Assembly: GCA_905178155.1 (NCBI GenBank)
Contig: CAJINV010000001.1
Location: 2,470,089 to 2,534,088, forward strand
Direction: 5' to 3'
Length of the DNA stretch: 64,000 nt
Source: Amoebophrya sp. A120
Lineage: Eukaryota > Protista > Dinoflagellata
The notes under the pieces are model-generated. The model worked only from the letters and a program-made list of their open reading frames with translations, ran no database searches and had not been told where the DNA came from. Made by a program: the position numbers and the translations under genes. Of the stretch, positions 1-64,000 are shown in pieces; positions within the stretch are counted from its first letter, which is position 1; each line of letters opens with the position of its first letter.

Positions 1-494
1 TACGCGACGCCGAACAGCAACGGGGCGGTTCGTAAACATAACCACGCTCGAGAAAAACGACAGCAATTAGGCACAATCTTTCTCTTTCATTCCTTAGGGT
101 CAATAAAAATAACATCATCATGAAGATGACGAAGTGCTATACTTGCGTCCACACTGCTGTTGCCGCGGACCTGCCACACCGCGGACCGCTGCTGCCCGTC
201 GGTCTCAATATTACGCGAGCTGCGGGACCCGGGCTCGTTAGGTAGCAACGACTATTAGTAAGAATGGAAATTGTTCAAGAAAATTATTAGTCCGAATAAC
301 ATGATCATTAGTGTGTATCTTCAACTCCATAGCAACTTGATGATGTGAAGTAGGGCTGTACACGACGTCTCGCGAAGAAGTGCTTTCTCGTTTATTACGC
401 ACCAGGGGCCAGATGATTCGCCGTTTGTTTTTTGTTGCTATTTTCAAGAACATACAGAAAGGCTGGCAGTCCGAGCTTCTCAAAAAATCTCCTA

Positions 495-3400
495 CTACAA
501 AAATACCTGTGTGCCGTTCGCCGTGTGAAGCGATGCCCCTACCGCGCTTTGTTCATCCGAACGAACCGGAGGGCCGCATGGTTGAATTCGACATCGAATT
601 TCAACAGGCTTGCGCACAGGAGACTCGTAAAATCGATCCCTTCCAGCGGTGGAGCAGGATCGCCGCAGCTCGATGCGGCGCTTCCGAAGACGCTCGTATC
701 TCACTTGTGTAGCGCACGACTCTACACAAAGTCGCAACTCGGCCGGTGTTGTGGACCACCAGTGGGAGAATGACGGTTTACTTGTACGCGTCCGGCAATA
801 TCCCCGTTCCTTCGCAACCAGTACTACTTTTCGGGATTTTCCACCTTGGCCCATGATGAAATTATTCTTGAAAGAGTTATTTAAAAATTTCTGCCGCCAC
901 TTCTCCGCTCTTCGTTGATGCCGCACCATGCGCTCAGCCCCTCTGCGAGCAGCGCGAAGCCGCCACGAGACCATGCTCACGCACGGGACGACCTTGCCCG
1001 ACAGCTGCCCTTTCGGTTGCCGCGTCGCCCGCGAGATCACGCGGTTGGTTTGTAAACAGTACCGCTCGCACTGCGCGGGACTGTATCGAAATGTTGCCGT
1101 CGCGCTGTCCTCCTCACAGAAAAGCTTACAGGCCGACCTGCTGTTTTCGGACCAAGCGGATTCCAACACGGAGCGCAAATGCCGCACGTACTCAGCCCAC
1201 TTGGGCAACTTGGGTTTCTCGTCCCAGGCTTCCAAATTCATCGGGCACGTGTTGTCCCTCAGAGATTCCGGTAACCACTCCCAAACCCGCTGAAAAAACG
1301 CGTTCCGAGTCTTCCGCACCGTGAAGGTGGAAAAACGCGTCTTCTGGGCCGCCCCCGCAAAGGCCTCGTCTGGCTGGTCGGAAGGACGAGTCTCACCTTC
1401 TTCTTGCTCCTCCTGCGCAGTACTAGAAGAACAATTATCGTGCACGACGACCGGTAGGCCGAGGTTGTCATGGTCACTCTTCAGGAACGCGTTGCGCACG
1501 GCCCGGTGGTAGGCATATTTTCTCATCTCCTGCTTCGCCTTCTGGGGCAGTTGCGTGTTGGTCCACATCCCATTTGGATCGCCGAGCCCGTCCGGCCCCG
1601 GCCGGCGCGCCAGTTCGGCCAGGCCGAACAGGACGCGCAGGGAGGGGTCCAGACACCCTGGCAAAACCGAGGCCCAGTCGAACTCGTTCGCACGTGTCTC
1701 GGTCTGCCGCTGGTGCCGGGTTGTGGATGAGGTGGTCGTGGGAGGCAATACTACCCGACGTGGAGGACAACTACCTTCTCGGGAGGCGGTTCTCGTCGCG
1801 CTGCTACTGTTATTCGACGACATATTCCCGCGGCCAGTTCCACTAGCACTGGTGGTGTCCTCGTCGTCCCTTCTGCCCGCTGACGACGACACAGACGACG
1901 CCGAGGAGCTACTGTTCGTGGTTGACATTGTTCCACCGCTTGTAGTGATTTCTGGAGAAGTACATGAAAGCTCGGACCACGCCGCGCGGCTACGGCTCGA
2001 AGATGAGGCAACATCAACATCAGGTGGACGAGACCTCGTCACGGAAAGGAACGCAGTATGCCTCCAGGTAGTTGTTGCGCGACAAGGAGGCGCAGCACCG
2101 GGAGCTGCATCATCAATATGATCGTGATCCGGTGCCGCTTCGAGAGGGTTTACCGCGGCGGCCCTCGTGCTGGGCGGCGGCGGCGCTCCTCTAGAAGTAG
2201 AACAGGTTCTAGTGCACGACGAGGAACTGCACCAAGACAAGACCGCAGCCTCCCAGGGGGGGCGACAGGGAAAGTCTACCGCGCCGGTGTCGACCCGCAG
2301 CTCGTCCGCCAGAAGCCCGATCAAAAAGCGATACTTCAGCTCCGTGGAATTCCGCGTCTCCTCGTAGTGCCTGCATTCGTCGACCACGCGCTGGCCGCAC
2401 GCATCGCTGGGCACCGGGTCCGTGAGGGGCAGAATGACGTTGCCGCGGGCATCCACCTTGTCCACGACAAAAGGCCGCAGCGCCCTTTCGTACGTCCGCC
2501 GGTACGCCGCGTGATCCTCGCACAAGTCGCGGCAAGCGTTTTCGGCGCACGCTCGAAAGTTGGCGGCGGACCCTGCGGTTTGTCGTGGTAGAAAACTTGT
2601 TGTCCTATTAACAGCGCATGGAAAGAAAAATCACAGACGCGGCGCCTTCATCTGACTAAATATTGGAGGGCTACTAGTACGGTGGAACTAGAACAAGTAC
2701 ATGGTTTATTCGTATCTCTACGTCGCACTTGTTTTACATATAAATGCGCTCGCTTCCAGGTGAGCGACGAAATACAATTGTCTTCAGGGCACCGACTCTA
2801 TCAAAAGTCAAAGACAAGAGCTTTTCTAGGTAAGAAAGAATTACTTACTTACCCAGCTCAAAGGACCTGACGCCGCACGCGTGCGCGATCGCCTTTACAT
2901 GATCGGCCTCCCAGCTTTCGAAGGGCGACACTGTCCCTCCGCGCAGCGGGCGTAGCAACACCGCCCAGATTTTATCAACAAGCGCCGTAGCGAAAGTCCA
3001 CGACTCCGTACGAGCGTCACTCCGAGCCCACGACGACGAACTGTAGGCTCGGCGGACAACGTGGTGGCGGCACGGCCAGGCCACCCCGATGCCCGGCAAC
3101 ACCAAACTGTTCGAAATGGACAACCGCTCACCAAACCTCCGCCAGCCTGGCCGACGACCCGTGCTGCCGTTGGTACGAGCTCTTGTGCCACGCGCTTGTT
3201 GTTCATCACGCTCCGTGATCTCAGTTGTAGTCATCAGCAGCGCGGCCGGGTCGCACGCAGCAGCGCAGTGGCCGTCCGCCCCCCGACGACCCCGCACCGA
3301 AGCCAGGAAGGTCCGCACTCTTGCATTTTGCCCGGACAGGTGACGCGGGTCCAAGGCGCAGGTAGTCCGGAAGAAAGGTTCCGGCAGATTCCGGACCGGC

Positions 3401-3720
3401 GCGGAGAAGGCCGGATACGCGACTCGGAACTCGCAGGGGTACTGCCGGTTTTCGAGGAGCGCGATACTCTCGCTGGCTCGCCGGCTCACTGCGCAGTCCG
3501 CCAGCAGCTCAGCCTGTTCCCGCTGCAGCCGGATGTTGAGCGCGCGGGCATGCCGAAAGAGCTCAAGCGGGGACCAGGCGCTTGCATAGTGCGACCAGGG
3601 ACACAGGTCGCCCTCGAGGCGGCCCCGGTAGAGCACGTTGCGCAGCAGCTCCGCCATCTGGCTGGTTGGAGGGTAGATACTGGGGCCACGACGGATAATC
3701 TCCACGGTCTTCCGCCGCAC
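495..3720 (-). CDS. Hypothetical protein, two exons joined by GT-AG intron 2573-2852; possibly the 3' part of the RING/TRAF gene
   Basis: ORFs 2845-3720 and 495-2525 join in frame through donor ctg g|gtaagt and acceptor accgcag|gg tcc. A candidate acceptor atgcag|tg cgg lies just upstream of 3720. No recognisable domain. Confidence 0.5.
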
Positions 3721-3821
3721 TGCATGTTCGGCGTAAATCTGTTTGTTTGTACTTTTAATGAATCAGCTGCATCTGGTGCTATACCGATCGTCAGAAAGAA
3801 AATGCCCTTGCTTCATGTTCA

Positions 3822-4646
3822 TCATATGAAAATTTTCGCTGCTAAATTCATTTGATCTTCTTGTTTGTTCCCGCTGTCATCCATGTTTATATTTAACCAA
3901 CTGCATTGATTCAGTACGCAGTGGTTGCGAAAATGCTCCGCAAACTCGTCTCGTCGCCCCGTCCACATGCAGCCTTTGTGCCGATGCGCGCAGCACACAA
4001 TCACGGCCGGGCATTCGCGGTGGTAGTGCGCCGACCGGTCTGCGTGCGTGACCTCGTGTTGGCAGCCCTGGCAGACCGCCCTCTGGTGGGCAATCATGCG
4101 TGCGCACGCCCGATTGGCGTGCACGCTACTGTCCGTCAGCACCGACCGGCAATGGGGGCAGGTCGGATCCGGGGGCGCTCTCTCCCGCGCACTGGTGGCG
4201 TCCGTGGTAGTACCTTGTGCCGCGGCTTGTTGCTGCTCTACGTCCGCGGTTGACAAGGCCGAGGCCACTTGCTGGCCCTTCCAGTCATCGAGGCAGTGCC
4301 GGCAGAAATTCACGCCGCAGCAAGCGGTCAACACGGGCTCCTGCCAGACGTCCAGGCAGATTCCGCAGGTAGCGTTCTCCACAGCATACGGGTCCCGGTA
4401 TTTGAACTCCGGTTGCGGGTCGTCTCTGCTGACCGCGCACTCCTCCGCGGCGGCCCGCACCGCTGCCTCGGAGGGTGCAAAATCGTCCGCCGGCGACGAC
4501 CTCCGCGAGACGCTGAGCATAGCCTCGAGCACACTCCGTTGTGCGACCGAGAGAGGCCTGCGTACTATCGTAGGGACAGAGAAAGAACACTTCCCGTGGT
4601 GCCGCCCCAGATGGATAAATGAAGATGTTGACGTGTAGTCCATCAA
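3822..4646 (-). CDS. RING finger plus TRAF-type zinc finger protein (putative E3 ubiquitin ligase), possibly first exon of a longer gene
   Basis: CGICLDVWQEPVLTACCGVNFCRHCL...CPHCR RING, followed by CQGC...HYHRECP and CAHRHKGCMWTGRRDEFAEHFRNHC TRAF-like zinc fingers. Confidence 0.8.
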   Translation of the reverse strand: MMDYTSTSSFIHLGRHHGKCSFSVPTIVRRPLSVAQRSVLEAMLSVSRRSSPADDFAPSEAAVRAAAEECAVSRDDPQPEFKYRDPYAVENATCGICLDVWQEPVLTACCGVNFCRHCLDDWKGQQVASALSTADVEQQQAAAQGTTTDATSARERAPPDPTCPHCRSVLTDSSVHANRACARMIAHQRAVCQGCQHEVTHADRSAHYHRECPAVIVCCAHRHKGCMWTGRRDEFAEHFRNHCVLNQCSWLNINMDDSGNKQEDQMNLAAKIFI

Positions 4647-6479
4647 AAATATTCCAATTGCATTGCTTCATGCAAGTGCGGCGAGTTATCTGGCCGGCGT
4701 TATTGTTGAGAAGGACAAAGATGTTTGATGTTGAGTACGGACTCTTATCATCAATTACTTCCTTCGGCAGAAATTGCTTTATCTTCTATATATGCATATC
4801 ATGTTCTGCAAGAAAGACATGCAATTCGAGAGCATAAATCTATAAACTGGAACGGGGACCACGGGAGTTGATCTCGCGATTGCATACTGCGGGACGATGA
4901 AGATCTGCAGGGTGCCGGAATCGTGGCCACAGCGCGGTGTATCTCCTCCATCCTTAGCTTCTCAAGTGCCGTTTCTTGGTTTGAATGGAAGCGGTAGGGT
5001 TGTATTCTTGTTCAACGCAAAATGGCGATGATGTTCTGTGTCTGGTGTGCCCACGCCACTATCAGATCGAGGAAAATATCTTTTTCTTTTCAGAAACCGA
5101 AACTTTTTACCGGATGTGACAACAATTCTAATATTGTGCGTATGGTACACCTCGAAGCGGAAAGAAGTTTTCAAACTGCGACTATGGCATTTGCTGGAAA
5201 GGCACAGTTGTACCTCCTACGTCCTGTACCTGCTGGCGGCGAAGGAGAAAAAAAAACTTCTTCGGGCAGCACTTAGTGCGGAATAAATAGACCACTAAAA
5301 GGATGAATGTTTCTCGTCCATGGTTGTTGCAGGCTGATGACTTTGGAGGTATTAACCTGCACACTTTTTGACAAGCCTGTTGATTGCCTGATCGCGTGCG
5401 CCGGCTCTGCAATTGATCTATATACGTATAGGTGCACATATAATACCTCTTCTTTGTTGCGCGGTCATTCCTCCTCGCGAAGGAAAATAAAACAAGTACC
5501 TCCAACAACAAAATTCACACGCGATGTGGAGGTCGGCTGAACGACCGGGACCGGGGCCGCGCAAAATAAAACATCATATCGGAAATAAGTACTTATTGTA
5601 CTGATAGTCCGTTCCTGCGGAGATGACACAGTATCTACTATGCAAGGGCATCGATCCAAACGTTGAGATCCAGAGAAAAGAAGTTCGTCGGAGGAGCAGA
5701 AAGTGAAAGTCTCGTCAAGATAGCTTATTGACTATAGGCATTGCACGTTGACGTTCCTCTTTTTTAATACAGGAATCATTCCCGTGTGTGGAAAACTGAA
5801 GTGGCCGCGTTTTCTCCAATCCATGCGAACTTACTATGACGGCTCGCTTGTATAGGAGATCTTCTTCACCGTTGAAATAAAACGGCACCGCTTCATTTTA
5901 TCCGCGTGAAACACGACAAACAGATTTCCTTTATGTGTATCGCAGATCTTTCGCAGGTACTAGCAGCACAGCAAAAACAAAAATCTTCTCTGCTGCCGCA
6001 GGTTCTTTCATCCGGCTTGTTAGAAGTAGTGGAACACATTGCAATAGGTGTGAGCAACAAAGTACACGCAAGGCTTGCAGCGCAGTCTCGTTCTCGTACG
6101 AGGCTCCACACGACAAGCATTCAGTTTTCGATGACATCTTCACCAATCTTCAACTTTTGAAAGTTCAGCACTCGTTCATTTCAAATGAGCTCTTTCAGCG
6201 AAAATGAAAACCCAATGTGTTGCAATGCCCTTTTTCAACTTCTAAAGTTTTTAGTAGTCAGAAGGTCACACCTATCAACAAGCCAGCTTGAATTGCATAG
6301 CCTATCTCAGAATTTCTGTAGCCACCAAATAGAGCACCAATACCGATTCTAATTCGTTACCCCCCATGCCAATGCCAATGGTGTTTTGAAAATATTGATT
6401 TGGAAGATAGCAATATCGCTAAACATATACTTCAATGCGTTGAACTCCAAGTGCTACAAGTGAAACTAACACAATTTCC

Positions 6480-6592
6480 CCTGTTACAAAACAAAAGGCC
6501 AATGCAAAACAAATTCACCTATATTCCTTGTTGCAAAAAGGCCAGTTCCTTGTTACAAAACAAAAGGCCAGTTCCTTGTTACGAAACAAGGA
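6480..6592. repeat. Short degenerate tandem repeat (TTCCTTGTTACAAAACAAAAGGCCA-like, ~4 copies)
   Basis: Units visible near 6482, 6525, 6546 and 6572. Confidence 0.7.
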
Positions 6593-8102
6593 GCAGCAAA
6601 TTGAAATTGAATAGCCGTTGGTGTTCAGATGAACTAGGGTCCCGGGGCCCACTCTCCCATACCTCTTCTACGACGGCAAAAACTTCGAGCCCATTGGACA
6701 GTGTAGCTTCAATCTCTCTTTTACGTTTACGAGTGTCGAGGGACAGCTGCCAAGGTCCTAGCTGAGATTGTTCTTCCTCGGACAGGGGTACGTTGTCGGC
6801 AGTAATTAGTAGGAAGCCGCCCTGCGGCTCAAAGAAGCCAATATAAACTTTCGCGACAGGCTCAAAGAAGCCAATATGGACATGCGCGCCGTGCTTGTTG
6901 TAGTTGAACACGTCAATTCCTCCTTCCTCCACCTCCCGCATTCCGTCTTGAGTCAGTGCATCTTCCAAAAGTTTAAGAAAGTGCCGAAGCGGAGCATCTA
7001 GTTGGGTGACTGCAGGGGGCTCCGCGATGGCAGCGCTGTACCCACAATTGTTCGTGCCAGCGGCTCCATAGCACACCAACTGTGCAGCCAGACCATACGG
7101 ATGACCAACTGGCACCATAGATGTCCTTTGCATTGTGTTCTGAGTCTGACCAGTTGCTTGCATAAATGTCCTTTGAAACTGACGATTGAGCTTGGACAAA
7201 TCCACAATTGGCATGGGCGGGTGCGGGCGTTGGCGAAGAAGGTTATAGAATGCACGCCAGCTCACATCAATCTCACGCTTAGGCCACCTCCCCGAAGCGA
7301 ACGCGTCGAAGACATTGTGAAGGTATCGAAAGGAAAAATCCCCCCTCCCCATATCAAAACAAAATTTCTGATGCTGAATTGGGATACAGTACATATCCAA
7401 TTTGTGTTGCAGAAAGACTGCACGCACATCCCAAGCCTGGGCACAGGCCTTTTGGTGTAGGCGGCTAGCATGGTAGACGGCTACCCTGTAGGCCTTACAG
7501 AAACAGCAGCACAAATCGCCTGCATAACGTGGCGGACAGCCTGAATGCGCCTTCTTGCAAGACAGACCCGATTTGTGGCCACAAATCTGCATCACAAATT
7601 TTCAGAAGGATGCGCCTTCAATATGGGGAGCAAGGATAATTTTTCCTTGCAATAGAAGGACAAACTTGTTCTCAAAAACGAAAGGCGCAACCCCTGCCCA
7701 GACCTCTTCGGGCAGATCAAGGGTGGAACTGGAAGCGTCAGTTCGAGGTAAAATATGATCCGCAGCCCCTGTCCTCGCTGCTGCAAAATCATGACCATCC
7801 AAGCGCGTCGGCGCCCCCACGACGGCAGCTGCACCATCGGCGGTGGCGGGACCGGGAGAACGAGCACTGCTTTTACCTTTGGCGCTTCTGGATCTGCTGC
7901 CAGACCGTTGATGGGTGTCCCGCACCCGTCCCGCGGCACCAAGAGACTGAGAACTACCTCTGGAGCTGCTGGCTTTCCCGGTGCCGCTGCGTCGGGGAGA
8001 CCGGCTGCCCTGCACCCGTCCCGCGAGGAGAAGGGATCCGAGAACGAGGAAACAAAGAGCACGCGGCACCGATTGCCAGCCCATGGTTGGAATTCCGGAC
8101 AT
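6579..8102 (-). CDS. Putative secreted Cys-rich hypothetical protein (~507 codons) interrupted by a single in-frame TGA at 7602-7604 (pseudogene, readthrough or Sec)
   Basis: ORFs 7602-8234 and 6579-7595 are in the same frame, separated only by TGA AAA TTT. N-terminal hydrophobic segment RALCFLVLGSLLLAG. Confidence 0.45.
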
Positions 8103-9790
8103 ATTAATGCTTTGTCTTTGATTATACAAATTGGATATAAATATGTGAGAGTACAACGTAACGGTAAAGCTACAGCTAGTGAGAACGGAAAAAAGTAAAC
8201 TTTGCCTTTGAGGGGCGAGAACAACAGAGATCATGCACTAATGCAAATGCTGAACGTAAACTCGAAGTAAAATAAACAGTTGAGGTACTTATGCTTACGG
8301 TCTATAATCCGATTGTAACGAGTTCTGCAGCGAAAGAAAGAGAAAAATGAAGTAGCCGGAATCAAGCAAATCACTTGAGGTGGGGAAGCTCGAGTCAATT
8401 TAAAGATCGATCAAATTTTTGTTTCTTCGGTCATTTCACTTGGATCTAGACATGCTAATTTCATATATATCACGGTGTCTCTCGTCTCGGCAGCCTTTCT
8501 GTTTCCCCGGTGAGGGAACTGCCATTTCACTTCACATTTTGCCACTTTGATCCTTTCGATCTTCTTGATCTTGCATTCATTGGGCCTGCTGGATCTTGCG
8601 CTTGGGGTATCGTCGAAATGCCTTGTGTCAAACTCAAAATACAGAAAATGCCAAAACTTCGGATCAACTTAATTTGTATTTCACGGAACAATACTTGTAG
8701 TCCAATTTCCATACAAAGACTGCCGTATGCGCAGCTATACTTCTTGCCGTATCACTTTAAATTTCCAAATGTGGACTTCCCGTTGATGGTGTTGTCTATA
8801 CAATCTGTCACATGTGTAATAAAGTCGCCAATCACGAAGACGGACGAAATAAATGGTTTTTGGATCGCACTGGTCACATAGTTGGACTTGCAAATGTTCT
8901 TGTCCTCCTCTATCAAGATTGGATCCACTAATATCCATCTGCATATAATCTTAATGACCGCGGGCGTTCACATTGCAAAAAAAAATGTTTGTGTAGTCCC
9001 TCGTCGAGAGAAAGTAAGTATCATATATTATGCGAGAATGCCACTCTTTTGACTTCGTAAGAATCTCAGACATTTCATTTCTCCCCTGTGCGTGTTGAAC
9101 GTGAATACTTACCGCCTCCTTTGGTTACACAGAAAAAAGGATCCAGTAATTTGAAATTGCAATTTCGATCACATGATGAATGTGCCCCAATGTCTTGATA
9201 CGACTACACTCCATTGACGCGCATATCGCAAAAAAAAAAGTATGAAATGAAAAAAGAAAATCTCGTATAGCAACATGTCATCCGCTTACTCTGCCTTACA
9301 AATTTATCTACCCCCAAGTAGACTATTTCGTGCGCTACTTGGTAGCTTACTTTTCTCATGTGAGTCTGCCGATCGAAAAGTCGTGCAAAAAAGATATAAT
9401 GTGAAGTCAACATTTTGCGACTATTACTTATTTACTTTCGTGCAATCTTACAAACCGGAAATCGACATCTTCAAGTGAAAAAATGCATTGTGAAAAAAAA
9501 ACACGTGCGCCTCGTGCGCAACGGCAACTTGCACCGCCTCGAGGATCCAAAATGGATCATAACAAGACTGATGTGCTTACCTATGCATAGGTCTTTCGAC
9601 TGCTTGAAAATATAAATCCTCGAAAAGAACTCTAAAGTACAAAGCTACTAGCCTGGTACTTACACTTTCGAGCAAATTCGTTGAAGAAGAATGTATTGAT
9701 TCGTACATGTAGAAGTAGTTGTACTACAAAATTCAATCATACATGAAAAGGACCACACTCCAGGACCACCGCCAGCAGCTTTTATTCCCT

Positions 9791-12700
9791 TCATGCGCGG
9801 AACGCGAATCGCCAGGAATCCGTCCGGTTGATCTGCTGCTGCGAGGTGGCAACGCGACCTTGCTCCTCCGCGGCCGCCCGCGCGCCGGCCTTGGCAGCGT
9901 AGTTCAACAACGCTTCCAGTTCGTCGGGCGAGGGCTGGTTGTTCACCTGCGACTTATTGTTCCTGGATGCCCCCGCGTTATAGTTCGCCGTAGTGGTCGA
10001 CTTGCGCGTCAAACTGAACCGCGACGGCGACCGGACCCCTTCGTCGTTGTTTACCAACAGCGTCGGCAAACGAGCGTTGCTCTCGTACTTGGACGGCCCG
10101 CGGACCGGGGAAGCGATGTTCGCATTGTTCGCGAAGTCGTCCATTTCTCGCGTCAAATCCTGTTTCGGGATGTTTTCCACCGCGTTCGCGAGAATGGACG
10201 AGCGCTTCTCCGCCGGGTACAGCTGCGCGCAGATCTTCAACAAATCGTCCACGGAGGGTGGCGCCCCGCGCGGGTCCGAAATGTTCGTCTGCAGGTCTTC
10301 CGCGGTCGGCGCCGAAAAGTCCTTCAGCGGCGGCTTCTTGTGCTGCTTGTGGTGCGACGGCTGGTGCTGTTTGCGGTTGTCCTTGCGCACATGTAGGAGC
10401 TTGCTGTCATGAGCGATTCCGGTAGTTGTTCCCGGTTTCATATTATTGTTCTGCTGCGTGGGTTCGTACAACTCGGCTACGGCCGCCAGCAGCACGGTCG
10501 AGGACACGGGCGGACTTGCCGTCGGCGAGGACACGATTTGCGACACCTCGCGGTCGTGCGCTTCAGAGACCAAGGACAGCAACTCCTCCACCCCGGCATA
10601 GTCGAGCTCATCCAGCGTGGAGGCCCGCTCCACCTCCATGGTGTCCGTGCGCGCCTGCTTCCCGAGCATCTCCTGGCGGTGCTTCACCATGTAGAGCAGA
10701 TCCTGCTCGGAGCACTGGTAGTTCTTCCCCGCAAACTCCTGGCCCAACTTCTCCGCGCGCGCCTGCTGCGCCTCCTGCAGGGCCACCTGTCGCAGCAACT
10801 GCCGGCACGTCTTCAGCAGATCGTCGGAGAACGGCGGGTTTCGCGACTCCACCAAATTCGTCCTCTTCGCGATTTTGTCCTGCCCGAGGGAGACCAAAAA
10901 CGGCGCGCGGCTGTGCGGACGGAGTTCCCACACCTGCAGGGTGGACGTTGGCGGGACGTAGGAGGTTTCGTGCCCCGGCGCGGGCTGGGCGGCCAAGTAC
11001 CCGCAGAGCGACAGCAAATCGTCCACCTGCGGCACCGGCTCGCCGCTGTGCTGTTGGGTACTAGAAGAAGTATGTTTGTCCAGCGTGCCGACGTAAAACT
11101 CGTTCCCGCGCGTCAGCACGTACGGCGTCCGCCCGTTCTTCCGGATTTCGTACACAAGCAGATCGTCTTTGTTTGTTTCTCCAGCACTACTGCTCATTTT
11201 CGACACCCGATCCGCAACTTTTCTGCCCAGGTCCATCTGCATTTGCTGTTCCAGTCGCTCTTTTCTCGCCGGAGACGCCGCTTTCTCCGCGGCGCGGTGG
11301 ACGAGTTTGTGCGACAGCTCCGAGCACATGGCCAGGAGCTTGTCCACCTTCTGCGGCTTCCGTCCCTCCCGCTGCTGCCACTCCGCGCGGAGAGAGCCTA
11401 CCGAGGTGATGCCGTTCTTGAACTCGTTGCCAAGCGACACCACGTACGGGACCCGGCCGGTCTTCCGGATGTGGTACACCAGCACGTCCTCGTTCAGGTG
11501 TGCGGGACGCAAGTCCGTGTAGTTTGTGGTGTCCTTCTCCGGCAGCTGCGGCCGGGCCTCGCGGGACCGCCCGCGCCGGATCCGGGTGCCGGCGGTATCC
11601 GAAATGTGTTTCTTCAAGTGGTACCCGCCCGCGTGGTCGAAATTCGGCGTGGTCTGAGCGAGGGGCTTATTCTTCGTCTTCTGAGTTGTTTGACCCTTGT
11701 TGTAGTTCTCGTACACGGCTGCAGTTGTATCTGCTGGTTCCACTTCTTTGCTCGATTGCTGTTCGATGGACAAGTCGTTCAGGTTTTCGAACTTGCCCTG
11801 CAACACCTCCTTCTCCCACCGCATCCGGAAGCGGCGCGCCGTGATCCACTGATCGCGGCGGTCGCGGAGCAGCGTGCGTGCGTGGTCCATCTCCCGGCGC
11901 ATCACGCGGAACAGGTTCTTCTTGGTGTTCTTGGTGTGCACGGTGCGGTGCGCGTACTTGACCCCCCGGATCTCGTCCTTCGTGCGGTTCCACGGGGAAT
12001 CGTGGAGGTTGTTCAGCTGCTTGGTGTTCACGTGGATGTTGTTTATCAAATGTAAAAATGTCTGGGTCTGGAAGATTCTGAGATTTGTCATGCATGTTTT
12101 GCATGACCCAGGATGTCTGTAATGCACGACCGCGCATCACAGATTTTGAGCGGGCTTCCCGATGCCTACTGCGCATGACAAACGCCCTCCCCGCGTAGCA
12201 CAAACTCGACTCCTCTTGCTGGTCATGCAATACAGATTTTTCTAGAGTCCAAAGTTAGCATCATAAGCTTGCATTCCTCCAGACCCAGACATTTTTGCAC
12301 TTGATATTGTTCGCCAAATACCCATAGTCCTCGTCCTCCATCGCATACATTTGCTGCTGCTTGGACGGAAAGCGCGGCTTCGCGAAGATCGTGTCCGTTT
12401 CGGGAGAAAAGAAGTCCACATCGTGCAGAATGCCCGGCAACCCGTCCGCTGACCAGTCCAGGGCAAACTCGAACTTGCCGTCGGCTTTTCGCCCGCCCCA
12501 CGGGAGACCGTGCGTGCTCCAATCCAGCACCAGGGGCTCCCATTTCGCGCTGATACAATTTGATTTTTGTTTTTCTCTTGGGTGGTGCTGGATAATTCTG
12601 TTTTTCCCTCCTGCGCCTGCCTCAGAAGAATGATGATATCAGGCTCAGCTGAACAAAAATGCAGCTCAGACAAAAATTTATAGTCGATGAAGTCCTCTTG

Positions 12701-15700
12701 AAACAAGAACTCTCGAAGACCACTCAGCATCAATTTACTAAAACGTACCTCTGCGTGCTAACCGGCACTCCGTTGCGGTTCCAGTCGATCGCCGTAAACA
12801 TATCTGGTTTCTCCCCGACCGCCTTCCGGAAGATCGGCGGCAGCCCCTTCGCGGACCAGTCCACCACCGGGCTGGTCCGCACGTCCCAGTCCCCGTGGCG
12901 CTTGGTCTGCTGCATGATTTTCGGCATGCCTTTCCGGGACCAGTCCACCGGGAGCAGCCACTCCTCGTCGACTTCCTGGATTTTGCCGGGGATCCCCGCA
13001 CCGCTCCAGTCGATGGCCATCTCCCGCGGCTCGAACGGGGCCGCCTTGATCTCCATCGGCAACCCCTTGGCGTTCCAGTTGATCGCCTCGTAGAAGTGGC
13101 CCCGCTGCGCCTGCACGCCCGAGTACAGGCCGGTGGGACTGCGGGTCAGGTGCGCGATCACGTTCGGCACCGCATTTTTCAAAGCCCAGTACCGCATGTT
13201 CGCGTCCGGGTTGTAGCACTTCTTCCCGTCGTGCACCATGGGCATCACCTCCCCGTCCTTGCTCCAGTCGCACCGGCACTCGAACTTGTACCCGTTGGTG
13301 TGGAACGAGGCCACTTCCATGAAGAACGGCAGGCTATCACATGCAAAAATGTCTGGGTCTGGAAGAGTGGAACTTGTAATGCTGTCTGCGGATTCTAAAA
13401 ATATCTGTGTTGCATGAGCAGCAAGAGGAGTCAGTTCTTGGCACGCGGAGAGGGCATTCCTCATGCGTAATTAGCATCAAGAAGATATCAAAAAATATGT
13501 GATGCTAGCACCAGCATCACAGACCTCACGGATCATGCAAAATGTGCAACATAGATACCAAAACGCCCCCATGCAAAATGTGCATCACAAGTCCCGACTC
13601 TTCCAGACCCAGACATTTTTGCAGTTGATACAGGCCGGCGTTGGACCAGTCGATGGAGTACGGCCGATCCTTGTGCACCGTCTTCCGCAGATCCACCCCC
13701 TTCTTGGCCCAGTTGATGTAGGAAATCTCCTCGGTCTGCTTGAACACGTACTTCTTCCCCTGCACGAGCTTGATTTCCTGCGAAAAGAACCGCCCGGGTT
13801 CCTGGTTCTGGATCTTCTGCTGTTTTGTCAAAGGCTTGGCGCACTTGGTGATGCGCGCGGGAGAGATCTCGCCGTCCTGCCACACGTAGGTGTCGACCGT
13901 CTGGTACTGGGTTTTCTGGCCCCAAATGCGGTTCTTCCGGAGGTTAAACTTCATCGCGCCGGAATCGACCGTGCGGTCGACGGAGTAAGTAATCGTCATG
14001 TCGGACAAGGAGCCGGCCTGAAGGGGGGGGGATGGAGTTTGAACATTTGAACTTGAAGTGATACCGATGTAATGTAGATCTGGATCCGAGACGACCACAT
14101 AAAAAACGCCGAGTCTATCTCGTTTTCCCTTTCTTGCACGCAAAATCCTAAAACCTAGATAGCTTTGACTTTTCGACATTCAGGTTAACCAACGTCACGA
14201 AATCGCACTCCATAAAAACATATATACCTGTCCCCAATCGATGGTCAAGTTGTCGAACACGCTGGTGTCCACCGGTAGGCCCTTACCGGAAAAGTCTGCG
14301 GAAACCGGCTCTTCGTACATGTCTTTGTAATTACCAACCAGCACCGGACTTTCGAAGCCCGGCAGCTCGACCCACGGCAGCTGCGGCTGACTCCAGTCCA
14401 CGGTGAGCAGCTTCGGCCAGCCGCGGGCGCGCTTGGCCTGTTTCCGCTCCATGAACTTGGCGTAGCTGTAGGATTTCCGCCCGATCGCCCACTGGTCGCG
14501 ATCCGTCGGCAGCTTCCCGACCCAGCCGAAGGGCACGCCGTCCTGGCACCAATCGATCATCAGCGTGTTCTGCTCCTTCTTCCGGGCGGCCTGGGTGACT
14601 TGCTCAAACAAGCAGCGGGGGGACCCACTCGCGCTCCAGTCGATTGCGAGCTCGTCGTACACATGTTTTCGGCCCCGCAAGCACATCCAGGTCTCGTGGT
14701 GCCGGAAGCAGGGGGGCATCTTCTTCTTGCCGCAGTTCGCCCAGTCAATCATCAGTTCCGGTTCCTGCTTGGTACTACTCGACTTTTTTGCCATCGCCGC
14801 GGACCCCGGCCGGGTCAGCGCCTTCGGCACGCCGGCGTCACTCCAATCCAACTGCGCTGACCAAAACATGTCCGCCTTCTGATCCGGCGACAGCATCGGG
14901 CTCTTGTGCGTGATCTCCATCTTCTTGACGTTCTCCGGGGTCGCTCCTTTGTTGAACGCAAGCAATTCTTTCACAATCGTCGGATTCATCTCGGCGGAGG
15001 CGGCAATCTGCTCCGCGTGCGAAGCCTTGAACGCGTCCTCTGCCTTGTGCCGACGGACCCTGAAGGTTTATTTTCGAGGCACGATAAATTCTTCATTTCG
15101 TAAATCTTGTATCGATTTTGGTTTTGCATAGCGAGGGTGGTGGATTGACTTTGACATCACGTCGGGATCGGAAATAGTACCAACGACATCATTGCAAATG
15201 CAAATCCGAACAAAAACCACGCACAGGAAATAAAGTACTCGTGCAACTGGTGGTAGGCACTGTTGACTTCCTTCAGCAGGTCGTCCACTTTCGGCACCGG
15301 TTTTGTATCAGTGAAATGCTTCGAGTACACGTCAATCTTGGTGTCGTGCCCGACCGAAATTTCCCACGGAATCCGGCCCTTCGGGGTGCGCTGGATCACG
15401 TCCATCTTCTCCCCGCCGTAGTTTTCCATCGGGTCGTCCTGTGCGTCCAGGGCCTTCGGACGCATATCTGTTTTGAGAAGACGGTATTATGGATGATCTC
15501 GAACCTAAAGCTGGAAATAGAGTCAGAACTTTTGATGCTCGTAATCTTCTTGAGGTGCCTACTCGTTGCCTCGTTTCTTTTTGTCATTCTCATTTAATTT
15601 CAGCAGCATAAAATCCTAAAAATCAATCCCAAACCTATACCTTTCGACACAGTTCTGCTTGCCGCCGGCGAGGTGTTCGTCTCGAAAAACCCATTTTTGA

Positions 15701-18700
15701 ACAAAGTAATCGTGTTGCTTCCCTTCGGCGACGGGACGAATTTCGTGCCAAACTTCAGGCTCCACTGGGCGTGCTTGATTTCCGGCGGAATTCCCGATTT
15801 TGTCCAATCCAGGCCGGTTTCCGAGTTCAGTTGCCTCTTCCCGAAGGGCGCGCCCTTCCCGCTCCAGTCGACAGCACTGTAGATCATTTTTTCGTCGTGC
15901 TCGGAATTATGCGTTAACTTCTGGAATTCCCCGGGAAGCCGCTTGCTGACCGACCAGTCGATCAAGGGAACGCCCATGGTCTCCGCGAACGGGTCGCGCT
16001 TGGCGTCTTTCGTGAACTGGCCAGGCAGTCCAGTTTCCGTCCAATCGAACGCAAGTTCGCGGTCGTAGAGGGAGCTTTTCAAAAAGCTCGGGATTCCTGC
16101 ACTGGACCAGTCGCACGCTCCGCAGTACTCGTCGTTCTGCTTCTCTTCCCGCGAGCGGTACTGTTCCGGCACGGACGCGACGACAAACAATTTTCCCTCG
16201 TACTGCAACGTGTCACCGAGAACGGCGTTGGTCATGTTCGCCGTTTGCCCAAACGTCTGCTTCAGCAAGTAGCCCCGCTTGTGCACGAATCTCGACTTCT
16301 TCGTCTGCAGCATTTTGTTCATCTTCCGCTTCTTTGCCGCGGGGGCCTTTGAAGTTGTTTTATTTCCCTTATTTTCCTTCTTCGTGGGCACGTTCAGCAC
16401 GGCGTTGTGCCACAGCTTCTCTTCGTTGTGCATCTCGACCGGCGCCAGCGGTCCGTGGACCGCACCGCGGATGCAGTTCCGCACCAGTTCGGCCCTCCGG
16501 TTCGGCTTGGCCATCAGGTCCTCCACGCAACCGGGGAGTCCCGGGGCGCTCCAGTCCAGAATGATCGACTTGTTGCGGTACCGGGCCTGGCCAAAGTCGA
16601 AAGGGACGCTTTTCCACACCGCTTTCCGGAGGAGCTTCGGGAGGCCGGGAGCCGACCAATCCAGGGTTTTTTCCTCGTATTTTCCCTTCACCGGGAAGGT
16701 CTTGGACTTGAAGGTCAGCTGCATCGTAGAGGGTAAAGTCGTATGGATTGTAAAAATGTCTGGGTCTGGAAGGATGCAAACTTGTGACGCATACTTGGAT
16801 CACACAAAAACCTGTCATGCTTAGACAGCAAAGGGAGCTCCTTTTCCTGTCGCGAAAAGAAGGCGTTTGCCATGCGGATTAAGCATTGGGAAACCGTCTC
16901 AAAACCTGTGATGCTAGGCCTTGTATGGCACACTTTCCGTGTCAAGCAGACACAGCATCACAAACCTCAGCAATCTTCCAGACCCAGACACTTTTGCACG
17001 TGATAGGTCGGGTGGTGCGGTTTTGGGATGCCGGAAGCCGACCAGTCGAGCAGGACGCCGTGGTCCCAGTAGGTGAGCTTGATCGGCAATCCGGTTTTGC
17101 TCCAGTCCAAACACACGAGGTCCTTCGTCGCGACGCCTTTCGGCTTGTTCCTTCTCTGGCCCACCTTGAAGACGCTCGGCATGCCGTTCGCGCTCCAGTC
17201 GATCGCGACGGGGCGGTCCTTATGCATTGCAAATATGTCTGGTTCTGGAAGAGTACAACGTCTGTCATGCATATTTTGCGTGGCCCTAGGTGTCTGTGAT
17301 GCATGCCCTCGCGTCACAGACCTTGTGACGGCTTTCCGATGCAGATGCTGCATGAGAAATCAAATTCCCCCTCCGCGTAGCAAAAGTGAAACCAAACTGT
17401 TACGCTGGTCATGCAATACAGAGTTTATGTGGAATCCAAAGGCAGCATCACAAGTTTGCACTCTTCCAGACCGACCAGACATATTTGCACTTCATAGTCC
17501 TTCTGCGGCTTGAAGCTGACCGCCGCCTTCTGGATCAGGGAGGGGATCCCGCGCTGCGACCAGTTATGCACTGCAAATATGTCTGGGTCTGCCCGATTGC
17601 TAGACTTGTGATGCATGTCTGCCATGCCTCGATACTTTGTCATGCATGTCTGCACGAATAAGGGGCCCTGCTCTTGCCTGTCATGCAAGAAAAACGCAGT
17701 TTGCCATGCGTATTCCCGAAAAATACGCAACACATTATAGCAGCCCAGAAATTTGTCGTGCTTGGCTGCGTATTGAAGTGCGCCTATCATTGACTTTTAG
17801 CATCACATCTTTCCAGAGGATCCAGACATTTTAGCAGTTGATATCAGTCCAGCTGCTCGAGTTTTGACCACAGCTGCTCTTCGTCGATCTGGACATTATA
17901 GTTCTGCATCTGCTCGACTTGCCGGTTGCCGTTCTGAAGCGAAACGTTGCTGGACACGTTCAGAAACAGCAAATTGTTCGAGCCGCCATTTTTACTGCTG
18001 GGGGTCGACGGAGCTCCCGCCGCCTCGCGCGTCATCTGGCGAGAGACGTGGAGCGAGCGGTAGGGGGTGTCCGGCATGGAGGGCGCGGCGGTCGAGGGGG
18101 TGGTAGGTGTATGGAAGCGTCAGGTTTGAAATCGACAAAGTTGAAAGAATTTCATCTCATGCATAAATTGCAAGGCACGAAGTGCCTCTCTTGCAGGGAT
18201 GGCAAGCGGGACCGACTGTCAGCCTGTTTGGGGTCTGCGATAGAGCTGCTGAAGTAGCATGACAAAAGATGACGCCTTCTGTCTCTAAACAGCATGACAG
18301 ACTTGATTTAGACGGTGCCGAAATTTGTCATGCACCGCTTGAAAATTGGGCTTCCCACTGGTGTCGATTTTATGCATTACAAGTTATTTCAACTTTGACG
18401 ATTTCAATCCTGACGCTTCCATAAGGAGAATACATCCCGTACTTTCCCATCGGCGTCCCGATCTTGTGCTTCTTCGAGGAGGATTTCATATTCGTACCGT
18501 TGCTGTTATTCTTACCCTTCCTCGACCGCTGAATGACGCTGTTGCTCGAGCTGGACGAGGTCAGAGACAGCAGGTTTTGGTTGTGGAGATCGCCCGCCAT
18601 GGGGGATTATCAAATGCAAATATGTCTGGGTCTGGAAGAAGTCAGATGTTTGTGGTCATGCAGCTTCTGCATCTGCGCGGAGGTCTGGAATGCACACAGA

Positions 18701-18973
18701 GCATGAGAAATTCTTGGGAGGCTTATTCATGCCTAGCCCGCATGAGAAAAGCCCCCTCGCACAGAAAAAAAGCGGCTAACTTTTGCTGACCATGCAACAC
18801 AGATTTTTGCCTGTTCCAGAATTCGCATGACAAGTTTGGATTCTTCCAGAACCAGACATGTTTGTTTTGGATAGGGATCGACCGTACTGGTCCGGGTACT
18901 CGTAGAGCGGGGGCACGTAGTTCTTCTTCGTCGCGTAGACGCCCAGGCCCTGGTGCTCCAACGGCATCGCCAT
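9791..18973 (-). CDS. ~2,142-aa, 12-exon hypothetical repeat protein (~28 DWSxxGxP motifs plus VDDLL and IRKxGRxPY repeats)
   Basis: Seven TIR introns plus four GT-AG introns (12550-12748, 14018-14227, 15060-15238, 15468-15640) join the ORF fragments in frame. The spliced CDS is 6429 nt from the ATG at 18973 (gcgaaaATGgcg). Confidence 0.75.
12044..12306. mobile_element. Introner-like TIR element, family A
   Basis: TATCAAATGTAAAAATGTCTGGGTCTGG...CCAGACCCAGACATTTTTGCACTTGATA, flanked by DR TTGTT. Removal gives YLANN|IHVNTK. Confidence 0.92.
13335..13630. mobile_element. Introner-like TIR element, family A (interior inverted relative to the 12044 copy)
   Basis: TATCACATGCAAAAATGTCTGGG...CCCAGACATTTTTGCAGTTGATA, DR CAGGC. 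Removal gives DWSNAGL|PFFMEV. Confidence 0.92.
16742..17005. mobile_element. Introner-like TIR element, family A (interior inverted relative to the 12044 copy)
   Basis: TATGGATTGTAAAAATGTCTGGG...CCCAGACACTTTTGCACGTGATA, DR AGTCG/GGTCG. Removal gives HHPT|LPSTMQL. Confidence 0.88.
17221..17496. mobile_element. Introner-like TIR element, family A
   Basis: TATGCATTGCAAATATGTCTGG...CCAGACATATTTGCACTTCATA, DR GTCCT. Removal gives KPQKD|RPVAIDWS. Confidence 0.9.
17565..17843. mobile_element. Introner-like TIR element, family A
   Basis: TATGCACTGCAAATATGTCTGG...CCAGACATTTTAGCAGTTGATA, DR CCAGT/TCAGT. Removal gives EQLD|WSQRGIP. Confidence 0.88.
18110..18423. mobile_element. Introner-like TIR element, family B
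   Basis: 37-bp TIR TATGGAAGCGTCAGG(T/A)TTGAAATCG(A/T)CAAAGTTGAAA, DR AGGTG/AGGAG. Removal gives GMYSP|TTPSTAAPSMPDT. Confidence 0.88.
18608..18873. mobile_element. Introner-like TIR element, family A
   Basis: TATCAAATGCAAATATGTCTGGG...CCAGACATGTTTGTTTTGGATA, DR GGGAT. Removal gives QYGRS|PMAGDL. Confidence 0.9.
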
Positions 18974-20682
18974 TTTCGCCGGGGGGTAGGGGTGGTGTAG
19001 TTGGGAACTCAGGTCGTGGGGAAGTTTTTTGTTTTTGGTTGAAGGGCCTAGCCTCGTGGGGGCCCCTTTTCAAGGTCTTGATCCCCCGCTCGCTTTCGTC
19101 TCTTGCCTTCGTCCGGTCGATTTCAGCAGGAGGGTGACGGTAGCGAAGCGTCCTGTTCTTATAGGATTTTTACCTTTCAAGGTTGGGCTGATGTGTAATT
19201 TTCTTTAAAAATTTCAATTCGATTTCTTCGACAAGTGACTCACTTTTCGTATTGACGATTTTGTACCTTTTGATTTTGGAGGTTGCGAGTGACTCACTTA
19301 CACTGTAGTAAATTCAGAAAGGCTTTTAAAAATTCGGTTTGTAAGACAGCAGTTGCGGTTTGTTTCTAAAAACTCAAAATGTGTATATTGAAAAAACGAA
19401 TGACAAAAGGCAAAAAGTCCGTGACTAAGTATGTATTATTTATTCCAAAACTTTCATACACAAAAACGAGAAGTCTCGTGCTATGTAAGTATTCCCTATG
19501 CGGTGACGAAAATGAAGGTTTTAAAAAAATCGTATTTTCCCGAGTGTTTGCTTGGTTTGAATGTTGAGTTTTGAAAAAGTAGTTGCTGTATGCTGTTCAG
19601 ACTCGTTTTTTTTTGTTCCTAAAGGTTGCTTGTGTTTCGTTTTCGTTTCTATGCGGAGAGAAATGTGAAGAGATTAAATGAATGTTTAAAAAAGTTTTTG
19701 GTCGGGTCTAGGTAGTTGTTCGTCGTGTTGGTTCTATGCTTTTGGAAAAGTCTTTTAAACTGTCCACGTAACTAGTTTTTCTGTATCCACACGAGCGGTT
19801 ACTTCTCGTACGGTGTGAAGTTACAGAATAGATTCTGGTAGAAGAGAATTTATTAAAAGGTAAGTTTCAAATTTTTTCTCCGATAACTCTTAGTGGTCTG
19901 GTACGTGACCGACAACTAATTCTAAACACCACTTAACTCTTTGCTGGACCGCTCTAACTTAGCAGCTAATGGGGTTGCTAAACTATCGGGGTTTCGCCAA
20001 ACTCCTATAATTTCTCCCGCCTGTGTGTGATGTTGAAGACAACTTCAAGTACAAGGAGGAATAACGAGTGGTATTCCGAAAAAAACTCGTTTTCTATGGA
20101 TTTGCCTCGAAGCCGATTTTTCTTTTTCAAATTGCGCTCCTCACAGCACAGAAAAAACAGAGAAAAACCGAACTTGTCATCCTCATCGGTTCCGAAGTTA
20201 TATTTTTAACGGAAAAACTACGACGCTCCGTGTCCGTTTACCGTAACCACATTGCATAGAAAAAAAAACCGATGTTCTTTTGCGCACTCGACTCAGAAAA
20301 AATATGATGCATCCATTGTGACCGATTTTACGTAGTTTTTTGTTTTTTTCACTCGCACAAAAAACCTCGAAAAAAGCTCATCTGGAGGTGACACACCGAG
20401 ACCGAAAGTAGATTGGTTATTTCTTCTCGAACACATGTGGATGCGACTACACACACAACAGCAAAAAAACCCTACAAGCTCGATAGCAAGAAGTCTCTTT
20501 TTCTCTCACTTTTGCTTCGCAAGCGAACGTGAATCAACAAAGATTTTGCGTTTGAAATTCGCGATATAATTTTTGTCTGAAAACAAGCAACGTGTAAACC
20601 ACTTTTGCGTCGTTCTATACATGGCACTTGAAGTGAAAGTGAATTCATCTACTCAGCGCGACACCACCTCACAGACAGCAAA

Positions 20683-22608
20683 CTACGACTTCAAATCCAA
20701 ATCGAGTAAGTCTTCGTCTCCCTTTTTTAACACGGGATCCGACACCCCCGCAGTCGCTGCCAGGGGCGGTGGCGGTGGGAGGTCGGTTTTCGGCGCGCTA
20801 GCCTCTTCCTTCGTGCCGCTCACTATGCCGCTTGCGTCCACGCCGGCTTCTTCTGCTGTAGTCGCACTTGATGGCGCCGCGTCTCCTACAGGATCAGCCT
20901 CCGCTCCCTCTCCACCCTCAGCACTACTCCCGGACGCCGCGGCCCAACCCGCGGGCGCGTTGGTCTTCCACCAGCTCTTAGTTTGGTCTACAGTGCCGGA
21001 AAACCAGTCGGTTGTCTTGCTCCACGCAGCTTTGCTGTTGGTCACAACGTCGCCCTTAATCTTCTCCGCCTTTTCGCCCAATTTGTGCGTTTGGTGTAGG
21101 GTGAGGACGCTACCTGGAAATACAATGTTGAGGATTTCGAGCGCTGGTGAACAAAACGAGTCAAGTTCCAGCCTGTCCCTACCTTGAAGCCTTACTTTTC
21201 AAGAAAACGATGCAAAAAGCATCCATCCGCACGGGTAAGTTTTTTTGCGATTATTTTTCGCAGTTTTTGCCGAGGCCACCCCAAAACGCCTCACAAATGC
21301 CATAAGTTGTTGCAGAATCTTTTCAGATTTTTCCTCGCGCTGTGTTTAGCAGCGCAATTCTGCCTACCCGCCACGGCGTTTACCCTAAGAGTTTCAGCGG
21401 GGTCGACCGTGGGGAGGGGCGTTAATCGATATTCCCATTCCAATTAATCGATATCCATTCCGACTGCAATTACTAAGTAGCAGAGGAACTGCAGATAGAC
21501 AATGTGAGTAAGTAGCTATGCATGATTCCCATTTCAAATAATAAACTGACACAGGTACGAACGTCCTCACTCCAAAGGTGCACAAGTGCGACACCTTCAA
21601 CATGGCAAAAGCCAAACACTTGAACGAAACAAGTACAACGCCGGGCAAAGCCCTCGACCCGGCCCCTCCGGGGGCCCGCTATTTCTCTGCTTTTGCGTCC
21701 TTTGGGGCGTTCCGCGGAAGGCGCCAACCCTGGAAATATTACCCGCGCGAGCCGGTCTGATGTCTCCTGTGCCCTCCACACAACGCTGGCGCACGGCTTA
21801 CTGTTGGCTTCAGACCGCAAGAAAGCAGATAACAGACAGTAGTACCTTTCACCGCAATCCCTAAAGCTTCCGCTTTTGCCACTACCGTGGTGTCTGCATT
21901 GTTTTCCGGCGCGGTTTGTTTTTTCATCTCCTCCAGCTGGGCCTTCAGGAACCGTTGCCTTCGAAAATACTCCGCGGCGCCCTGCAACAGCTCTTCCGAT
22001 TCAGGTAAGGAGGAGTCTACCAGGTTGACGTACTGCAGCGCTCGATGGTACTGCCGGATCGCGTCCTCGAACTGCTTTCTGTGGGGAGAATAAATAGTGA
22101 TGGCTCTTGCTAGATTTTGATCTTTAGCAGGCATGCATCAGCATCACTAGCACTACCCTTGACTTCCTTGCCATGGCAAGAAAATAGCGCAAGCAACAAG
22201 TGAGAACAACAGATCCTGATGTAGTTTGCACAATACATGATCCGATTGTCGAAGTCGATCGCGGCCGCCACAGCGCTTTTTGCGATTTTGCACTGTTCCT
22301 TGTGGTATCAAATGTAAAAGTGTCTGGGTCTGGGAACTTGTAATGCTAAAAGTGAATGGTAGACGCCCTGCAATACGCAGTTATGCATGACAAATTTTTT
22401 GGCTCCCATGTCTTAAGTATTCCGCACGGCAAACTGCGTTTTTGCATGACAGGTAAGAGGGCCTTTTCGTGCCTATGCAACACAGATTCCCGAGTCATGC
22501 CAGACAAGCATGGCAAACTTGCATCCTTCCAGACCCAGACACTTTTACAAATAATATCGGGTCCAGAACCCGAAATTGGTCCTCGTTCAAATCCACAAGG
22601 TGCGCCAT
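20683..22608 (-). CDS. MIT-domain-like protein, multi-exon (one TIR intron; middle exon structure uncertain)
   Basis: MAHLVDLNEDQFRVLD|HKEQCKIAKSAVAAAIDFDNR...KQFEDAIRQYHRALQYV...AAEYFRRQRFLK matches the MIT three-helix pattern. A phase-1 GT-AG intron 21114-21845 joins it to ORF 20683-21081. Confidence 0.55.
22306..22556. mobile_element. Introner-like TIR element, family A (degenerate end and DR)
   Basis: TATCAAATGTAAAAGTGTCTGGG...CCCAGACACTTTTACAAATAATA, DR TGTGG/TCGGG (3/5 match). Removal restores the MIT frame. Confidence 0.82.
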
Positions 22609-23222
22609 CTTGTGTAATTGGTACACAAACGTCTGCTGCATAAAACCCGGGGGCTCTCTTGCACTTCTTTCGTCTCTCTGGAAGGAGAAGGACCAAGTAG
22701 GATCAGCACAAGAAAAGCGGATACTGGATGAGGATCTTCTGATGCAGGAGCTAGAGCCTGAGCCACTTGTTCTCTCAAAAAGGAATAGACATCAGAGGAA
22801 CAGATATCGGTGCCTACCAACGTACTGGCCCTGTTGTTTTCTCACTCACTGAAGGTGGCGCGCAACAGTCACACTCACAGGTTCGCATGCATACGCGTCG
22901 TTCAATACAGGCAGTACAGGGGCAGTCTCATGAACAGTGAGATCTTCGCGTTCCTTGCTATAGATACAGGTTTTTTTTTCTTGGAACTGCAACAGCGTAT
23001 TTCAATCTTCTAAAAATGGATACAGAATCTGAGTGATTTGAGATACACTACAGTACGTATGTGCAAAAACGGATTCTCATAGTTTGGTTTTCATTGAAAC
23101 GATGAAAAGTGAAACTTACTACTAGTGACGACAACTATAGTAAAGCCATTCATTGTACAATAGAAATAAAATTTTCAGAATATTAATCTCCCTCCTCACA
23201 GCAGGCCCTCGCCTGAAATTCC

Positions 23223-26200
23223 CTACCCGCCCACGTCCGACTGGTCACCCCCGCCCCCGTGGCTTGATTTTCTCGCCTTGGCATCTGCATCCGCTAGCGC
23301 CCGGTTCGGATCTCGGTAGGTGTAGAAGACGTAGATGTAAATCGCATCGGCCAGAATGTACATCAGAAACGCGAACCGAAACGGCAACCCCGCCGCGAAT
23401 CCCCTGGCGGTCGGATCGAAAAGCAAATTCGCGTACAGGTAGCAGCCGAACGCTTGAGAAATCTCGCTGGTGAGAGAAAAGAAGGAAAGGCACATTGCAC
23501 GCTTGTCCACAGGAAGACGCGCCGCAATGAAGGACGAGCTGTATTTCGTTTAATCCTATTTTCATATACGTTGGCAACGCTATGAGTACTTTCTTCAACA
23601 CTTATGCTATTAGTACAGCATGTTAAAAATGTCGGACAGAGCAAATTGCAACACCATGATCACAGAAAGACGATCTTGCTATCCCCAATTTTGATATGCA
23701 ATAGATACCGTATGCTCGCCAGAAACGCCAAGCAGTGCCTGATGATGTTCATGAAGACGAAAAACCGTCCGGAGTACGGCGCTTCCACCGTGTAAATCAA
23801 CTCGCAGGTCAAGTTGATACAGCACCCCAGGATCAGCAAACTTGCGTACCTTTCGTGCAGGGACGTTTCCGCTTCGCTGAACCGATCTGCGTGCGAACTG
23901 GACCAGTGATCGTCCGACACGGAATGCCGCGCCAAGGTGTTCAGGTTCGGCAAACTTCCAAATTTTTTCCGCGAAAACCCCCACGACCCCGCGGCGCCGG
24001 GTAGGCTGTTCCTTCGCAGCGCGGGTTTCCTGCTAGAACTGCCGGCGCCCGGCGGGCTCAAATCAGACCTAGTACTTCGCGGCGCACCGCGCGCAGACAT
24101 CGAACCGTTGCCTCCTTGAAGATGCTGAAAATGAACCCGGGGACGCGCACGTGGCTTGCTGCCATTCGCGCCGTCGTGAAACAGGCCACCAGCACCTTGC
24201 TCCAGATCATCCTCGTCCGCTGCTTCATTCTGCGGATAAACAAACCCGCCCGGGGAACTACGAGAGGAGTACAACGGAGCCAATCCGTGGTCTTCTAGCA
24301 GGTCCGAGTCCCGCGTTTCATTCGGGTCTTGTTTGGAGACGCGGCGGAGTTGCTGAAACGCTTCCTGTTCCGGCTCTTCCGTGGGGCCCCTGTAGTTCTG
24401 GTCTTTGGACGACTTTTTCATGATCAAACCCGCTGCGGTGGAAGAAGTTTCTTTCGAACTTTTACAACTCTGCTGGATCTTCCTCATCGCGACTGCCTCT
24501 CCAGCGACTTCCGGATCGACATCAGTAGTTCTAGACGTCGTTGTACAACCTGCAGATGATAAAGGTTCCGAGTCTCCGTCCGGGTAGAACATTACGATTT
24601 GCCCGGCCGATTCCGTCCCTCGGTCGTCCCCCACCGGATCGCGTAGGGGTGCTTCATCACTGCTGTTCACGGAAATTTGAATCACGTTGCGATTTTGTCC
24701 GCGCGCGCTTGAAGTTCCGCTCGGCGCGTTTGAGCGAGCGGTTGAAAGTGGAGACGTTTGTTGAGCGATGGCACCGTCTATCGCACTACTCCCCTTCACC
24801 ATTCCGTCACTCAATTGCTGGTGTTCGATCTGGTTTTGTTGTTCCTGATGGATGTTCAACCTGGTGAAATCGTAGTCGTCTTCCGGGGAACTCGAAACAT
24901 TCAGTGCGTACTTCTCATTTTCCGCGTCGTCGAGCAGAATCACCTTCACTTTCCGCTTCCCATCCTTCCCCCGCCGTTCAATCTTCCGCAAGTTTCCGTA
25001 CAAAACCAGAGGGGCGGCGCAAAGCGCCGCCAGGTTCACGACCATCATACAAGCGGACATGAACTCCAGATCGCCCTGGTGCCAGTTCCATACCGCAATC
25101 GAGTAGGAAGAGGTGATCTCGCTCATGCAGGTCGCCAACGTGATATGAGAGTGCACAAGACCCCGTCCTCCAGTTCATTTAATTATACCGCACGAGCAGC
25201 AATACAGGCATCGGCAACAATGCAGATTTTGCATGATAAATTGGTGCGGCGCTATTTCGGCTGCCAGGAGAACCTGTGATGCAGATATGGCCAAGAGGCT
25301 AAAAGTGGACCCGGTGCCTTGCATGACAAATGAGGGGGAGTGGCAGTTGTGCACTCTCATACGTGAAAAAAAAGCACTGCACCGTCCAGAGCTGGATAAA
25401 GTTGCTGGATTCGAGGAACTATCAACTGCAAAAATGTCTGGGTCTGGAAGAATTCATGTTTGTCATGCTTGTCTGGCATGGCTCTTAAATCTGTCATGCA
25501 CGTTACCCAAGAGCTCCGTCTTTCTGTGCTGCAGAGCCGCAGTTTGTCATGCAGAATAGGCAACACCTGGGAGCTTAGAAACTTGTCATGCTGAGCCACC
25601 ATTTGTAGCCTCATCATGACACGCCACCCAGCATGACAAGTTTCCAGACCCAGATATTTTTGCATTTGATAGGAACAACTTCACGTACGCGTTGAACATG
25701 TCGCCGAAATAATTGGTCCACGCCACGACGTCGTAGAGGGCCCTTTGGCAGCAATTCATACGTGATCGGGTTCGTTTCAAAACCAACACGCCTTTGTTGC
25801 CCGTTGCTGTACTAATATCGTCCGCGCTTGCACTAGAGGGGCGGAAACTGCCGTCGCCGGAATTATCATTCGACGTCGTCCCGAAGACACTCAAGACGGA
25901 GGAAAACACTTGCGACACTACGCTGGTGCTGTCCGAAAGGATCGCCTTCTCAGCCTTGCTGTCGTCCCTGGAGATATTAATAAGGTTAGAACTATTTATT
26001 CCGTCAGTATTGTTCATCTGGACAGACGAGCTCCTTTTTGTGGTCGTGTCGTCCGGGGAAGTATTGTTCTGACTCGAAGCTGCAAGAACTTCTTGATCGC
26101 CGTACGATTTGTTCGCGTTTGGACGCCACCGGGAGTAATGTGATGCAAGAAAAAAACTGTGTGTGATGCAGAAATTTCAAAACAGTTACACTTGTCATGC

Positions 26201-29200
26201 TCGATGAGATGCATGATCGGCTGGCTTCCTATGTGTTTTCCCTTCCTATCTGCGCATAACAAGTTTTTCCTGTCATGGCAGACAAACTTGTGATGCTGTT
26301 TTCCCAAAAGACTTACACTATCACTAACACAGTTTTTTTCTTGCATAACTGTGCGTGTCGGGTTAATAATCCCTCCCGCTCCAGTTCCTCGGGGTCCGAC
26401 TCGACATTGATCCAATCGTGGATGGAAATCTGCAGGGTTTCCTTTAAATGGTTGGACACGCAGACCAGTAAAACGGAGTAGAGCAACGCCATGGTGCTGT
26501 ACAAAGCGGGGAAATCCGTGAACTCGTTTTCGAGCAAACTGGAGGAAACCAGACCCGACACCAGAACGCAGATCTGGGTCAGGATGTCCAGCAAAGCGAA
26601 CACCAGCACCCGTTCGTTGCCCAGCGAGGTCGCGTCGAAAATCATGGAATGGAAGGCGATGAAACTAGTTTTGAAAAAACCGCGGACCAGGTACGCGAAC
26701 ACAAGGAGGAGCAATTCTAAATGATCCGTCACCCAATCGCCGAACTTTTGGAAGAAGTTCTTCTCCGCGTGCGGTGTCTGGAGGCCCTGCTGCTGCTGAT
26801 TGGGCTTGGCTTGCTCTCCCTTATTGAACGTCGCTCCGCTCGTCGCCTTGGCCGCTTCTTGAACCATCTGCAGGTCGTGACTTTGCTTCATCACCGGCTT
26901 CGGCGGTGGTTTCGCGTCGGCTTTGCTGTTTTTGTGTGCAGCAGCGTTTATTTTCGCTTCAGCTTTATTATTCTCAGCACTCCCTGCGCTCGAACTTGTT
27001 TTGTCACTCGCGGGAGCGGTTTTTGCCTGGTCCTTTGCTGTAGTTTCTGGCGCCATATCATCCGCTTGTGGGCGCGCACTCGGACCACCTGCAGCATTTC
27101 CTTCTCCTGGTGTGCCTTTCGGTTCTTTCTCTGCGCGTTCGGGCTGCGCCGTGTTTTTGTTCGTCCCACTACTTGCTAATGCTGTTGGCCCTGCTCCTGC
27201 CACACCGACCTGCTTATCGCTCCCAGCCTCGGTACTTGTTCCCGCGCTTGCAGTGTCAGCATTCGCAGACTCCTTCTCCTTCGCTTCCGCGTCTGCGTCC
27301 TGGATTACCTTCGTCTCCTCGTGTGTCTCCTTCGCTTCCCGTACGACTTCCTGCGGCGCGGCCCGATCAGAAAACAGTGCCGGCTTGAAAACGTCCGCTG
27401 TCAGTTTAAGTTTCTGCCGCGGAGTCTCCGTGGCTTCCGGCGCTGCCGACGTTTTTTCACTCTCTTTCTCCGCGGATGGTGAAGGTTGGGGCTCCGCGGG
27501 CTTATCTTTTGTGGTAGAAGATGTTGTTCCGGCTGTTGCTTCTCCTGGTGGCACGGCAGCCGCAGGTACAGCTGCGTTGGCAGCCTTTGTTACATCTGCA
27601 GCTTGCTCCGTCACGGTAGTACCTGTCTGTTTTTGTTCCCCGACCGGCGCCGGCGCGGCGGCCTGCTGTTGCACTTCAGGTTCTTTCTGCGCTGCCGGTG
27701 CCGCTTCTCCGGCCGCTGCAGTCTTTGTCACAGCGGCTGTCGCCGGTAGTGCGAGATCATCTGCTGCGGCGGCGGTAGCGGCAGACGCAGGAGCAGGCTC
27801 GGCAACGTTACCCTTCGATAGGTCAGTTGTGTCTTTGCTTGTTTCTTGTTCCACCAACATGTCAGTACTTTTCTTTACTTCCAAATTATCATCCCCACCA
27901 GCGGTGCTTGCCGCCTGTTTCAAAGGCGCTGCTCCACCTTCACCCTCAAAAACTGGAAGTTGTTCAGCGCTTGTTCCTGCCAACCACGAACTGCCCTTCC
28001 CTTCTCGATTCTTCCCGTCGGCGAGTGGCACTGCAGTTTCAGCGTGGCCATCGCTCTTTTTCTTCGTGATTTTCTGTTCCAGCTCCACGAGGGAAGAGAA
28101 AGATGCGCTGGATGAAGACGAAGATGCGCTACTTGCGGCTGCTGCTGCTGCGATGTGGCTCGCGCCGCCCGCGACAGCCGTTCTTACGGCTGATCCCTGC
28201 AACGATCTTCCACTGTTCACCTCGGTTGTTTCTATCTCCGCTCGCAAGCCCGCACTTCTCGCCGCTTGCTCCTCGATCGTCAGAGTGTGGCCCAGATCGG
28301 AGCCCCAAATTGGGTCCTTTGATAAAGCAGACGAGCCTAAGTACACCAGTTTATCGTTCGCCGAGGGGGCCACCCACAGGGCGATGACGAGTAGGATCAC
28401 GTAGTAGAAAATCAAGCCCCAGATCGCCAGCACCAACATGTATTTCCGCCCCTTCTTGTCGCACAAAACGCCAAAGGCGGGGATAGAAATCGCGTGCGCA
28501 CAGGACATCAGGCAGTCTAGGATTCCCTTCCGCTCCTGCGCAACGCGGATTACCGTGTTCACGTCCCCGCAAAAGAAGGAACCCGTCCAGTTATCGTAAG
28601 CCGCCTGCTCCTCCTGCTGCTTCTTCGTCTTTATTCCGGACGCGGGATTCCCGTTCCGTGGGGTTATTGCGTCTTTGGTTTTTTCCAAGTGTCGCTGCGC
28701 TGTTTCCGTTTTCGAAATTTCTGTTTCCGTTTTTTCCTTTACCTCCAGTTGGTGCTCCGTGCCAATCCTCGTCGTTTCTTGGAGTCTATTTTCATGGTGA
28801 TGATGCATTTCCAATTCCAGGGTCAGAAACGAAGAAGACGAAAAGCCTTGCTGTGGTGGCGTTAGTACCGCTGCGCTGCTAGTAGTACCGCCAGAACCAG
28901 ATCCTGAAGCAGCACTTGTTCCCACGTCAGGATTCGCACCCGCTGTGACGAGCACCCTTGAGGCATCCATGGTCCCCGACGGCGCGTTCGTGCTAGAAGA
29001 CGACGTCGTTGCCACATTGGCCGTGCTACTCGTCGGGGTGTCGCAGATCACCAGCGTCCGCAAGAACGGCAAAAACAGCGGCCCGGCTGTGCTGTCCAGA
29101 ATCTGCATTGCCAGGTAGCACGCGTAGATCGGCCACACCCCCTTCGGAATCATGGAAGCCAAATTTCGGCACCGCATGCCGAAGTTGTGCGCCGCGCCCC

Positions 29201-29261
29201 GAACGCCATCGCGGCAGCGCGCGGCGTAGGCGTGGGGACCGGTGCCGTAGGTTTTGGGCAT
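23223..29261 (-). CDS. Major facilitator superfamily transporter (~1,725 aa) with very long low-complexity loops; 3 TIR introns plus 1 GT-AG intron (23539-23708)
   Basis: Motif A FGVLCDKKGRKYML, many hydrophobic helices, and IR|SSFIAARLPVDKRAMCL near the C-terminus. The spliced CDS is 5178 nt. Confidence 0.78.
25144..25361. mobile_element. Introner-like TIR element, family C
   Basis: TIR TATGAGAGTGCACAA...TTGTGCACTCTCATA, DR CGTGA. Removal gives QCFFFT|LATCMSE. Confidence 0.88.
25420..25671. mobile_element. Introner-like TIR element, family A (interior inverted relative to the 22306 and 49365 copies)
   Basis: TATCAACTGCAAAAATGTCTGGG...CCCAGATATTTTTGCATTTGATA, DR GGAAC. Removal gives YVKLF|LESSNF. 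Confidence 0.92.
26142..26347. mobile_element. Introner-like TIR element, family D
   Basis: (G)ATGCAAGAAAAAAACTGTGT...ACACAGTTTTTTTCTTGCATA, DR AATGT/ACTGT. Interior is the approximate reverse complement of 57357-57566. Removal joins TRHA to YSRWRPN in frame. Confidence 0.88.
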
Positions 29262-30109
29262 GATGATCTTGATGCTGAGGGGTCAATAGATGATGCGACT
29301 TTACCGATTCATACACGAACCATCACGCGTGGTTCTCTCGAAAGAACGCCAGAAATGTCGCCACGGCCCCGTTGTGGCCCTCTACTGGTACTGATACGAC
29401 CGCCAGAAGGGATATATAGAAGAACTCGGATCAGTTCCATCATCAAGATCAATCGAAGTGTAATGCCATGCGCTCTCTCGAACGACAACGAAAACGATTG
29501 CAATTGAAGAATCGAGAATGACGACAGTAGGCTACCCCGAGCTCGCTCGACAGATGAGAACGATTTACGACTTTTCTTTTCAGCAATACGATGATGTGAA
29601 ACGACTGTGATGAAAGCACACTTGGAAATGGAACAAGCAGAATGCTCCTGCTGCAAAGAGCCCTAGAATCGCCTCGATTTTTTATTTTCTGGGTGGACTA
29701 GTTTACACACAAAAAAAGCACAAAGTTTTATTCGCGTTGCAGAGCTTGAATGGTGAATGACTACGTGACCCGGGGAGGCATAGCATTTATTGTGTCGAAA
29801 TTTTCAACCCCTTGCGTGCACAAGAAGGCGACAAAAATGGAGAGTTCGATCAAGTGAGAATGCGGGGACTGACAGATACTTACACACAGAAGTCAGGTAC
29901 CATGCAAGATACTAACAAATGCGTGCTTGAAAATAACAACAAGGTACAGAACATGTAAAACAACTCAACACATCTGGTACAAGTGGAAAAATTTCGTCCA
30001 GGTTCAAAAAAACCCTCTGTCTCACCTCTGGTGACAGCTTGATGAAAAGTACATTTCACAAAACTTACATTTTCTTTTACTCTATCAAGGGCATACTTGC
30101 CTCTTCCCC

Positions 30110-30583
30110 TCAGGAGTGCATCCCGTCATCTGCGGCGTACGCACCTGCCAACATTTTCACGGCGAAATCGTTGGCATCCTTCGGCGGATTCTTCCGGAGC
30201 AGACCTGATATTTTGGATGGATGTCAATTCGCAAACGTATTCGCCTTCAATTTCAAGCGCACGCACAAATGTTGCCACAACACCTTTCACAACCAGATGT
30301 TGCTACAACACTTTTCATAGTAAAAGCAAGTGCTTGCATTGCACAAGAGAACGACAGCAGTACTAGTGAAAAACGTCGCAGCAGTCATTTATTCTGAAAT
30401 CATACGTTCATCGCACGCCGTTCGCTTGGCGACAGTCTTCAAATCGCCGGCGCATTCGCTCCACAGCGCCACCATGGCTTTGATCCCAGCGTCATCCTGC
30501 TTGGGCGCTGTGCCCGGTGCTGGGCCGCCGGTCTTCTTCAGCTTGCCGGCCTGGTCCTGAAAAGTCTTACCCTCGAAGGTCAT
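30110..30583 (-). CDS. Small two-exon hypothetical protein (~90 aa)
   Basis: MTFEGKTFQDQAGKLKKTGG...ACDE, donor c|gtatga, acceptor atatcag|gt ctg, giving RLLRKNPPKDANDFAVKMLAGAYAADDGMHS*. Confidence 0.6.
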
Positions 30584-31241
30584 TCCGTCTTTTATTTTCT
30601 TGGTGGAAAAAGTTTTTAATGCTCTGGCTCTCGTTCTGAAAACTTACTTTTAGTGTAGCAGGAGAAATAAAGGCTTTGTTTTGGAGGAAGTTGTAAAATG
30701 TGTTACGTCACAGAGGACTATTCTCGAGGTGGAAGAGAAGGGCCGCAAAAGAGGCGTCACTGTGTGGAAAATCAGGAGAGCGCAGTCGTGTTGTGCTACA
30801 GCCAGTACGACAAAGACACATTCATAAGAAAACAAGTCTAAACAAATGTGTACGACATTGCAGGCACGAAGAAAGAGGAGCACGGGTATCATTTTCGTAC
30901 GCACGGATGTTGAACGAACCGAATTAATCTTCAGAAGGCATTGTGTGCACGTACCGACCTTTTTCACGTCGCAGCAGCAACCGATGGCGGCTTATCTCAA
31001 AATGCTTTGCAAATTAGTGCGACAAAACCGACAAAAGACAAATTGTGAACCGACTCATTCAGTCTGCAGTGCTGTTGCATCTTTCGTGAAGGAGCACAGA
31101 GGCAAACAAAAACTCAAATGTAAGTCGCGAAATCTTTGCTGCTAGCGGCAAAATGCCGCACTATACTTTTTGCGTCTTTTCCTTCAGCAATGTCACTAGA
31201 TTTGTGCCTCAGCTACATCTGAGCATCGTGCAAACAAACCG

Positions 31242-33320
31242 CTACACCGCAGCCTGCGTATTCTGTTCATTGAAGTTATCAACTCGCAAATACAAAGGGA
31301 GTTCTGTCCTGTCTTGCCGCTTCAAGTAATCTTTAGGTGTGCCGAAAAGTAACGGCCAAATGATTTCCATATAGCTGGTCAAGCAATGATTCCACTTTAT
31401 CGTCACGGACCGAGCTATCTCTTCGTACCACCGTTTGGGGTACCTCCGTAATCTGGTTTTGCTCACGACAAATTGGCTGCAGCAGTAAAAGGAAAGCGGG
31501 ACCACGTCTCGCGGTCCTGTTGAAGATACATTTGCCGGATCCACTCCGGCCGCTGTTGTTGTCGAGCCTTTGTCTTTGTTTTCGTCGATACTGTTCACAT
31601 TCGTCGCGGTGTGCACATGGATGAACTCAGATGGCTGGTCGTAAGTTTGGAAAAGTTTTTGATTCAGCTGCTTCACTAGAGGATTTAACTTCCCCAAGTC
31701 GAACCCGAGATTTCTCAGCAACCCCTCATACTCTTCCCTGGCGGTCATGTGTGCACTTATTTCTGTGTCGTCTTTGACACAATCACTGACCCTGTTAGCG
31801 CTGACCCTCTCGTAGTTATGCAGATAGTGGTGAGACAGCGTGAGAAAGTCGTTCCAATTTGACGTCGGCAAGTTCGCACCGTCGAAGATGGAAACTGCGT
31901 TGTCCTGGATCGTCTTTGCGTAGTCGGTTTCCCAAATCATTTTCGTAGAAACGTCTGTTAATCCGACGTCGACACCACTTGTTGGTGTTTCTGGTCCCGC
32001 GGCCATTTTATTTTCTCCGAAGTTTCCCAAAAACAGTGCCTGCAACACGTTTCGCAGTGCGCGAAAGTGCACGTGCTCAAGTAAGTCCGGGTGGGCGAAA
32101 ATTGTGTAGTCGTCGAGATGGTCGTAATTTCGAAAAACATGCTCGAAATATCGCTTCACTTCCCACTCGCTGGGCTTGCTGACGACGTCATTCACTATGA
32201 CGACTTTCCGGAAGTACTTTTCCAAAACGTGCAGGTCTGGCTTCGTATGCTCTCGTTTCCCGCAGTGCCACCGCGCGGTTTTTTCCACCAAGTAGCGACC
32301 CGCGCCATTGTGGTCTCTTCTAGACAAGGAGGATGATGTTTCATCTCCTGAGCCAGACGCTAACCCGCCCTCGCCTGTTTTATTTACTGCAGCAGCAGAT
32401 GAATCTTCTTCCTGAAATGGCTTGTACAGGTAGAGTGTGATATGACCAGTTGGAATGCCCGGTTTGTTTTCTGGAAAACTACCATGTGACGTCGAGCCGG
32501 TTACCGAAGATGTTGAAGTAGCGGCTGATGATGTACTAAAATTCTCCACATCATCCTTCTTCTTCCTGTACTGCGGCGCCACGGCGATGTCCCCTCCCAC
32601 CATGCTGGAGAGCAAAGCGGATAAATCCTCCTGGCAGTACGGTAAAACCAACCCGACAGTCGGGACTTGGGTCTTCATCAGTCGGTAGTCGGCATTCATC
32701 TTCTGCAGTCTTTCCAGGCCGACCTGCACCGGCCATGTCGTTTGCTCAAAATTTATCAAAGGTGGTAGTTTTTGCCTTTCCATTTCGTTGTTATCCATCC
32801 TCGCAGCAACATTCAACAACGACATGAAGAGGAAAGACAAATCCAAAACGGAGTCCGTTGCTTCTTGAAATGGCAATCGCTCCTCCGAGCGGAGAATCAT
32901 CGCGAGCATGTACGCCTCCGGGCACACCTGCAGGATGTACTCCTTGTTCGCGAAAGCGATGGTGTTGAGCCAGAGGAAACTAATCGTGGTGACATTGTGG
33001 AAGTAGTACATCCAAGCTTGGAGTTTGTAATCTGTGAAAAATCCAATATCGATGTAAGGGCCGATGGGACCGAGATCTTTCACACCCGCGCCCACCCGGA
33101 TGTCGCAATCATCCTTCTGCTGGAAATCTGGCATGCGGATAGCGGAAACGAGGAAGAGATGGAGGAAAACCGCTAAGCAGGACCGGAGCCGGAAAAAATG
33201 GCGACGCTGCCTTAAAAATAGTACCCGCCAGTGGCGACGGGGAGACGCGAGCGTAGAGAGAGTCATTTTGATGTTCTGTTGTTCCCTGCTACCGATGCCG
33301 CGGCTCAAACAACTGATCAT
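31242..33320 (-). CDS. DUF3431-like protein with N-terminal signal/anchor, intronless
   Basis: EHVFRNYDHLDDYTIFAHPD, FYCCSQFVVSKTRLRRYPKRWYE and YMEIIWPLLFG match DUF3431 motif blocks as I recall them. Confidence 0.7.
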   Translation of the reverse strand: MISCLSRGIGSREQQNIKMTLSTLASPRRHWRVLFLRQRRHFFRLRSCLAVFLHLFLVSAIRMPDFQQKDDCDIRVGAGVKDLGPIGPYIDIGFFTDYKLQAWMYYFHNVTTISFLWLNTIAFANKEYILQVCPEAYMLAMILRSEERLPFQEATDSVLDLSFLFMSLLNVAARMDNNEMERQKLPPLINFEQTTWPVQVGLERLQKMNADYRLMKTQVPTVGLVLPYCQEDLSALLSSMVGGDIAVAPQYRKKKDDVENFSTSSAATSTSSVTGSTSHGSFPENKPGIPTGHITLYLYKPFQEEDSSAAAVNKTGEGGLASGSGDETSSSLSRRDHNGAGRYLVEKTARWHCGKREHTKPDLHVLEKYFRKVVIVNDVVSKPSEWEVKRYFEHVFRNYDHLDDYTIFAHPDLLEHVHFRALRNVLQALFLGNFGENKMAAGPETPTSGVDVGLTDVSTKMIWETDYAKTIQDNAVSIFDGANLPTSNWNDFLTLSHHYLHNYERVSANRVSDCVKDDTEISAHMTAREEYEGLLRNLGFDLGKLNPLVKQLNQKLFQTYDQPSEFIHVHTATNVNSIDENKDKGSTTTAAGVDPANVSSTGPRDVVPLSFYCCSQFVVSKTRLRRYPKRWYEEIARSVTIKWNHCLTSYMEIIWPLLFGTPKDYLKRQDRTELPLYLRVDNFNEQNTQAAV

Positions 33321-33494
33321 GTTCCGAAAATGTTAATACTTGTCGCTTCAGAATCAGAATCAGAAAGGTCTTGGCTTGGCTTGGCTGCGGGGCGGCGTTC
33401 CAGAACTTTAAGAGTGCAGCTCGAGCTATTCATGAGCTAATTCTTGACCACGCTTACTAGTTTTAGTAGAGGCGGCTAACAGCGAACTTGTCCT

Positions 33495-33580
33495 CGCGCG
33501 TTCCACCATCGAGGCCACACACCACGCGCGTTCCACCATCGAGGAAAACTGCGCGCTCCACCATCGAGGCCACACACCAA
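33495..33580. repeat. Short tandem repeat CGCG(T/C)TCCACCATCGAGG x3
   Basis: Three copies at ~26-30 bp spacing upstream of the DUF3431-like gene. Confidence 0.75.
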
Positions 33581-34144
33581 AATCGTGGTGAGAGCCCGAC
33601 GGTCTGGTCGCGAAACATCATGGCAACATCAGCAACCAACCAACAAACAAACAACAGTGGGAAAAAACAGCGATAGCGATGGCCCAACCTACCTACTTCC
33701 AGAGAGATGAAAACCCTACCTACTTACAGTAGTCGTAATGGCGATAGCAAAAGATAAAGAGCATACCTAATTACAGATGAAAATAAACAACAATAGCACC
33801 CTACAGACAAATGGAAAAGACAAATACTGCTCCTGATTGAAAATCGAAAACAAAAGGAAATAGCGCCACTTCACAAAACGCAGGCGAAACAGGCGCTCCA
33901 GCATCAAACGAATGAAACGCGCCAGGCCCAGAGCGCGGCGCTCCCTGACAAAAGCACAGCGATTTGCAACAGCTCTCTGGCAAGAATTGAACAAAATGCT
34001 GCTCGTCCACAAGATGAGCTTATTTCTTTCAATATGCTGACCGTCCTTCGCGCGGAAAGATATTTGTATGTGTTGCGTACTTAGTTCTACTTTTGCGCGT
34101 ACTTGCAAGTCACGCACTGCACTTGTTATCCGTTTACTCATCAA

Positions 34145-35707
34145 TCATCCCATGACGTTGGTCCAACGAAACAGCGGGTTATTCGTATGTCCCGGGACCG
34201 CGGCAAATTTCCCGGACACCATGGCGTCACCGGCCAATCGATCGACGCGGTCGTTCCCTGGGTCCCCGGAGTGTCCCGCGACGTACTCAAACTTCAAATC
34301 CGCCTTCTTCATCGCTGCCTGATGCGCCGCGCGTGCCTTGTTCACCAGCTGCAAGTTCTTATGCGCTTTCTTCTCGCCCGTGCCGACGCCGGCGGCATAG
34401 GAGGAATCGTAGAGGACGAGGATTTTCGGCCTCTTACTCTGCGTCGACCCAGGATTTGCATTTGCAATTGCATTCAAAACTACTGTACCACAAAAGCAAT
34501 CGATCCACAGCATGGCCTCCGCAAAGCCCGTCAGTTCCCCGGTATTGTTAGACGCCACCTCGGCTCCCAAGTCCATAAACTTCTCGAGGTTGGAGAGATT
34601 TGTTTTTCCTTTACTAACGACGACCGGGCCGGATAGATCCACTATGTGATTCCGGTGGCTCTCTTGGACGATTCGCTGCCGGGTTTCCGGACTGTCGGCG
34701 TGGTTGTCCCTGTTCGCGAAAATCGAAACGCCCCAACCCGCGCGGGCGTTCGCACCCGCAATGTTCATGTTGCTGCCGCCGGACCCATCGAAGTAAATGT
34801 AGAAGTGATAAACTACTGAACCTGCAGTAGAGGACGACACGGCTGACGCCGGAGCAGCTTGAGGCGCTCCGAAAATTGAGCCGCTATTAAACGGCAGCGG
34901 GGCCGACCCAAACGCCGTTGCTGGGGCTCCTGCTGCTGGAGGCTGCAAACCAGAAGGTGTTATTCTCGCTCGCTTTGCTGAGTCTCCTTCGCTCCCGCTT
35001 TCCGCTTTTCTCTTCCGGCAATACTGCTGAAATCGCTGCACTTGCTCCCCGCAAATCCAATTCGCGTAGCGCACGTGATTTTCAAACACTTGTTTGAAAG
35101 ACAGCCCAGCATGCTCCCCAGCTTCTATTCGCTCCGACCCTCCGTCGTCTAAATTTAGCCCTTGCAGATTCTCCCGCGGGCGTTTCAACGACGATGCTGA
35201 CGAGGCCGCTGAAGAGGCCGATGATACTCCACCTTGCGGTTGATTGTTATTCATTACACCATTGTTCATCCCAAACTGCGACGTATTGGGCACGGTATTC
35301 GGCCGCGCGGCTTGAAACCCGGCTGAAAAGCCAAACCCGTTCGCTACGGATCCGCTGTTGCCGCCGAAGGAAGCTGTGCCAAACCCAAAGTTCGATGCTT
35401 GATGCTGGAACCCAGCAGGTGCAGCTGCTGGTGCGGCTGCTGTTGGTGCTGTGCCCCCATTCCGCTGGCGCGCGACGAACGCGAGAAAACTGGTCTCCGC
35501 CGCTTTTGCCTTGCTCGGGTCGCCTTGAAAGAGAATCCCCCGGGATTTCGGGTAGTAGTTGAGCTTGTACCCTAAGTGCTGCGACCCGCTCGGAACCAAA
35601 ACGCCGGCCGTCGGCTCGTCCCATTGGACCTCTTTGATTTTCTGGTCCTGCCGCAGCCATTGTTCAACCTGGCCCTTGTCGTAGGGGGAGATCTTTTTCA
35701 GGGCCAT
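34145..35707 (-). CDS. Ribonuclease HI domain protein with N-terminal accessory domains, intronless
   Basis: YIYFDGS...AGWGV...SNNTGELTG...LYDSSYA...YVAGHSGDPGNDRVDRLA contains the full D-E-D-D catalytic set and the GHSG motif. Likely start MALKKISP. Confidence 0.88.
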   Translation of the reverse strand: MALKKISPYDKGQVEQWLRQDQKIKEVQWDEPTAGVLVPSGSQHLGYKLNYYPKSRGILFQGDPSKAKAAETSFLAFVARQRNGGTAPTAAAPAAAPAGFQHQASNFGFGTASFGGNSGSVANGFGFSAGFQAARPNTVPNTSQFGMNNGVMNNNQPQGGVSSASSAASSASSLKRPRENLQGLNLDDGGSERIEAGEHAGLSFKQVFENHVRYANWICGEQVQRFQQYCRKRKAESGSEGDSAKRARITPSGLQPPAAGAPATAFGSAPLPFNSGSIFGAPQAAPASAVSSSTAGSVVYHFYIYFDGSGGSNMNIAGANARAGWGVSIFANRDNHADSPETRQRIVQESHRNHIVDLSGPVVVSKGKTNLSNLEKFMDLGAEVASNNTGELTGFAEAMLWIDCFCGTVVLNAIANANPGSTQSKRPKILVLYDSSYAAGVGTGEKKAHKNLQLVNKARAAHQAAMKKADLKFEYVAGHSGDPGNDRVDRLAGDAMVSGKFAAVPGHTNNPLFRWTNVMG

Positions 35708-36263
35708 AATTTTTTTCTTATGGGGAGAGATGGGACTTAGAACGACTGCGCAAAACTTGGTGAGGAAAAGCGAAAAAGAATGAAGCGACAACTCCAGATC
35801 AGATTACAATGATCTTCAAGCAGCCTACGACTGGCACTTCGAAATCGAAATCAGCGAGGGTCTTCCAACATAAAAAAAATGTCATCCGCTTCGTACTAAC
35901 TCTTGCGTCCGGGCAGGTACTGAGTTTTTGATGATCTTCAGAAAAGTTCACGATAAAAAGCTGATCCATATGGAATCACGTACTTACCAGCCAGATCTTT
36001 ATCTTCAGCAACAGCGTGACATCTTGTAGATCGGCTCTTCGTACACGTTGCATGTCTTCGTGCAGCAGTAAATAAATTGCGCTGCAAACGAAAACACAAA
36101 ACACTTCCAAATTGCACCATCACGTCGCACGTCCACCAAACCACTCTGTCATTCTGTGTTTCTATTTGCTTCGCAAGCGAAGAGGCAAAAGCCAAAGCCC
36201 AACGACATTTATTTCTGTGTACAACGTGGATCTGGAACTGGATACCTCAATTGAACCAAGCCC

Positions 36264-38112
36264 TCAGGATTCCAGCGCTTCCCGCACGGCTTTGCAAAAT
36301 TCCTTGGGAGAAAACAGCATTACGGAGTGGTCGCCCTTCCCGGTCGGAAAGACCTTCAAGCTTTCCGCGCCCACCCGTGTCGCGAGCAAGGCGCTCCACT
36401 CCCACGGCAACACCGTGTCGTCCTCGGCGCAGATTACGTGTATCCTTACCGGCTCGGTCAATAACACCGAATTTATCCTTGCCCGAAAATCGTCGACAGG
36501 TATGGAGTTTTCGAAGACCGGACCCATCAGCAGATCCAAAGTTTTCGGCGGCTTCAGAACTTCCATCACATCGATCTGCGCGCTTGCTGCGGATAGCAGC
36601 ATGCGGAAATGCATCATTTCCGGATCTTTCTTGATCCACATCCGGACCCCCTCCGCCATGCGCGCATCCCGCGGCGCCGACCGGTACTGACTGCAAACGG
36701 CCGCAAATTTGTTCCCCGGGCGGCGGCGGCGGCGCGGGGGAGGCTCGGCGGGCATGGTTTCCGCAGTGGAATTATCAAATGTAAAAGTGTCTGGGTCTGG
36801 AAGAGTCATGCTGCTTCTGCATGACACAGAAGGTCTGGCATGGAAGCTCTAGCATCACAGATTTCGAGAAGCCTCCGCAATGCCGAATCCGCATGACAAA
36901 TCCCTGACTCTGGTGACAGAAAGTGGGAACTTTTGCTGCCTATGCATGGGAGATTTTTCTGTGTTCTGAAATGCGCATCACAAGTTTGCACTCTTCCAGA
37001 CCCAGACATTTTTACATTTGATAGGAATCCGAAGAGCCCGTGTCGCAGGAAACCTTGGACTATCCTATGTAAAAACGTACCCACCCCATAGTCAAGATGG
37101 GGAATCGGCTAGACAAATCCACAAGCTTTGGCTGTTTCGCATGACAAATTCGGACGCGTAGTGTAGTGCTGTTTGAGCTAGTTCAGCAGCATTACAGATC
37201 TAGTCTCTCATGCTGATTGGAGCATGACAAATTTCAAAACACCATTAGAAAATGCTTCTCATGGGGCTCCGCATGAGAAACATTTTAAGCCTGCAGATTT
37301 GCATGACAACTCTGGTGTGGGTACGTTTTTACTCAGGATATGGACTCCGCCTTGTTTTCCGCGTTCTCCTCCTCTTCATTCTCCTCCACCAGCAGCAACC
37401 GCTCCTTCACGTCCGCCAGCGTCCTATCGGCGTCGAAATCGGTGAAGCTGCCTATGGTTTTGCACTGCGACGTAAAGTAATCGACGAACCATTTCCATTC
37501 TGTTTCGTCCGAAAACTTCAAACCAAGAGCGGTAGAAACCAGGACCAAGGACGTTATCCTTTCCGGGGCGGCAAAGGTGGCCAACACGCCGACGAAACCC
37601 CCGTACGAATGTGCCACGATGGCGGTTTGGCCGACGTTCTCTGCATCAAGGATAGCAAGGAGGTCATCGGCGTAGTGCTGGGGCTTGAAATTCTCCAGAA
37701 TCGCGTCGCCCTCGCCGTCCAGGCGTGACGCACCCCACCCGCGGATGGAGACAGAGATGGTGTAGTATCTGGGTGATAATAGGAAGGTCCGCGATTAGCG
37801 TTGCTTGTCTCCCTCACACACTGCGTTGACAGAGATTGAAAAAGATCAATGCACAAAATCGAAAATGGAAAGAACAGCCGCCGATGAAATATCATCATCA
37901 ACTAAATACGTTTGCTGCCCACTTTCCGGCGTGACGGCGCCACCGGGGACGCTACTGCAGACAAAGTGCGGCGTGGTGCGCCACCAGGAGAGCGCATTGC
38001 CCCCCGCTCCGTGAATGAACGTTATTACCGGTGCGACGGCCCCATCGGCGAGGGTTTTCTTTCCCGAGACAAAGTATTCCAAGTCACAGTTCGTTCCACG
38101 GACAACGGGCAT
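36264..38112 (-). CDS. Alpha/beta-fold hydrolase (~388 aa); 1 GT-AG intron (37769-37909) plus 2 TIR introns
   Basis: FIHGAGGN, SIRGWGAS, nucleophile elbow VAHSYGG, CAEDDTVLP and GDHS catalytic His. The spliced CDS is 1167 nt. Confidence 0.85.
36773..37023. mobile_element. Introner-like TIR element, family A
   Basis: TATCAAATGTAAAAGTGTCTGGG...CCCAGACATTTTTACATTTGATA, DR GGAAT. Removal gives GSSDS|TAETMP. Confidence 0.92.
37061..37340. mobile_element. Introner-like TIR element, family E
   Basis: TIR TATCCT(AT/GA)GTAAAAACGTACCCAC, DR TGGAC. Removal gives NKAES|KVSCD. Confidence 0.9.
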
Positions 38113-38309
38113 GTTGCTTGGAATTTCAAAAAAAAACGCTATGGCTCTGTCTTGTACATGTTTTGTAAAACAACACGCTCATGATCGCGCTCATAGTACA
38201 AACAAAAATCTGTCGCTGCTTCGCTCCGTAACGCCTGTTCCATACCTCCGTGAGAATGCAGCGAACAATCGTCGTTTGATCAGTACTTACGCCGTTTCCC
38301 ACAAGGAGC

Positions 38310-39437
38310 TCATTCTTGCAAATTGATGCTGTCAAAACTTACTGCAGTGCTGATCCCGTTCTTCGCAGTTCGAACGGCTGTTTCTGTGTTTTCAAACTTT
38401 GCTGCTGGAGCCGCGTGAGTCCGAATCAATTCCTTTATCCTGTCAAAACTAGCCTGCAAGTGATTTCGATTTTCTCCATCTGCAGTAGTAGACCCACCCC
38501 AATCAGTGTCTAGTGGTACAAACTTTTCCTGAAGGTCTACCACTAGCCGAATCCCTCCCTTTGCTACGAAAATGCACCACAACTTCCCGTCGTCTTTCCA
38601 TTCGGCAAGTAGGGCCTCGATGTTCGTCCGCAACCCTTCAGCATCCTTGTCCTTCAACCTCGCCCGAAGATCACGGAGGCGCGAGCCGACTTGATGATAA
38701 CAACGATAAGTTTTCGCGTAGGTCGCGTAAGTTGCGGTCGTGCTGGTTGTTTTGGCAGCGTCTGTGGATAAACTTGTTGTCTCCAGCTGCTCGGTTATTT
38801 CCCCTTTCACGACCGCCTCTCCGGATTCGAGGGCTTTTTGCCATGGCTCATCTTTTGTAAACAGCTCTTCTATCTCCTCCTTCGTACGGCAGGCCCCCAA
38901 CCTCCGCAGCACGTACTTGCACACATTCCAGTGCGCCAGTCCGCAGTGGGCTTCAAACAATCTGATCCACTTCTTCTCCAGTTGATCTGACGTGAGCCAA
39001 GCGGACTCAACTTTCGAAGCTGTAAGCATCAGGACCTCGTCAGCTCGCGCGGGAACCGGTTTCCCTTTCAGTACTGCTGGAACGAAGCACCGGTCGAAGC
39101 TGCCCGCTCTGAGTAGCGCGGCCAGAAGATTCACCTTCAAAACAGACAGGAGCTGCTCTCGCTTCTCGAATTGTTCCCGGGACTTGATGTCGACTTCAAC
39201 GGCGGCCCGAACACCTTCTTCCCAGCATCGCACGGCGAGCGCGTAGTCCTTCGAGGCGAACGCAATACGGCCCTCCTGCTGCTTGACTTCGAGAATGTGC
39301 AGCGCGTCCCGGTTTACCGACTGGCCGAGATTTTTGCGAGTGAAACTCACCTTCGTCACCGCGGTTGGCTTTCGTGGGAGGTAAGTAGCTCGGGCATCAT
39401 CGTGTCCTAGTGCTGAGGGCATCTTCACACCCGACAT
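38310..39437 (-). CDS. TPR-like helical protein
   Basis: KQQEGRIAFASKDYALAVRCWEEGV and LKVNLLAALLRAGSFDRC resemble TPR units of co-chaperones. Likely start MSGVKMPS. Confidence 0.6.
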   Translation of the reverse strand: MSGVKMPSALGHDDARATYLPRKPTAVTKVSFTRKNLGQSVNRDALHILEVKQQEGRIAFASKDYALAVRCWEEGVRAAVEVDIKSREQFEKREQLLSVLKVNLLAALLRAGSFDRCFVPAVLKGKPVPARADEVLMLTASKVESAWLTSDQLEKKWIRLFEAHCGLAHWNVCKYVLRRLGACRTKEEIEELFTKDEPWQKALESGEAVVKGEITEQLETTSLSTDAAKTTSTTATYATYAKTYRCYHQVGSRLRDLRARLKDKDAEGLRTNIEALLAEWKDDGKLWCIFVAKGGIRLVVDLQEKFVPLDTDWGGSTTADGENRNHLQASFDRIKELIRTHAAPAAKFENTETAVRTAKNGISTAVSFDSINLQE

Positions 39438-39599
39438 TTTTCTACGCTGATTTATTAACGACTGATCGAGGCCACAGTAGCAGCACACGCGACGGGCAAT
39501 TCGAAGGAAACAGGGCAAGCAGAACAAAGAAAACAACAACTGCCTGTTGAGGACAACTTACGCGTGCCGTTCTCCTCTCCCTCTGGATCTGATGCGGAG

Positions 39600-40790
39600 G
39601 CGCATTGCGAGACCTCACATTTCTCGCATTCGCCAATTGAACACGGTGGCGCCTGTGCGCAATGCGCACGGGAAACGCAGGGCCCTGCCAGGAAGTAAAT
39701 GGATAAATTGCTCAAACGCAAACCCAGGATGCTCCTCGGGGCGAAGCGCGGCATGGAGAGGAATACAAGCGAGCAAAGGACCGTGTGCGGCAGCCGCCGT
39801 TCGCGGCAATGTACAAAACAGGCTGCGCCGCACCCCATCGCGCAGGGTGGCGAGGGTGGGAACAAGGCAAGTGACGACCGGCAGCTTGGGCATGCAAAAC
39901 ATTCAGAGCACGGCGGGCCGCTGGATGCCCCCAGCGAGGAACGCGGCACCGCGGGCGCCGGCAGCCGGACCCGGTGCAGAACCGGGGGCCCGCCAAACAA
40001 AGGGCGGAGCCACCGCCCGGCGCGGCCGCGAGGCGCGCCAAGAGCAAGGAGCAGCCCCGAGGGCCAGGCCGCCCCGCGCCCGCGCACAAGCGCGCGCCCG
40101 GCCCGCGGGGGGGAATGGGAGAACCAGCCCGCGGCGGGGGCCTGTTTGCCGGCAAACCGGCCAGCCGCGAAGACTCTGCGCACGCCGGGCCGCGTCAAAG
40201 GCGCCCGCTTAATCAAGAAGAGGGACGAACGGCGATCAGATTCCGGCACCAATTCAGGCGCTGCCGGCACTCTTGCACCAATTCAAGGATCACCCACGGG
40301 CATCCGCTTGGCCCAGGGCCCACACCCCGACGCCCGTGGCCTTCTTCCAGACAGCCATCGGGGCCATACGACGCGGCCAACCCAGGAAGTTTACGGGGGC
40401 CAAGCGAGGCAACCGCGAGGCGCCCCGGCCCCCCTGCGCGCGGCGAAAAGCGGCGCGACCCGGTGCGGCCGCTTCGAACACTCTCCCCGGCGTACGCCGG
40501 AGCCATAGGCCCGCCGAACACTCCCGGCAGGAGTTTCTGCCAGATTTCCCGCCCCGCGTCCCTGCTTTTCTTGAATTCCTGCAGCGCCGCCGAAGCTCCC
40601 GGCGGACGCGTGTCCTGCCCGCGGTTCTGTTCGCGCGAGTCGCGCGCCCCGCGGGTGCGGGTGGTGCACCTGTCGCACCGGCTGCAGGCGAAAACTAAGT
40701 CTCGGAGCCCGCGCCGGCTCGATCTAAACGGCGGGGGCCGCTTCGAGCGGATCGGGCTAGTCCTCGGAGCTCGTCGGGCGCCGTGCTAGG
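39600..40790. other. Very GC-rich intergenic island, possible non-autonomous mobile element
   Basis: GC content visibly far above the flanks, only low-complexity Arg/Pro/Gly/Ala ORFs, and a hairpin CCGCT-TCG-AGCGG followed by CTAG|T at 40757-40761. Confidence 0.35.
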
Positions 40791-41238
40791 CTGGCGCTAT
40801 TAGAATTGCAACCCGGGCAAAGAAAAGCGCCGCGCTAGACGTGTGCCTCCCATACATAGTGGGGGCGCTCCAAGATGGAGACGGCTCGCGGTTGTGCGCC
40901 TGTTCTTGAGAAGGCCAAATGCCAAGATTGCGCGAAAGATTGAGAACGGGCACAAATTCCAATCTTTGCGAGAACACGAATCAAAATAGCAAGCCACCGC
41001 AGCCGAGATTCGGACCTCAGGTTTTTTCAGTTGTGAACTAGCGGAAGAAGTATCGACGTCGATGTTCTTCTGTGTGTCACTTCTTCACATGTCTGTCGGG
41101 TGCGTGACGCGTCAAGTGTATAAATGGTCCTCCCGGGGTTCCCGAGGAAACACGCTCTTTGGGGAGTGCCAGTAGGGGGAATAAAATGTATGTAGCGGCA
41201 GGTAGCAGCAAAAACACTACTTTTCCACACTTCAACAT

Positions 41239-43341
41239 CTACAACTCCTCCCGGGTCGGCTTGTCGTTGGCGAAGAGCTGCTGGGCCAATTGTTTCTGGT
41301 TGGAAGTTAGGCGCTTTGGCATCTCCACCTCTACCTTGACGAACAGGTTTCCAAACTGTGTTGGGTCGTCCTTGTGCGGCATACCTTCCCCCTTGATCTT
41401 GAACACCTGGAATGGCTGGGTGGTGTCGGATGTCTCGAAATTCACCGTGTGGCCGTCCAGATGGGAGATTTTTCGCTGTTTTGTTATTTGGGTTTCAAAG
41501 CTCCACACGACAACATGGATGATCCACTGCAATTGCAAAACATCACTTGCGAACTCAATTCGCAGCCTGTAGCTTCGAATATTTCAACAGCTTGCACCGA
41601 ATCCCATCAAATGAACCTACTTCATTTACCTTAAAGCCGAGCATAGCCTCCTTGAGCGAGATCTTGGTTGATATGTGGAGGTTGTTGCCCTTGCGCTCAA
41701 ATCTGTTGTGTGGTCGCTGCTGGAGAATGAGAATGACGTCGCCAGGAAGCTGCCCAGGACTCTGCTCCGCCATGTGCGGAAACGTGATTCGGTCACCGTC
41801 GCGCATACCTCGCTCGATCTCCGTATGCAAGTATGCGACGTCCTGATAGTGTGAAAAGCGACGATGATGATGGATGAAAATTTTTTTGCAGACCCGGCAC
41901 GAATGACACAGCAAAGAGCTGCACAACTACAGTTCGCATGAGAAACACATCTTCACGCACACATCAGTACCTGTTGGCAGCGGTCCTTGCTGGGCACTTC
42001 CTGTTGCTGCTGGATGACCATACCGGGTCCGATTTGCTGCTGCACCATCTTGACTTCGTTCGGACAGCGGTTACAGCTCATGCAGTTCGGGTGGTTTGGG
42101 TCGTTTCGGCACACCCGGCAGATTACTCGCCGTCTGTGGTGGTCCGTGCGCTTGGCGCCGGTGTAGAGCTCCTCGAGTGTGACCGGTTTCGTCAGCTGGA
42201 AATCCTTGCCGCTCGGCATCTGCTCCTTCACTCCCTCCATGCCGCAGCAGTCGTAACGCGCGCGCTTGGCCGGGTCGGAGAGCACTTCGTACGCAGCGGT
42301 CATCTCTTGGTACATGGCGATGATGTTCGGATCCGAGTTCTTGTCCGGGTGGTACGCGAGGGAAAGCTTTCGGTACGCCTTTTTGATCTCCGCCGGGGAA
42401 ATCTCCTCGCCCCGCTCGTGCTTCTCGTGAAGCCCGAGGAGCTGTGGTTTTTGAGTAGATCATTGGAGTGCATTTGCTGTATGGGATGATTCGCAACACA
42501 CAAAAAGTGCACTTCTACTGATACGGAACCACAAACAGCAAGGACGAAATCTAAAAAATCTATCAACACCAGTAGATTCTGTACCTCATAAAGATCCTGC
42601 GAGTCCTTGAATGCGGAATGGTCGAAGACCTTATCGAAGACCGCGCTCGCCCTTTCTTTCCTGCTCGACGGCTCCCGGTTGTCTAGTGCCCTGTGCCCCA
42701 CCAACTCAATGCTCATCAACGCGTCGGGGTCCTGCGTCTTCGGCATGTCGCCGTGCACCCGCATGGTGTGCAGCCCGTCGCCGCCCCACATGATGAAAAT
42801 CTTCTGCGCGCCCTGGTGCTCGTACGCCGCCCACCGGCACTGCCCGGGCATCATACAGGACTGCGTCGGGGCCTCGAAGGAGCCGTCTTTGTTGAATTTT
42901 ACGTTCCCCCACCGGTTCCAGTACCACTCCGTCCCCTTCATCCAGTTAAACTCCTTTGCTATCTTCTCCTCGATGCCCGCCGGAAATTTCGTCTCCTGGG
43001 GTCGCTGCCGTCGGCCCATGCCGGGGTGCCCTCCGAAGTGAATTTGCTGCCCGCCACCCTGTATTATTTGATGGAGTGTTTGTGTTTATTCAGATTGCAG
43101 TTGTTCAACAAGAACTACCCTTTACGTTGTACAGACGTGCGATGAAACACATGCATAAAATGATGTATGATCCAGAATCACAATTGTGCTACATGTAGTT
43201 GTGAAGCACTTGCTTTACCATGTGAAATTGGTGGAATCCCTCGCCGCCGCCCCCAAAGGCCTGGTTAAGAATATCCTCGATGAAAGCATGCGCATCGTCG
43301 ACAGACGCCAAGGTCGTCAGAAGCAAACGAAAAGCGCCCAT
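41239..43341 (-). CDS. DNAJB11: ER DnaJ/Hsp40 co-chaperone (ERdj3/DNAJB11-like), multi-exon with GT-AG introns
   Basis: Signal-like [14 protein letters not shown] domain [18 protein letters not shown]...AYEVLSD, QQIGPGM, PGDVIL...[18 protein letters not shown], and C-terminal REEL ER-retention-like signal. Confidence 0.8.
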
Positions 43342-44068
43342 GCTGGTAGCAGGTATAAGAAAATAAGAGCACCAAATTTACAGGAGGTTGCCGTAGACCA
43401 ACTAATATGGTTGAATGCTTTATTGAAATTCCGGTGTCGTCAGAGAAATGAAAATCAGTATGAAAAAGAAAACTTTGTTCGGTCGTCTCGTCTACTTTCA
43501 AAAAAAGCGTGTAAGTGGGTGCCTACGTCGGAAAAAAAATCCAGGTACAAAATGTTGGTGTAGCCTATGGCGGGAAGAGCCTGCAAAATTGATCCAAATT
43601 GTCCACAGATAACCGCGCGATACGCGAGATTGCAAAAAGAGTGTTTTGCGACATGGTGATCCTTTGAAAACCAATACCAATTTTGATCCTCCGGAAATTT
43701 CGTTCGTGAAAATGAGATCCTCGTCGGTGATCAATTTGTTATTCGACCGCGTCAGACTTTTTAAAAAACCGACTCATCATGATTGCAGGACTAGCTTGTC
43801 TGACACGTGCTCAAATCCACAACTGATGAAAGACAAAGCATGGAAAATTCTACACAAAGTAACTCCTGCGCTTTCGTAAAGATGTCGTCGGTGCAACGCT
43901 AAGCGTCTTCACGCTATAGAAGTCGTTCCAGGTTCAGTTCGTCCGAAATAGTAATCTTGGATAGGTTTCTCGACAAGGGATACTTGAAGCAGTGGTTTTC
44001 ATTTCGTCTAGTGGTAGTGCCACCCACATGGTGGGCATGAAGAGAATCATTCATTCATACAACTTTCT

Positions 44069-45461
44069 TCACCCCATTATTCCGGCCGGTGAAGAATCCT
44101 GCTCGCCAAAAGCTTCGAGATTCACCGCGGGCGTCGTTGGGTCCGCGATTCCTCTTTCATCCATTTCCAAGACTTGCGCAAAGTCGCCGGAGGAAGATTC
44201 TTTGAAGATAGCCATCTGACTGTTGCCGTAGTTTACTTGGAGCATGCCGCCGACCTAGAAAAGTAGAATATGAATGACATGGTGCACTATTCTATGCGGT
44301 GGTAGTGCAGTAAGAAAACTGCCAACACACGACATTTTCTGGAAAACCGAGTATGTTTCTAGAGGTCACTTGAGTTCATCTTTGCGCCGTCCTGTCATTT
44401 GAAAAATCATACCTGTGAAAACTCGACGCTCCACACGGGCTTTCCCTGGAACTCCTCCCTGAAAAGCTTTACGGGCCGCCAGATGGTGTCACACCTTTGC
44501 CAAACGACCACCGTGCCATCCTTCGAGCAACTAGCGAGGATGTCAGACCGGTGTCCCTGGTAGGGTCGCCACGCGATCCCGGTTACCCAGTCCTTGTGCC
44601 CGGCCCCGCTGGACATGTCGACGTCCTCTCGAACCTAAAGTTGTCGTATTTTTGCACAGTGGAGCGGCATGCTTTGTACGCTCACCCAACCTTTCATGTT
44701 GCGACTGCGAGGTCTCATCACAGTGAAGAAAAAAAAACACACTTCTCGTACCCAGCTCCCATTCTTGAAGATCCACACCTTCACCGCGGCGTCTAACCCG
44801 CCGGTGGCGATTTTCGCACCCTCTAGCCCGTTCCCGAGTTCAAAGCAGCCCATCGGCGCCCAGCAAAGAGCGCGCACGCCACAGGGGTGTGCGAGGAAGG
44901 TGGTTCGGGTCCACTGGTCGCGTTCGTATTGGAGCAGTCCTACGTTTCCGTCGCTGCCGGCCGAGGCGAGCACCAAGCCGCACTCAAAAGGCGCGAACGC
45001 TACCTGGTTCACGCACGCCCTCGCTTGCTCGTCCTTGTATGCGAGCTGCTGGTCTTTCCAGATCAGGACCTGTTGGATTGGCGTCGTACGCGTTTTTGCT
45101 GCAGAAAATTTGAATTTCGCAGCATGAACAGGTTCAAACATCCATGTACTTATATGCAACGTCAAAGCATAATTTTGATTTTTTTCCAGATAATCAAACC
45201 TCTCTTCTATACCTGCTTATCATACCCGCAGCTGGCCAGCACCCCTGGGTATTTTGGGTGGGCCCAGCACACGGACCATACCGGTGCCTGGTGCCCCTTC
45301 AGCTCCGCAACGGCTTGCGGCCTGTCAGCGTTGGAGATGTCCCATATTCTCACGCTGCCGTCGTGGCCGGCTGTCGCTAATCTTCTGCCATAGTAATCCA
45401 GCTGCACGTCGTGAATCTGGCCCTCGTGCCCGGTCTCGATACGACCGATCGTTTGCGCCAT
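44069..45461 (-). CDS. SEC13: COPII/nuclear pore WD40 protein Sec13, multi-exon
   Basis: ETGHEGQIHDVQLDYYGRRLATA...LKGHQAPVWSVCWAHPKYPGVLASCGYD, and GHKDWVTGIAW. Confidence 0.93.
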
Positions 45462-45994
45462 TCTGTCGCTTTCTTGAAAACGTATAGAACAATTTAGGTC
45501 GTCGCGTTTATATGTAGTATCTTCTTCTAAAGGTTGTGATGTGTTCTTTTCGTTTTTCTGAGTGCTTACTACATACTACGCAAGCGGTTATTGTATTTGT
45601 TTTTCCATCGCTGCTAATTTTTTTGGATAGGACTGCTCTAGAGACCGACAGAAGTAGCACCAAGGCTTCGTGATGAATCATTTGGATTTGTTCGCCGTAT
45701 CGTGAGAGCTTGGAGTTCAAAGTTCGAGAGACTGATCCTTCTGTAATTGACTCATGCTCAAAAATCGGAACACGTGCATACAGCGATCAAACGTTCAAGC
45801 AGCGAACTGTTGTATGGTTTTCTTGTTGAGCGATATTAGTTCAGCAGAATCATCCACCCGAATACTGTATTTGTGGCGGAGAAACAAAGTCGAGTAGCAT
45901 CGAACTTACATGAGGGGAAAAAAACTCGAGGACAAGTTCTCTTTCTTGTTCATCCGGTTGCGGTTCATCGAGCTCGAGGAAGATTAAACGTATT

Positions 45995-48900
45995 TTACAT
46001 AAGTGATCGATACAGCTGGCCGGGAGAGGATCCAGCCCGCGCAAGCCTCTGCCAAAAGACCTGCTGCGGCCCGCGAAAGGGGAGGTATTCTTCTGGTACC
46101 TCCGGCGTCTCGTCGGCAAAGGATATCCGCGACTTGCTAGGTGATGAATTGCTTGATCCACTCCTACGAAGGCTGGAACTCTGCGGCCTATCCGCGTCAA
46201 ATTTCTTCGCCAAGTTTTCCAGAGGGAGCGCCGGAATGAACACTGACGTCCCGCTGCCTCTAGCGAGCGACTTCGTAGAACGGGAAGAGCGCGAAGAAGA
46301 ACTTGGGTCGGAGACAAACTCGTGCTCTTCGTTGCTGCGCGCCAGCGTCTCGCCTTCTGGTTTCTTCTTCTGCTCGATCTTTCCGTCCATTCCAGGTGCC
46401 TCTATGTTCACACTGGAAGACAGCCCCACCGCAAGGCTGCGATATCGCGTGCTATGCTGTTGTACCTCCGATTCTACCACGGATGTTGACGTTCTCAGGC
46501 TAATGGGCTTTGACGACGGTGCAGAAGAAGAAGCTCCGATCGGTCTAATATCACCTTCGACAGCAGCTGCACCAACGGTACCGGAACTCCTACTCATCTT
46601 TTCCTGAAAAGAAGACGACGAAGTCCCGCTTGTCATCTCTACTCGCTGCGACCGTAGAGCTTGAAAAGCAGCTTCCCCTTTTGCTAGTTCTTTCTTGACG
46701 GCTGCCAGGGCTGGCTGTTCAGCTTGCTTGTTTTTCGGAAGTAAAGCATCTTGTTCCACTCTGGATTTTTCGTTAGCGGTGACGAAACTCAGCTCCCCGG
46801 TCGCATTGATGAAGTCTGATTTTTCAGCGTTTTTGAAGGCACCTAAAGAGGGCGCAATCTCCACCGTGGTGCTTGTAGTAGCAGCCATTCCCGTCAATTT
46901 TTTGGTTACCGAAGACCTCGCAGCGACCAACTTCTCCATGGCTGCAGTCAAATCCCGGCACGCATCGAGCCGCTCCTGGTGCGCCGCGTCCAGCACTCGC
47001 TTCTCGGCTTGCAGTTCGAGAAGTTTCCTTTTACTCTCCGACCTTGACAGAGAGGAGTTAGTCTCTTCTTCCTCATCTTGACAAAGAGCAGTCAACCTCC
47101 TCTTTTGCGCCGGTTTTACTACTTCCTCCCGCACCGACCCGATATTAACCAGCCCGTTCCGCATCAAACTCGTGCTGTGCTGGTAAAAACTGTCCAAATT
47201 TTCTGAGTCGGGGGAAACAGCACGACTGGTAACTAGGCTGGCAGAAGCCGAAAGAAGTTTCTCCGCTTGCTCTTCCATGCTTTTCGACTGTTTCCGGAGT
47301 TTTTGCAACCGGTCGAAGATGTCCGGTCCGATTTTTTCGTTCGCGAGATGGAAAGAGCGATGATTTTTGATAGTACTGGTGGTGAATTTCACAGGCGAGA
47401 AAACCTCTTGTCCTTTTTCGTTCTCCTCTTGCTGTGGCACGTCTTGCACTTGTTCAGACTTTTCGCACTTTTCGCTGGCTGCCTTGGAGGATGATGATGC
47501 CAGCGGCGCTGGAGCGGGTCGTTGTGCAACAACTTCCTCTTGCGGGAGTTTTCCTTGTTGTTGTTGTTTTGTACTACTATGATCTTCGCAACTCTCAGAA
47601 GTAGACGACGATTGGCTCAAAATAACTCCCCGAACGTGCCTGGCAACTTTCGCGATTTTCCCAAACGAGGTATAATGCGAGTTGTATTTCGGACGCGATG
47701 GATTCTCTGAGTACAGCCCTTCTGCTTGTTGTGACGAAGCCGCCACACTTTGCGACGAGGACTTCGAAGATACGCTAGAACGATCTCCCGTCGTGCCGTG
47801 CCGCTTCAAAAAAGCTTCAAATGTCTCGTCCACCTCGCGGTCGGATAGCTTGTCGATGCTGTGCTGCAAAAAACCAGGACTGGGTTTTTTACCAAGAGAA
47901 TCCTCCTGTTCCACCGCCGAGCTCGTCCCGCTGCTACTCGTCGCCGAATGCTGCACTGGGTTCTCGCCGTGCAAAACCGCAACTGCTTGGTTCTGCAGGC
48001 GACGGAGATTTGCCCTTTCGTCCTTCAACTTCCCGGTTCCTAGAAATGCGTCGTCCTTATTCTTCACTGTCAGCTCCTTCTTCAGAAATTCGTTCTTCAA
48101 ATCTATGATCCGCTTCTCTGCTTGACACGTAGTGACTGTACTTTGATTTGTCTGCTCCGCCAGCGGTTCCAGTGACGCAGACGTCGGGTCGTGAACAAGC
48201 GTAGTTGTTGTGTTATTTCCAGCGTTAGTACTTCCATTCGGGTCCCGGAACCGGCTAGATCTGTACCGAAGCGAAAAGCTTGCGCCGGCTGGCTTCCTTT
48301 CTATTGCACTACTTTCCGCTGGATCTGTAGATGCAGCAGCAGCACCGCCGAGAGATAATTCTTCTGGAAGTATCGTCTGCGATAAAGCGAAGTCCTCGTC
48401 TTTCGCAGACAACAACGGCGAGAACAGCTGCTGTTCCTCGAAACTGAACCTTGAAAATTCGTCCCCCTTGTCAATCGGGCTCATGTTGAACGTGAAATCG
48501 TGCCGGGTGCTGCTCATCAGATTCGTCCTCGCCAGAAACTCTTCAACGACCGTCTCCGCTAGAAAAGGCGTCGCTTCGATAAACTCCTCGGCAGGAGGGA
48601 TCGGTAAGATGTCAGCAGTTTTCATCGTTTTCGATGCCACTATTCCTGCTGAAATTCCTTCTACCGTTTGTGGTTCAGGTGCTAGTGCTATTCGTCGCGC
48701 TCTCCTCGCCAGTCTCATCTGCGAATTCCCGCTCGGAAATGAAGAAGATTTATTCACGACTGGCAGTGGCCGGTGCCACTGTCGCAAAAACCGCCTGACT
48801 TCCGGCGGAGACATGGAAGATTGGTAGCTGCTGGCCGACGTGGTCTTGTGCGAGGGATTGCGCTCCGGCTCTTGCGGCAGAAACGGTGTAGTTGTCATGC

Positions 48901-50608
48901 TAGTAGTCAAGAAGTCCTCTACTTCTGGAAATGGGACCACAGGAGCCTGTCCGCGAAGAGCTGCAGCGGCATCGGAGGTTTTTGACTCGGCTTCCGCCGC
49001 AGTAGTGCCCGCCGCGGCAGGAACTTGTTCCGAAGGTATATTCCTGTCGTCCAGATCGCCACCATCAACTGCATCTCCTCCTGAATCAACAACATTTCCG
49101 GCTTCGCCTTCTTCAACAACAGGATTCTTCAGGTTCTCAACTCCTTCCTCCCCATGCGAGAGACTTGTACTGGTTTTCGACAGCAACAAACCAGGCTCCG
49201 CAATCCCTGACGCGCCCGTTTCTCCAGCGTTGGTAATATGCACGTACCGGTGCGCCGGTAAACTGGTGAACTCCTCCCGCGTCTGCACTTCTTCCAAAAT
49301 GCGCTTGCTGACGACCTTCTCCGCGACCTCTTCGAGCGGCGAAGACGACATCATCACGGCGTCATATGCATTGCAAATATGTCTGGGTCTGGAAACTTGT
49401 GATGCAAGGAAGGAAATAGCGACCACACTGTAATGCGCTGCCAAGCATGACAACTTTTTTCGTGGTTCTAAGTTGCGTACTCCGCATGACAAACTGCGTT
49501 CTTGCATGACAGACGAGAGGAGCTCTTTGAGGCCACGCAAGACAGAGTCCAGAGTCATGCCAGACTAGCATGACAAACCTCGCAATCTCCCAGACCCAGA
49601 CATATTTGCATTTGATACGTCAGGGTGGAGAACTTCTGCTTGGTCACTTCTTGGAAGCACCGTTTCGATCGCGGCGGTTATGGAGTCCTGCTCTGGTTCT
49701 TGTGCCACTGCAGCGACCATGGCGCCCGCAAGAGGAACCACCTTCTCCTCTGGGACGATCGTTAACGACGGAGAAGATGTTGCTCCGGCGACGACAACCC
49801 CAGCTGCTGTTACATCTGGATTCATCTCCTGTTCATAGTCCTCCTCGAAAAATTCTTGACTTGTTCTGTGTCTTTCCCGCCCGAAACTCTTCCGCTTGTC
49901 CTCTGCAGCGGGAGCTGCGACGAGAATGGTGTCTGGATTCATCTCTTGCTCATACCCATCGTCGAACTCTTGACTGTGCGGCCTCCGGCCTTCTCGCCCG
50001 AAAGAACTACTCTGCCGTCTGTTCACATACAAACCGTCTTGAAACACCACAGACCCTTCATACCGCGGAATTACGACGGGTTTGATATTTCCCCCATTCG
50101 CATTTCCGACTTTCACCTTCTCGCCGGATGAACTACTGCGCTGCTTCCGAGACCCACGCTTGCTCGACGTTCGTGAAGATGTACTAGTTTGTCTCGACGG
50201 CGGAGCATTTAGTACCCTGGGAGAATCCACGTAGATGCCGTGCGTCTCTCCGTGGTGAGCGTGCGGATGATCGTGCTCATAGATCCCGTCCGGAACGTTG
50301 TCATGCCCGTGCCACCACGGACTTGCATGCTTTTTCCTTTCGTCTTTTGCGCCGGTATCAACATCCTGTGCTGCTTCTGTGTCTTGCTCTACTGCATTTT
50401 CGTGCCCATTGGCATCTGGATCTCTTTCTCCCGCCTGCTCACCGGCTTCATCAAGCCCCTCTGGGGCAAACAGGAAAACCGGTTTTGTCGCGCAGGCTGG
50501 AACTCCACCGGCTGTCTCTTCGTCGCCGTAGAGCAGAGCCGAGCAAGACTTTCGTTTCTGCCGCAAAACTGGTACCTTCGAAAGGTTCACTTGCGATTGC
50601 AACCACAT
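45995..50608 (-). CDS. Large low-complexity/coiled-coil hypothetical protein (~1,450 aa), one TIR intron
   Basis: ORFs 49565-50659 and 45995-49558 join in frame after removal of the 49365 element (HPD|AVMMSS). Start codon uncertain. Confidence 0.65.
49365..49617. mobile_element. Introner-like TIR element, family A
   Basis: TATGCATTGCAAATATGTCTGGG...CCCAGACATATTTGCATTTGATA, DR CGTCA. Confidence 0.92.
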
Positions 50609-50982
50609 TTTATTTCCTCGGGAGAGCCCGAAAGAGGCGTCTTGACGTTTCTCGCACAAATAAACTTCAAAAAAACACTGCAGCGATCTTGATGTAAATC
50701 AAACCACAGTAGGCGATATTCGGCGGCGTGAAGGCAATCTTCTGAAATTGCGAAATCGAAATGCGAATGCGATACGACGATTGGCCGCTCGATTTCGGTT
50801 TCCCGCGCCCACGATTTTTAACGACAAAACCTCTTCTAGCCCCCGATACGAACACCAGAGAGACGCTTCTATTCGCGAATCCATCAAATAAACCTGTGCA
50901 GTTTCTGCTGTAAATGTTCTTCTTCTTTTTGTGTTGTGCGCCTTTCGAGCGTGTCCGATATAATCGTCCGTGCTATAATCTT

Positions 50983-53900
50983 TTACCTTCCTCCCCTTGT
51001 ACTTCGATTCTGCAGCTGTCGATTCGGAGCGCCACTTTCAAAAGTACTTGCGTTCTGCAAAACGCCCCCATCGCGCACCTCAGGAAGCAGCTGCTGGTGG
51101 CCACCACCAGCATCAGAACCGCCGGTATCTCTTGCAGCTTCTAGTGCTTTCATTCTCTTGTACTCAGCAATGGCGTCCTGTGCCTTGGGTCCCATCTGCT
51201 TTCTCGCTGCTCCAGCTGGACCTGCCCAAGCGACGCGGGGGCCGCCGACGCCACCGCTGTTCGCGCGTGGTCGCATGTCAGAGCCAGCACGCGGACGCGC
51301 GGGTGGTTGTTGGGCACTAGCTTCGGATGGGGCGCGGGATGCGTGGCTGGAAGGGGTGGCGGAAAATGTCGCGGAGAGAGCGGCTGTGATAAGTATTTGT
51401 TTTTGCGATTGTGTATCGAAGAACGAAAACATGATTGATCTCTATTCATGCATAGTCAAGGGAAGTAGAAGATTCAAGTTTTACAACAAATTCCTAAAAA
51501 CCCCACTCCCTACCTCTCGGCTGCTCTCTCCGCACCTTCTTCAGCTGCAGCCGTTTCATCTTCTTTTGACTTTGCAGAAATGCCGCCGCTGTCGATGCGT
51601 CCGTGAATCCCCATTCTTCCTGCACCTTCGCCAAAGCTGCTTCGAATTTGCTCGTTCGGTGCTGCGAACTTGTGGACGGGCGCGACAAGGATTGCGGTGT
51701 CTCAAGCGTCTCCGTCTGGAGAGAGTTCAAATCATCATCCAACCTTCTCGGTGTGATCTTGGCCTCTGTAGTAGAAGTCGCATGCTGCGCTAACCGAGCG
51801 CTGTTTAGATAGGGAGGATCTGGAGGAGGTTCCTGATTTGATACTTCTTCAGTCGCGGCCATAATATTCCGGTGCTCCTGCTGTTGCTGCTGCAAGTGCG
51901 GCGCGTGTAGTGTGAGGTGGCGCATCTGTGCTTGGAAAGACGAAGAAGATGCCGACTCGCTGGAGAAGGAGTAGGAATTATTTTCTTCCAAAGATGCCGA
52001 ATTCGAATGCGCATTCATCCCCGCGGACGAGGATGATGAACTGCTGCTGCCCGCACTAGCCAAGGAACCACCTCCACCGATTTTGCTCCCCACCAACGGT
52101 GGCAGTTTCACCGAAACTTTCGCGTGCGCGTCCCGCTTTCTCGGCTCCAGTCTTACGGCGGACGGCTCGAGAGTTCCTTGCTCTTGAAAGGTCGGTGGAT
52201 ATCTTGGTAGCTCCGCTTTGCTCACCTCGGGCTGTTTCACAAAGTTCACGTCTTTTTCTTTGTCTTTTGCGTTAACCGCGGAAAAGTGGAGTTGCGTCTC
52301 GTGCTTGACCGGAACTTTCAACCGCAGCATCTTCGGAGGTTTCGGCGCTGTCGGGACTGCTGCTGTTGACCCCATCGGTTCGTCAAAAAACTCCGCTTCC
52401 GTTGGTGGTGGCGCGGGATGTGCTGGTAGTGGTTCGGCTGGCTCCACTGCGGAGTCCGTCGTGTCTTCCGCAGGCAGTTCCACCTCAGAATTCCCGTTCG
52501 AACCCTCGTGCGAGGAAGAGAGGGGGGAAGACAACACCCGTCGGTCCGGTTCCCTGGCGAGCGTCTCCACGTCGAGGAAGTTGTCTTGCGGCATAAAGAA
52601 CTCCTGTCGCGCAGGCAGTTCGGAGTGATCAAGAACATCCTCATCTTCATCACTGTCATCTTCCGCTGCATCCACTACACTTATTTTCGGCCTCGCCGAG
52701 CTTGTGGCTGACATGTTCTTGTCGAGTTGTGGAGGATTGGACGGTGGATGATGACTTTTGTCTACTATTTCCCGCTCCGCATGATGTGCACCTTCGTTTG
52801 CCACTGGAACTGGCTCAACATCATGATCTGTACCCACCACCAGCATAGTGTTTTTACCAGCACAACCTGCGTGTTGTACAACTTTAGCCTCCTCTTCCCC
52901 CTCAACAACCTCAGGCGACGTGTCGAGAATCCCCGGAGACTCCTCTTTCACCGGTTCCAGCGTCGGTCGCCGACTAGCACGATTCGATCCGACAGCCCAT
53001 GCGTTTTTCGCCGAACGGGCGATAGTTTTCTTCGACGAAGTGGAAGCAGAACTACTTGTACTCGTGCTTGTTGTAATATCGGTTGTCCCATACAGCTCTG
53101 TAGATGAAAAGCTATCCTCCTCCACCGAATCCCCATCTTCCATTAGCGCTTCCACTTCTTGAATCGCGGTCTCCAAGCTCTTCAGCGTTTTTTCCGTTCT
53201 TTTCCTCGCTTTCCCCATGTCCGCAAACGGATTCTCGTACAGGGAGGCATCGTAGGTGAACTCGGACAGATCCAGTTCGGGAAGATCAAAATCGAGATCC
53301 GCGAGAAACACTTTACGGAGCTTCCTCCTGATCCGGTGACCACGGTACCACCTTTGGATGATAGACGCTGCGAATTTCCGAAGACTGGTCCGGTAAAGCA
53401 AAACTTTCTTCATTTTCCGCTGGATCAGCGTGATTCTACCGAGGTTTTTCACGAAATGCTGCCTTCTGTTCTCCGCTTTTGTCTCCTCGTACCACGTCCT
53501 CGTTTTTGTGCCGCGATAACAAGTTTGAATCTTCGTGCTCGCTTGAATCCGGGCTTTGCGAAAGGATTCCAGCTTTGATTGTAGACGTTCGAGGATGTCT
53601 TTTTGTGCGACATCAAGAACTTCTGTGCTGCAGCCAGTAGCTGGGTTGTTGTCCTTGACAACTGCTCGGATCGCCGACGGGAAATCAGCAGCGAACGCGG
53701 CAATTCCTGCTTGCGCGTCCGTGTCGAGAACCTCCGTCTTCAAAAATTCGACTGCTGTTCGGTATTGTGAAAAACGCACTTTCAACCGCTCAGCTTCGAC
53801 GACCTGCAACTCTTCGTCGATGTGGAGGGTTGCGATGGCGGTTGTCGACGACGGCAGTCCGGTACCATGATGATCATCCCCGAGGAAGTTGCCATCGAAG

Positions 53901-56900
53901 AACCGTATCGCTTGCGCGAGAGAATCTGCGAGGTTCGTGAAACTAGCGAAGCGGTCTTGCGCCTGCTGCTTTTCAGCGCTTCTAGTATCTCTGTTCAGAA
54001 AGTACGCGTCCCCCTTCTGCTGCTTGAAATCTTCCCCGTCCCAGCTTTTCAGACAGTCAACCGCGTTCAGGGCCCGCAGAACATGCCGGCGGTACCGCGC
54101 CGGATGCTTGCACAGCAAGACGTTTTGATTCGCCGACAAGTTTTTCAAATTCGGAAAAGCGGAGAGGCTCCCGGAAGGCAGCGCGGAAAACCTGTTGGCT
54201 GCGAAGTTGAGCGTCCGCAGGTTTGGGGCGAACAGGGGCAGGATTTCACTGAGTTCGTTCTTCGCGAGGTTCAGCTCGTACAAGCTGGGCAGAAATCGCA
54301 GCGAAGCCTTTTCCGCACGTCCAGACCCGATGCGGTTGTTTTCCAGATTTAATTCTTGCAAGCACAGAAAGAGCAAGTGTCCGATGGCCGCGATCTGGTT
54401 GTCGGCGAGATCCAACGCTGTCAAGAAGGGCAACCACCGGGAGAGCAAGAGTCCTGGAACTGCTTCAAGAGCATTTTTGCTCAAATCCAGCACTTCCAGC
54501 GCTTCGCAATCGCGGAGAAAACAGGTTGAGTCCAGGTTTTTGATTTTGTTGCTCCGCAGCACCAATCGCGACAAAGACGCTTTGCTCTGGCCGGTTGCTT
54601 CCGGCACCTTCTTGATCAGGTTGTGGCCAAAGTTCGCGGAGGACAGTCGCGGGCACCCGGTTTGCAAAAAATCAAAGTCCTTCAAAAAGTTGTGACTCGC
54701 GTCGACCGTCGCCAGGTTGACAAGCAGTTGCAGGCCGTTGAGAGTGCGCAAACCGGTATTGCGAAGCACGATGTGCTCGAGCATGGCGCAATGGAGGGCG
54801 AGTTTCTTCCCGACTTCCACGTCGGTAGACAAGTCTACGTTTTCGATCTGCAAAAACCGGACGTGGCGGAAATTGGTCAATTGGAGAGGTTCATCTTGCA
54901 ATAAATCTGTAGCTGCAGCGATTCTCAAAGCTAGCTTATCGTCGTTGCTGGAGGACTTTTTCTTCATCGCGGCCTTTTCAACATCTTCTGCTGCATGATT
55001 ATCCAAGTACGTCTTCCAGACGGCTACTGTGGAATTTTGGCTTTCGGGTCGGGGTCCGTTGATTTCTATTTCTTCTCTCCCCGGCGGTAGAGCCGGCAGT
55101 GCACCATTGAACAGAAGGGTTCCGCTATCCGTGTGAAACGACTTTATCGACGATCGCTGTTGGTGAAACACGTTCTCAGCAACCGAACGCACGACCCGGT
55201 CAGCCACGCGCGCGACGCGCTCTTTCACACGAAAAATCTGCGACCAGAAATCCCGGCTGAGAAATTTTGTGAAGAAAGAAGAACTTGTTTCCGACTTTGC
55301 AGCTTCTTCAACAACCTCATCCTCGAAGAACAGCTCATCCACACTGGAGCGCCCCGTGCTTCCTCCGCTGTTTCGCGGTGAGTAGTGACAGCGGTCGCTG
55401 GTCGGATGCGCAGCAGCTGCGTCTTGGTCTTGCCCCACCTGCTCTCGTCGTGCACGACCACTTGCGGAGCAGGTGAACTCTCGTTCTACTTTCCACGTCG
55501 CAGACAGTGCCAACCAGGAGTTCCGCCCGTTCCGTTCCCACAGGCCCATCCCTGGTTGCAAGATCTCGGCAATCCCAAACCGCGCATCCGCGTCTTCCGC
55601 GGCCATGCCCGGCCACTCGACAAAAATTCGCTTCTCTTGCTCCCGGAGCGTCGCGGCACGCAAATCCTCTTCCCGCATGCGGTCCTGCTCGCGCCAGGAG
55701 TAGATGTTGCAATTTCTCGCCTCTTCGTCCGCGATTTCCATCAAAACCCGCTCCCTTGCGCAGTTTTCGGATTCTCGCAAGTCAAACGCGGCAAAATCCT
55801 CCTTCAACATCTGTCTCCACTCGCGGTGCAGTGCTTCCCGCGTCAAACGCTGTTCCTCATCTCGCTCCCACTCCCGTATTCGCCCGGCCGCGCGATCTTC
55901 AAACGACATCCGACTGTGTTCCGCTTCTTTCGCTTCCTTCTCCTCTTGCTCCCGCAATCTACTGTCGGTGTCCGCGGCGAAAAACCGGGCTTGCTCGTAC
56001 TGGACTATCCTGGGAAAAAACGCCCCCACCCTGTAGTTAAGATTGGAAATCATGCTATACAAATCAAAAAGCTTTGGCTGTTGCGCATCACAAGTTTGGC
56101 CTCGTAGTGTAATCCTGTTCAGCTAGTTCACCAGCATCACAGATCTAACATATCACGCTGATTGGAGCATCACGAATTCCGAACCATGACCAGAAAATGC
56201 TTCCCATGGGGCTCCGCATGAGAAACATTTTCAGCATGCAGATTTGCATTACAACTATGGGTTTGGGACGTCTTTACATAGGATATGGACGCGACGGAAC
56301 TCCTCCTCGCGACTTCTCGCTTCCGCTTGCCTTTTTAACCGCAGTTCCGAAAGTTTTTTTTCCTCCTGTGCCTGCTTCTCCCGGAGCTGCTTCTGTTGCT
56401 CGGCTAACTTTTCGGTCAGTCCGGGGTCGTATGTAATAATTGCTTCGTCTGTTGTCCTCGTGCTTTCTATTTCTTGTTCTCCCCGTTCGCGAATGTTCGT
56501 GTCCTGACCATCTGCAAGAAAAGCGACTGGACCTGGAGCGAGAACAGGAACAGTACTCCGCGGCAGGGCCCAGAAACTTGTTTGATCCTGGTCCGGAATT
56601 TCCTTGTCCCGTTCCAAGGGTCGGCGCTGGATCTGGGCCACGTACCAGGGTACTAGCGATTTTTCCGTGTTATCATGATCCCCACCGGCTTGTTCTGCAA
56701 TTGTGTCCACGTTCAGCTCGCTTTCGTTTGCAGAAGAATTCTCCCCGGAGCCGTGGTCGCCGGCGGTATCCGCGACGAAGTTCTGGTCATGATTTTCGTG
56801 GTCTTGGTCCCGACGCTTTTCCTTCCCAAGCAGTACTTGCTCTTCTGCCGGCGCTGGTAGAAAAGCATCATCTTCTTGCGCTTCTTCCGGCTTTACATCC

Positions 56901-57675
56901 ACAAGAATTTTTCCTGCATCTTCTATATCTTCGCTCGTCGTGGCGCGTTCAACATTTCGCTGCTCTTGCGCCGCGGCAAGAACAGCCTGCTCCTCTTCTT
57001 CTGTCAGCTCTATCCTCTCTGGCCACGCGACGACCGGCACGGTTTTGAAGAAATTCTCCCGAAACACCGCGGCCTCGTCCTTCGTAAAGTCGAAGAGCTC
57101 CACGGCTTCCGCCAGGGCCGTCTCGATTCTGTCCTCGGAACTCTTGACTTCGTACTTGGCTTCCAGTCCAGGGACGGTAATATCTCCCGCCCGTGGGTCA
57201 AACCGCTCAGCAAAACCCAACTCGGCGAACGCAGATTGCAATTGCTGTGCGGCGTCGAACTTGTTTTTTGGAGTGCTTCCCTTACTGCTGCTTTTTTCAA
57301 CATGATCGTCGTAGTTGCGGATATTGGCCAGGCGCCGGTAAAAAGTTTCGGCGTCTTATCCAAGAAAAAAACTGTGTTAGTGTAGGTCTTTTAGGAAAAC
57401 AGCATCACAAGTTTGTCTGCCATGACAGGAAAAACTTGTCATGCCCAGATAGAAAGGGAAAACACGTAGGAAGCGAGCCTATCATGCATGTGGAGCATGA
57501 CAAGGGTAACTGTTTTGCATACTCTGCATCACAGACGTACACTTACACAGTTTTTTTTCTTTGATACGTCTTCTTCCTCCTCCTCAGGAATGTCGTCGCC
57601 CATCGCTGCGAGCTCCCGCTCCAGCTCGGCAGCGAAATCCATTGCGTCATCGAATTTGTCATGCTGCGCAGCCAT
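50983..57675 (-). CDS. Leucine-rich repeat and IQ-motif protein (LRRIQ1-like, ~2,020 aa); 2 TIR introns plus 1 GT-AG intron (51384-51513)
   Basis: About 10 LxxLxLxxN repeats, IQ motifs ASTKIQTCYRG and ASIIQRWYRGHRIRRK, and an acidic/coiled-coil N-terminus. The spliced CDS is 6063 nt. Confidence 0.8.
56006..56285. mobile_element. Introner-like TIR element, family E
   Basis: TATCCTGGGAAAAAACGCCCCCAC...GGGACGTCTTTACATAGGATA, DR TGGAC, interior colinear with 37061-37340. Removal gives FRRV|QYEQARFF. Confidence 0.9.
57357..57566. mobile_element. Introner-like TIR element, family D
   Basis: TATCCAAGAAAAAAACTGTGT...ACACAGTTTTTTTTCTTTGATA, DR CGTCT. Removal gives EEEEED|AETFY. Confidence 0.9.
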
Positions 57676-58248
57676 AGCTCGTTCTTTCCCACGGTTATTT
57701 AGTTCATGTACAAGAGCAGAGGAGACAAAGATCTACACACAAAGAAGGCAGTTCATCAAGTGTAGTTGTCCGATTGAACACGAATACATTAGCCTGTGTA
57801 GAAGTTAAGTTCTCTCCCAGACTGCTCTCAGTATCGGTTCCTCGCTCACGAGCTCGAGAAAGAAAAACGCCACTTTGGTGAGCCGAATTTCACGCTCGTC
57901 GCCTCTACTGAAGTCGATAAAAAATTCTATAAAATCTGAATGAAAAATCTCTGCAGGTACACGATTACGATGGGGATGATTCGTTTGTTTGGCTGGAAAA
58001 AAATACTGCCCGCCGCCGCCACGACGGCGAGGCATGGTTATCGCACACGGGAGAGCTCAAGCATCTTCGCACACGCACACTGACAAAGCAAAGGCTCTGT
58101 GTGTCAGATGAGAAAAGCGACGGGAAACGCCAACATGTAGATTGCAGCAGCAGCAACAGGACCGCTCGACATCATCATCATGGAAATCCTACAATCAGGC
58201 GGACAAAATCAATTTACATATAGCCACCTACTTTATTCATCAATCTCT

Positions 58249-59871
58249 TTACGAGAATCGTACAATTTCGCTTCGTACAGGCAAAACAGGGTGCTGCAGC
58301 CGTGGAGGGGGCATCGCCCTATCGCCGCCCCCACGCACCATGCCCGTCCGGGCAGCGGCCTCCCGAGTGACTCGCCCAAAGCCGAATTTTGACGGCCGAA
58401 TTCTTTTTGGTCGAAGGTCCATCGGCTGCACTGCATCAGAAACCATGACTCCGCGCTGGGCCTGATGAATTTCATTTTCATTGTTTTTTGTGCTTGGCAT
58501 CATAGTGAATTGTATTTCTGTACAACTTATAATGCGAGCCTGCGCTTCTGCTTTATAGATGCAGCTGCAGCAAGCAGGACGATAAAAGAAAAACCACACA
58601 GGATGACAAATTATCACAACTCCTCTTCGCTATAATTCTAGTACCGCTGCTTGGCGGTCGGACATGTATCCCCGTCTGGTTTGTGGAAAGGAGTACGCTG
58701 GGCGGTTTATCAACTGTAAAAATGTCTGGGTCTGGAAGATTCTGACACTTGTCATGCACGTTTTGCATGAGCCCTGATGTCTGTGATGCATGCCCTAGCA
58801 TCACAGATTTTTTGAGAGCTTCTTGATGCCTATTCCGCATGACAAATGCCCTCTCCGCGTAGCAAAAATTGCATTCCTTTTGGTACTCATGCAATACAGA
58901 TTTTTCTGGACTCCAAATGCAGCATCACAAGTTGCATTCTTCCAGACCCAGACATTTTTACACTTGATACGGTTCTTCAACTTGCTATTCGCGGAAACGT
59001 ACGGATCTTCTTTGAAAACATCCTCAGCGTCGAAATTTTCCATCCCAAATCCAAGTCCTCCCCCGTTATTATTTCCAAATCCATTCCGCGCCCCTCTCTT
59101 CCGCCATTTCCTGGTGATTTTCTCCCTTAACCCCGCGAGCTGACTGGATAGCCCTCCGATCGACACCTTTGCGCTGTTCCGGAACCTGCTCGACACTTCC
59201 GGATTCGGTAACACGTAGCAGCACGGCCCCGGGTTCGCCGCTCTGCTATCCTTTTGGAGGGACCCACCGGAGGGTCGGGGGTCGGCGTTGGAACTGCCTG
59301 CGGTGTCGAAAACCGCAAGCTTGGTACTGTTATACTTCAACTTCTCGGCAACGTGGTGCGCGTTACTCCACAGTTCCGTGAAAATCCAGGGATCAACTAC
59401 CGTTTGCTCCAGCAACGTCGTATTTTTGTACCCATTCTGCACCAGCGACAGGTCCTGTTTCGGGAAAGTGTACCCCGCGGAACCCTGGAGATAGGCTGGA
59501 GACTGATGTTGCAATGCTGGTTTTAGGATTTTGGAGCAGTTATCATGCGTCCGACTTCTCCGAGCAGTGGACGACACAGCTATTAAACTGCAATTGTTCT
59601 GTCGTGCTTGTGGCGGGCTGGTTTTCGTTCGTATTGCCAGCGTGGTACTAGTATTCTGGCCGTCAGCACCGCCGGCGGCCCGGTGCCGCAACATGGGCGA
59701 TTCGTGGTTCATGCGAGGAACGACTGCGGAAGCGGGTGCGGCTCCCGGACCAGCCTGCTGACTCGGTCCGCGTCCGCTCGACAGCGCGCGTTCTGCTTTT
59801 GCAAACGAAAACCCGCATTGCGACCCTTTTACAGAGTCGAACTGTTCGCCAAGAGCGGAGCCAGTTGTCAT
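58249..59871 (-). CDS. SHIPPO/ODF3-like (PGP-repeat) microtubule-associated protein; 5' end uncertain
   Basis: GFSFAK, GYTFPK, NPGPCCYVLP, NRPAYSFPQT (after element removal) and PSKFGFG in a probable last exon after acceptor ttcatcag|gcc. Confidence 0.5.
58708..58969. mobile_element. Introner-like TIR element, family A (close relative of the 12044 copy)
   Basis: TATCAACTGTAAAAATGTCTGGG...CCCAGACATTTTTACACTTGATA, DR CGGTT. Removal gives KLKN|RPAYSF. Confidence 0.92.
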
Positions 59872-62606
59872 CGAAGCGGGTTGTACTTGTACGGGTAAGA
59901 CTTCAAGTTCTACACATTCGAGATAGGTTTGCGGGAAAGCAAGTGAAAGTTAGGGCGTTTTCACTCATGAATAAAGATGTTGCTCATGATCTTTTGATCC
60001 TATCTTTTGCTTTTAGATCATCCCAAATATCAACGGTGGCGGAGCTCGGCTGTGGACGCTCAAAACCGGGGCCAATAAAAAAACACCCCTTGTTACCCTT
60101 CCCAGGTTTTGTTGGTGTGGCCCCCAAAAGATCACGGGGGATGAAAAAACCGGGATCCTTGCCCCCAAAGATCCCAATGTCAAGGGTAGGATCTGCACCA
60201 CTCGTCCGAGAACAAAAGCGGTAAGTGTGACTTCCCGAAAAAACAGTTTACGCAACTGCCACAATTTTTATCCACCTGAAAACTTGCGGTCGAAACGGAA
60301 AATAAAAGGGTGCTCCATCTGGTTCTTTCAAACCTGTAGTTTCAAATTCCGGCTATTCCTATTTCACCAAAACACTTCAGGTAAAAAGGACTGAGTTTCT
60401 CTCTTGCTTTTTCCATAGACTTCAAATAAGATGATCTTGATTCTCGCGTGCCTAGGGCGTATCGTGCTGAGCCGTATCTATTTATTCATCAGGTAGTTCT
60501 GCGTCTGCTGATGAAAAAGTTATAAGTGAAACTGTCGGGACTACCACTTTCGAATGCACCGCTGCGGCTCGCTCTAGGGCACTTCGAAACGCAGAGTTCG
60601 TTGCATGACACACGTGTTTTACTAGCTGCCTGTTGAAACTTTTTACAAAAACAAAGTAATCGCCAGTTCTTTTGAAATTTCGTACCCTTGCTGTGCAACT
60701 ACTTACCATCTGGGCACAAAGCAAAATAAGTAAATCGTGCTTTGGAGTAGAGTTAAAATAAAGTCTTTGTGAGTAGTTCTTTCGTCAAAATCTAAATTAT
60801 TCCACCTTGGAAATAAGCCCCCCAAAACTACACACTTGCAAGCAACCTGTACGTGCGTTTTGCCACGCGGACACAGTACATCTCCAAAACAAGCAAAAGG
60901 CGCACGCAAGGTGCAGGCAAGCATTGATCATTTCGGTTCTGAACCAGCAAAGGTCCCTCCCAATAAGCCCTTCCCCACTGAAAGTTCAATCATTGCAGGT
61001 GCGCGATGCAAACTTGAAACAAGTTTTACAAACTTGAGTCCCAAGCTTAATATCCGCGGCCCGCGCAGTTCATTTTCCCAACAGAAATGATGACAAATAT
61101 ATAACGAGAGTTGTAATAGGTGGTGGTGGCTCATCACGGTTTTGGTCGTGCGTACCAAGGGTTGACGCTCGCCTTCGATGAAGTAGATAGAAGGACGGCT
61201 CTATCTCATCGGAAGGCGCAGTTCTTATTTGTCTACTTGTTGCAGGAGAAGCACTTCTACACATTTCTACTCCACCACTACTTACCAGCTCAAGTGGAGG
61301 TGATACATAATGAAACTAGTTCACGACCGGCCGTTGTTGTAGTTCGATTTGATGCATTCGCGAAGGCTCCACGTAGCCTCAGTAAAAACACAACTTCAAA
61401 AAATGTATCAGGTTCGTAGCAAACGAGGGAAAAAAAAACTTGATGTGCCCGTCTGGGTCTGCCCACGGATTTTTTCCTAGTAAACTCTATCCGCCTCTTT
61501 TAATACCGCAAGCGCCTCATAAAATAAGACTTTTACAAGAGATGAACTTAGCTTCTCTATTGAGAGATTAGGGCATTTTTTCCTGTTTGAAAGTGGTTCT
61601 ACAAATTTCACTTATTACTTAAAATTCTTGGCCGTGTTTACGATCCAGTTCTGGTTCTGCGATTCTGCAGAGATTTCTATAGCAATGGATTTTCAAGCAG
61701 TGACTCCTTATGTCACTGTCCAAATTGACTACGTTGAAAATTTTTCAAAAACTCTTAAAACTCATCGCTGGCGCTCGCCCTCGCAGTGAAGAGAGCCCCC
61801 TTCACATGGCAAGAGCCTTACTAGATACTCCTCTCTAGAAACCAGCACGAGTTCCGGAAAATAGTACGAAAAATGCGGCTCCTTACTCAGCCTTGCAACC
61901 TTCAAATAAAGTTTATCTTCGGGCGAGAGTGGTTTATACTGCTGTTATTCTTCTTCATGATATACGATTCTTAAAAATTCTGCAACATGGATTACTTGAA
62001 TTCATTCCTTGAAACGATAAGCTGCTCCTTTCCATCGGTTCTTGTAAAATTTCTCATAAGCATTTCCATTTTATAAATAATTGTTCTCGCTTTCGAGTGG
62101 ACGACGTGGGCTCTTTGATATTCCGCAGTTTTTCGAAACTTTCGGCTCCTCGTGCTTATTGCTCTCATTCTTCTTGAAGTTTGCTATAATTCGTGGTTCC
62201 CGCAAAAATTGGCTCTGGTCGTCTGTTTATCTTACAGTCTCATAATCATGAATAGGTGTAAAACGACGTCCTGCTGGCGCTACTGCTGGATGGTACGGCT
62301 ACGCTGCAAGCTATTTGCTTCTACCAGCCCTCACGGCCTGCAAGTTTGTTGAAATAAAGACTGCTTTCCAAGACATTGCGCTCACGCACGGCAACTGTTT
62401 CAAGCATACGGAAACTTCTAATGAATCGATAGTGCCAAGGCAGCGAGCTCGCAAAAAAAGCAGCTTCAGGAAAAAGTGCATGGATAGAGATCGTGACAAA
62501 TCAAAAGTAACCCAAGCAAACCGGCAACAACCAGTTGAGAAAGCATCGCTTGGTTGCCCCCTCAGCACAAGCAATAGAAAACTTCGACATAAACGTAGTT
62601 CTACTT

Positions 62607-64000
62607 CTACCCGTATGGATTACAGATTCCGCCCCCAAAGCTACTTGTCGGGGAAGCGGAAATCGGCGGCAACCCGACTAATTCAACTCCGTCCGCCGCC
62701 CCGATGCAGGCGAGGTTTTGCTTCTCGAAGTAGCTGATGTGTGCGATGGGTTTGTTTGCGCCCGCGTCGTACTCCAGAACGTTACGCGCTCGCGTGTTCA
62801 TGAGAGCGTTTTGCTGCTGCTGTGCCTGAGCTTGCGCTTGTGCCGCGACCGCTGCAGCATCCACTGCGCCGGCGGTATTTCCTGTAGTTCCTGTCATCCC
62901 CGGCTGGAGCACTGGTCCAGTACTTGACGTCCCGCCTGGATTTGTACTACTATTCAGGCTGAAACTATTCGGATCGACCAAAAATTGTGGCCGCACGTCA
63001 AACACCGACACCAGTCCGTCATTCGAGCCAACCAGCAGATGCGCCCGGTCCATCCAAGCAATCGAGTTCGCAGGTGTGTTGGGCATGTGGGTTAAGGCCA
63101 TAGAGGGCTTCCGAATGTCCAGCACGATCACGCCAACGCCGTCCTGTTTTAATTATTATTGTACACAATTTTTATATCTCCACGCGGCTGCAGAAGATCT
63201 TGTCGTGCAATAAATGATATGCCGCAAATAATCCAACATACATGTACATTCGCAAGGAGAACAGAAAAAAAGAATTCTTCTCCCCGCAAACTCCTAAAAC
63301 CCTACCTGAGCGACCACGGCTGCCATCAGGTTCGTGTCGAATTCGTTCCAGGCGAGCCGCAGCAACGGGGCGGAAGACTCGTAGATGATGGTGGAATGAT
63401 CTAAATTTTTCTGATCAAACAACCGCACGGACCCGTCCGCGCCGACGGACGAGAATAAGTTATCAAGCGTCGGCGAGAAGGCAATGTCGTAGACCGCGCG
63501 GTCGTGGGCGATCAGTTGGGTTTCGATCTTCTGCTTTTCCAGGTTCCAGATCGTGCACGTCGTGTCCACGCTGGAAGTTCCCAATTTGTGCCGGTTTTGC
63601 TGTGATAGATTGCACTTGATGTTGATCTCCCGTTACATTATTTTGCTGGCGCGAAGATCATACCTGAAACAAAAGAACAAATCTTGATCTGTCACAAAAC
63701 ATAGTACAACTCAGCAGCCCGGTCAATATCTTTTTCTTTGGATTCTCTATAATACCGGGCACCAATGGAAGCTGGTCAGCGGCGGCAGTTCCAGTTGCGT
63801 CATTTGCGTCCTCGCCTGGTTCAGCACCGCCACCTCCTTCAACTGGCCCTGCTGTTCCTGGTCCCCCGGGTAGTACCGCCAAAGGCGGAGAGTCTGTCCC
63901 GTGCCGGCCAGGAGATCCTGTTCCCACATCAGCTTCGTGACCGGAAACGCCACATCCGCCTCCGCGACCTTGTGAAAGGAACCGGACTCCATGTTCTCCT
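62607..64000 (-). CDS. DCAF7: WD40 protein DCAF7/WDR68 (AN11/TTG1 family), 5'-partial, multi-exon
   Basis: [23 protein letters not shown]...[27 protein letters not shown]...[18 protein letters not shown], and VLDIRKP. Confidence 0.92.

Follow-up and report, generated by a model that had tools for sequence, protein, structure and literature searches.

We analysed a 64,000-nucleotide window of the Amoebophrya sp. A120 genome (contig CAJINV010000001.1), and its features are collected in Table 1. Three host proteins in the window were found to be the NCBI A120 models CAD7923418.1, CAD7923419.1 and CAD7923420.1. The window exons showed 100% identity to CAD7923419.1 and CAD7923420.1, and CAD7923418.1, which was found via a profile library search, mapped onto the window exon by exon. 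A homologue search with an exon of its gene (gene A), limited to proteins of 640–2000 aa, had no match, CAD7923418.1 being 2142 aa long. An earlier note on this DNA had guessed Amoebophrya, which was right; the host proteins match the models of A120 itself. X12 raw reads, which covered the 3′ end only of the gene A transcript, placed its poly-A at 8750 and yielded no junction. The three modelled host proteins gave no curated-level match in Pfam, and an Rfam search of the window returned 0 families.

The earlier note had described 17 elements of 206–314 bp lying in exons of 7 genes. We found all 17, with these lengths and in 7 genes as claimed, while the range it gave missed an 18th element. 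The window holds an 11-copy main family and two pairs (26142/57357 and 37061/56006, elements being named by their first position). All 18 elements fell within our hand-drawn coding ranges, which make up 64% of the non-element window (0.64^18 = 3.5 × 10−4, a figure that is partly circular because the ranges were drawn knowing the elements). A relaxed scan of the window for three end motifs revealed no extra element outside the coding ranges and one chance-like match at 21244.

Table 1. Elements and modelled host genes in the window.
Feature	Position	Strand	Evidence and remarks
18th element, single in window, 331 bp, perfect 5-bp repeat	7324..7654		inside minus-strand ORF; X4 contig begins exactly at 7655
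Host gene A, model CAD7923418.1, 2142 aa, 25 DW[S/T/N..] motifs; 7 elements and 4 GT-AG introns	9791..18973	-	
Element, main family, perfect repeat	12044..12306		removed in CAD7923418.1; X4 piece ends at 12038, 547 further letters
Element, main family, reversed relative to 12044, perfect repeat	13335..13630		removed in CAD7923418.1; X4 piece ends at 13631, 307 further letters
Element, main family, repeat mismatch at position 5	16742..17005		removed in CAD7923418.1; X4 piece ends at 16737, fifth base of downstream copy kept
Element, main family, perfect repeat	17221..17496		removed in CAD7923418.1
Element, main family, repeat mismatch at position 5	17565..17843		removed in CAD7923418.1; X7 loose end
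Element, single in window, repeat mismatch at position 2 (synonymous, uninformative on register)	18110..18423		removed in CAD7923418.1
Element, main family, perfect repeat	18608..18873		removed in CAD7923418.1
Host gene, model CAD7923419.1, 270 aa	20683..22641	-	
Element, main family, repeat mismatches at positions 3 and 4; model reads Pro	22306..22556		removed in CAD7923419.1
Host gene, model CAD7923420.1, 1725 aa, 3 elements	23223..29261	-	
Element, single in window, perfect repeat	25144..25361		block gap-free in A25, AT5 and a transcript-derived protein
Element, main family, perfect repeat	25420..25671		shares gap-free conserved block with 25144
Element, paired with 57357 reversed (86% over 189 nt), one deviant end, repeat mismatch at position 4; model reads Gln	26142..26347		removed in CAD7923420.1
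Element, main family, in alpha/beta-hydrolase gene	36773..37023		frame evidence only
Element, paired with 56006 (81%), same alpha/beta-hydrolase gene as 36773	37061..37340		frame evidence only
Element, main family; removal links 360 and 1121 open codons	49365..49617		frame evidence only
Element in leucine-rich-repeat gene	56006..56285		frame evidence only
Element, same leucine-rich-repeat gene as 56006	57357..57566		frame evidence only
Element, main family (85% to 12044), near ORF end	58708..58969		weakest frame evidence

The TAT...ATA ends with a single exception, as noted earlier, were recovered: TAT was present at 35 of the 36 ends, and the transcript-3′ end of 26142 reads ATC. The flanking 5-bp direct repeats ascribed to the 17 elements were perfect in 12 of them (13 of 18 with the additional element) and imperfect in five, matching at 4/5 positions in 16742, 17565, 18110 and 26142 and at 3/5 in 22306. 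Elements whose two repeats differ make up about one in six, or thousands across the genome; in A25 the repeat starts TTA. Among 199 elements from loci of another assembly, 158 had an exact 5-bp repeat; the count was at most 2 for lengths of 3, 4 and 6–9, and 26 for a length of 2. The elements, at 206–331 bp, combine inverted repeats and a fixed-length duplication with no coding capacity, as MITEs do, and carry stops in the host frame; they are likely to be non-autonomous DNA transposons. Orthologous proteins were colinear with the host proteins, a comparison made at the protein level, the fetched loci of another assembly sharing no flank with the window. No cognate autonomous transposase was found in A120 (Farhat et al. 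2021, PMC7789003).

A120 introners have been reported to begin with a TAT-N7-AAA inverted repeat and to be flanked by a direct repeat of 3–5 nt (Farhat et al. 2021, PMC7789003). We found this full motif at 30 of the 36 ends, AAA being absent from both ends of 18110 and 25144. The elements are repeated in the genome, as the families in the window show; the end motif was present at 156 loci, and the summed depth of X9 contigs over the elements was very high. The elements and the introners of Farhat et al. share the genome, the TAT-N7-AAA motif, the 5-bp repeat, a length of about 250 nt, the hairpin, the repeated families and the non-GT-AG borders. The elements are almost certainly the published A120 introner elements, and the earlier statement that introners had been reported in Amoebophrya was correct. 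The finding is therefore already known, in the same genome, and no new class is added; relative to Farhat et al., one cut register is proposed here and use in both orientations is counted. The A120 TIR DNA introner families of Gozashti et al. 2025 (PMC12130899) are alike in their short TIRs, unknown superfamily and mixed annotated splice sites, with a 5-base duplication in some rows. One of them, family 38, has integrase-like ORFs, whereas the window elements have none.

We found that the three deposited models already take out 11 of the 17 elements as introns, with non-GT-AG borders, the remaining six being supported by reading frame. Retaining a single one of gene A's 7 elements, whichever it was, brought an early in-frame stop, and the same was true of the others tested. 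The restoration of open frames by removal, claimed earlier for the whole set, was strong except at 58708, where removal gains only 24 codons against 56 if the element is retained. Orthologue alignments were gap-free across the junctions of 22306, 25144 and 25420, and the DWSQRGIP sequence at the 17565 junction was kept in orthologues. The earlier note had asked for the junctions to be read in RNA. X4 contigs end at the borders of 12044, 13335 and 16742, so that 3 of the 11 model-removed elements have RNA-contig support, on one side of each junction. In these contigs three GT-AG introns were absent, and the contigs break at the element borders while the records continue. X9 contigs extended into the elements from the flanks, where depth was flat near 25; the contig comparison is dominated by X9 repeat copies and makes one side of each junction visible. 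Collectively, the models, orthologues, contigs and repeat length support the transposon-like origin and the exact excision of element plus one repeat that had been proposed: the elements, with the bases of one repeat, are absent from the models and likely from the mRNA.

None of the 18 elements gave GT-AG at any of the six possible cuts on the coding (minus) strand, as had been claimed, or the GT/GC...AG ends of U2-type introns. The U12-type AT-AC option was available among the six cuts at 22306 only (1/18), and minor snRNAs are reported absent from A120 (Farhat et al. 2021, PMC7789003); the GA-AG option mentioned for 17221 does exist. Related copies in the window face both ways relative to transcription. 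In other loci, 46 elements lay in the same and 36 in the reverse orientation among 82 of 104 strand-called elements. Since elements occur in both orientations, the signal is likely to lie in the symmetric ends, and the lack of GT-AG together with both orientations favours a symmetric, structure- or motif-guided signal. With 30 shuffles each, the 18 elements had folding z-scores between −1.9 and −12.4, as against −1.2 to +1.8 in four normal introns.

The imperfect repeats suggest a new lead, a single cut register, where Farhat et al. leave the border unknown or variable. At least one repeat base must lie inside the 5′ end according to 17565 and 16742; a cut of 17565 flush with the upstream TAT would create a TGA stop where orthologues carry Trp. 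The models for 26142 (Gln) and 22306 (Pro) allow at most one and at most two repeat bases there, respectively. A single value fits all four bounds, giving an intron of the form N-TAT...ATA-NNNN, and we consider it probable that all elements are cut in this one fixed register. It rests on four elements assumed to share a register, each bounding one side. The upper bound comes from the published model of a single gene (26142), and the X7 contig at 17565, being of another strain, could represent an allele that lacks the element. Stop codons in 27 imperfect repeats with flanks in other loci set no bound, as no stop arose in any register. A C as last intron base (12/18 in the window) was dropped as a feature, the other loci giving 35/104 (p = 0.05 before correcting for about 20 tests). 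Table S4 of Farhat et al. was likewise set aside as independent support: its nine A120 border types all have T at +2, but eight end A-N, and aligner preference could yield both.

Alternatively, removal may be exact while the cut slides within the direct repeat from copy to copy, the four informative copies agreeing by chance. According to Farhat et al. (Fig. 3 legend, PMC7789003), the position of the splice sites with respect to the hairpin varies, and the borders annotated for large A120 families include gt, at, gc, ga and others in the rows consulted of Gozashti et al. 2025 (PMC12130899), although aligner choice in perfect repeats would also give such a mix. Just four elements limit the register, each from one side, which leaves room for sliding; nevertheless one value satisfies all four bounds, and the flush cut at 17565 would place a stop inside a conserved motif. 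We regard a sliding cut as rather unlikely.

How the elements leave the transcript can be approached from the genome's normal introns. The normal donors backed by an X4 contig or by models all start with GTA (7/7), with T at +4 in four and C in three, and the best-fitting register suggests that TAT occupies positions +2 to +4 of this GTAT/GTAC donor. Such a resemblance would speak for a reused spliceosome and against the system distinct from U1/U2 site recognition that the earlier note had proposed. A120 has U1 proteins, U2AF and U2, U4, U5 and U6; snRNP27 was not detected (Table S6), nor was U1 snRNA, which counts against a spliceosomal reading (Farhat et al. 2021, PMC7789003). In the accessible text of PMC10581693, loss of snRNP27 goes with a +4U preference in yeasts. 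We propose that a transposase may have inserted copies facing either way, with a duplication of 5 target bases. Pairing of the two ends is predicted to form a stem in the transcript, which would bring the splice points together and replace the GT and AG landmarks. The intron would likely begin with the single base ahead of the first TAT and end with the fourth base past the last ATA. A relaxed U2/U5/U6 spliceosome that has lost the need for the first G and the last AG would then read TAT as donor +2 to +4. As judged from sequence, this putative chemistry, a relaxed spliceosome guided by the hairpin, is our best guess, held with modest confidence. The fuller statement, that all A120 introner introns are cut N-TAT...ATA-NNNN by a spliceosome without +1 G or AG, the acceptor being set by counting four bases from the stem, is tentative and somewhat doubtful. 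Against spliceosomal chemistry, TAT and any branch A would be hidden within the stem, so that unwinding would be needed, and TAT may be conserved solely for the transposase. The strand bias expected of a directional spliceosomal signal was not found: across 122 elements, one 5′ end and five 3′ ends had a damaged TAT (p = 0.22). A consensus for a branch point near the 3′ end was unsupported, TGAT preceding the last A in some copies only and two outside copies lacking that A.

Transposon-like non-GT-AG introns are known from Fritillaria borealis, where they require the U2 spliceosome (PMC13326754; PMC11282704), a precedent in favour of spliceosomal chemistry. These are likewise MITE-like, with inverted repeats and a target duplication, and are removed despite non-GT-AG ends; AG-AC/AG-AT dominate there, U1 is kept and U2 dependence has been shown, whereas in the A120 elements the terminal dinucleotides are free. 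The introners of Micromonas and Aureococcus (PMC11282704, PMC7789003) are also alike in MITE-like origin, target duplication and inverted repeats, but canonical splice dinucleotides are supplied or co-opted there, unlike in the A120 elements.

The same removal could instead be non-spliceosomal, a structure-specific nuclease cutting beside the terminal stem and a ligase joining the exons, as suggested for euglenid introns, which leave as circles. Euglenid nonconventional introns (PMC12501133; PMC11282704) also have a stem that joins their two ends and is set at fixed distances from free boundaries (5′-N3CDG...CH'GN5-6|R), as well as frequent direct repeats. The use of both orientations, the nearly symmetric ends, the free first and last intron bases and the undetected U1 snRNA (PMC7789003) all suit this route. 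The N3-CDG...CH'G-N5-6|R signature, which goes with reported circles in euglenids, was absent from the window ends, which carry TAT/ATA in the proposed N1-TAT...ATA-N4 arrangement. However, a nearly full spliceosome exists and must serve the 35% of introns that are GT-AG, and the 5′ end in the best register agrees with normal donors of this genome at +2 to +4. By analogy with euglenids, such a nuclease and ligase would be the main rival, though a less likely one.

Two further explanations deny removal from RNA. Hairpins flanked by direct repeats can be skipped in cDNA synthesis. Strong stems between such repeats are the classic substrate for such reverse-transcriptase artefacts, and all the RNA evidence is cDNA-based; the genes would then be dead or the elements read through. 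Yet the early stops caused by retained elements, in gene A and in the others tested, and the long open frames and conserved blocks that the spliced proteins have in common with A25 and AT5 speak against this. In addition, if the enzyme copied as far as the stem, all of the downstream repeat would be retained, whereas the models of 26142 and 22306 keep upstream bases. An artefact of this kind is very improbable. Excision at the DNA level in some cells or at some stage, with transcripts coming from rearranged copies as with the internal eliminated sequences of ciliates, would fit ends that resemble a transposon's and a short repeat that persists as a single copy. Against it stand the X9 contigs that enter elements from flanks of even depth, although most X9 joints are outside those listed and a minor DNA form may exist, and the element-skipping X4 contig, which also lacks GT-AG introns; we consider it extremely improbable.

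How A120 dispenses with GT-AG when it removes more than 60% of its introns is the question that the register addresses. If true, a single register would make a rule of a blurred boundary, and gene models at imperfect repeats would be fixed. It would also yield sharp predictions (the +1 base, branch location and excised product) by which a relaxed spliceosome and a new cut-and-join system for RNA could be told apart. If the spliceosomal reading of N-TAT...ATA-NNNN is true, every copy would arrive as a scarless intron ready for use, whichever way it faced and whatever its target site, and this would account for the invasion of this genome by tens of thousands of introner introns.

We scanned the window for inverted repeats flanked by direct repeats and recovered all 17 elements of the earlier note, as well as an 18th of the same kind at 7324-7654, outside the range covered there. 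This additional element lies within a minus-strand ORF (about 8100-6579) without a Pfam match. In transcript (minus) orientation, all 18 elements start with TAT and 17 end with ATA, the other (26142) ending in ATC. The flanking 5-bp direct repeats that had been described were present, although not all were perfect: 13 of the 18 were identical 5-mers, and the other five are listed in the table. As had been claimed, the borders were of a non-GT-AG type, since none of the 18 elements yielded GT-AG in any of six registers on the coding strand. Confinement to coding exons was likewise supported, with 18/18 in hand-drawn coding ranges that make up 64% of the remaining window, a comparison that is partly circular. 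The main family comprises 11 copies with about 67-85% identity where alignable; 37061/56006 and 26142/57357 form pairs, while each of 7324, 18110 and 25144 occurs once within the window. A motif, TGT[C/G]ATGC or its complement, occurred 1-5 times per element, with 56 of its 61 window matches inside elements; these 8-base motifs may serve as repeats bound by a transposase or form inner hairpins.

Features of the window (elements are named by start coordinate)
Feature	Position	Strand	Description
Gene A (host of seven elements)	9791-18973	-	2142 aa; 25 spaced DW[S/T/N..] motifs
RING finger ORF	3822-4667	-	without element
DUF3431 ORF	31242-33332	-	without element
Long single ORF	34145-35707	-	RNase H domain at the C terminus (PF00075, E 1e-9)
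DnaJ domain ORF	41240-43340	-	without element
Imperfect direct repeat	16742		mismatch at position 5
Imperfect direct repeat	17565		mismatch at position 5
Imperfect direct repeat	18110		mismatch at position 2
Imperfect direct repeat	22306		mismatches at positions 3 and 4
Imperfect direct repeat	26142		mismatch at position 4

The elements are genuine, have good support and had been described before in the A120 genome. The A120 proteins CAD7923419.1 and CAD7923420.1 are 100% identical to window exons, and CAD7923418.1, the model of gene A, maps onto the window exon by exon (18973-9794). That introner elements with such repeats occur in Amoebophrya was borne out by the relevant passages of Farhat et al. 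2021 (PMC7789003), which describe them in A120 itself, with inverted repeats of 8-20 nt (TAT, seven free bases, AAA), direct repeats of 3-5 nt, hairpins, and a border that 'remains unknown', and which give a figure of 29,850 repeated introns. Because the A120 models match the window and the TAT-N7-AAA motif fits 30 of the 36 element ends, the window elements almost certainly represent this published class in the published genome. Among 22 of the 58 A120 table rows of Gozashti 2025 (PMC12130899), most are classed as TIR DNA elements whose superfamily is unknown and whose annotated borders are mixed. The related strains AT5 and Kv, unlike A120, are described as having mostly GT-AG introns (PMC12005148, PMC11453091).

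All genes examined in window 1-64000 are on the minus strand, in keeping with the unidirectional clusters reported for the A120 genome, and gene order is conserved, three consecutive A120 genes (CAD7923418-20, 9791-29261) matching consecutive A25 genes (CAD7930203-05). The gene A protein had no curated Pfam match; in A25 and one further assembly, relatives 2320-2368 aa long keep 22-25 of the DW[S/T/N..] motifs. About 1 kb of untranslated sequence (8750-9790, minus strand) has its poly-A site at 8750. Reads of run X12 stack only on this stretch, about 200-400 deep in each direction, and hardly any cover the coding part, a pattern explicable by 3' bias or by a separate RNA.

Removal of an element together with one direct repeat, as proposed earlier, was upheld by several lines of evidence. 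Of the 17 elements, 11 are spliced out in the three A120 models, in every case along with as many bases as one repeat holds, and retention of any single gene A element, or of the other elements tested, gave an early frame stop. The spliced proteins aligned gap-free with A25 across 22306, and across 25144 and 25420 they did so with A25, with AT5 and with a protein derived from a transcript, while DWSQRGIP at 17565 is common to the spliced gene A protein, homologue P0008 and A25. The remaining junctions lie in weakly conserved stretches; for six elements the evidence is that of the frame, weak in the case of 58708. Transcript junctions were partly corroborated by run X4, an RNA run by automated guess, whose contigs break at the borders of 12044, 13335 and 16742 and support one side of each joint. 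Three of gene A's GT-AG introns are missing from a 3199-letter X4 contig, whose pieces stop at the element borders 16737 and 13631 with 347 and 307 letters of the record still to come. Another ends at 12038, leaving 547 letters, and a third starts exactly at 7655, the border of the 18th element. Contigs of run X9 extend into elements, and its summed depth reached thousands to over 100,000 in element bins versus about 25 elsewhere, a sign of many copies rather than a copy number.

In a metagenome collection search the end motif matched 156 loci of one public assembly, of which the 80 listed all came from one WGS set, whose strain may or may not be A120; none of the flanks matched the window. 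A strict finder returned 199 distinct elements; exact repeats of 5 bp flanked 158 of them, and those of 3, 4 or 6-9 bp no more than 2 per length. A relaxed finder returned 193, with usable flanks in 166. With one repeat retained, 119 of these 166 had a frame that was open and coding-like, compared with 74 when both and 69 when none were kept, the one-repeat test being free to pick either copy. Strand was called for 104 elements by a codon model that had the window as its training set and that called minus for 17 of the 18 window elements, a partly circular result. Of the 104, 82 matched a window reference, 46 sharing its orientation and 36 being reversed. Since related copies lie both ways, and 12044 and 13335 in gene A are mutually reversed and both removed, the removal signal works in both orientations.

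The position of the cut can be expressed as k, the number of direct-repeat bases that the intron includes at its 5' end. At 17565, k = 0 would give TGA at codon 180, which is read as Trp in the model and in two orthologues; the stop codon of gene A itself is TGA. A contig of run X7, from another strain, runs from 17564 into 17849 onward (17/18 letters). At 16742, the X4 piece retains base 16737, the fifth base of the downstream repeat copy. The evidence at these two elements therefore indicates that k is at least 1. The model at 26142 reads Gln, given only by k = 0 or 1, even though a GT donor would be available at k = 2, and the model at 22306 reads Pro, so that k is at most 2. Only k = 1, N-TAT...ATA-NNNN, satisfies all four elements, two of them via gene models, and it is probably the register used. 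We did not find this register stated in the literature searched; the figures of Farhat 2021 and the tables of Gozashti 2025 may bear on it. Among 27 imperfect repeats with flanks in the loci of the public assembly, the amino acid was the same whichever copy was kept in 11; transcripts of the other 16 would be informative on register.

With k = 1 the introns start N-TAT, with G first in 5 of 18. Normal donors backed by an X4 contig or models start with GTA in 7/7 cases and have T at +4 in 4/7; eight further normal donors, chosen by eye, likewise start with GTA. The parts of Farhat et al. 2021 (PMC7789003) dealing with splicing factors report U1 proteins, U2AF and PRP8 as detected in A120 and snRNP27 as not detected; in yeasts, SNRNP27K loss is described as accompanying a +4U preference (PMC10581693). 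Fritillaria is reported to remove transposon-like non-GT-AG introns in dependence on a U2 spliceosome with reduced U6 methylation (PMC13326754), and the A25 introner repeat, given as TTA plus two purines (PMC7789003), would likewise have T at +2 and A at +3. On the strength of the donor-like N-TAT, the non-detection of snRNP27 and the Fritillaria and A25 parallels, we lean towards a relaxed spliceosome that would remove the elements aided by a terminal stem, which is predicted in each of the 18 (folding z -1.9 to -12.4, versus -1.2 to +1.8 for four normal introns).

Several observations count against a relaxed spliceosome: the predicted stem would bury the donor-like bases, no directional signal was detected in the element ends of the window or the other assembly, U1 snRNA is given as not found in A120 (Farhat et al. 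2021, PMC7789003), and TAT may simply be the end motif of the transposase. A non-spliceosomal route resembling that described for euglenids (PMC12501133, PMC11282704) is the less likely explanation. What is added here to the known picture of these introns in A120 is a specific, cheaply testable register and the donor-likeness which that register implies.

Follow-up and report, generated by a model that had tools for sequence, protein, structure and literature searches.

How can an element be cut out of a transcript whichever way round it lies? The question is raised by a stretch of 64 000 nucleotides from contig CAJINV010000001.1 of Amoebophrya sp. A120 (the window), in which copies of the same element families were noticed in both orientations within genes on one strand. 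The original prediction took this arrangement to mean removal independent of orientation.

Elements and host genes

Proteins and exons of the window match Amoebophrya sp. A120 proteins at 99% identity, which at the sequence level identifies its source as A120 or a near-identical strain. Four introns reading CT..AC on the plus strand are skipped in RNA contigs, so the genes that host the elements are minus-strand genes. When trained on loci elsewhere, a coding model assigned 15 of the 17 window elements to the minus strand, its two misses scoring near zero; the original prediction had likewise placed both family D hosts on this strand. The element at 22306, with repeats alike at 3/5 positions, lay outside the automatic set.

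9794..19000, minus strand: host gene (ends approximate), carrying seven RNA-verified elements and four GT-AG introns
12550-12748, 14018-14227, 15060-15238, 15468-15640, minus strand: GT-AG introns of this gene, from RNA contigs
7324..7654: family F element, absent from the original finding
12044..12306: family A1, orientation a; RNA joint 12038>12307, 268 nt (element + 5)
13335..13630: family A1, orientation b; RNA joint 13329>13631, 301 nt
16742..17005: family A1, orientation b; RNA joint 16737>17007, 269 nt; repeats differ at sense position 5
17221..17496: family A1, orientation a; RNA joint 17215>17497, 281 nt
17565..17843: family A2, orientation b; RNA joint 17560>17845, 284 nt; repeats differ at sense position 5
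18110..18423: family C; RNA joint 18104>18424, 319 nt; repeats differ at sense position 2
18608..18873: family A1, orientation a; RNA joint 18602>18874, 271 nt, in run X3 only
22306..22556: family A2, orientation a; repeats differ at sense positions 3 and 4
25144..25361: family E; orthologs P0004/P0005 collinear across the site
25420..25671: family A2, orientation b; orthologs collinear across the site
36773..37023: family A1, orientation a; interior comparison and coding-strand model
37061..37340: family B, same orientation as 56006
49365..49617: family A2, orientation a; interior comparison and frame test
56006..56285: family B; interior comparison and frame test
58708..58969: family A1, orientation a; frame test, with a weak downstream score

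Comparison of element interiors reproduced the proposed orientation split of family A1 (12044, 17221, 18608, 36773 and 58708 against 13335 and 16742) and of family A2 (22306 and 49365 against 17565 and 25420). The elements are families repeated across the genome, with a DNA depth far above that of their flanks, and comprise 13 families of 2–90 copies and 49 singletons. A larger set of 259 copies came mostly from a second assembly, with 68 of 312 locus elements dropped for want of a confident strand, together with two duplicates; 0 of 2614 pairwise edges between its orientation assignments were inconsistent. Orientation relative to the transcript was 50:40, 24:18, 13:8 (family D), 9:5, 4:4, 5:3, 4:3, 3:3 and 2:2 by family, and no bias was detected in the 259 copies (chi2 4.9, df 9, p=0.84, leaving aside one family at 4:0 with fewer than four members after de-duplication).

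Removal from RNA in both orientations

The RNA evidence comes from one gene, in assembled contigs from two runs of one study whose status as RNA is a program's guess; a run of raw reads (X13) yielded just 11 placed reads. Within this gene the contigs, one of which spans 11700–19991 in a single piece of 8460 nt, omit seven elements, all between 12044 and 18873: six copies of family A, which between them represent both orientations, and one element of another family. The skipped length equals the element plus one 5 nt repeat in 7/7 elements listed. The original prediction had named two outcomes as refuting: splicing of one orientation only, and cryptic canonical sites peculiar to each orientation. 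Neither occurred, as family A is skipped both ways in one gene and none of the seven RNA-seen introns reads GT-AG whatever the register (one allows a GA-AG reading).

Two explanations would place the origin of these joints outside RNA processing. Excision from DNA in the transcribed life stage, whether of the ciliate IES kind or as precise transposon excision, would be blind to orientation, leave one copy of the repeat and need no splice signal. Yet 0 contigs of DNA run X1, the one run examined, hold any of the seven joints, so that the empty site in DNA that marks a ciliate-type IES is missing from this run, and a contig covering 17223–18134 crosses two elements with a depth close to that of a single copy; assembled contigs do drop rare variants. 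The intron class had also been called from RNA against the same genome (PMC7789003), and excision from DNA seems very unlikely to us. As for an artefact, reverse transcriptase might jump the hairpin between the direct repeats and create joints never made in the cell, and the combination of hairpin and direct repeats has been described as a mark of such switching (PMC4176328). Against it stand the coding consequences: the 11 joints applied to the host gene give a stop-free frame of 2174 aa, as opposed to at most 903 aa with the frame-breaking elements kept, and the removal length is not a multiple of three in 171/259 copies. The retained form was not assembled in RNA where exon depth was 810 (depth in the element-only bin 17321–17831 was about 0.75), and orthologs are collinear across three sites in all, with P0008 running across that of 22306. 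We consider an artefact of this kind highly improbable.

Reading frames extend the result to other loci. With independent frame calls, the flanking frames rejoin only on exact removal in 43/45 confident cases among 312 examined, 20 of them one way, 13 the other and 10 without an orientation call. This is a cleaner test than a result of 76/76 that rested on strand calls from spliced sequence. A lax 'any open frame' test (open in 130/185 at +5, vs 65 at +4 and 56 at +6) was weak, and independent frame calls were used instead. Very probably, removal takes place at the RNA level and is indifferent to orientation. The skipping of both orientations in RNA supports the need for a symmetric signal that the original prediction had inferred.

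The inverted family D pair

The pair that first suggested inversion consists of the following copies.

26142..26347: family D, first copy; repeats 26137-26141 and 26348-26352, 4/5 alike
57357..57566: family D, second copy, inverted relative to the first; perfect 5 nt repeats 57352-57356 and 57567-57571

The claim that they are approximate reverse complements was confirmed by global alignment, with 178/197 aligned bases identical as reverse complements vs 120/198 on the same strand, and the spurious peptide falls, as described, on the minus strand of the first copy and the plus strand of the second. The interiors, trimmed by 40 nt per end, score 180 on opposite strands and 44 on the same strand, with a shuffled maximum of 24. 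Fold z scores are -5.8 for the copy at 26142, whose transcript-3′ end finishes in C rather than A, and -5.2 for that at 57357. Reading frames suggest that both copies are removed from transcripts, since flanking frames rejoin when 211 nt are taken out at 26142 and 215 nt at 57357. Ortholog blocks lie on each side of the first copy in the frames that removal joins, with 0 stops; the junction itself falls in a stretch across which orthologs do not align. RNA-contig depth in the bin of this copy is at most 1, with no joint among those listed, and a search for a relative of the exon hosting the second copy found none.

Ends, direct repeats and cut register

The inverted ends follow TAT-N7-AAA: in 261 copies, bases 1–3 are TAT in 99–100% (partly a requirement of the element search) and bases 11–13 are A in 88–95%. 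TAT and AAA hardly vary between unrelated families, and bases 4–7 often mismatch. An exact 5 nt direct repeat flanks 205/286 candidates, each other length from 3 to 10 being exact in at most six, and 266,788 shuffled bases held 0 structures combining a TIR with a 5 nt repeat. At each of its five positions the repeat has the base composition of the flanks (p 0.26–0.96), and by this comparison no target-site preference was detected. Window copies had suggested a polar signal in the form of a C bias at the fourth repeat position, but the larger set did not bear this out (66/222, p=0.51), and the proto-splice-site target NNAGG, at 10/218, showed no excess over composition. TIRs, a target duplication of fixed length, a lack of coding capacity and occurrence in both orientations make the elements likely MITE-type DNA transposons, judged by sequence. 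A cognate transposase was not found in A120 according to the text of PMC7789003; TIR-flanked elements with LTR-like ORFs are present in A120 (PMC12130899).

The elements do not have the GT/GC...AG ends of U2-type introns. Among perfect-repeat copies, 16/222 could be read as GT-AG in any register and 29/222 as G(T/C/A)-AG. Neither AG nor any other preference was found at the 3′ end, and no enrichment of a strand-polar 4–6-mer on the transcribed strand survived correction for 120–525 tests (best p 1e-3); a polar branch point was thus not found.

The imperfect repeats narrow the cut. The RNA joints at 16742 and 17565 put it at or before repeat position 4 and that at 18110 after position 2 or later, which together give a cut after base 2–4; at the 22306 junction the annotated protein P0007 reads Pro, which demands a cut no earlier than after position 3. 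At both ends, we infer, the cut follows the third or fourth base of the repeat. In Table S4 of PMC7789003, T stands second in each of the nine predominant non-canonical A120 pairs, a pattern reproduced among registers 0–5 by register 4 only; these pairs are HISAT2 placements within ambiguous repeats, and such placement may favour GT-like starts. The four RNA-verified canonical introns start GTAC or GTAT. Stop-codon cases separating register 3 from register 4 were absent among the loci, and a Pfam search of 18 flanks for the same distinction gave one weak match.

Mechanism of removal

Both symmetric features put forward by the original prediction exist: a terminal stem and a subterminal motif. 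Folding predicts stems in either orientation, with sense and antisense folding equally (p=0.39). Mismatches show no excess of G-U wobble (169 G-U vs 172 A-C), and covariation between the arms is mixed, with an excess at bases 6, 10 and 14 and none at 4, 7 and 15 by statistics that ignore relatedness. RNA-level selection on the stem lacks support from these wobble, folding and covariation tests. An Rfam search returned 0 matches. The motif, GCAT(C/G)ACA, lies in mirror image about 42 nt inward of each end; it or its reverse complement occurs in 239/259 elements, at 10.4 per kb vs 0.9 per kb outside.

We give about even odds (roughly 0.5) to the account, taken whole, of introner elements with mirror-image ends read by a modified spliceosome that lacks U1. 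MITE-like elements would have inserted in coding exons either way round, to be lost from RNA along with one copy of the target duplication. Insertion would be DNA-based, because reverse splicing of RNA should yield one orientation only. The modified spliceosome would read the mirror-image ends in place of GT and AG; with a cut after base 4, every intron would begin N-UAU and end a fixed 4 nt beyond the stem, a start resembling the GUAU/GUAC donors of the host with the first base free. The stem may hold the two ends together and so substitute for U1, which is not reported for A120 in the text of PMC7789003, where 83/89 spliceosome proteins and U2, U4, U5 and U6 are. Inversion would not affect removal because flipping alters the interior only. 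Removal in both orientations, as originally predicted, stands, but the symmetry is no argument against the spliceosome, since an inverted repeat offers the same 5′ and 3′ words both ways.

The same symmetry might be exploited without a spliceosome, by a structure-reading endonuclease that cuts the stem foot within each repeat and an RNA ligase that joins the exons, a scheme put forward for the non-canonical introns of euglenids and diplonemids. The lack of splice dinucleotides in any register and of a polar motif fits this reading, as do the stems predicted in both orientations. Euglena provides parallels in a short inverted motif offset by 3 nt at the 5′ end and 5–6 nt at the 3′ end (PMC12501133) and in introns reported as circles, not lariats (PMC11282704); RNase III-like or tRNA-splicing-like routes have been proposed (PMC12621601). 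Several results pull the other way: G-U is not in excess over A-C, the outermost pairs are predicted open (probability <0.1) in the RNA-verified introns 16742 and 17221, and the near-invariant TAT and AAA suggest that sequence is read, although a transposase would conserve both too. We hold the nuclease and ligase route as possible but doubtful. It is improbable that the operative signal is instead GCAT(C/G)ACA, the copy at the 3′ end serving as a branch point or protein-binding site. Its presence in most elements, common to families with unrelated interiors, would suit such a role, but at 7/8 or better the 3′ copy is not better kept than the 5′ copy (180 vs 191 of 259), and family D (11 and 9 of 21) has the motif in weak form, as do small families (16 and 17 of 59). 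Subterminal repeats serve as transposase sites, and this would account for the motif equally.

How the more than 60% of A120 introns that are non-canonical are removed is stated as open in PMC7789003. Our results make it unlikely that the elements are mobilized by reverse splicing or that each orientation relies on cryptic sites of its own. The removal signal must reside in the parts that mirror each other, and the cut is held to a narrow register, behind the third or fourth base of the 5 nt repeat. If an intron functions wherever and whichever way it inserts, the wide spread of the elements would be explained, and such an intron, if transferable to another host, would be portable and scarless. 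More tentatively, a second, non-spliceosomal mRNA splicing pathway may read transposon inverted ends and cut at a fixed offset within the target duplications; if so, any exonic insertion would be removed scarlessly whichever way it lay, and the cell would have, at the level of RNA, a general antidote to a class of transposon present in tens of thousands of copies.

Relation to known introns

The class is already known. Introner elements of A120 have been described with TAT, seven variable bases and AAA, direct repeats of 3–5 nt (5 bp in the legend of Fig. S19) and a length of about 240 nt (Farhat et al. 2021, PMC7789003). The elements here belong to it by host (from protein identity), inverted ends, repeats, families, non-canonical ends and removal from RNA, which for family D is read from frames; the hairpin model is also shared. 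To that text we add unbiased orientation, a constant 5 nt duplication, removal of element + 5, the lack of target preference and the cut after base 3 or 4. Element orientation is not addressed in the main text and supplement of PMC7789003, figures aside, where the passages shown on 'orientation' concern gene blocks, and our literature search found no report of orientation symmetry for Amoebophrya.

Introners that make introns either way are known from Polarella glacialis and Aureococcus anophagefferens (bioRxiv 10.1101/2020.10.14.339549), likewise with target duplications and splice positions drawn from element end and duplication. Those introners use G(T/C/A)...AG sites, have constrained duplications (such as GHN6 and NNAGG) and are biased to one orientation, whereas in Amoebophrya G(T/C/A)-AG is confined to the 29/222 copies above, duplications resemble background and bias was not detected. 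Euglenid and diplonemid introns share non-canonical, paired termini, boundary direct repeats, a proposed MITE origin and a signal offset from the cut sites (PMC12501133, PMC12621601, PMC11282704). They differ in their short CAG/CTG motif and purine first exon base, as opposed to a long TIR with TAT-N7-AAA, in their reported circular products and in belonging to an unrelated lineage; the euglenid signature N3-CDG...CHG-N5-6|R was not found in our end consensus, and the repeat has no purine preference. The introns of Fritillaria borealis, also MITE-derived, with TIR, target duplication and an adapted spliceosome, are a spliceosomal precedent for non-canonical introns of this origin (PMC11282704); they prefer AG-AC/AG-AT ends and an exonic TAC context, unlike those of Amoebophrya.

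Differences between the two ends

Conservation of the two ends is equal, with 327 deviations at the 5′ end vs 336 at the 3′ end over bases 1–13. At the extreme terminus, one of three positions examined for asymmetry, the 5′ T is kept in 259/259 copies and the 3′ A differs in seven, four of these changes being A-to-G, which still pairs with U.

Structure and orientation of the elements

Self-BLAST and repeat scans recovered the predicted transposon-like introns, named here by start coordinate, and brought the total in the window to 18 elements of at least seven interior types. Each is immediately flanked by a 5 nt direct repeat, starts with TAT and ends with ATA, with one exception that ends with ATC on the transcribed strand, and no structure combining terminal inverted repeats (TIRs) with a 5 nt repeat occurred in 266,788 bases of shuffled sequence. 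One element was absent from the original prediction:

7324-7654, element of family F, with eight copies in the larger set described below (orientation 5:3)

The family D copies D26142 (26142-26347) and D57357 (57357-57566), held in the original prediction to be reverse complements, share 178 of 197 aligned bases when one copy is reverse-complemented, as against 120 of 198 when neither is, their interiors scoring 180 versus 44 (shuffled maximum 24). The peptide quoted in their support is present in both, on opposite strands, and interior alignment bears out every orientation proposed for family A, which comprises two interior types (A1 and A2) with a common TIR. Long hairpins are predicted on the transcribed strand of D26142 (z −5.8) and D57357 (z −5.2).

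The elements belong to a real, known class. Exons at 44638-45216 and 21838-22080 each match a protein of Amoebophrya sp. A120 at 99%, and the window elements have the features that PMC7789003 gives for A120 introner elements, namely inverted repeats in which TAT is followed by seven variable bases and then by three A, together with direct repeats of 3–5 nt, so that the class is already published. In the same paper U1 snRNA went undetected, the minor spliceosome is described as absent and the splicing mechanism is left open. Introners in both orientations are reported for Polarella and Aureococcus, where they have canonical-type sites and an orientation bias (bioRxiv 2020.10.14.339549). The introner search described in PMC9860276 allowed opposite-orientation copies. 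In our literature searches the orientation of elements in Amoebophrya was nowhere addressed, nor did term searches find it within PMC7789003 (with supplement), PMC12130899, PMC11282704, PMC9860276, PMC12501133 and PMC12621601; figures and datasets may still bear on it. Complete orientation symmetry in Amoebophrya is a modest and apparently unreported property, which sharpens the open question of how the non-canonical introns of A120 are removed.

Removal in both orientations

Four sequencing runs were compared with 11700-27000; assembled contigs may drop rare variants. Runs X3 and X6 are two samples of one study whose RNA status is a software guess; their contigs skip four CT..AC introns, which supports that status and places the host gene on the minus strand:

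9794-19000, minus strand, host gene encoding a 2174 aa protein

Among the joints listed (contig junctions that skip a stretch of the window), X3 and X6 also skip seven elements, a and b denoting opposite orientations:

12044, 17221 and 18608, A1, orientation a
13335 and 16742, A1, orientation b
17565, A2, orientation b
18110, other element

The length skipped is the element plus 5 nt in all seven, and the 18608 joint is absent from the X6 joints listed. Orientation-independent removal, as originally proposed, is supported for family A in these RNA contigs of one gene, and no register yields GT-AG ends for any of the seven. Run X1 behaves as DNA (depth about 27, even outside repeats, with introns retained) and is possibly the very sample from which the window was sequenced; its contigs contain none of the seven joints, and one passes through both 17221 and 17565. 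In the RNA contigs, a bin consisting mostly of these two elements had a depth of about 0.75 beyond the 64 nt exon versus 810 for exons, so the retained form was assembled for neither orientation, with the same caveat on rare variants. Applying 11 joints gives the 2174 aa reading frame; with elements kept, the longest is at most 903 aa.

When flank frames were called separately, removal of the element plus 5 nt rejoined 13 of the 15 window elements tested, both D copies among them, scores being weak at the other two (7324 and 58708). At D26142, the ortholog P0011 aligned in different frames on the two sides (−3 upstream, −1 downstream), which are brought together with no stops once 211 nt are taken out; orthologs are also collinear across element sites 25144, 25420 and 22306. 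The coding frames thus suggest that the D copies are removed from RNA.

Very short exons lie between neighbouring elements at 17497-17560 (about 64 nt by RNA) and 37024-37060 (less than 40 nt). The TIRs of a family A pair could pair across 17497-17560, and this exon is still present in an RNA contig. TIR sequence joined to foreign flanks in X3, X6 and a further run, X13 (loose ends at 12044, 13632, 17224 and 18606), points to some element-containing transcripts or DNA carry-over at other loci.

Orientation in a larger sample

The family A TIR pattern matched 182 stretches, spread over 10 of the 64 parts of a metagenome collection, a single assembly, JACKZZ01, accounting for all 181 loci among the matches listed. 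It has element families in common with the window at up to 96% identity; BLAST matches between the two fall on elements only. A total of 337,784 non-redundant bases from these loci contained 312 elements, and a coding model called the host strand for 244 (15 of 17 window calls were correct, and 209 of 212 calls agreed within their contig), which with 17 from the window, minus two duplicates, gave a final set of 259. Orientation to the transcript was unbiased across nine families (p=0.84; 50:40, 24:18, 13:8 for family D, 9:5, 4:4, 5:3, 4:3, 3:3 and 2:2), and where a contig carried several copies of one family, both orientations were present in 17 of 26 such groups. In a stricter frame test, for which the model learned solely from window exons and each flank received its own strand and frame call, 43 of 45 confident cases rejoined on removal of the element plus 5 nt and two disagreed on strand; 76 cases were left out as too short and 191 as too weak. 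Removal at the JACKZZ01 loci is therefore probable on sequence grounds. The assembly also contains other short families with a different inner TIR (L026:2822-2941, L030:666-785 and L142:614-733) and 49 singletons with TAT-N7-AAA ends.

Removal signal and candidate mechanisms

Repeat composition matches the flanks, with no target-site preference, and only 16 of 222 copies offer GT-AG in any register, which places the signal outside the target site. No strand-specific interior word was found. Both symmetric features originally suggested, a TIR stem and a mirrored internal motif, are present: TAT and AAA words that pair in 96–98% of copies, an inner stem, and subterminal GCAT(C/G)ACA about 42 nt from either end. 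Arm bases 4, 5 and 7 are frequently mismatched (paired in 147, 164 and 100 of 259), and selection on the stem at the RNA level was looked for with null or mixed outcomes. The sole polar hint, a weak one, concerns the terminal base, which is conserved at the 5′ end of all 259 copies and altered at the 3′ end of seven. Assuming one register common to all copies, mismatched repeats in RNA indicate a cut no later than base 4 of the direct repeat (16742 and 17565) and after base 2 or later (18110), and the annotated, predicted protein at 22306 would put it after base 3 or later.

Transposition is likely DNA-based, given the TIRs, the constant 5 nt duplication and the 50:50 orientation. For removal, our main reading, with a probability of about 0.5, is a candidate adapted spliceosome cutting after base 4, whereby the intron would start N-UAU and end 4 nt past the stem. 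RNA-verified canonical host introns start GTAC or GTAT. Register 4 alone reproduces the predominant non-canonical pairs of A120, in which T is always second according to PMC7789003; that published table may reflect aligner preference. In this register, the family B introns (37061 and 56006) would start N-TATCCT, which resembles the U12-type donor consensus.

A candidate hairpin nuclease acting with a ligase is a weaker contender; it would agree with the finding of neither a 3′ signal nor a branch signal, and parallels to it are reported from euglenozoans. It is doubtful that the internal motif, mirrored though it is, constitutes the operative signal. Excision from DNA, rather than RNA, is more improbable again, and template switching as the origin of the joints is the least credible of these readings.

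Other features of the window

The 2174 aa host protein contains, by eye, many short Asp-Trp-containing repeats, and its gene is abundant in X3 (depth 810). Pfam scans of four of its exon ORFs gave no match for three and a weak match below the cut-off for one. A further ORF, either a host enzyme or a retroelement remnant, carries an RNase H domain (PF00075, E 1e-9):

34148-35803, minus strand, 552 aa ORF

A GT-AG-looking intron, bridged by the annotated protein P0007, begins GTAT and contains fragments like the subterminal motif; it is possibly an old element decayed to a canonical intron:

about 22079-22237, minus strand, GT-AG-looking intron
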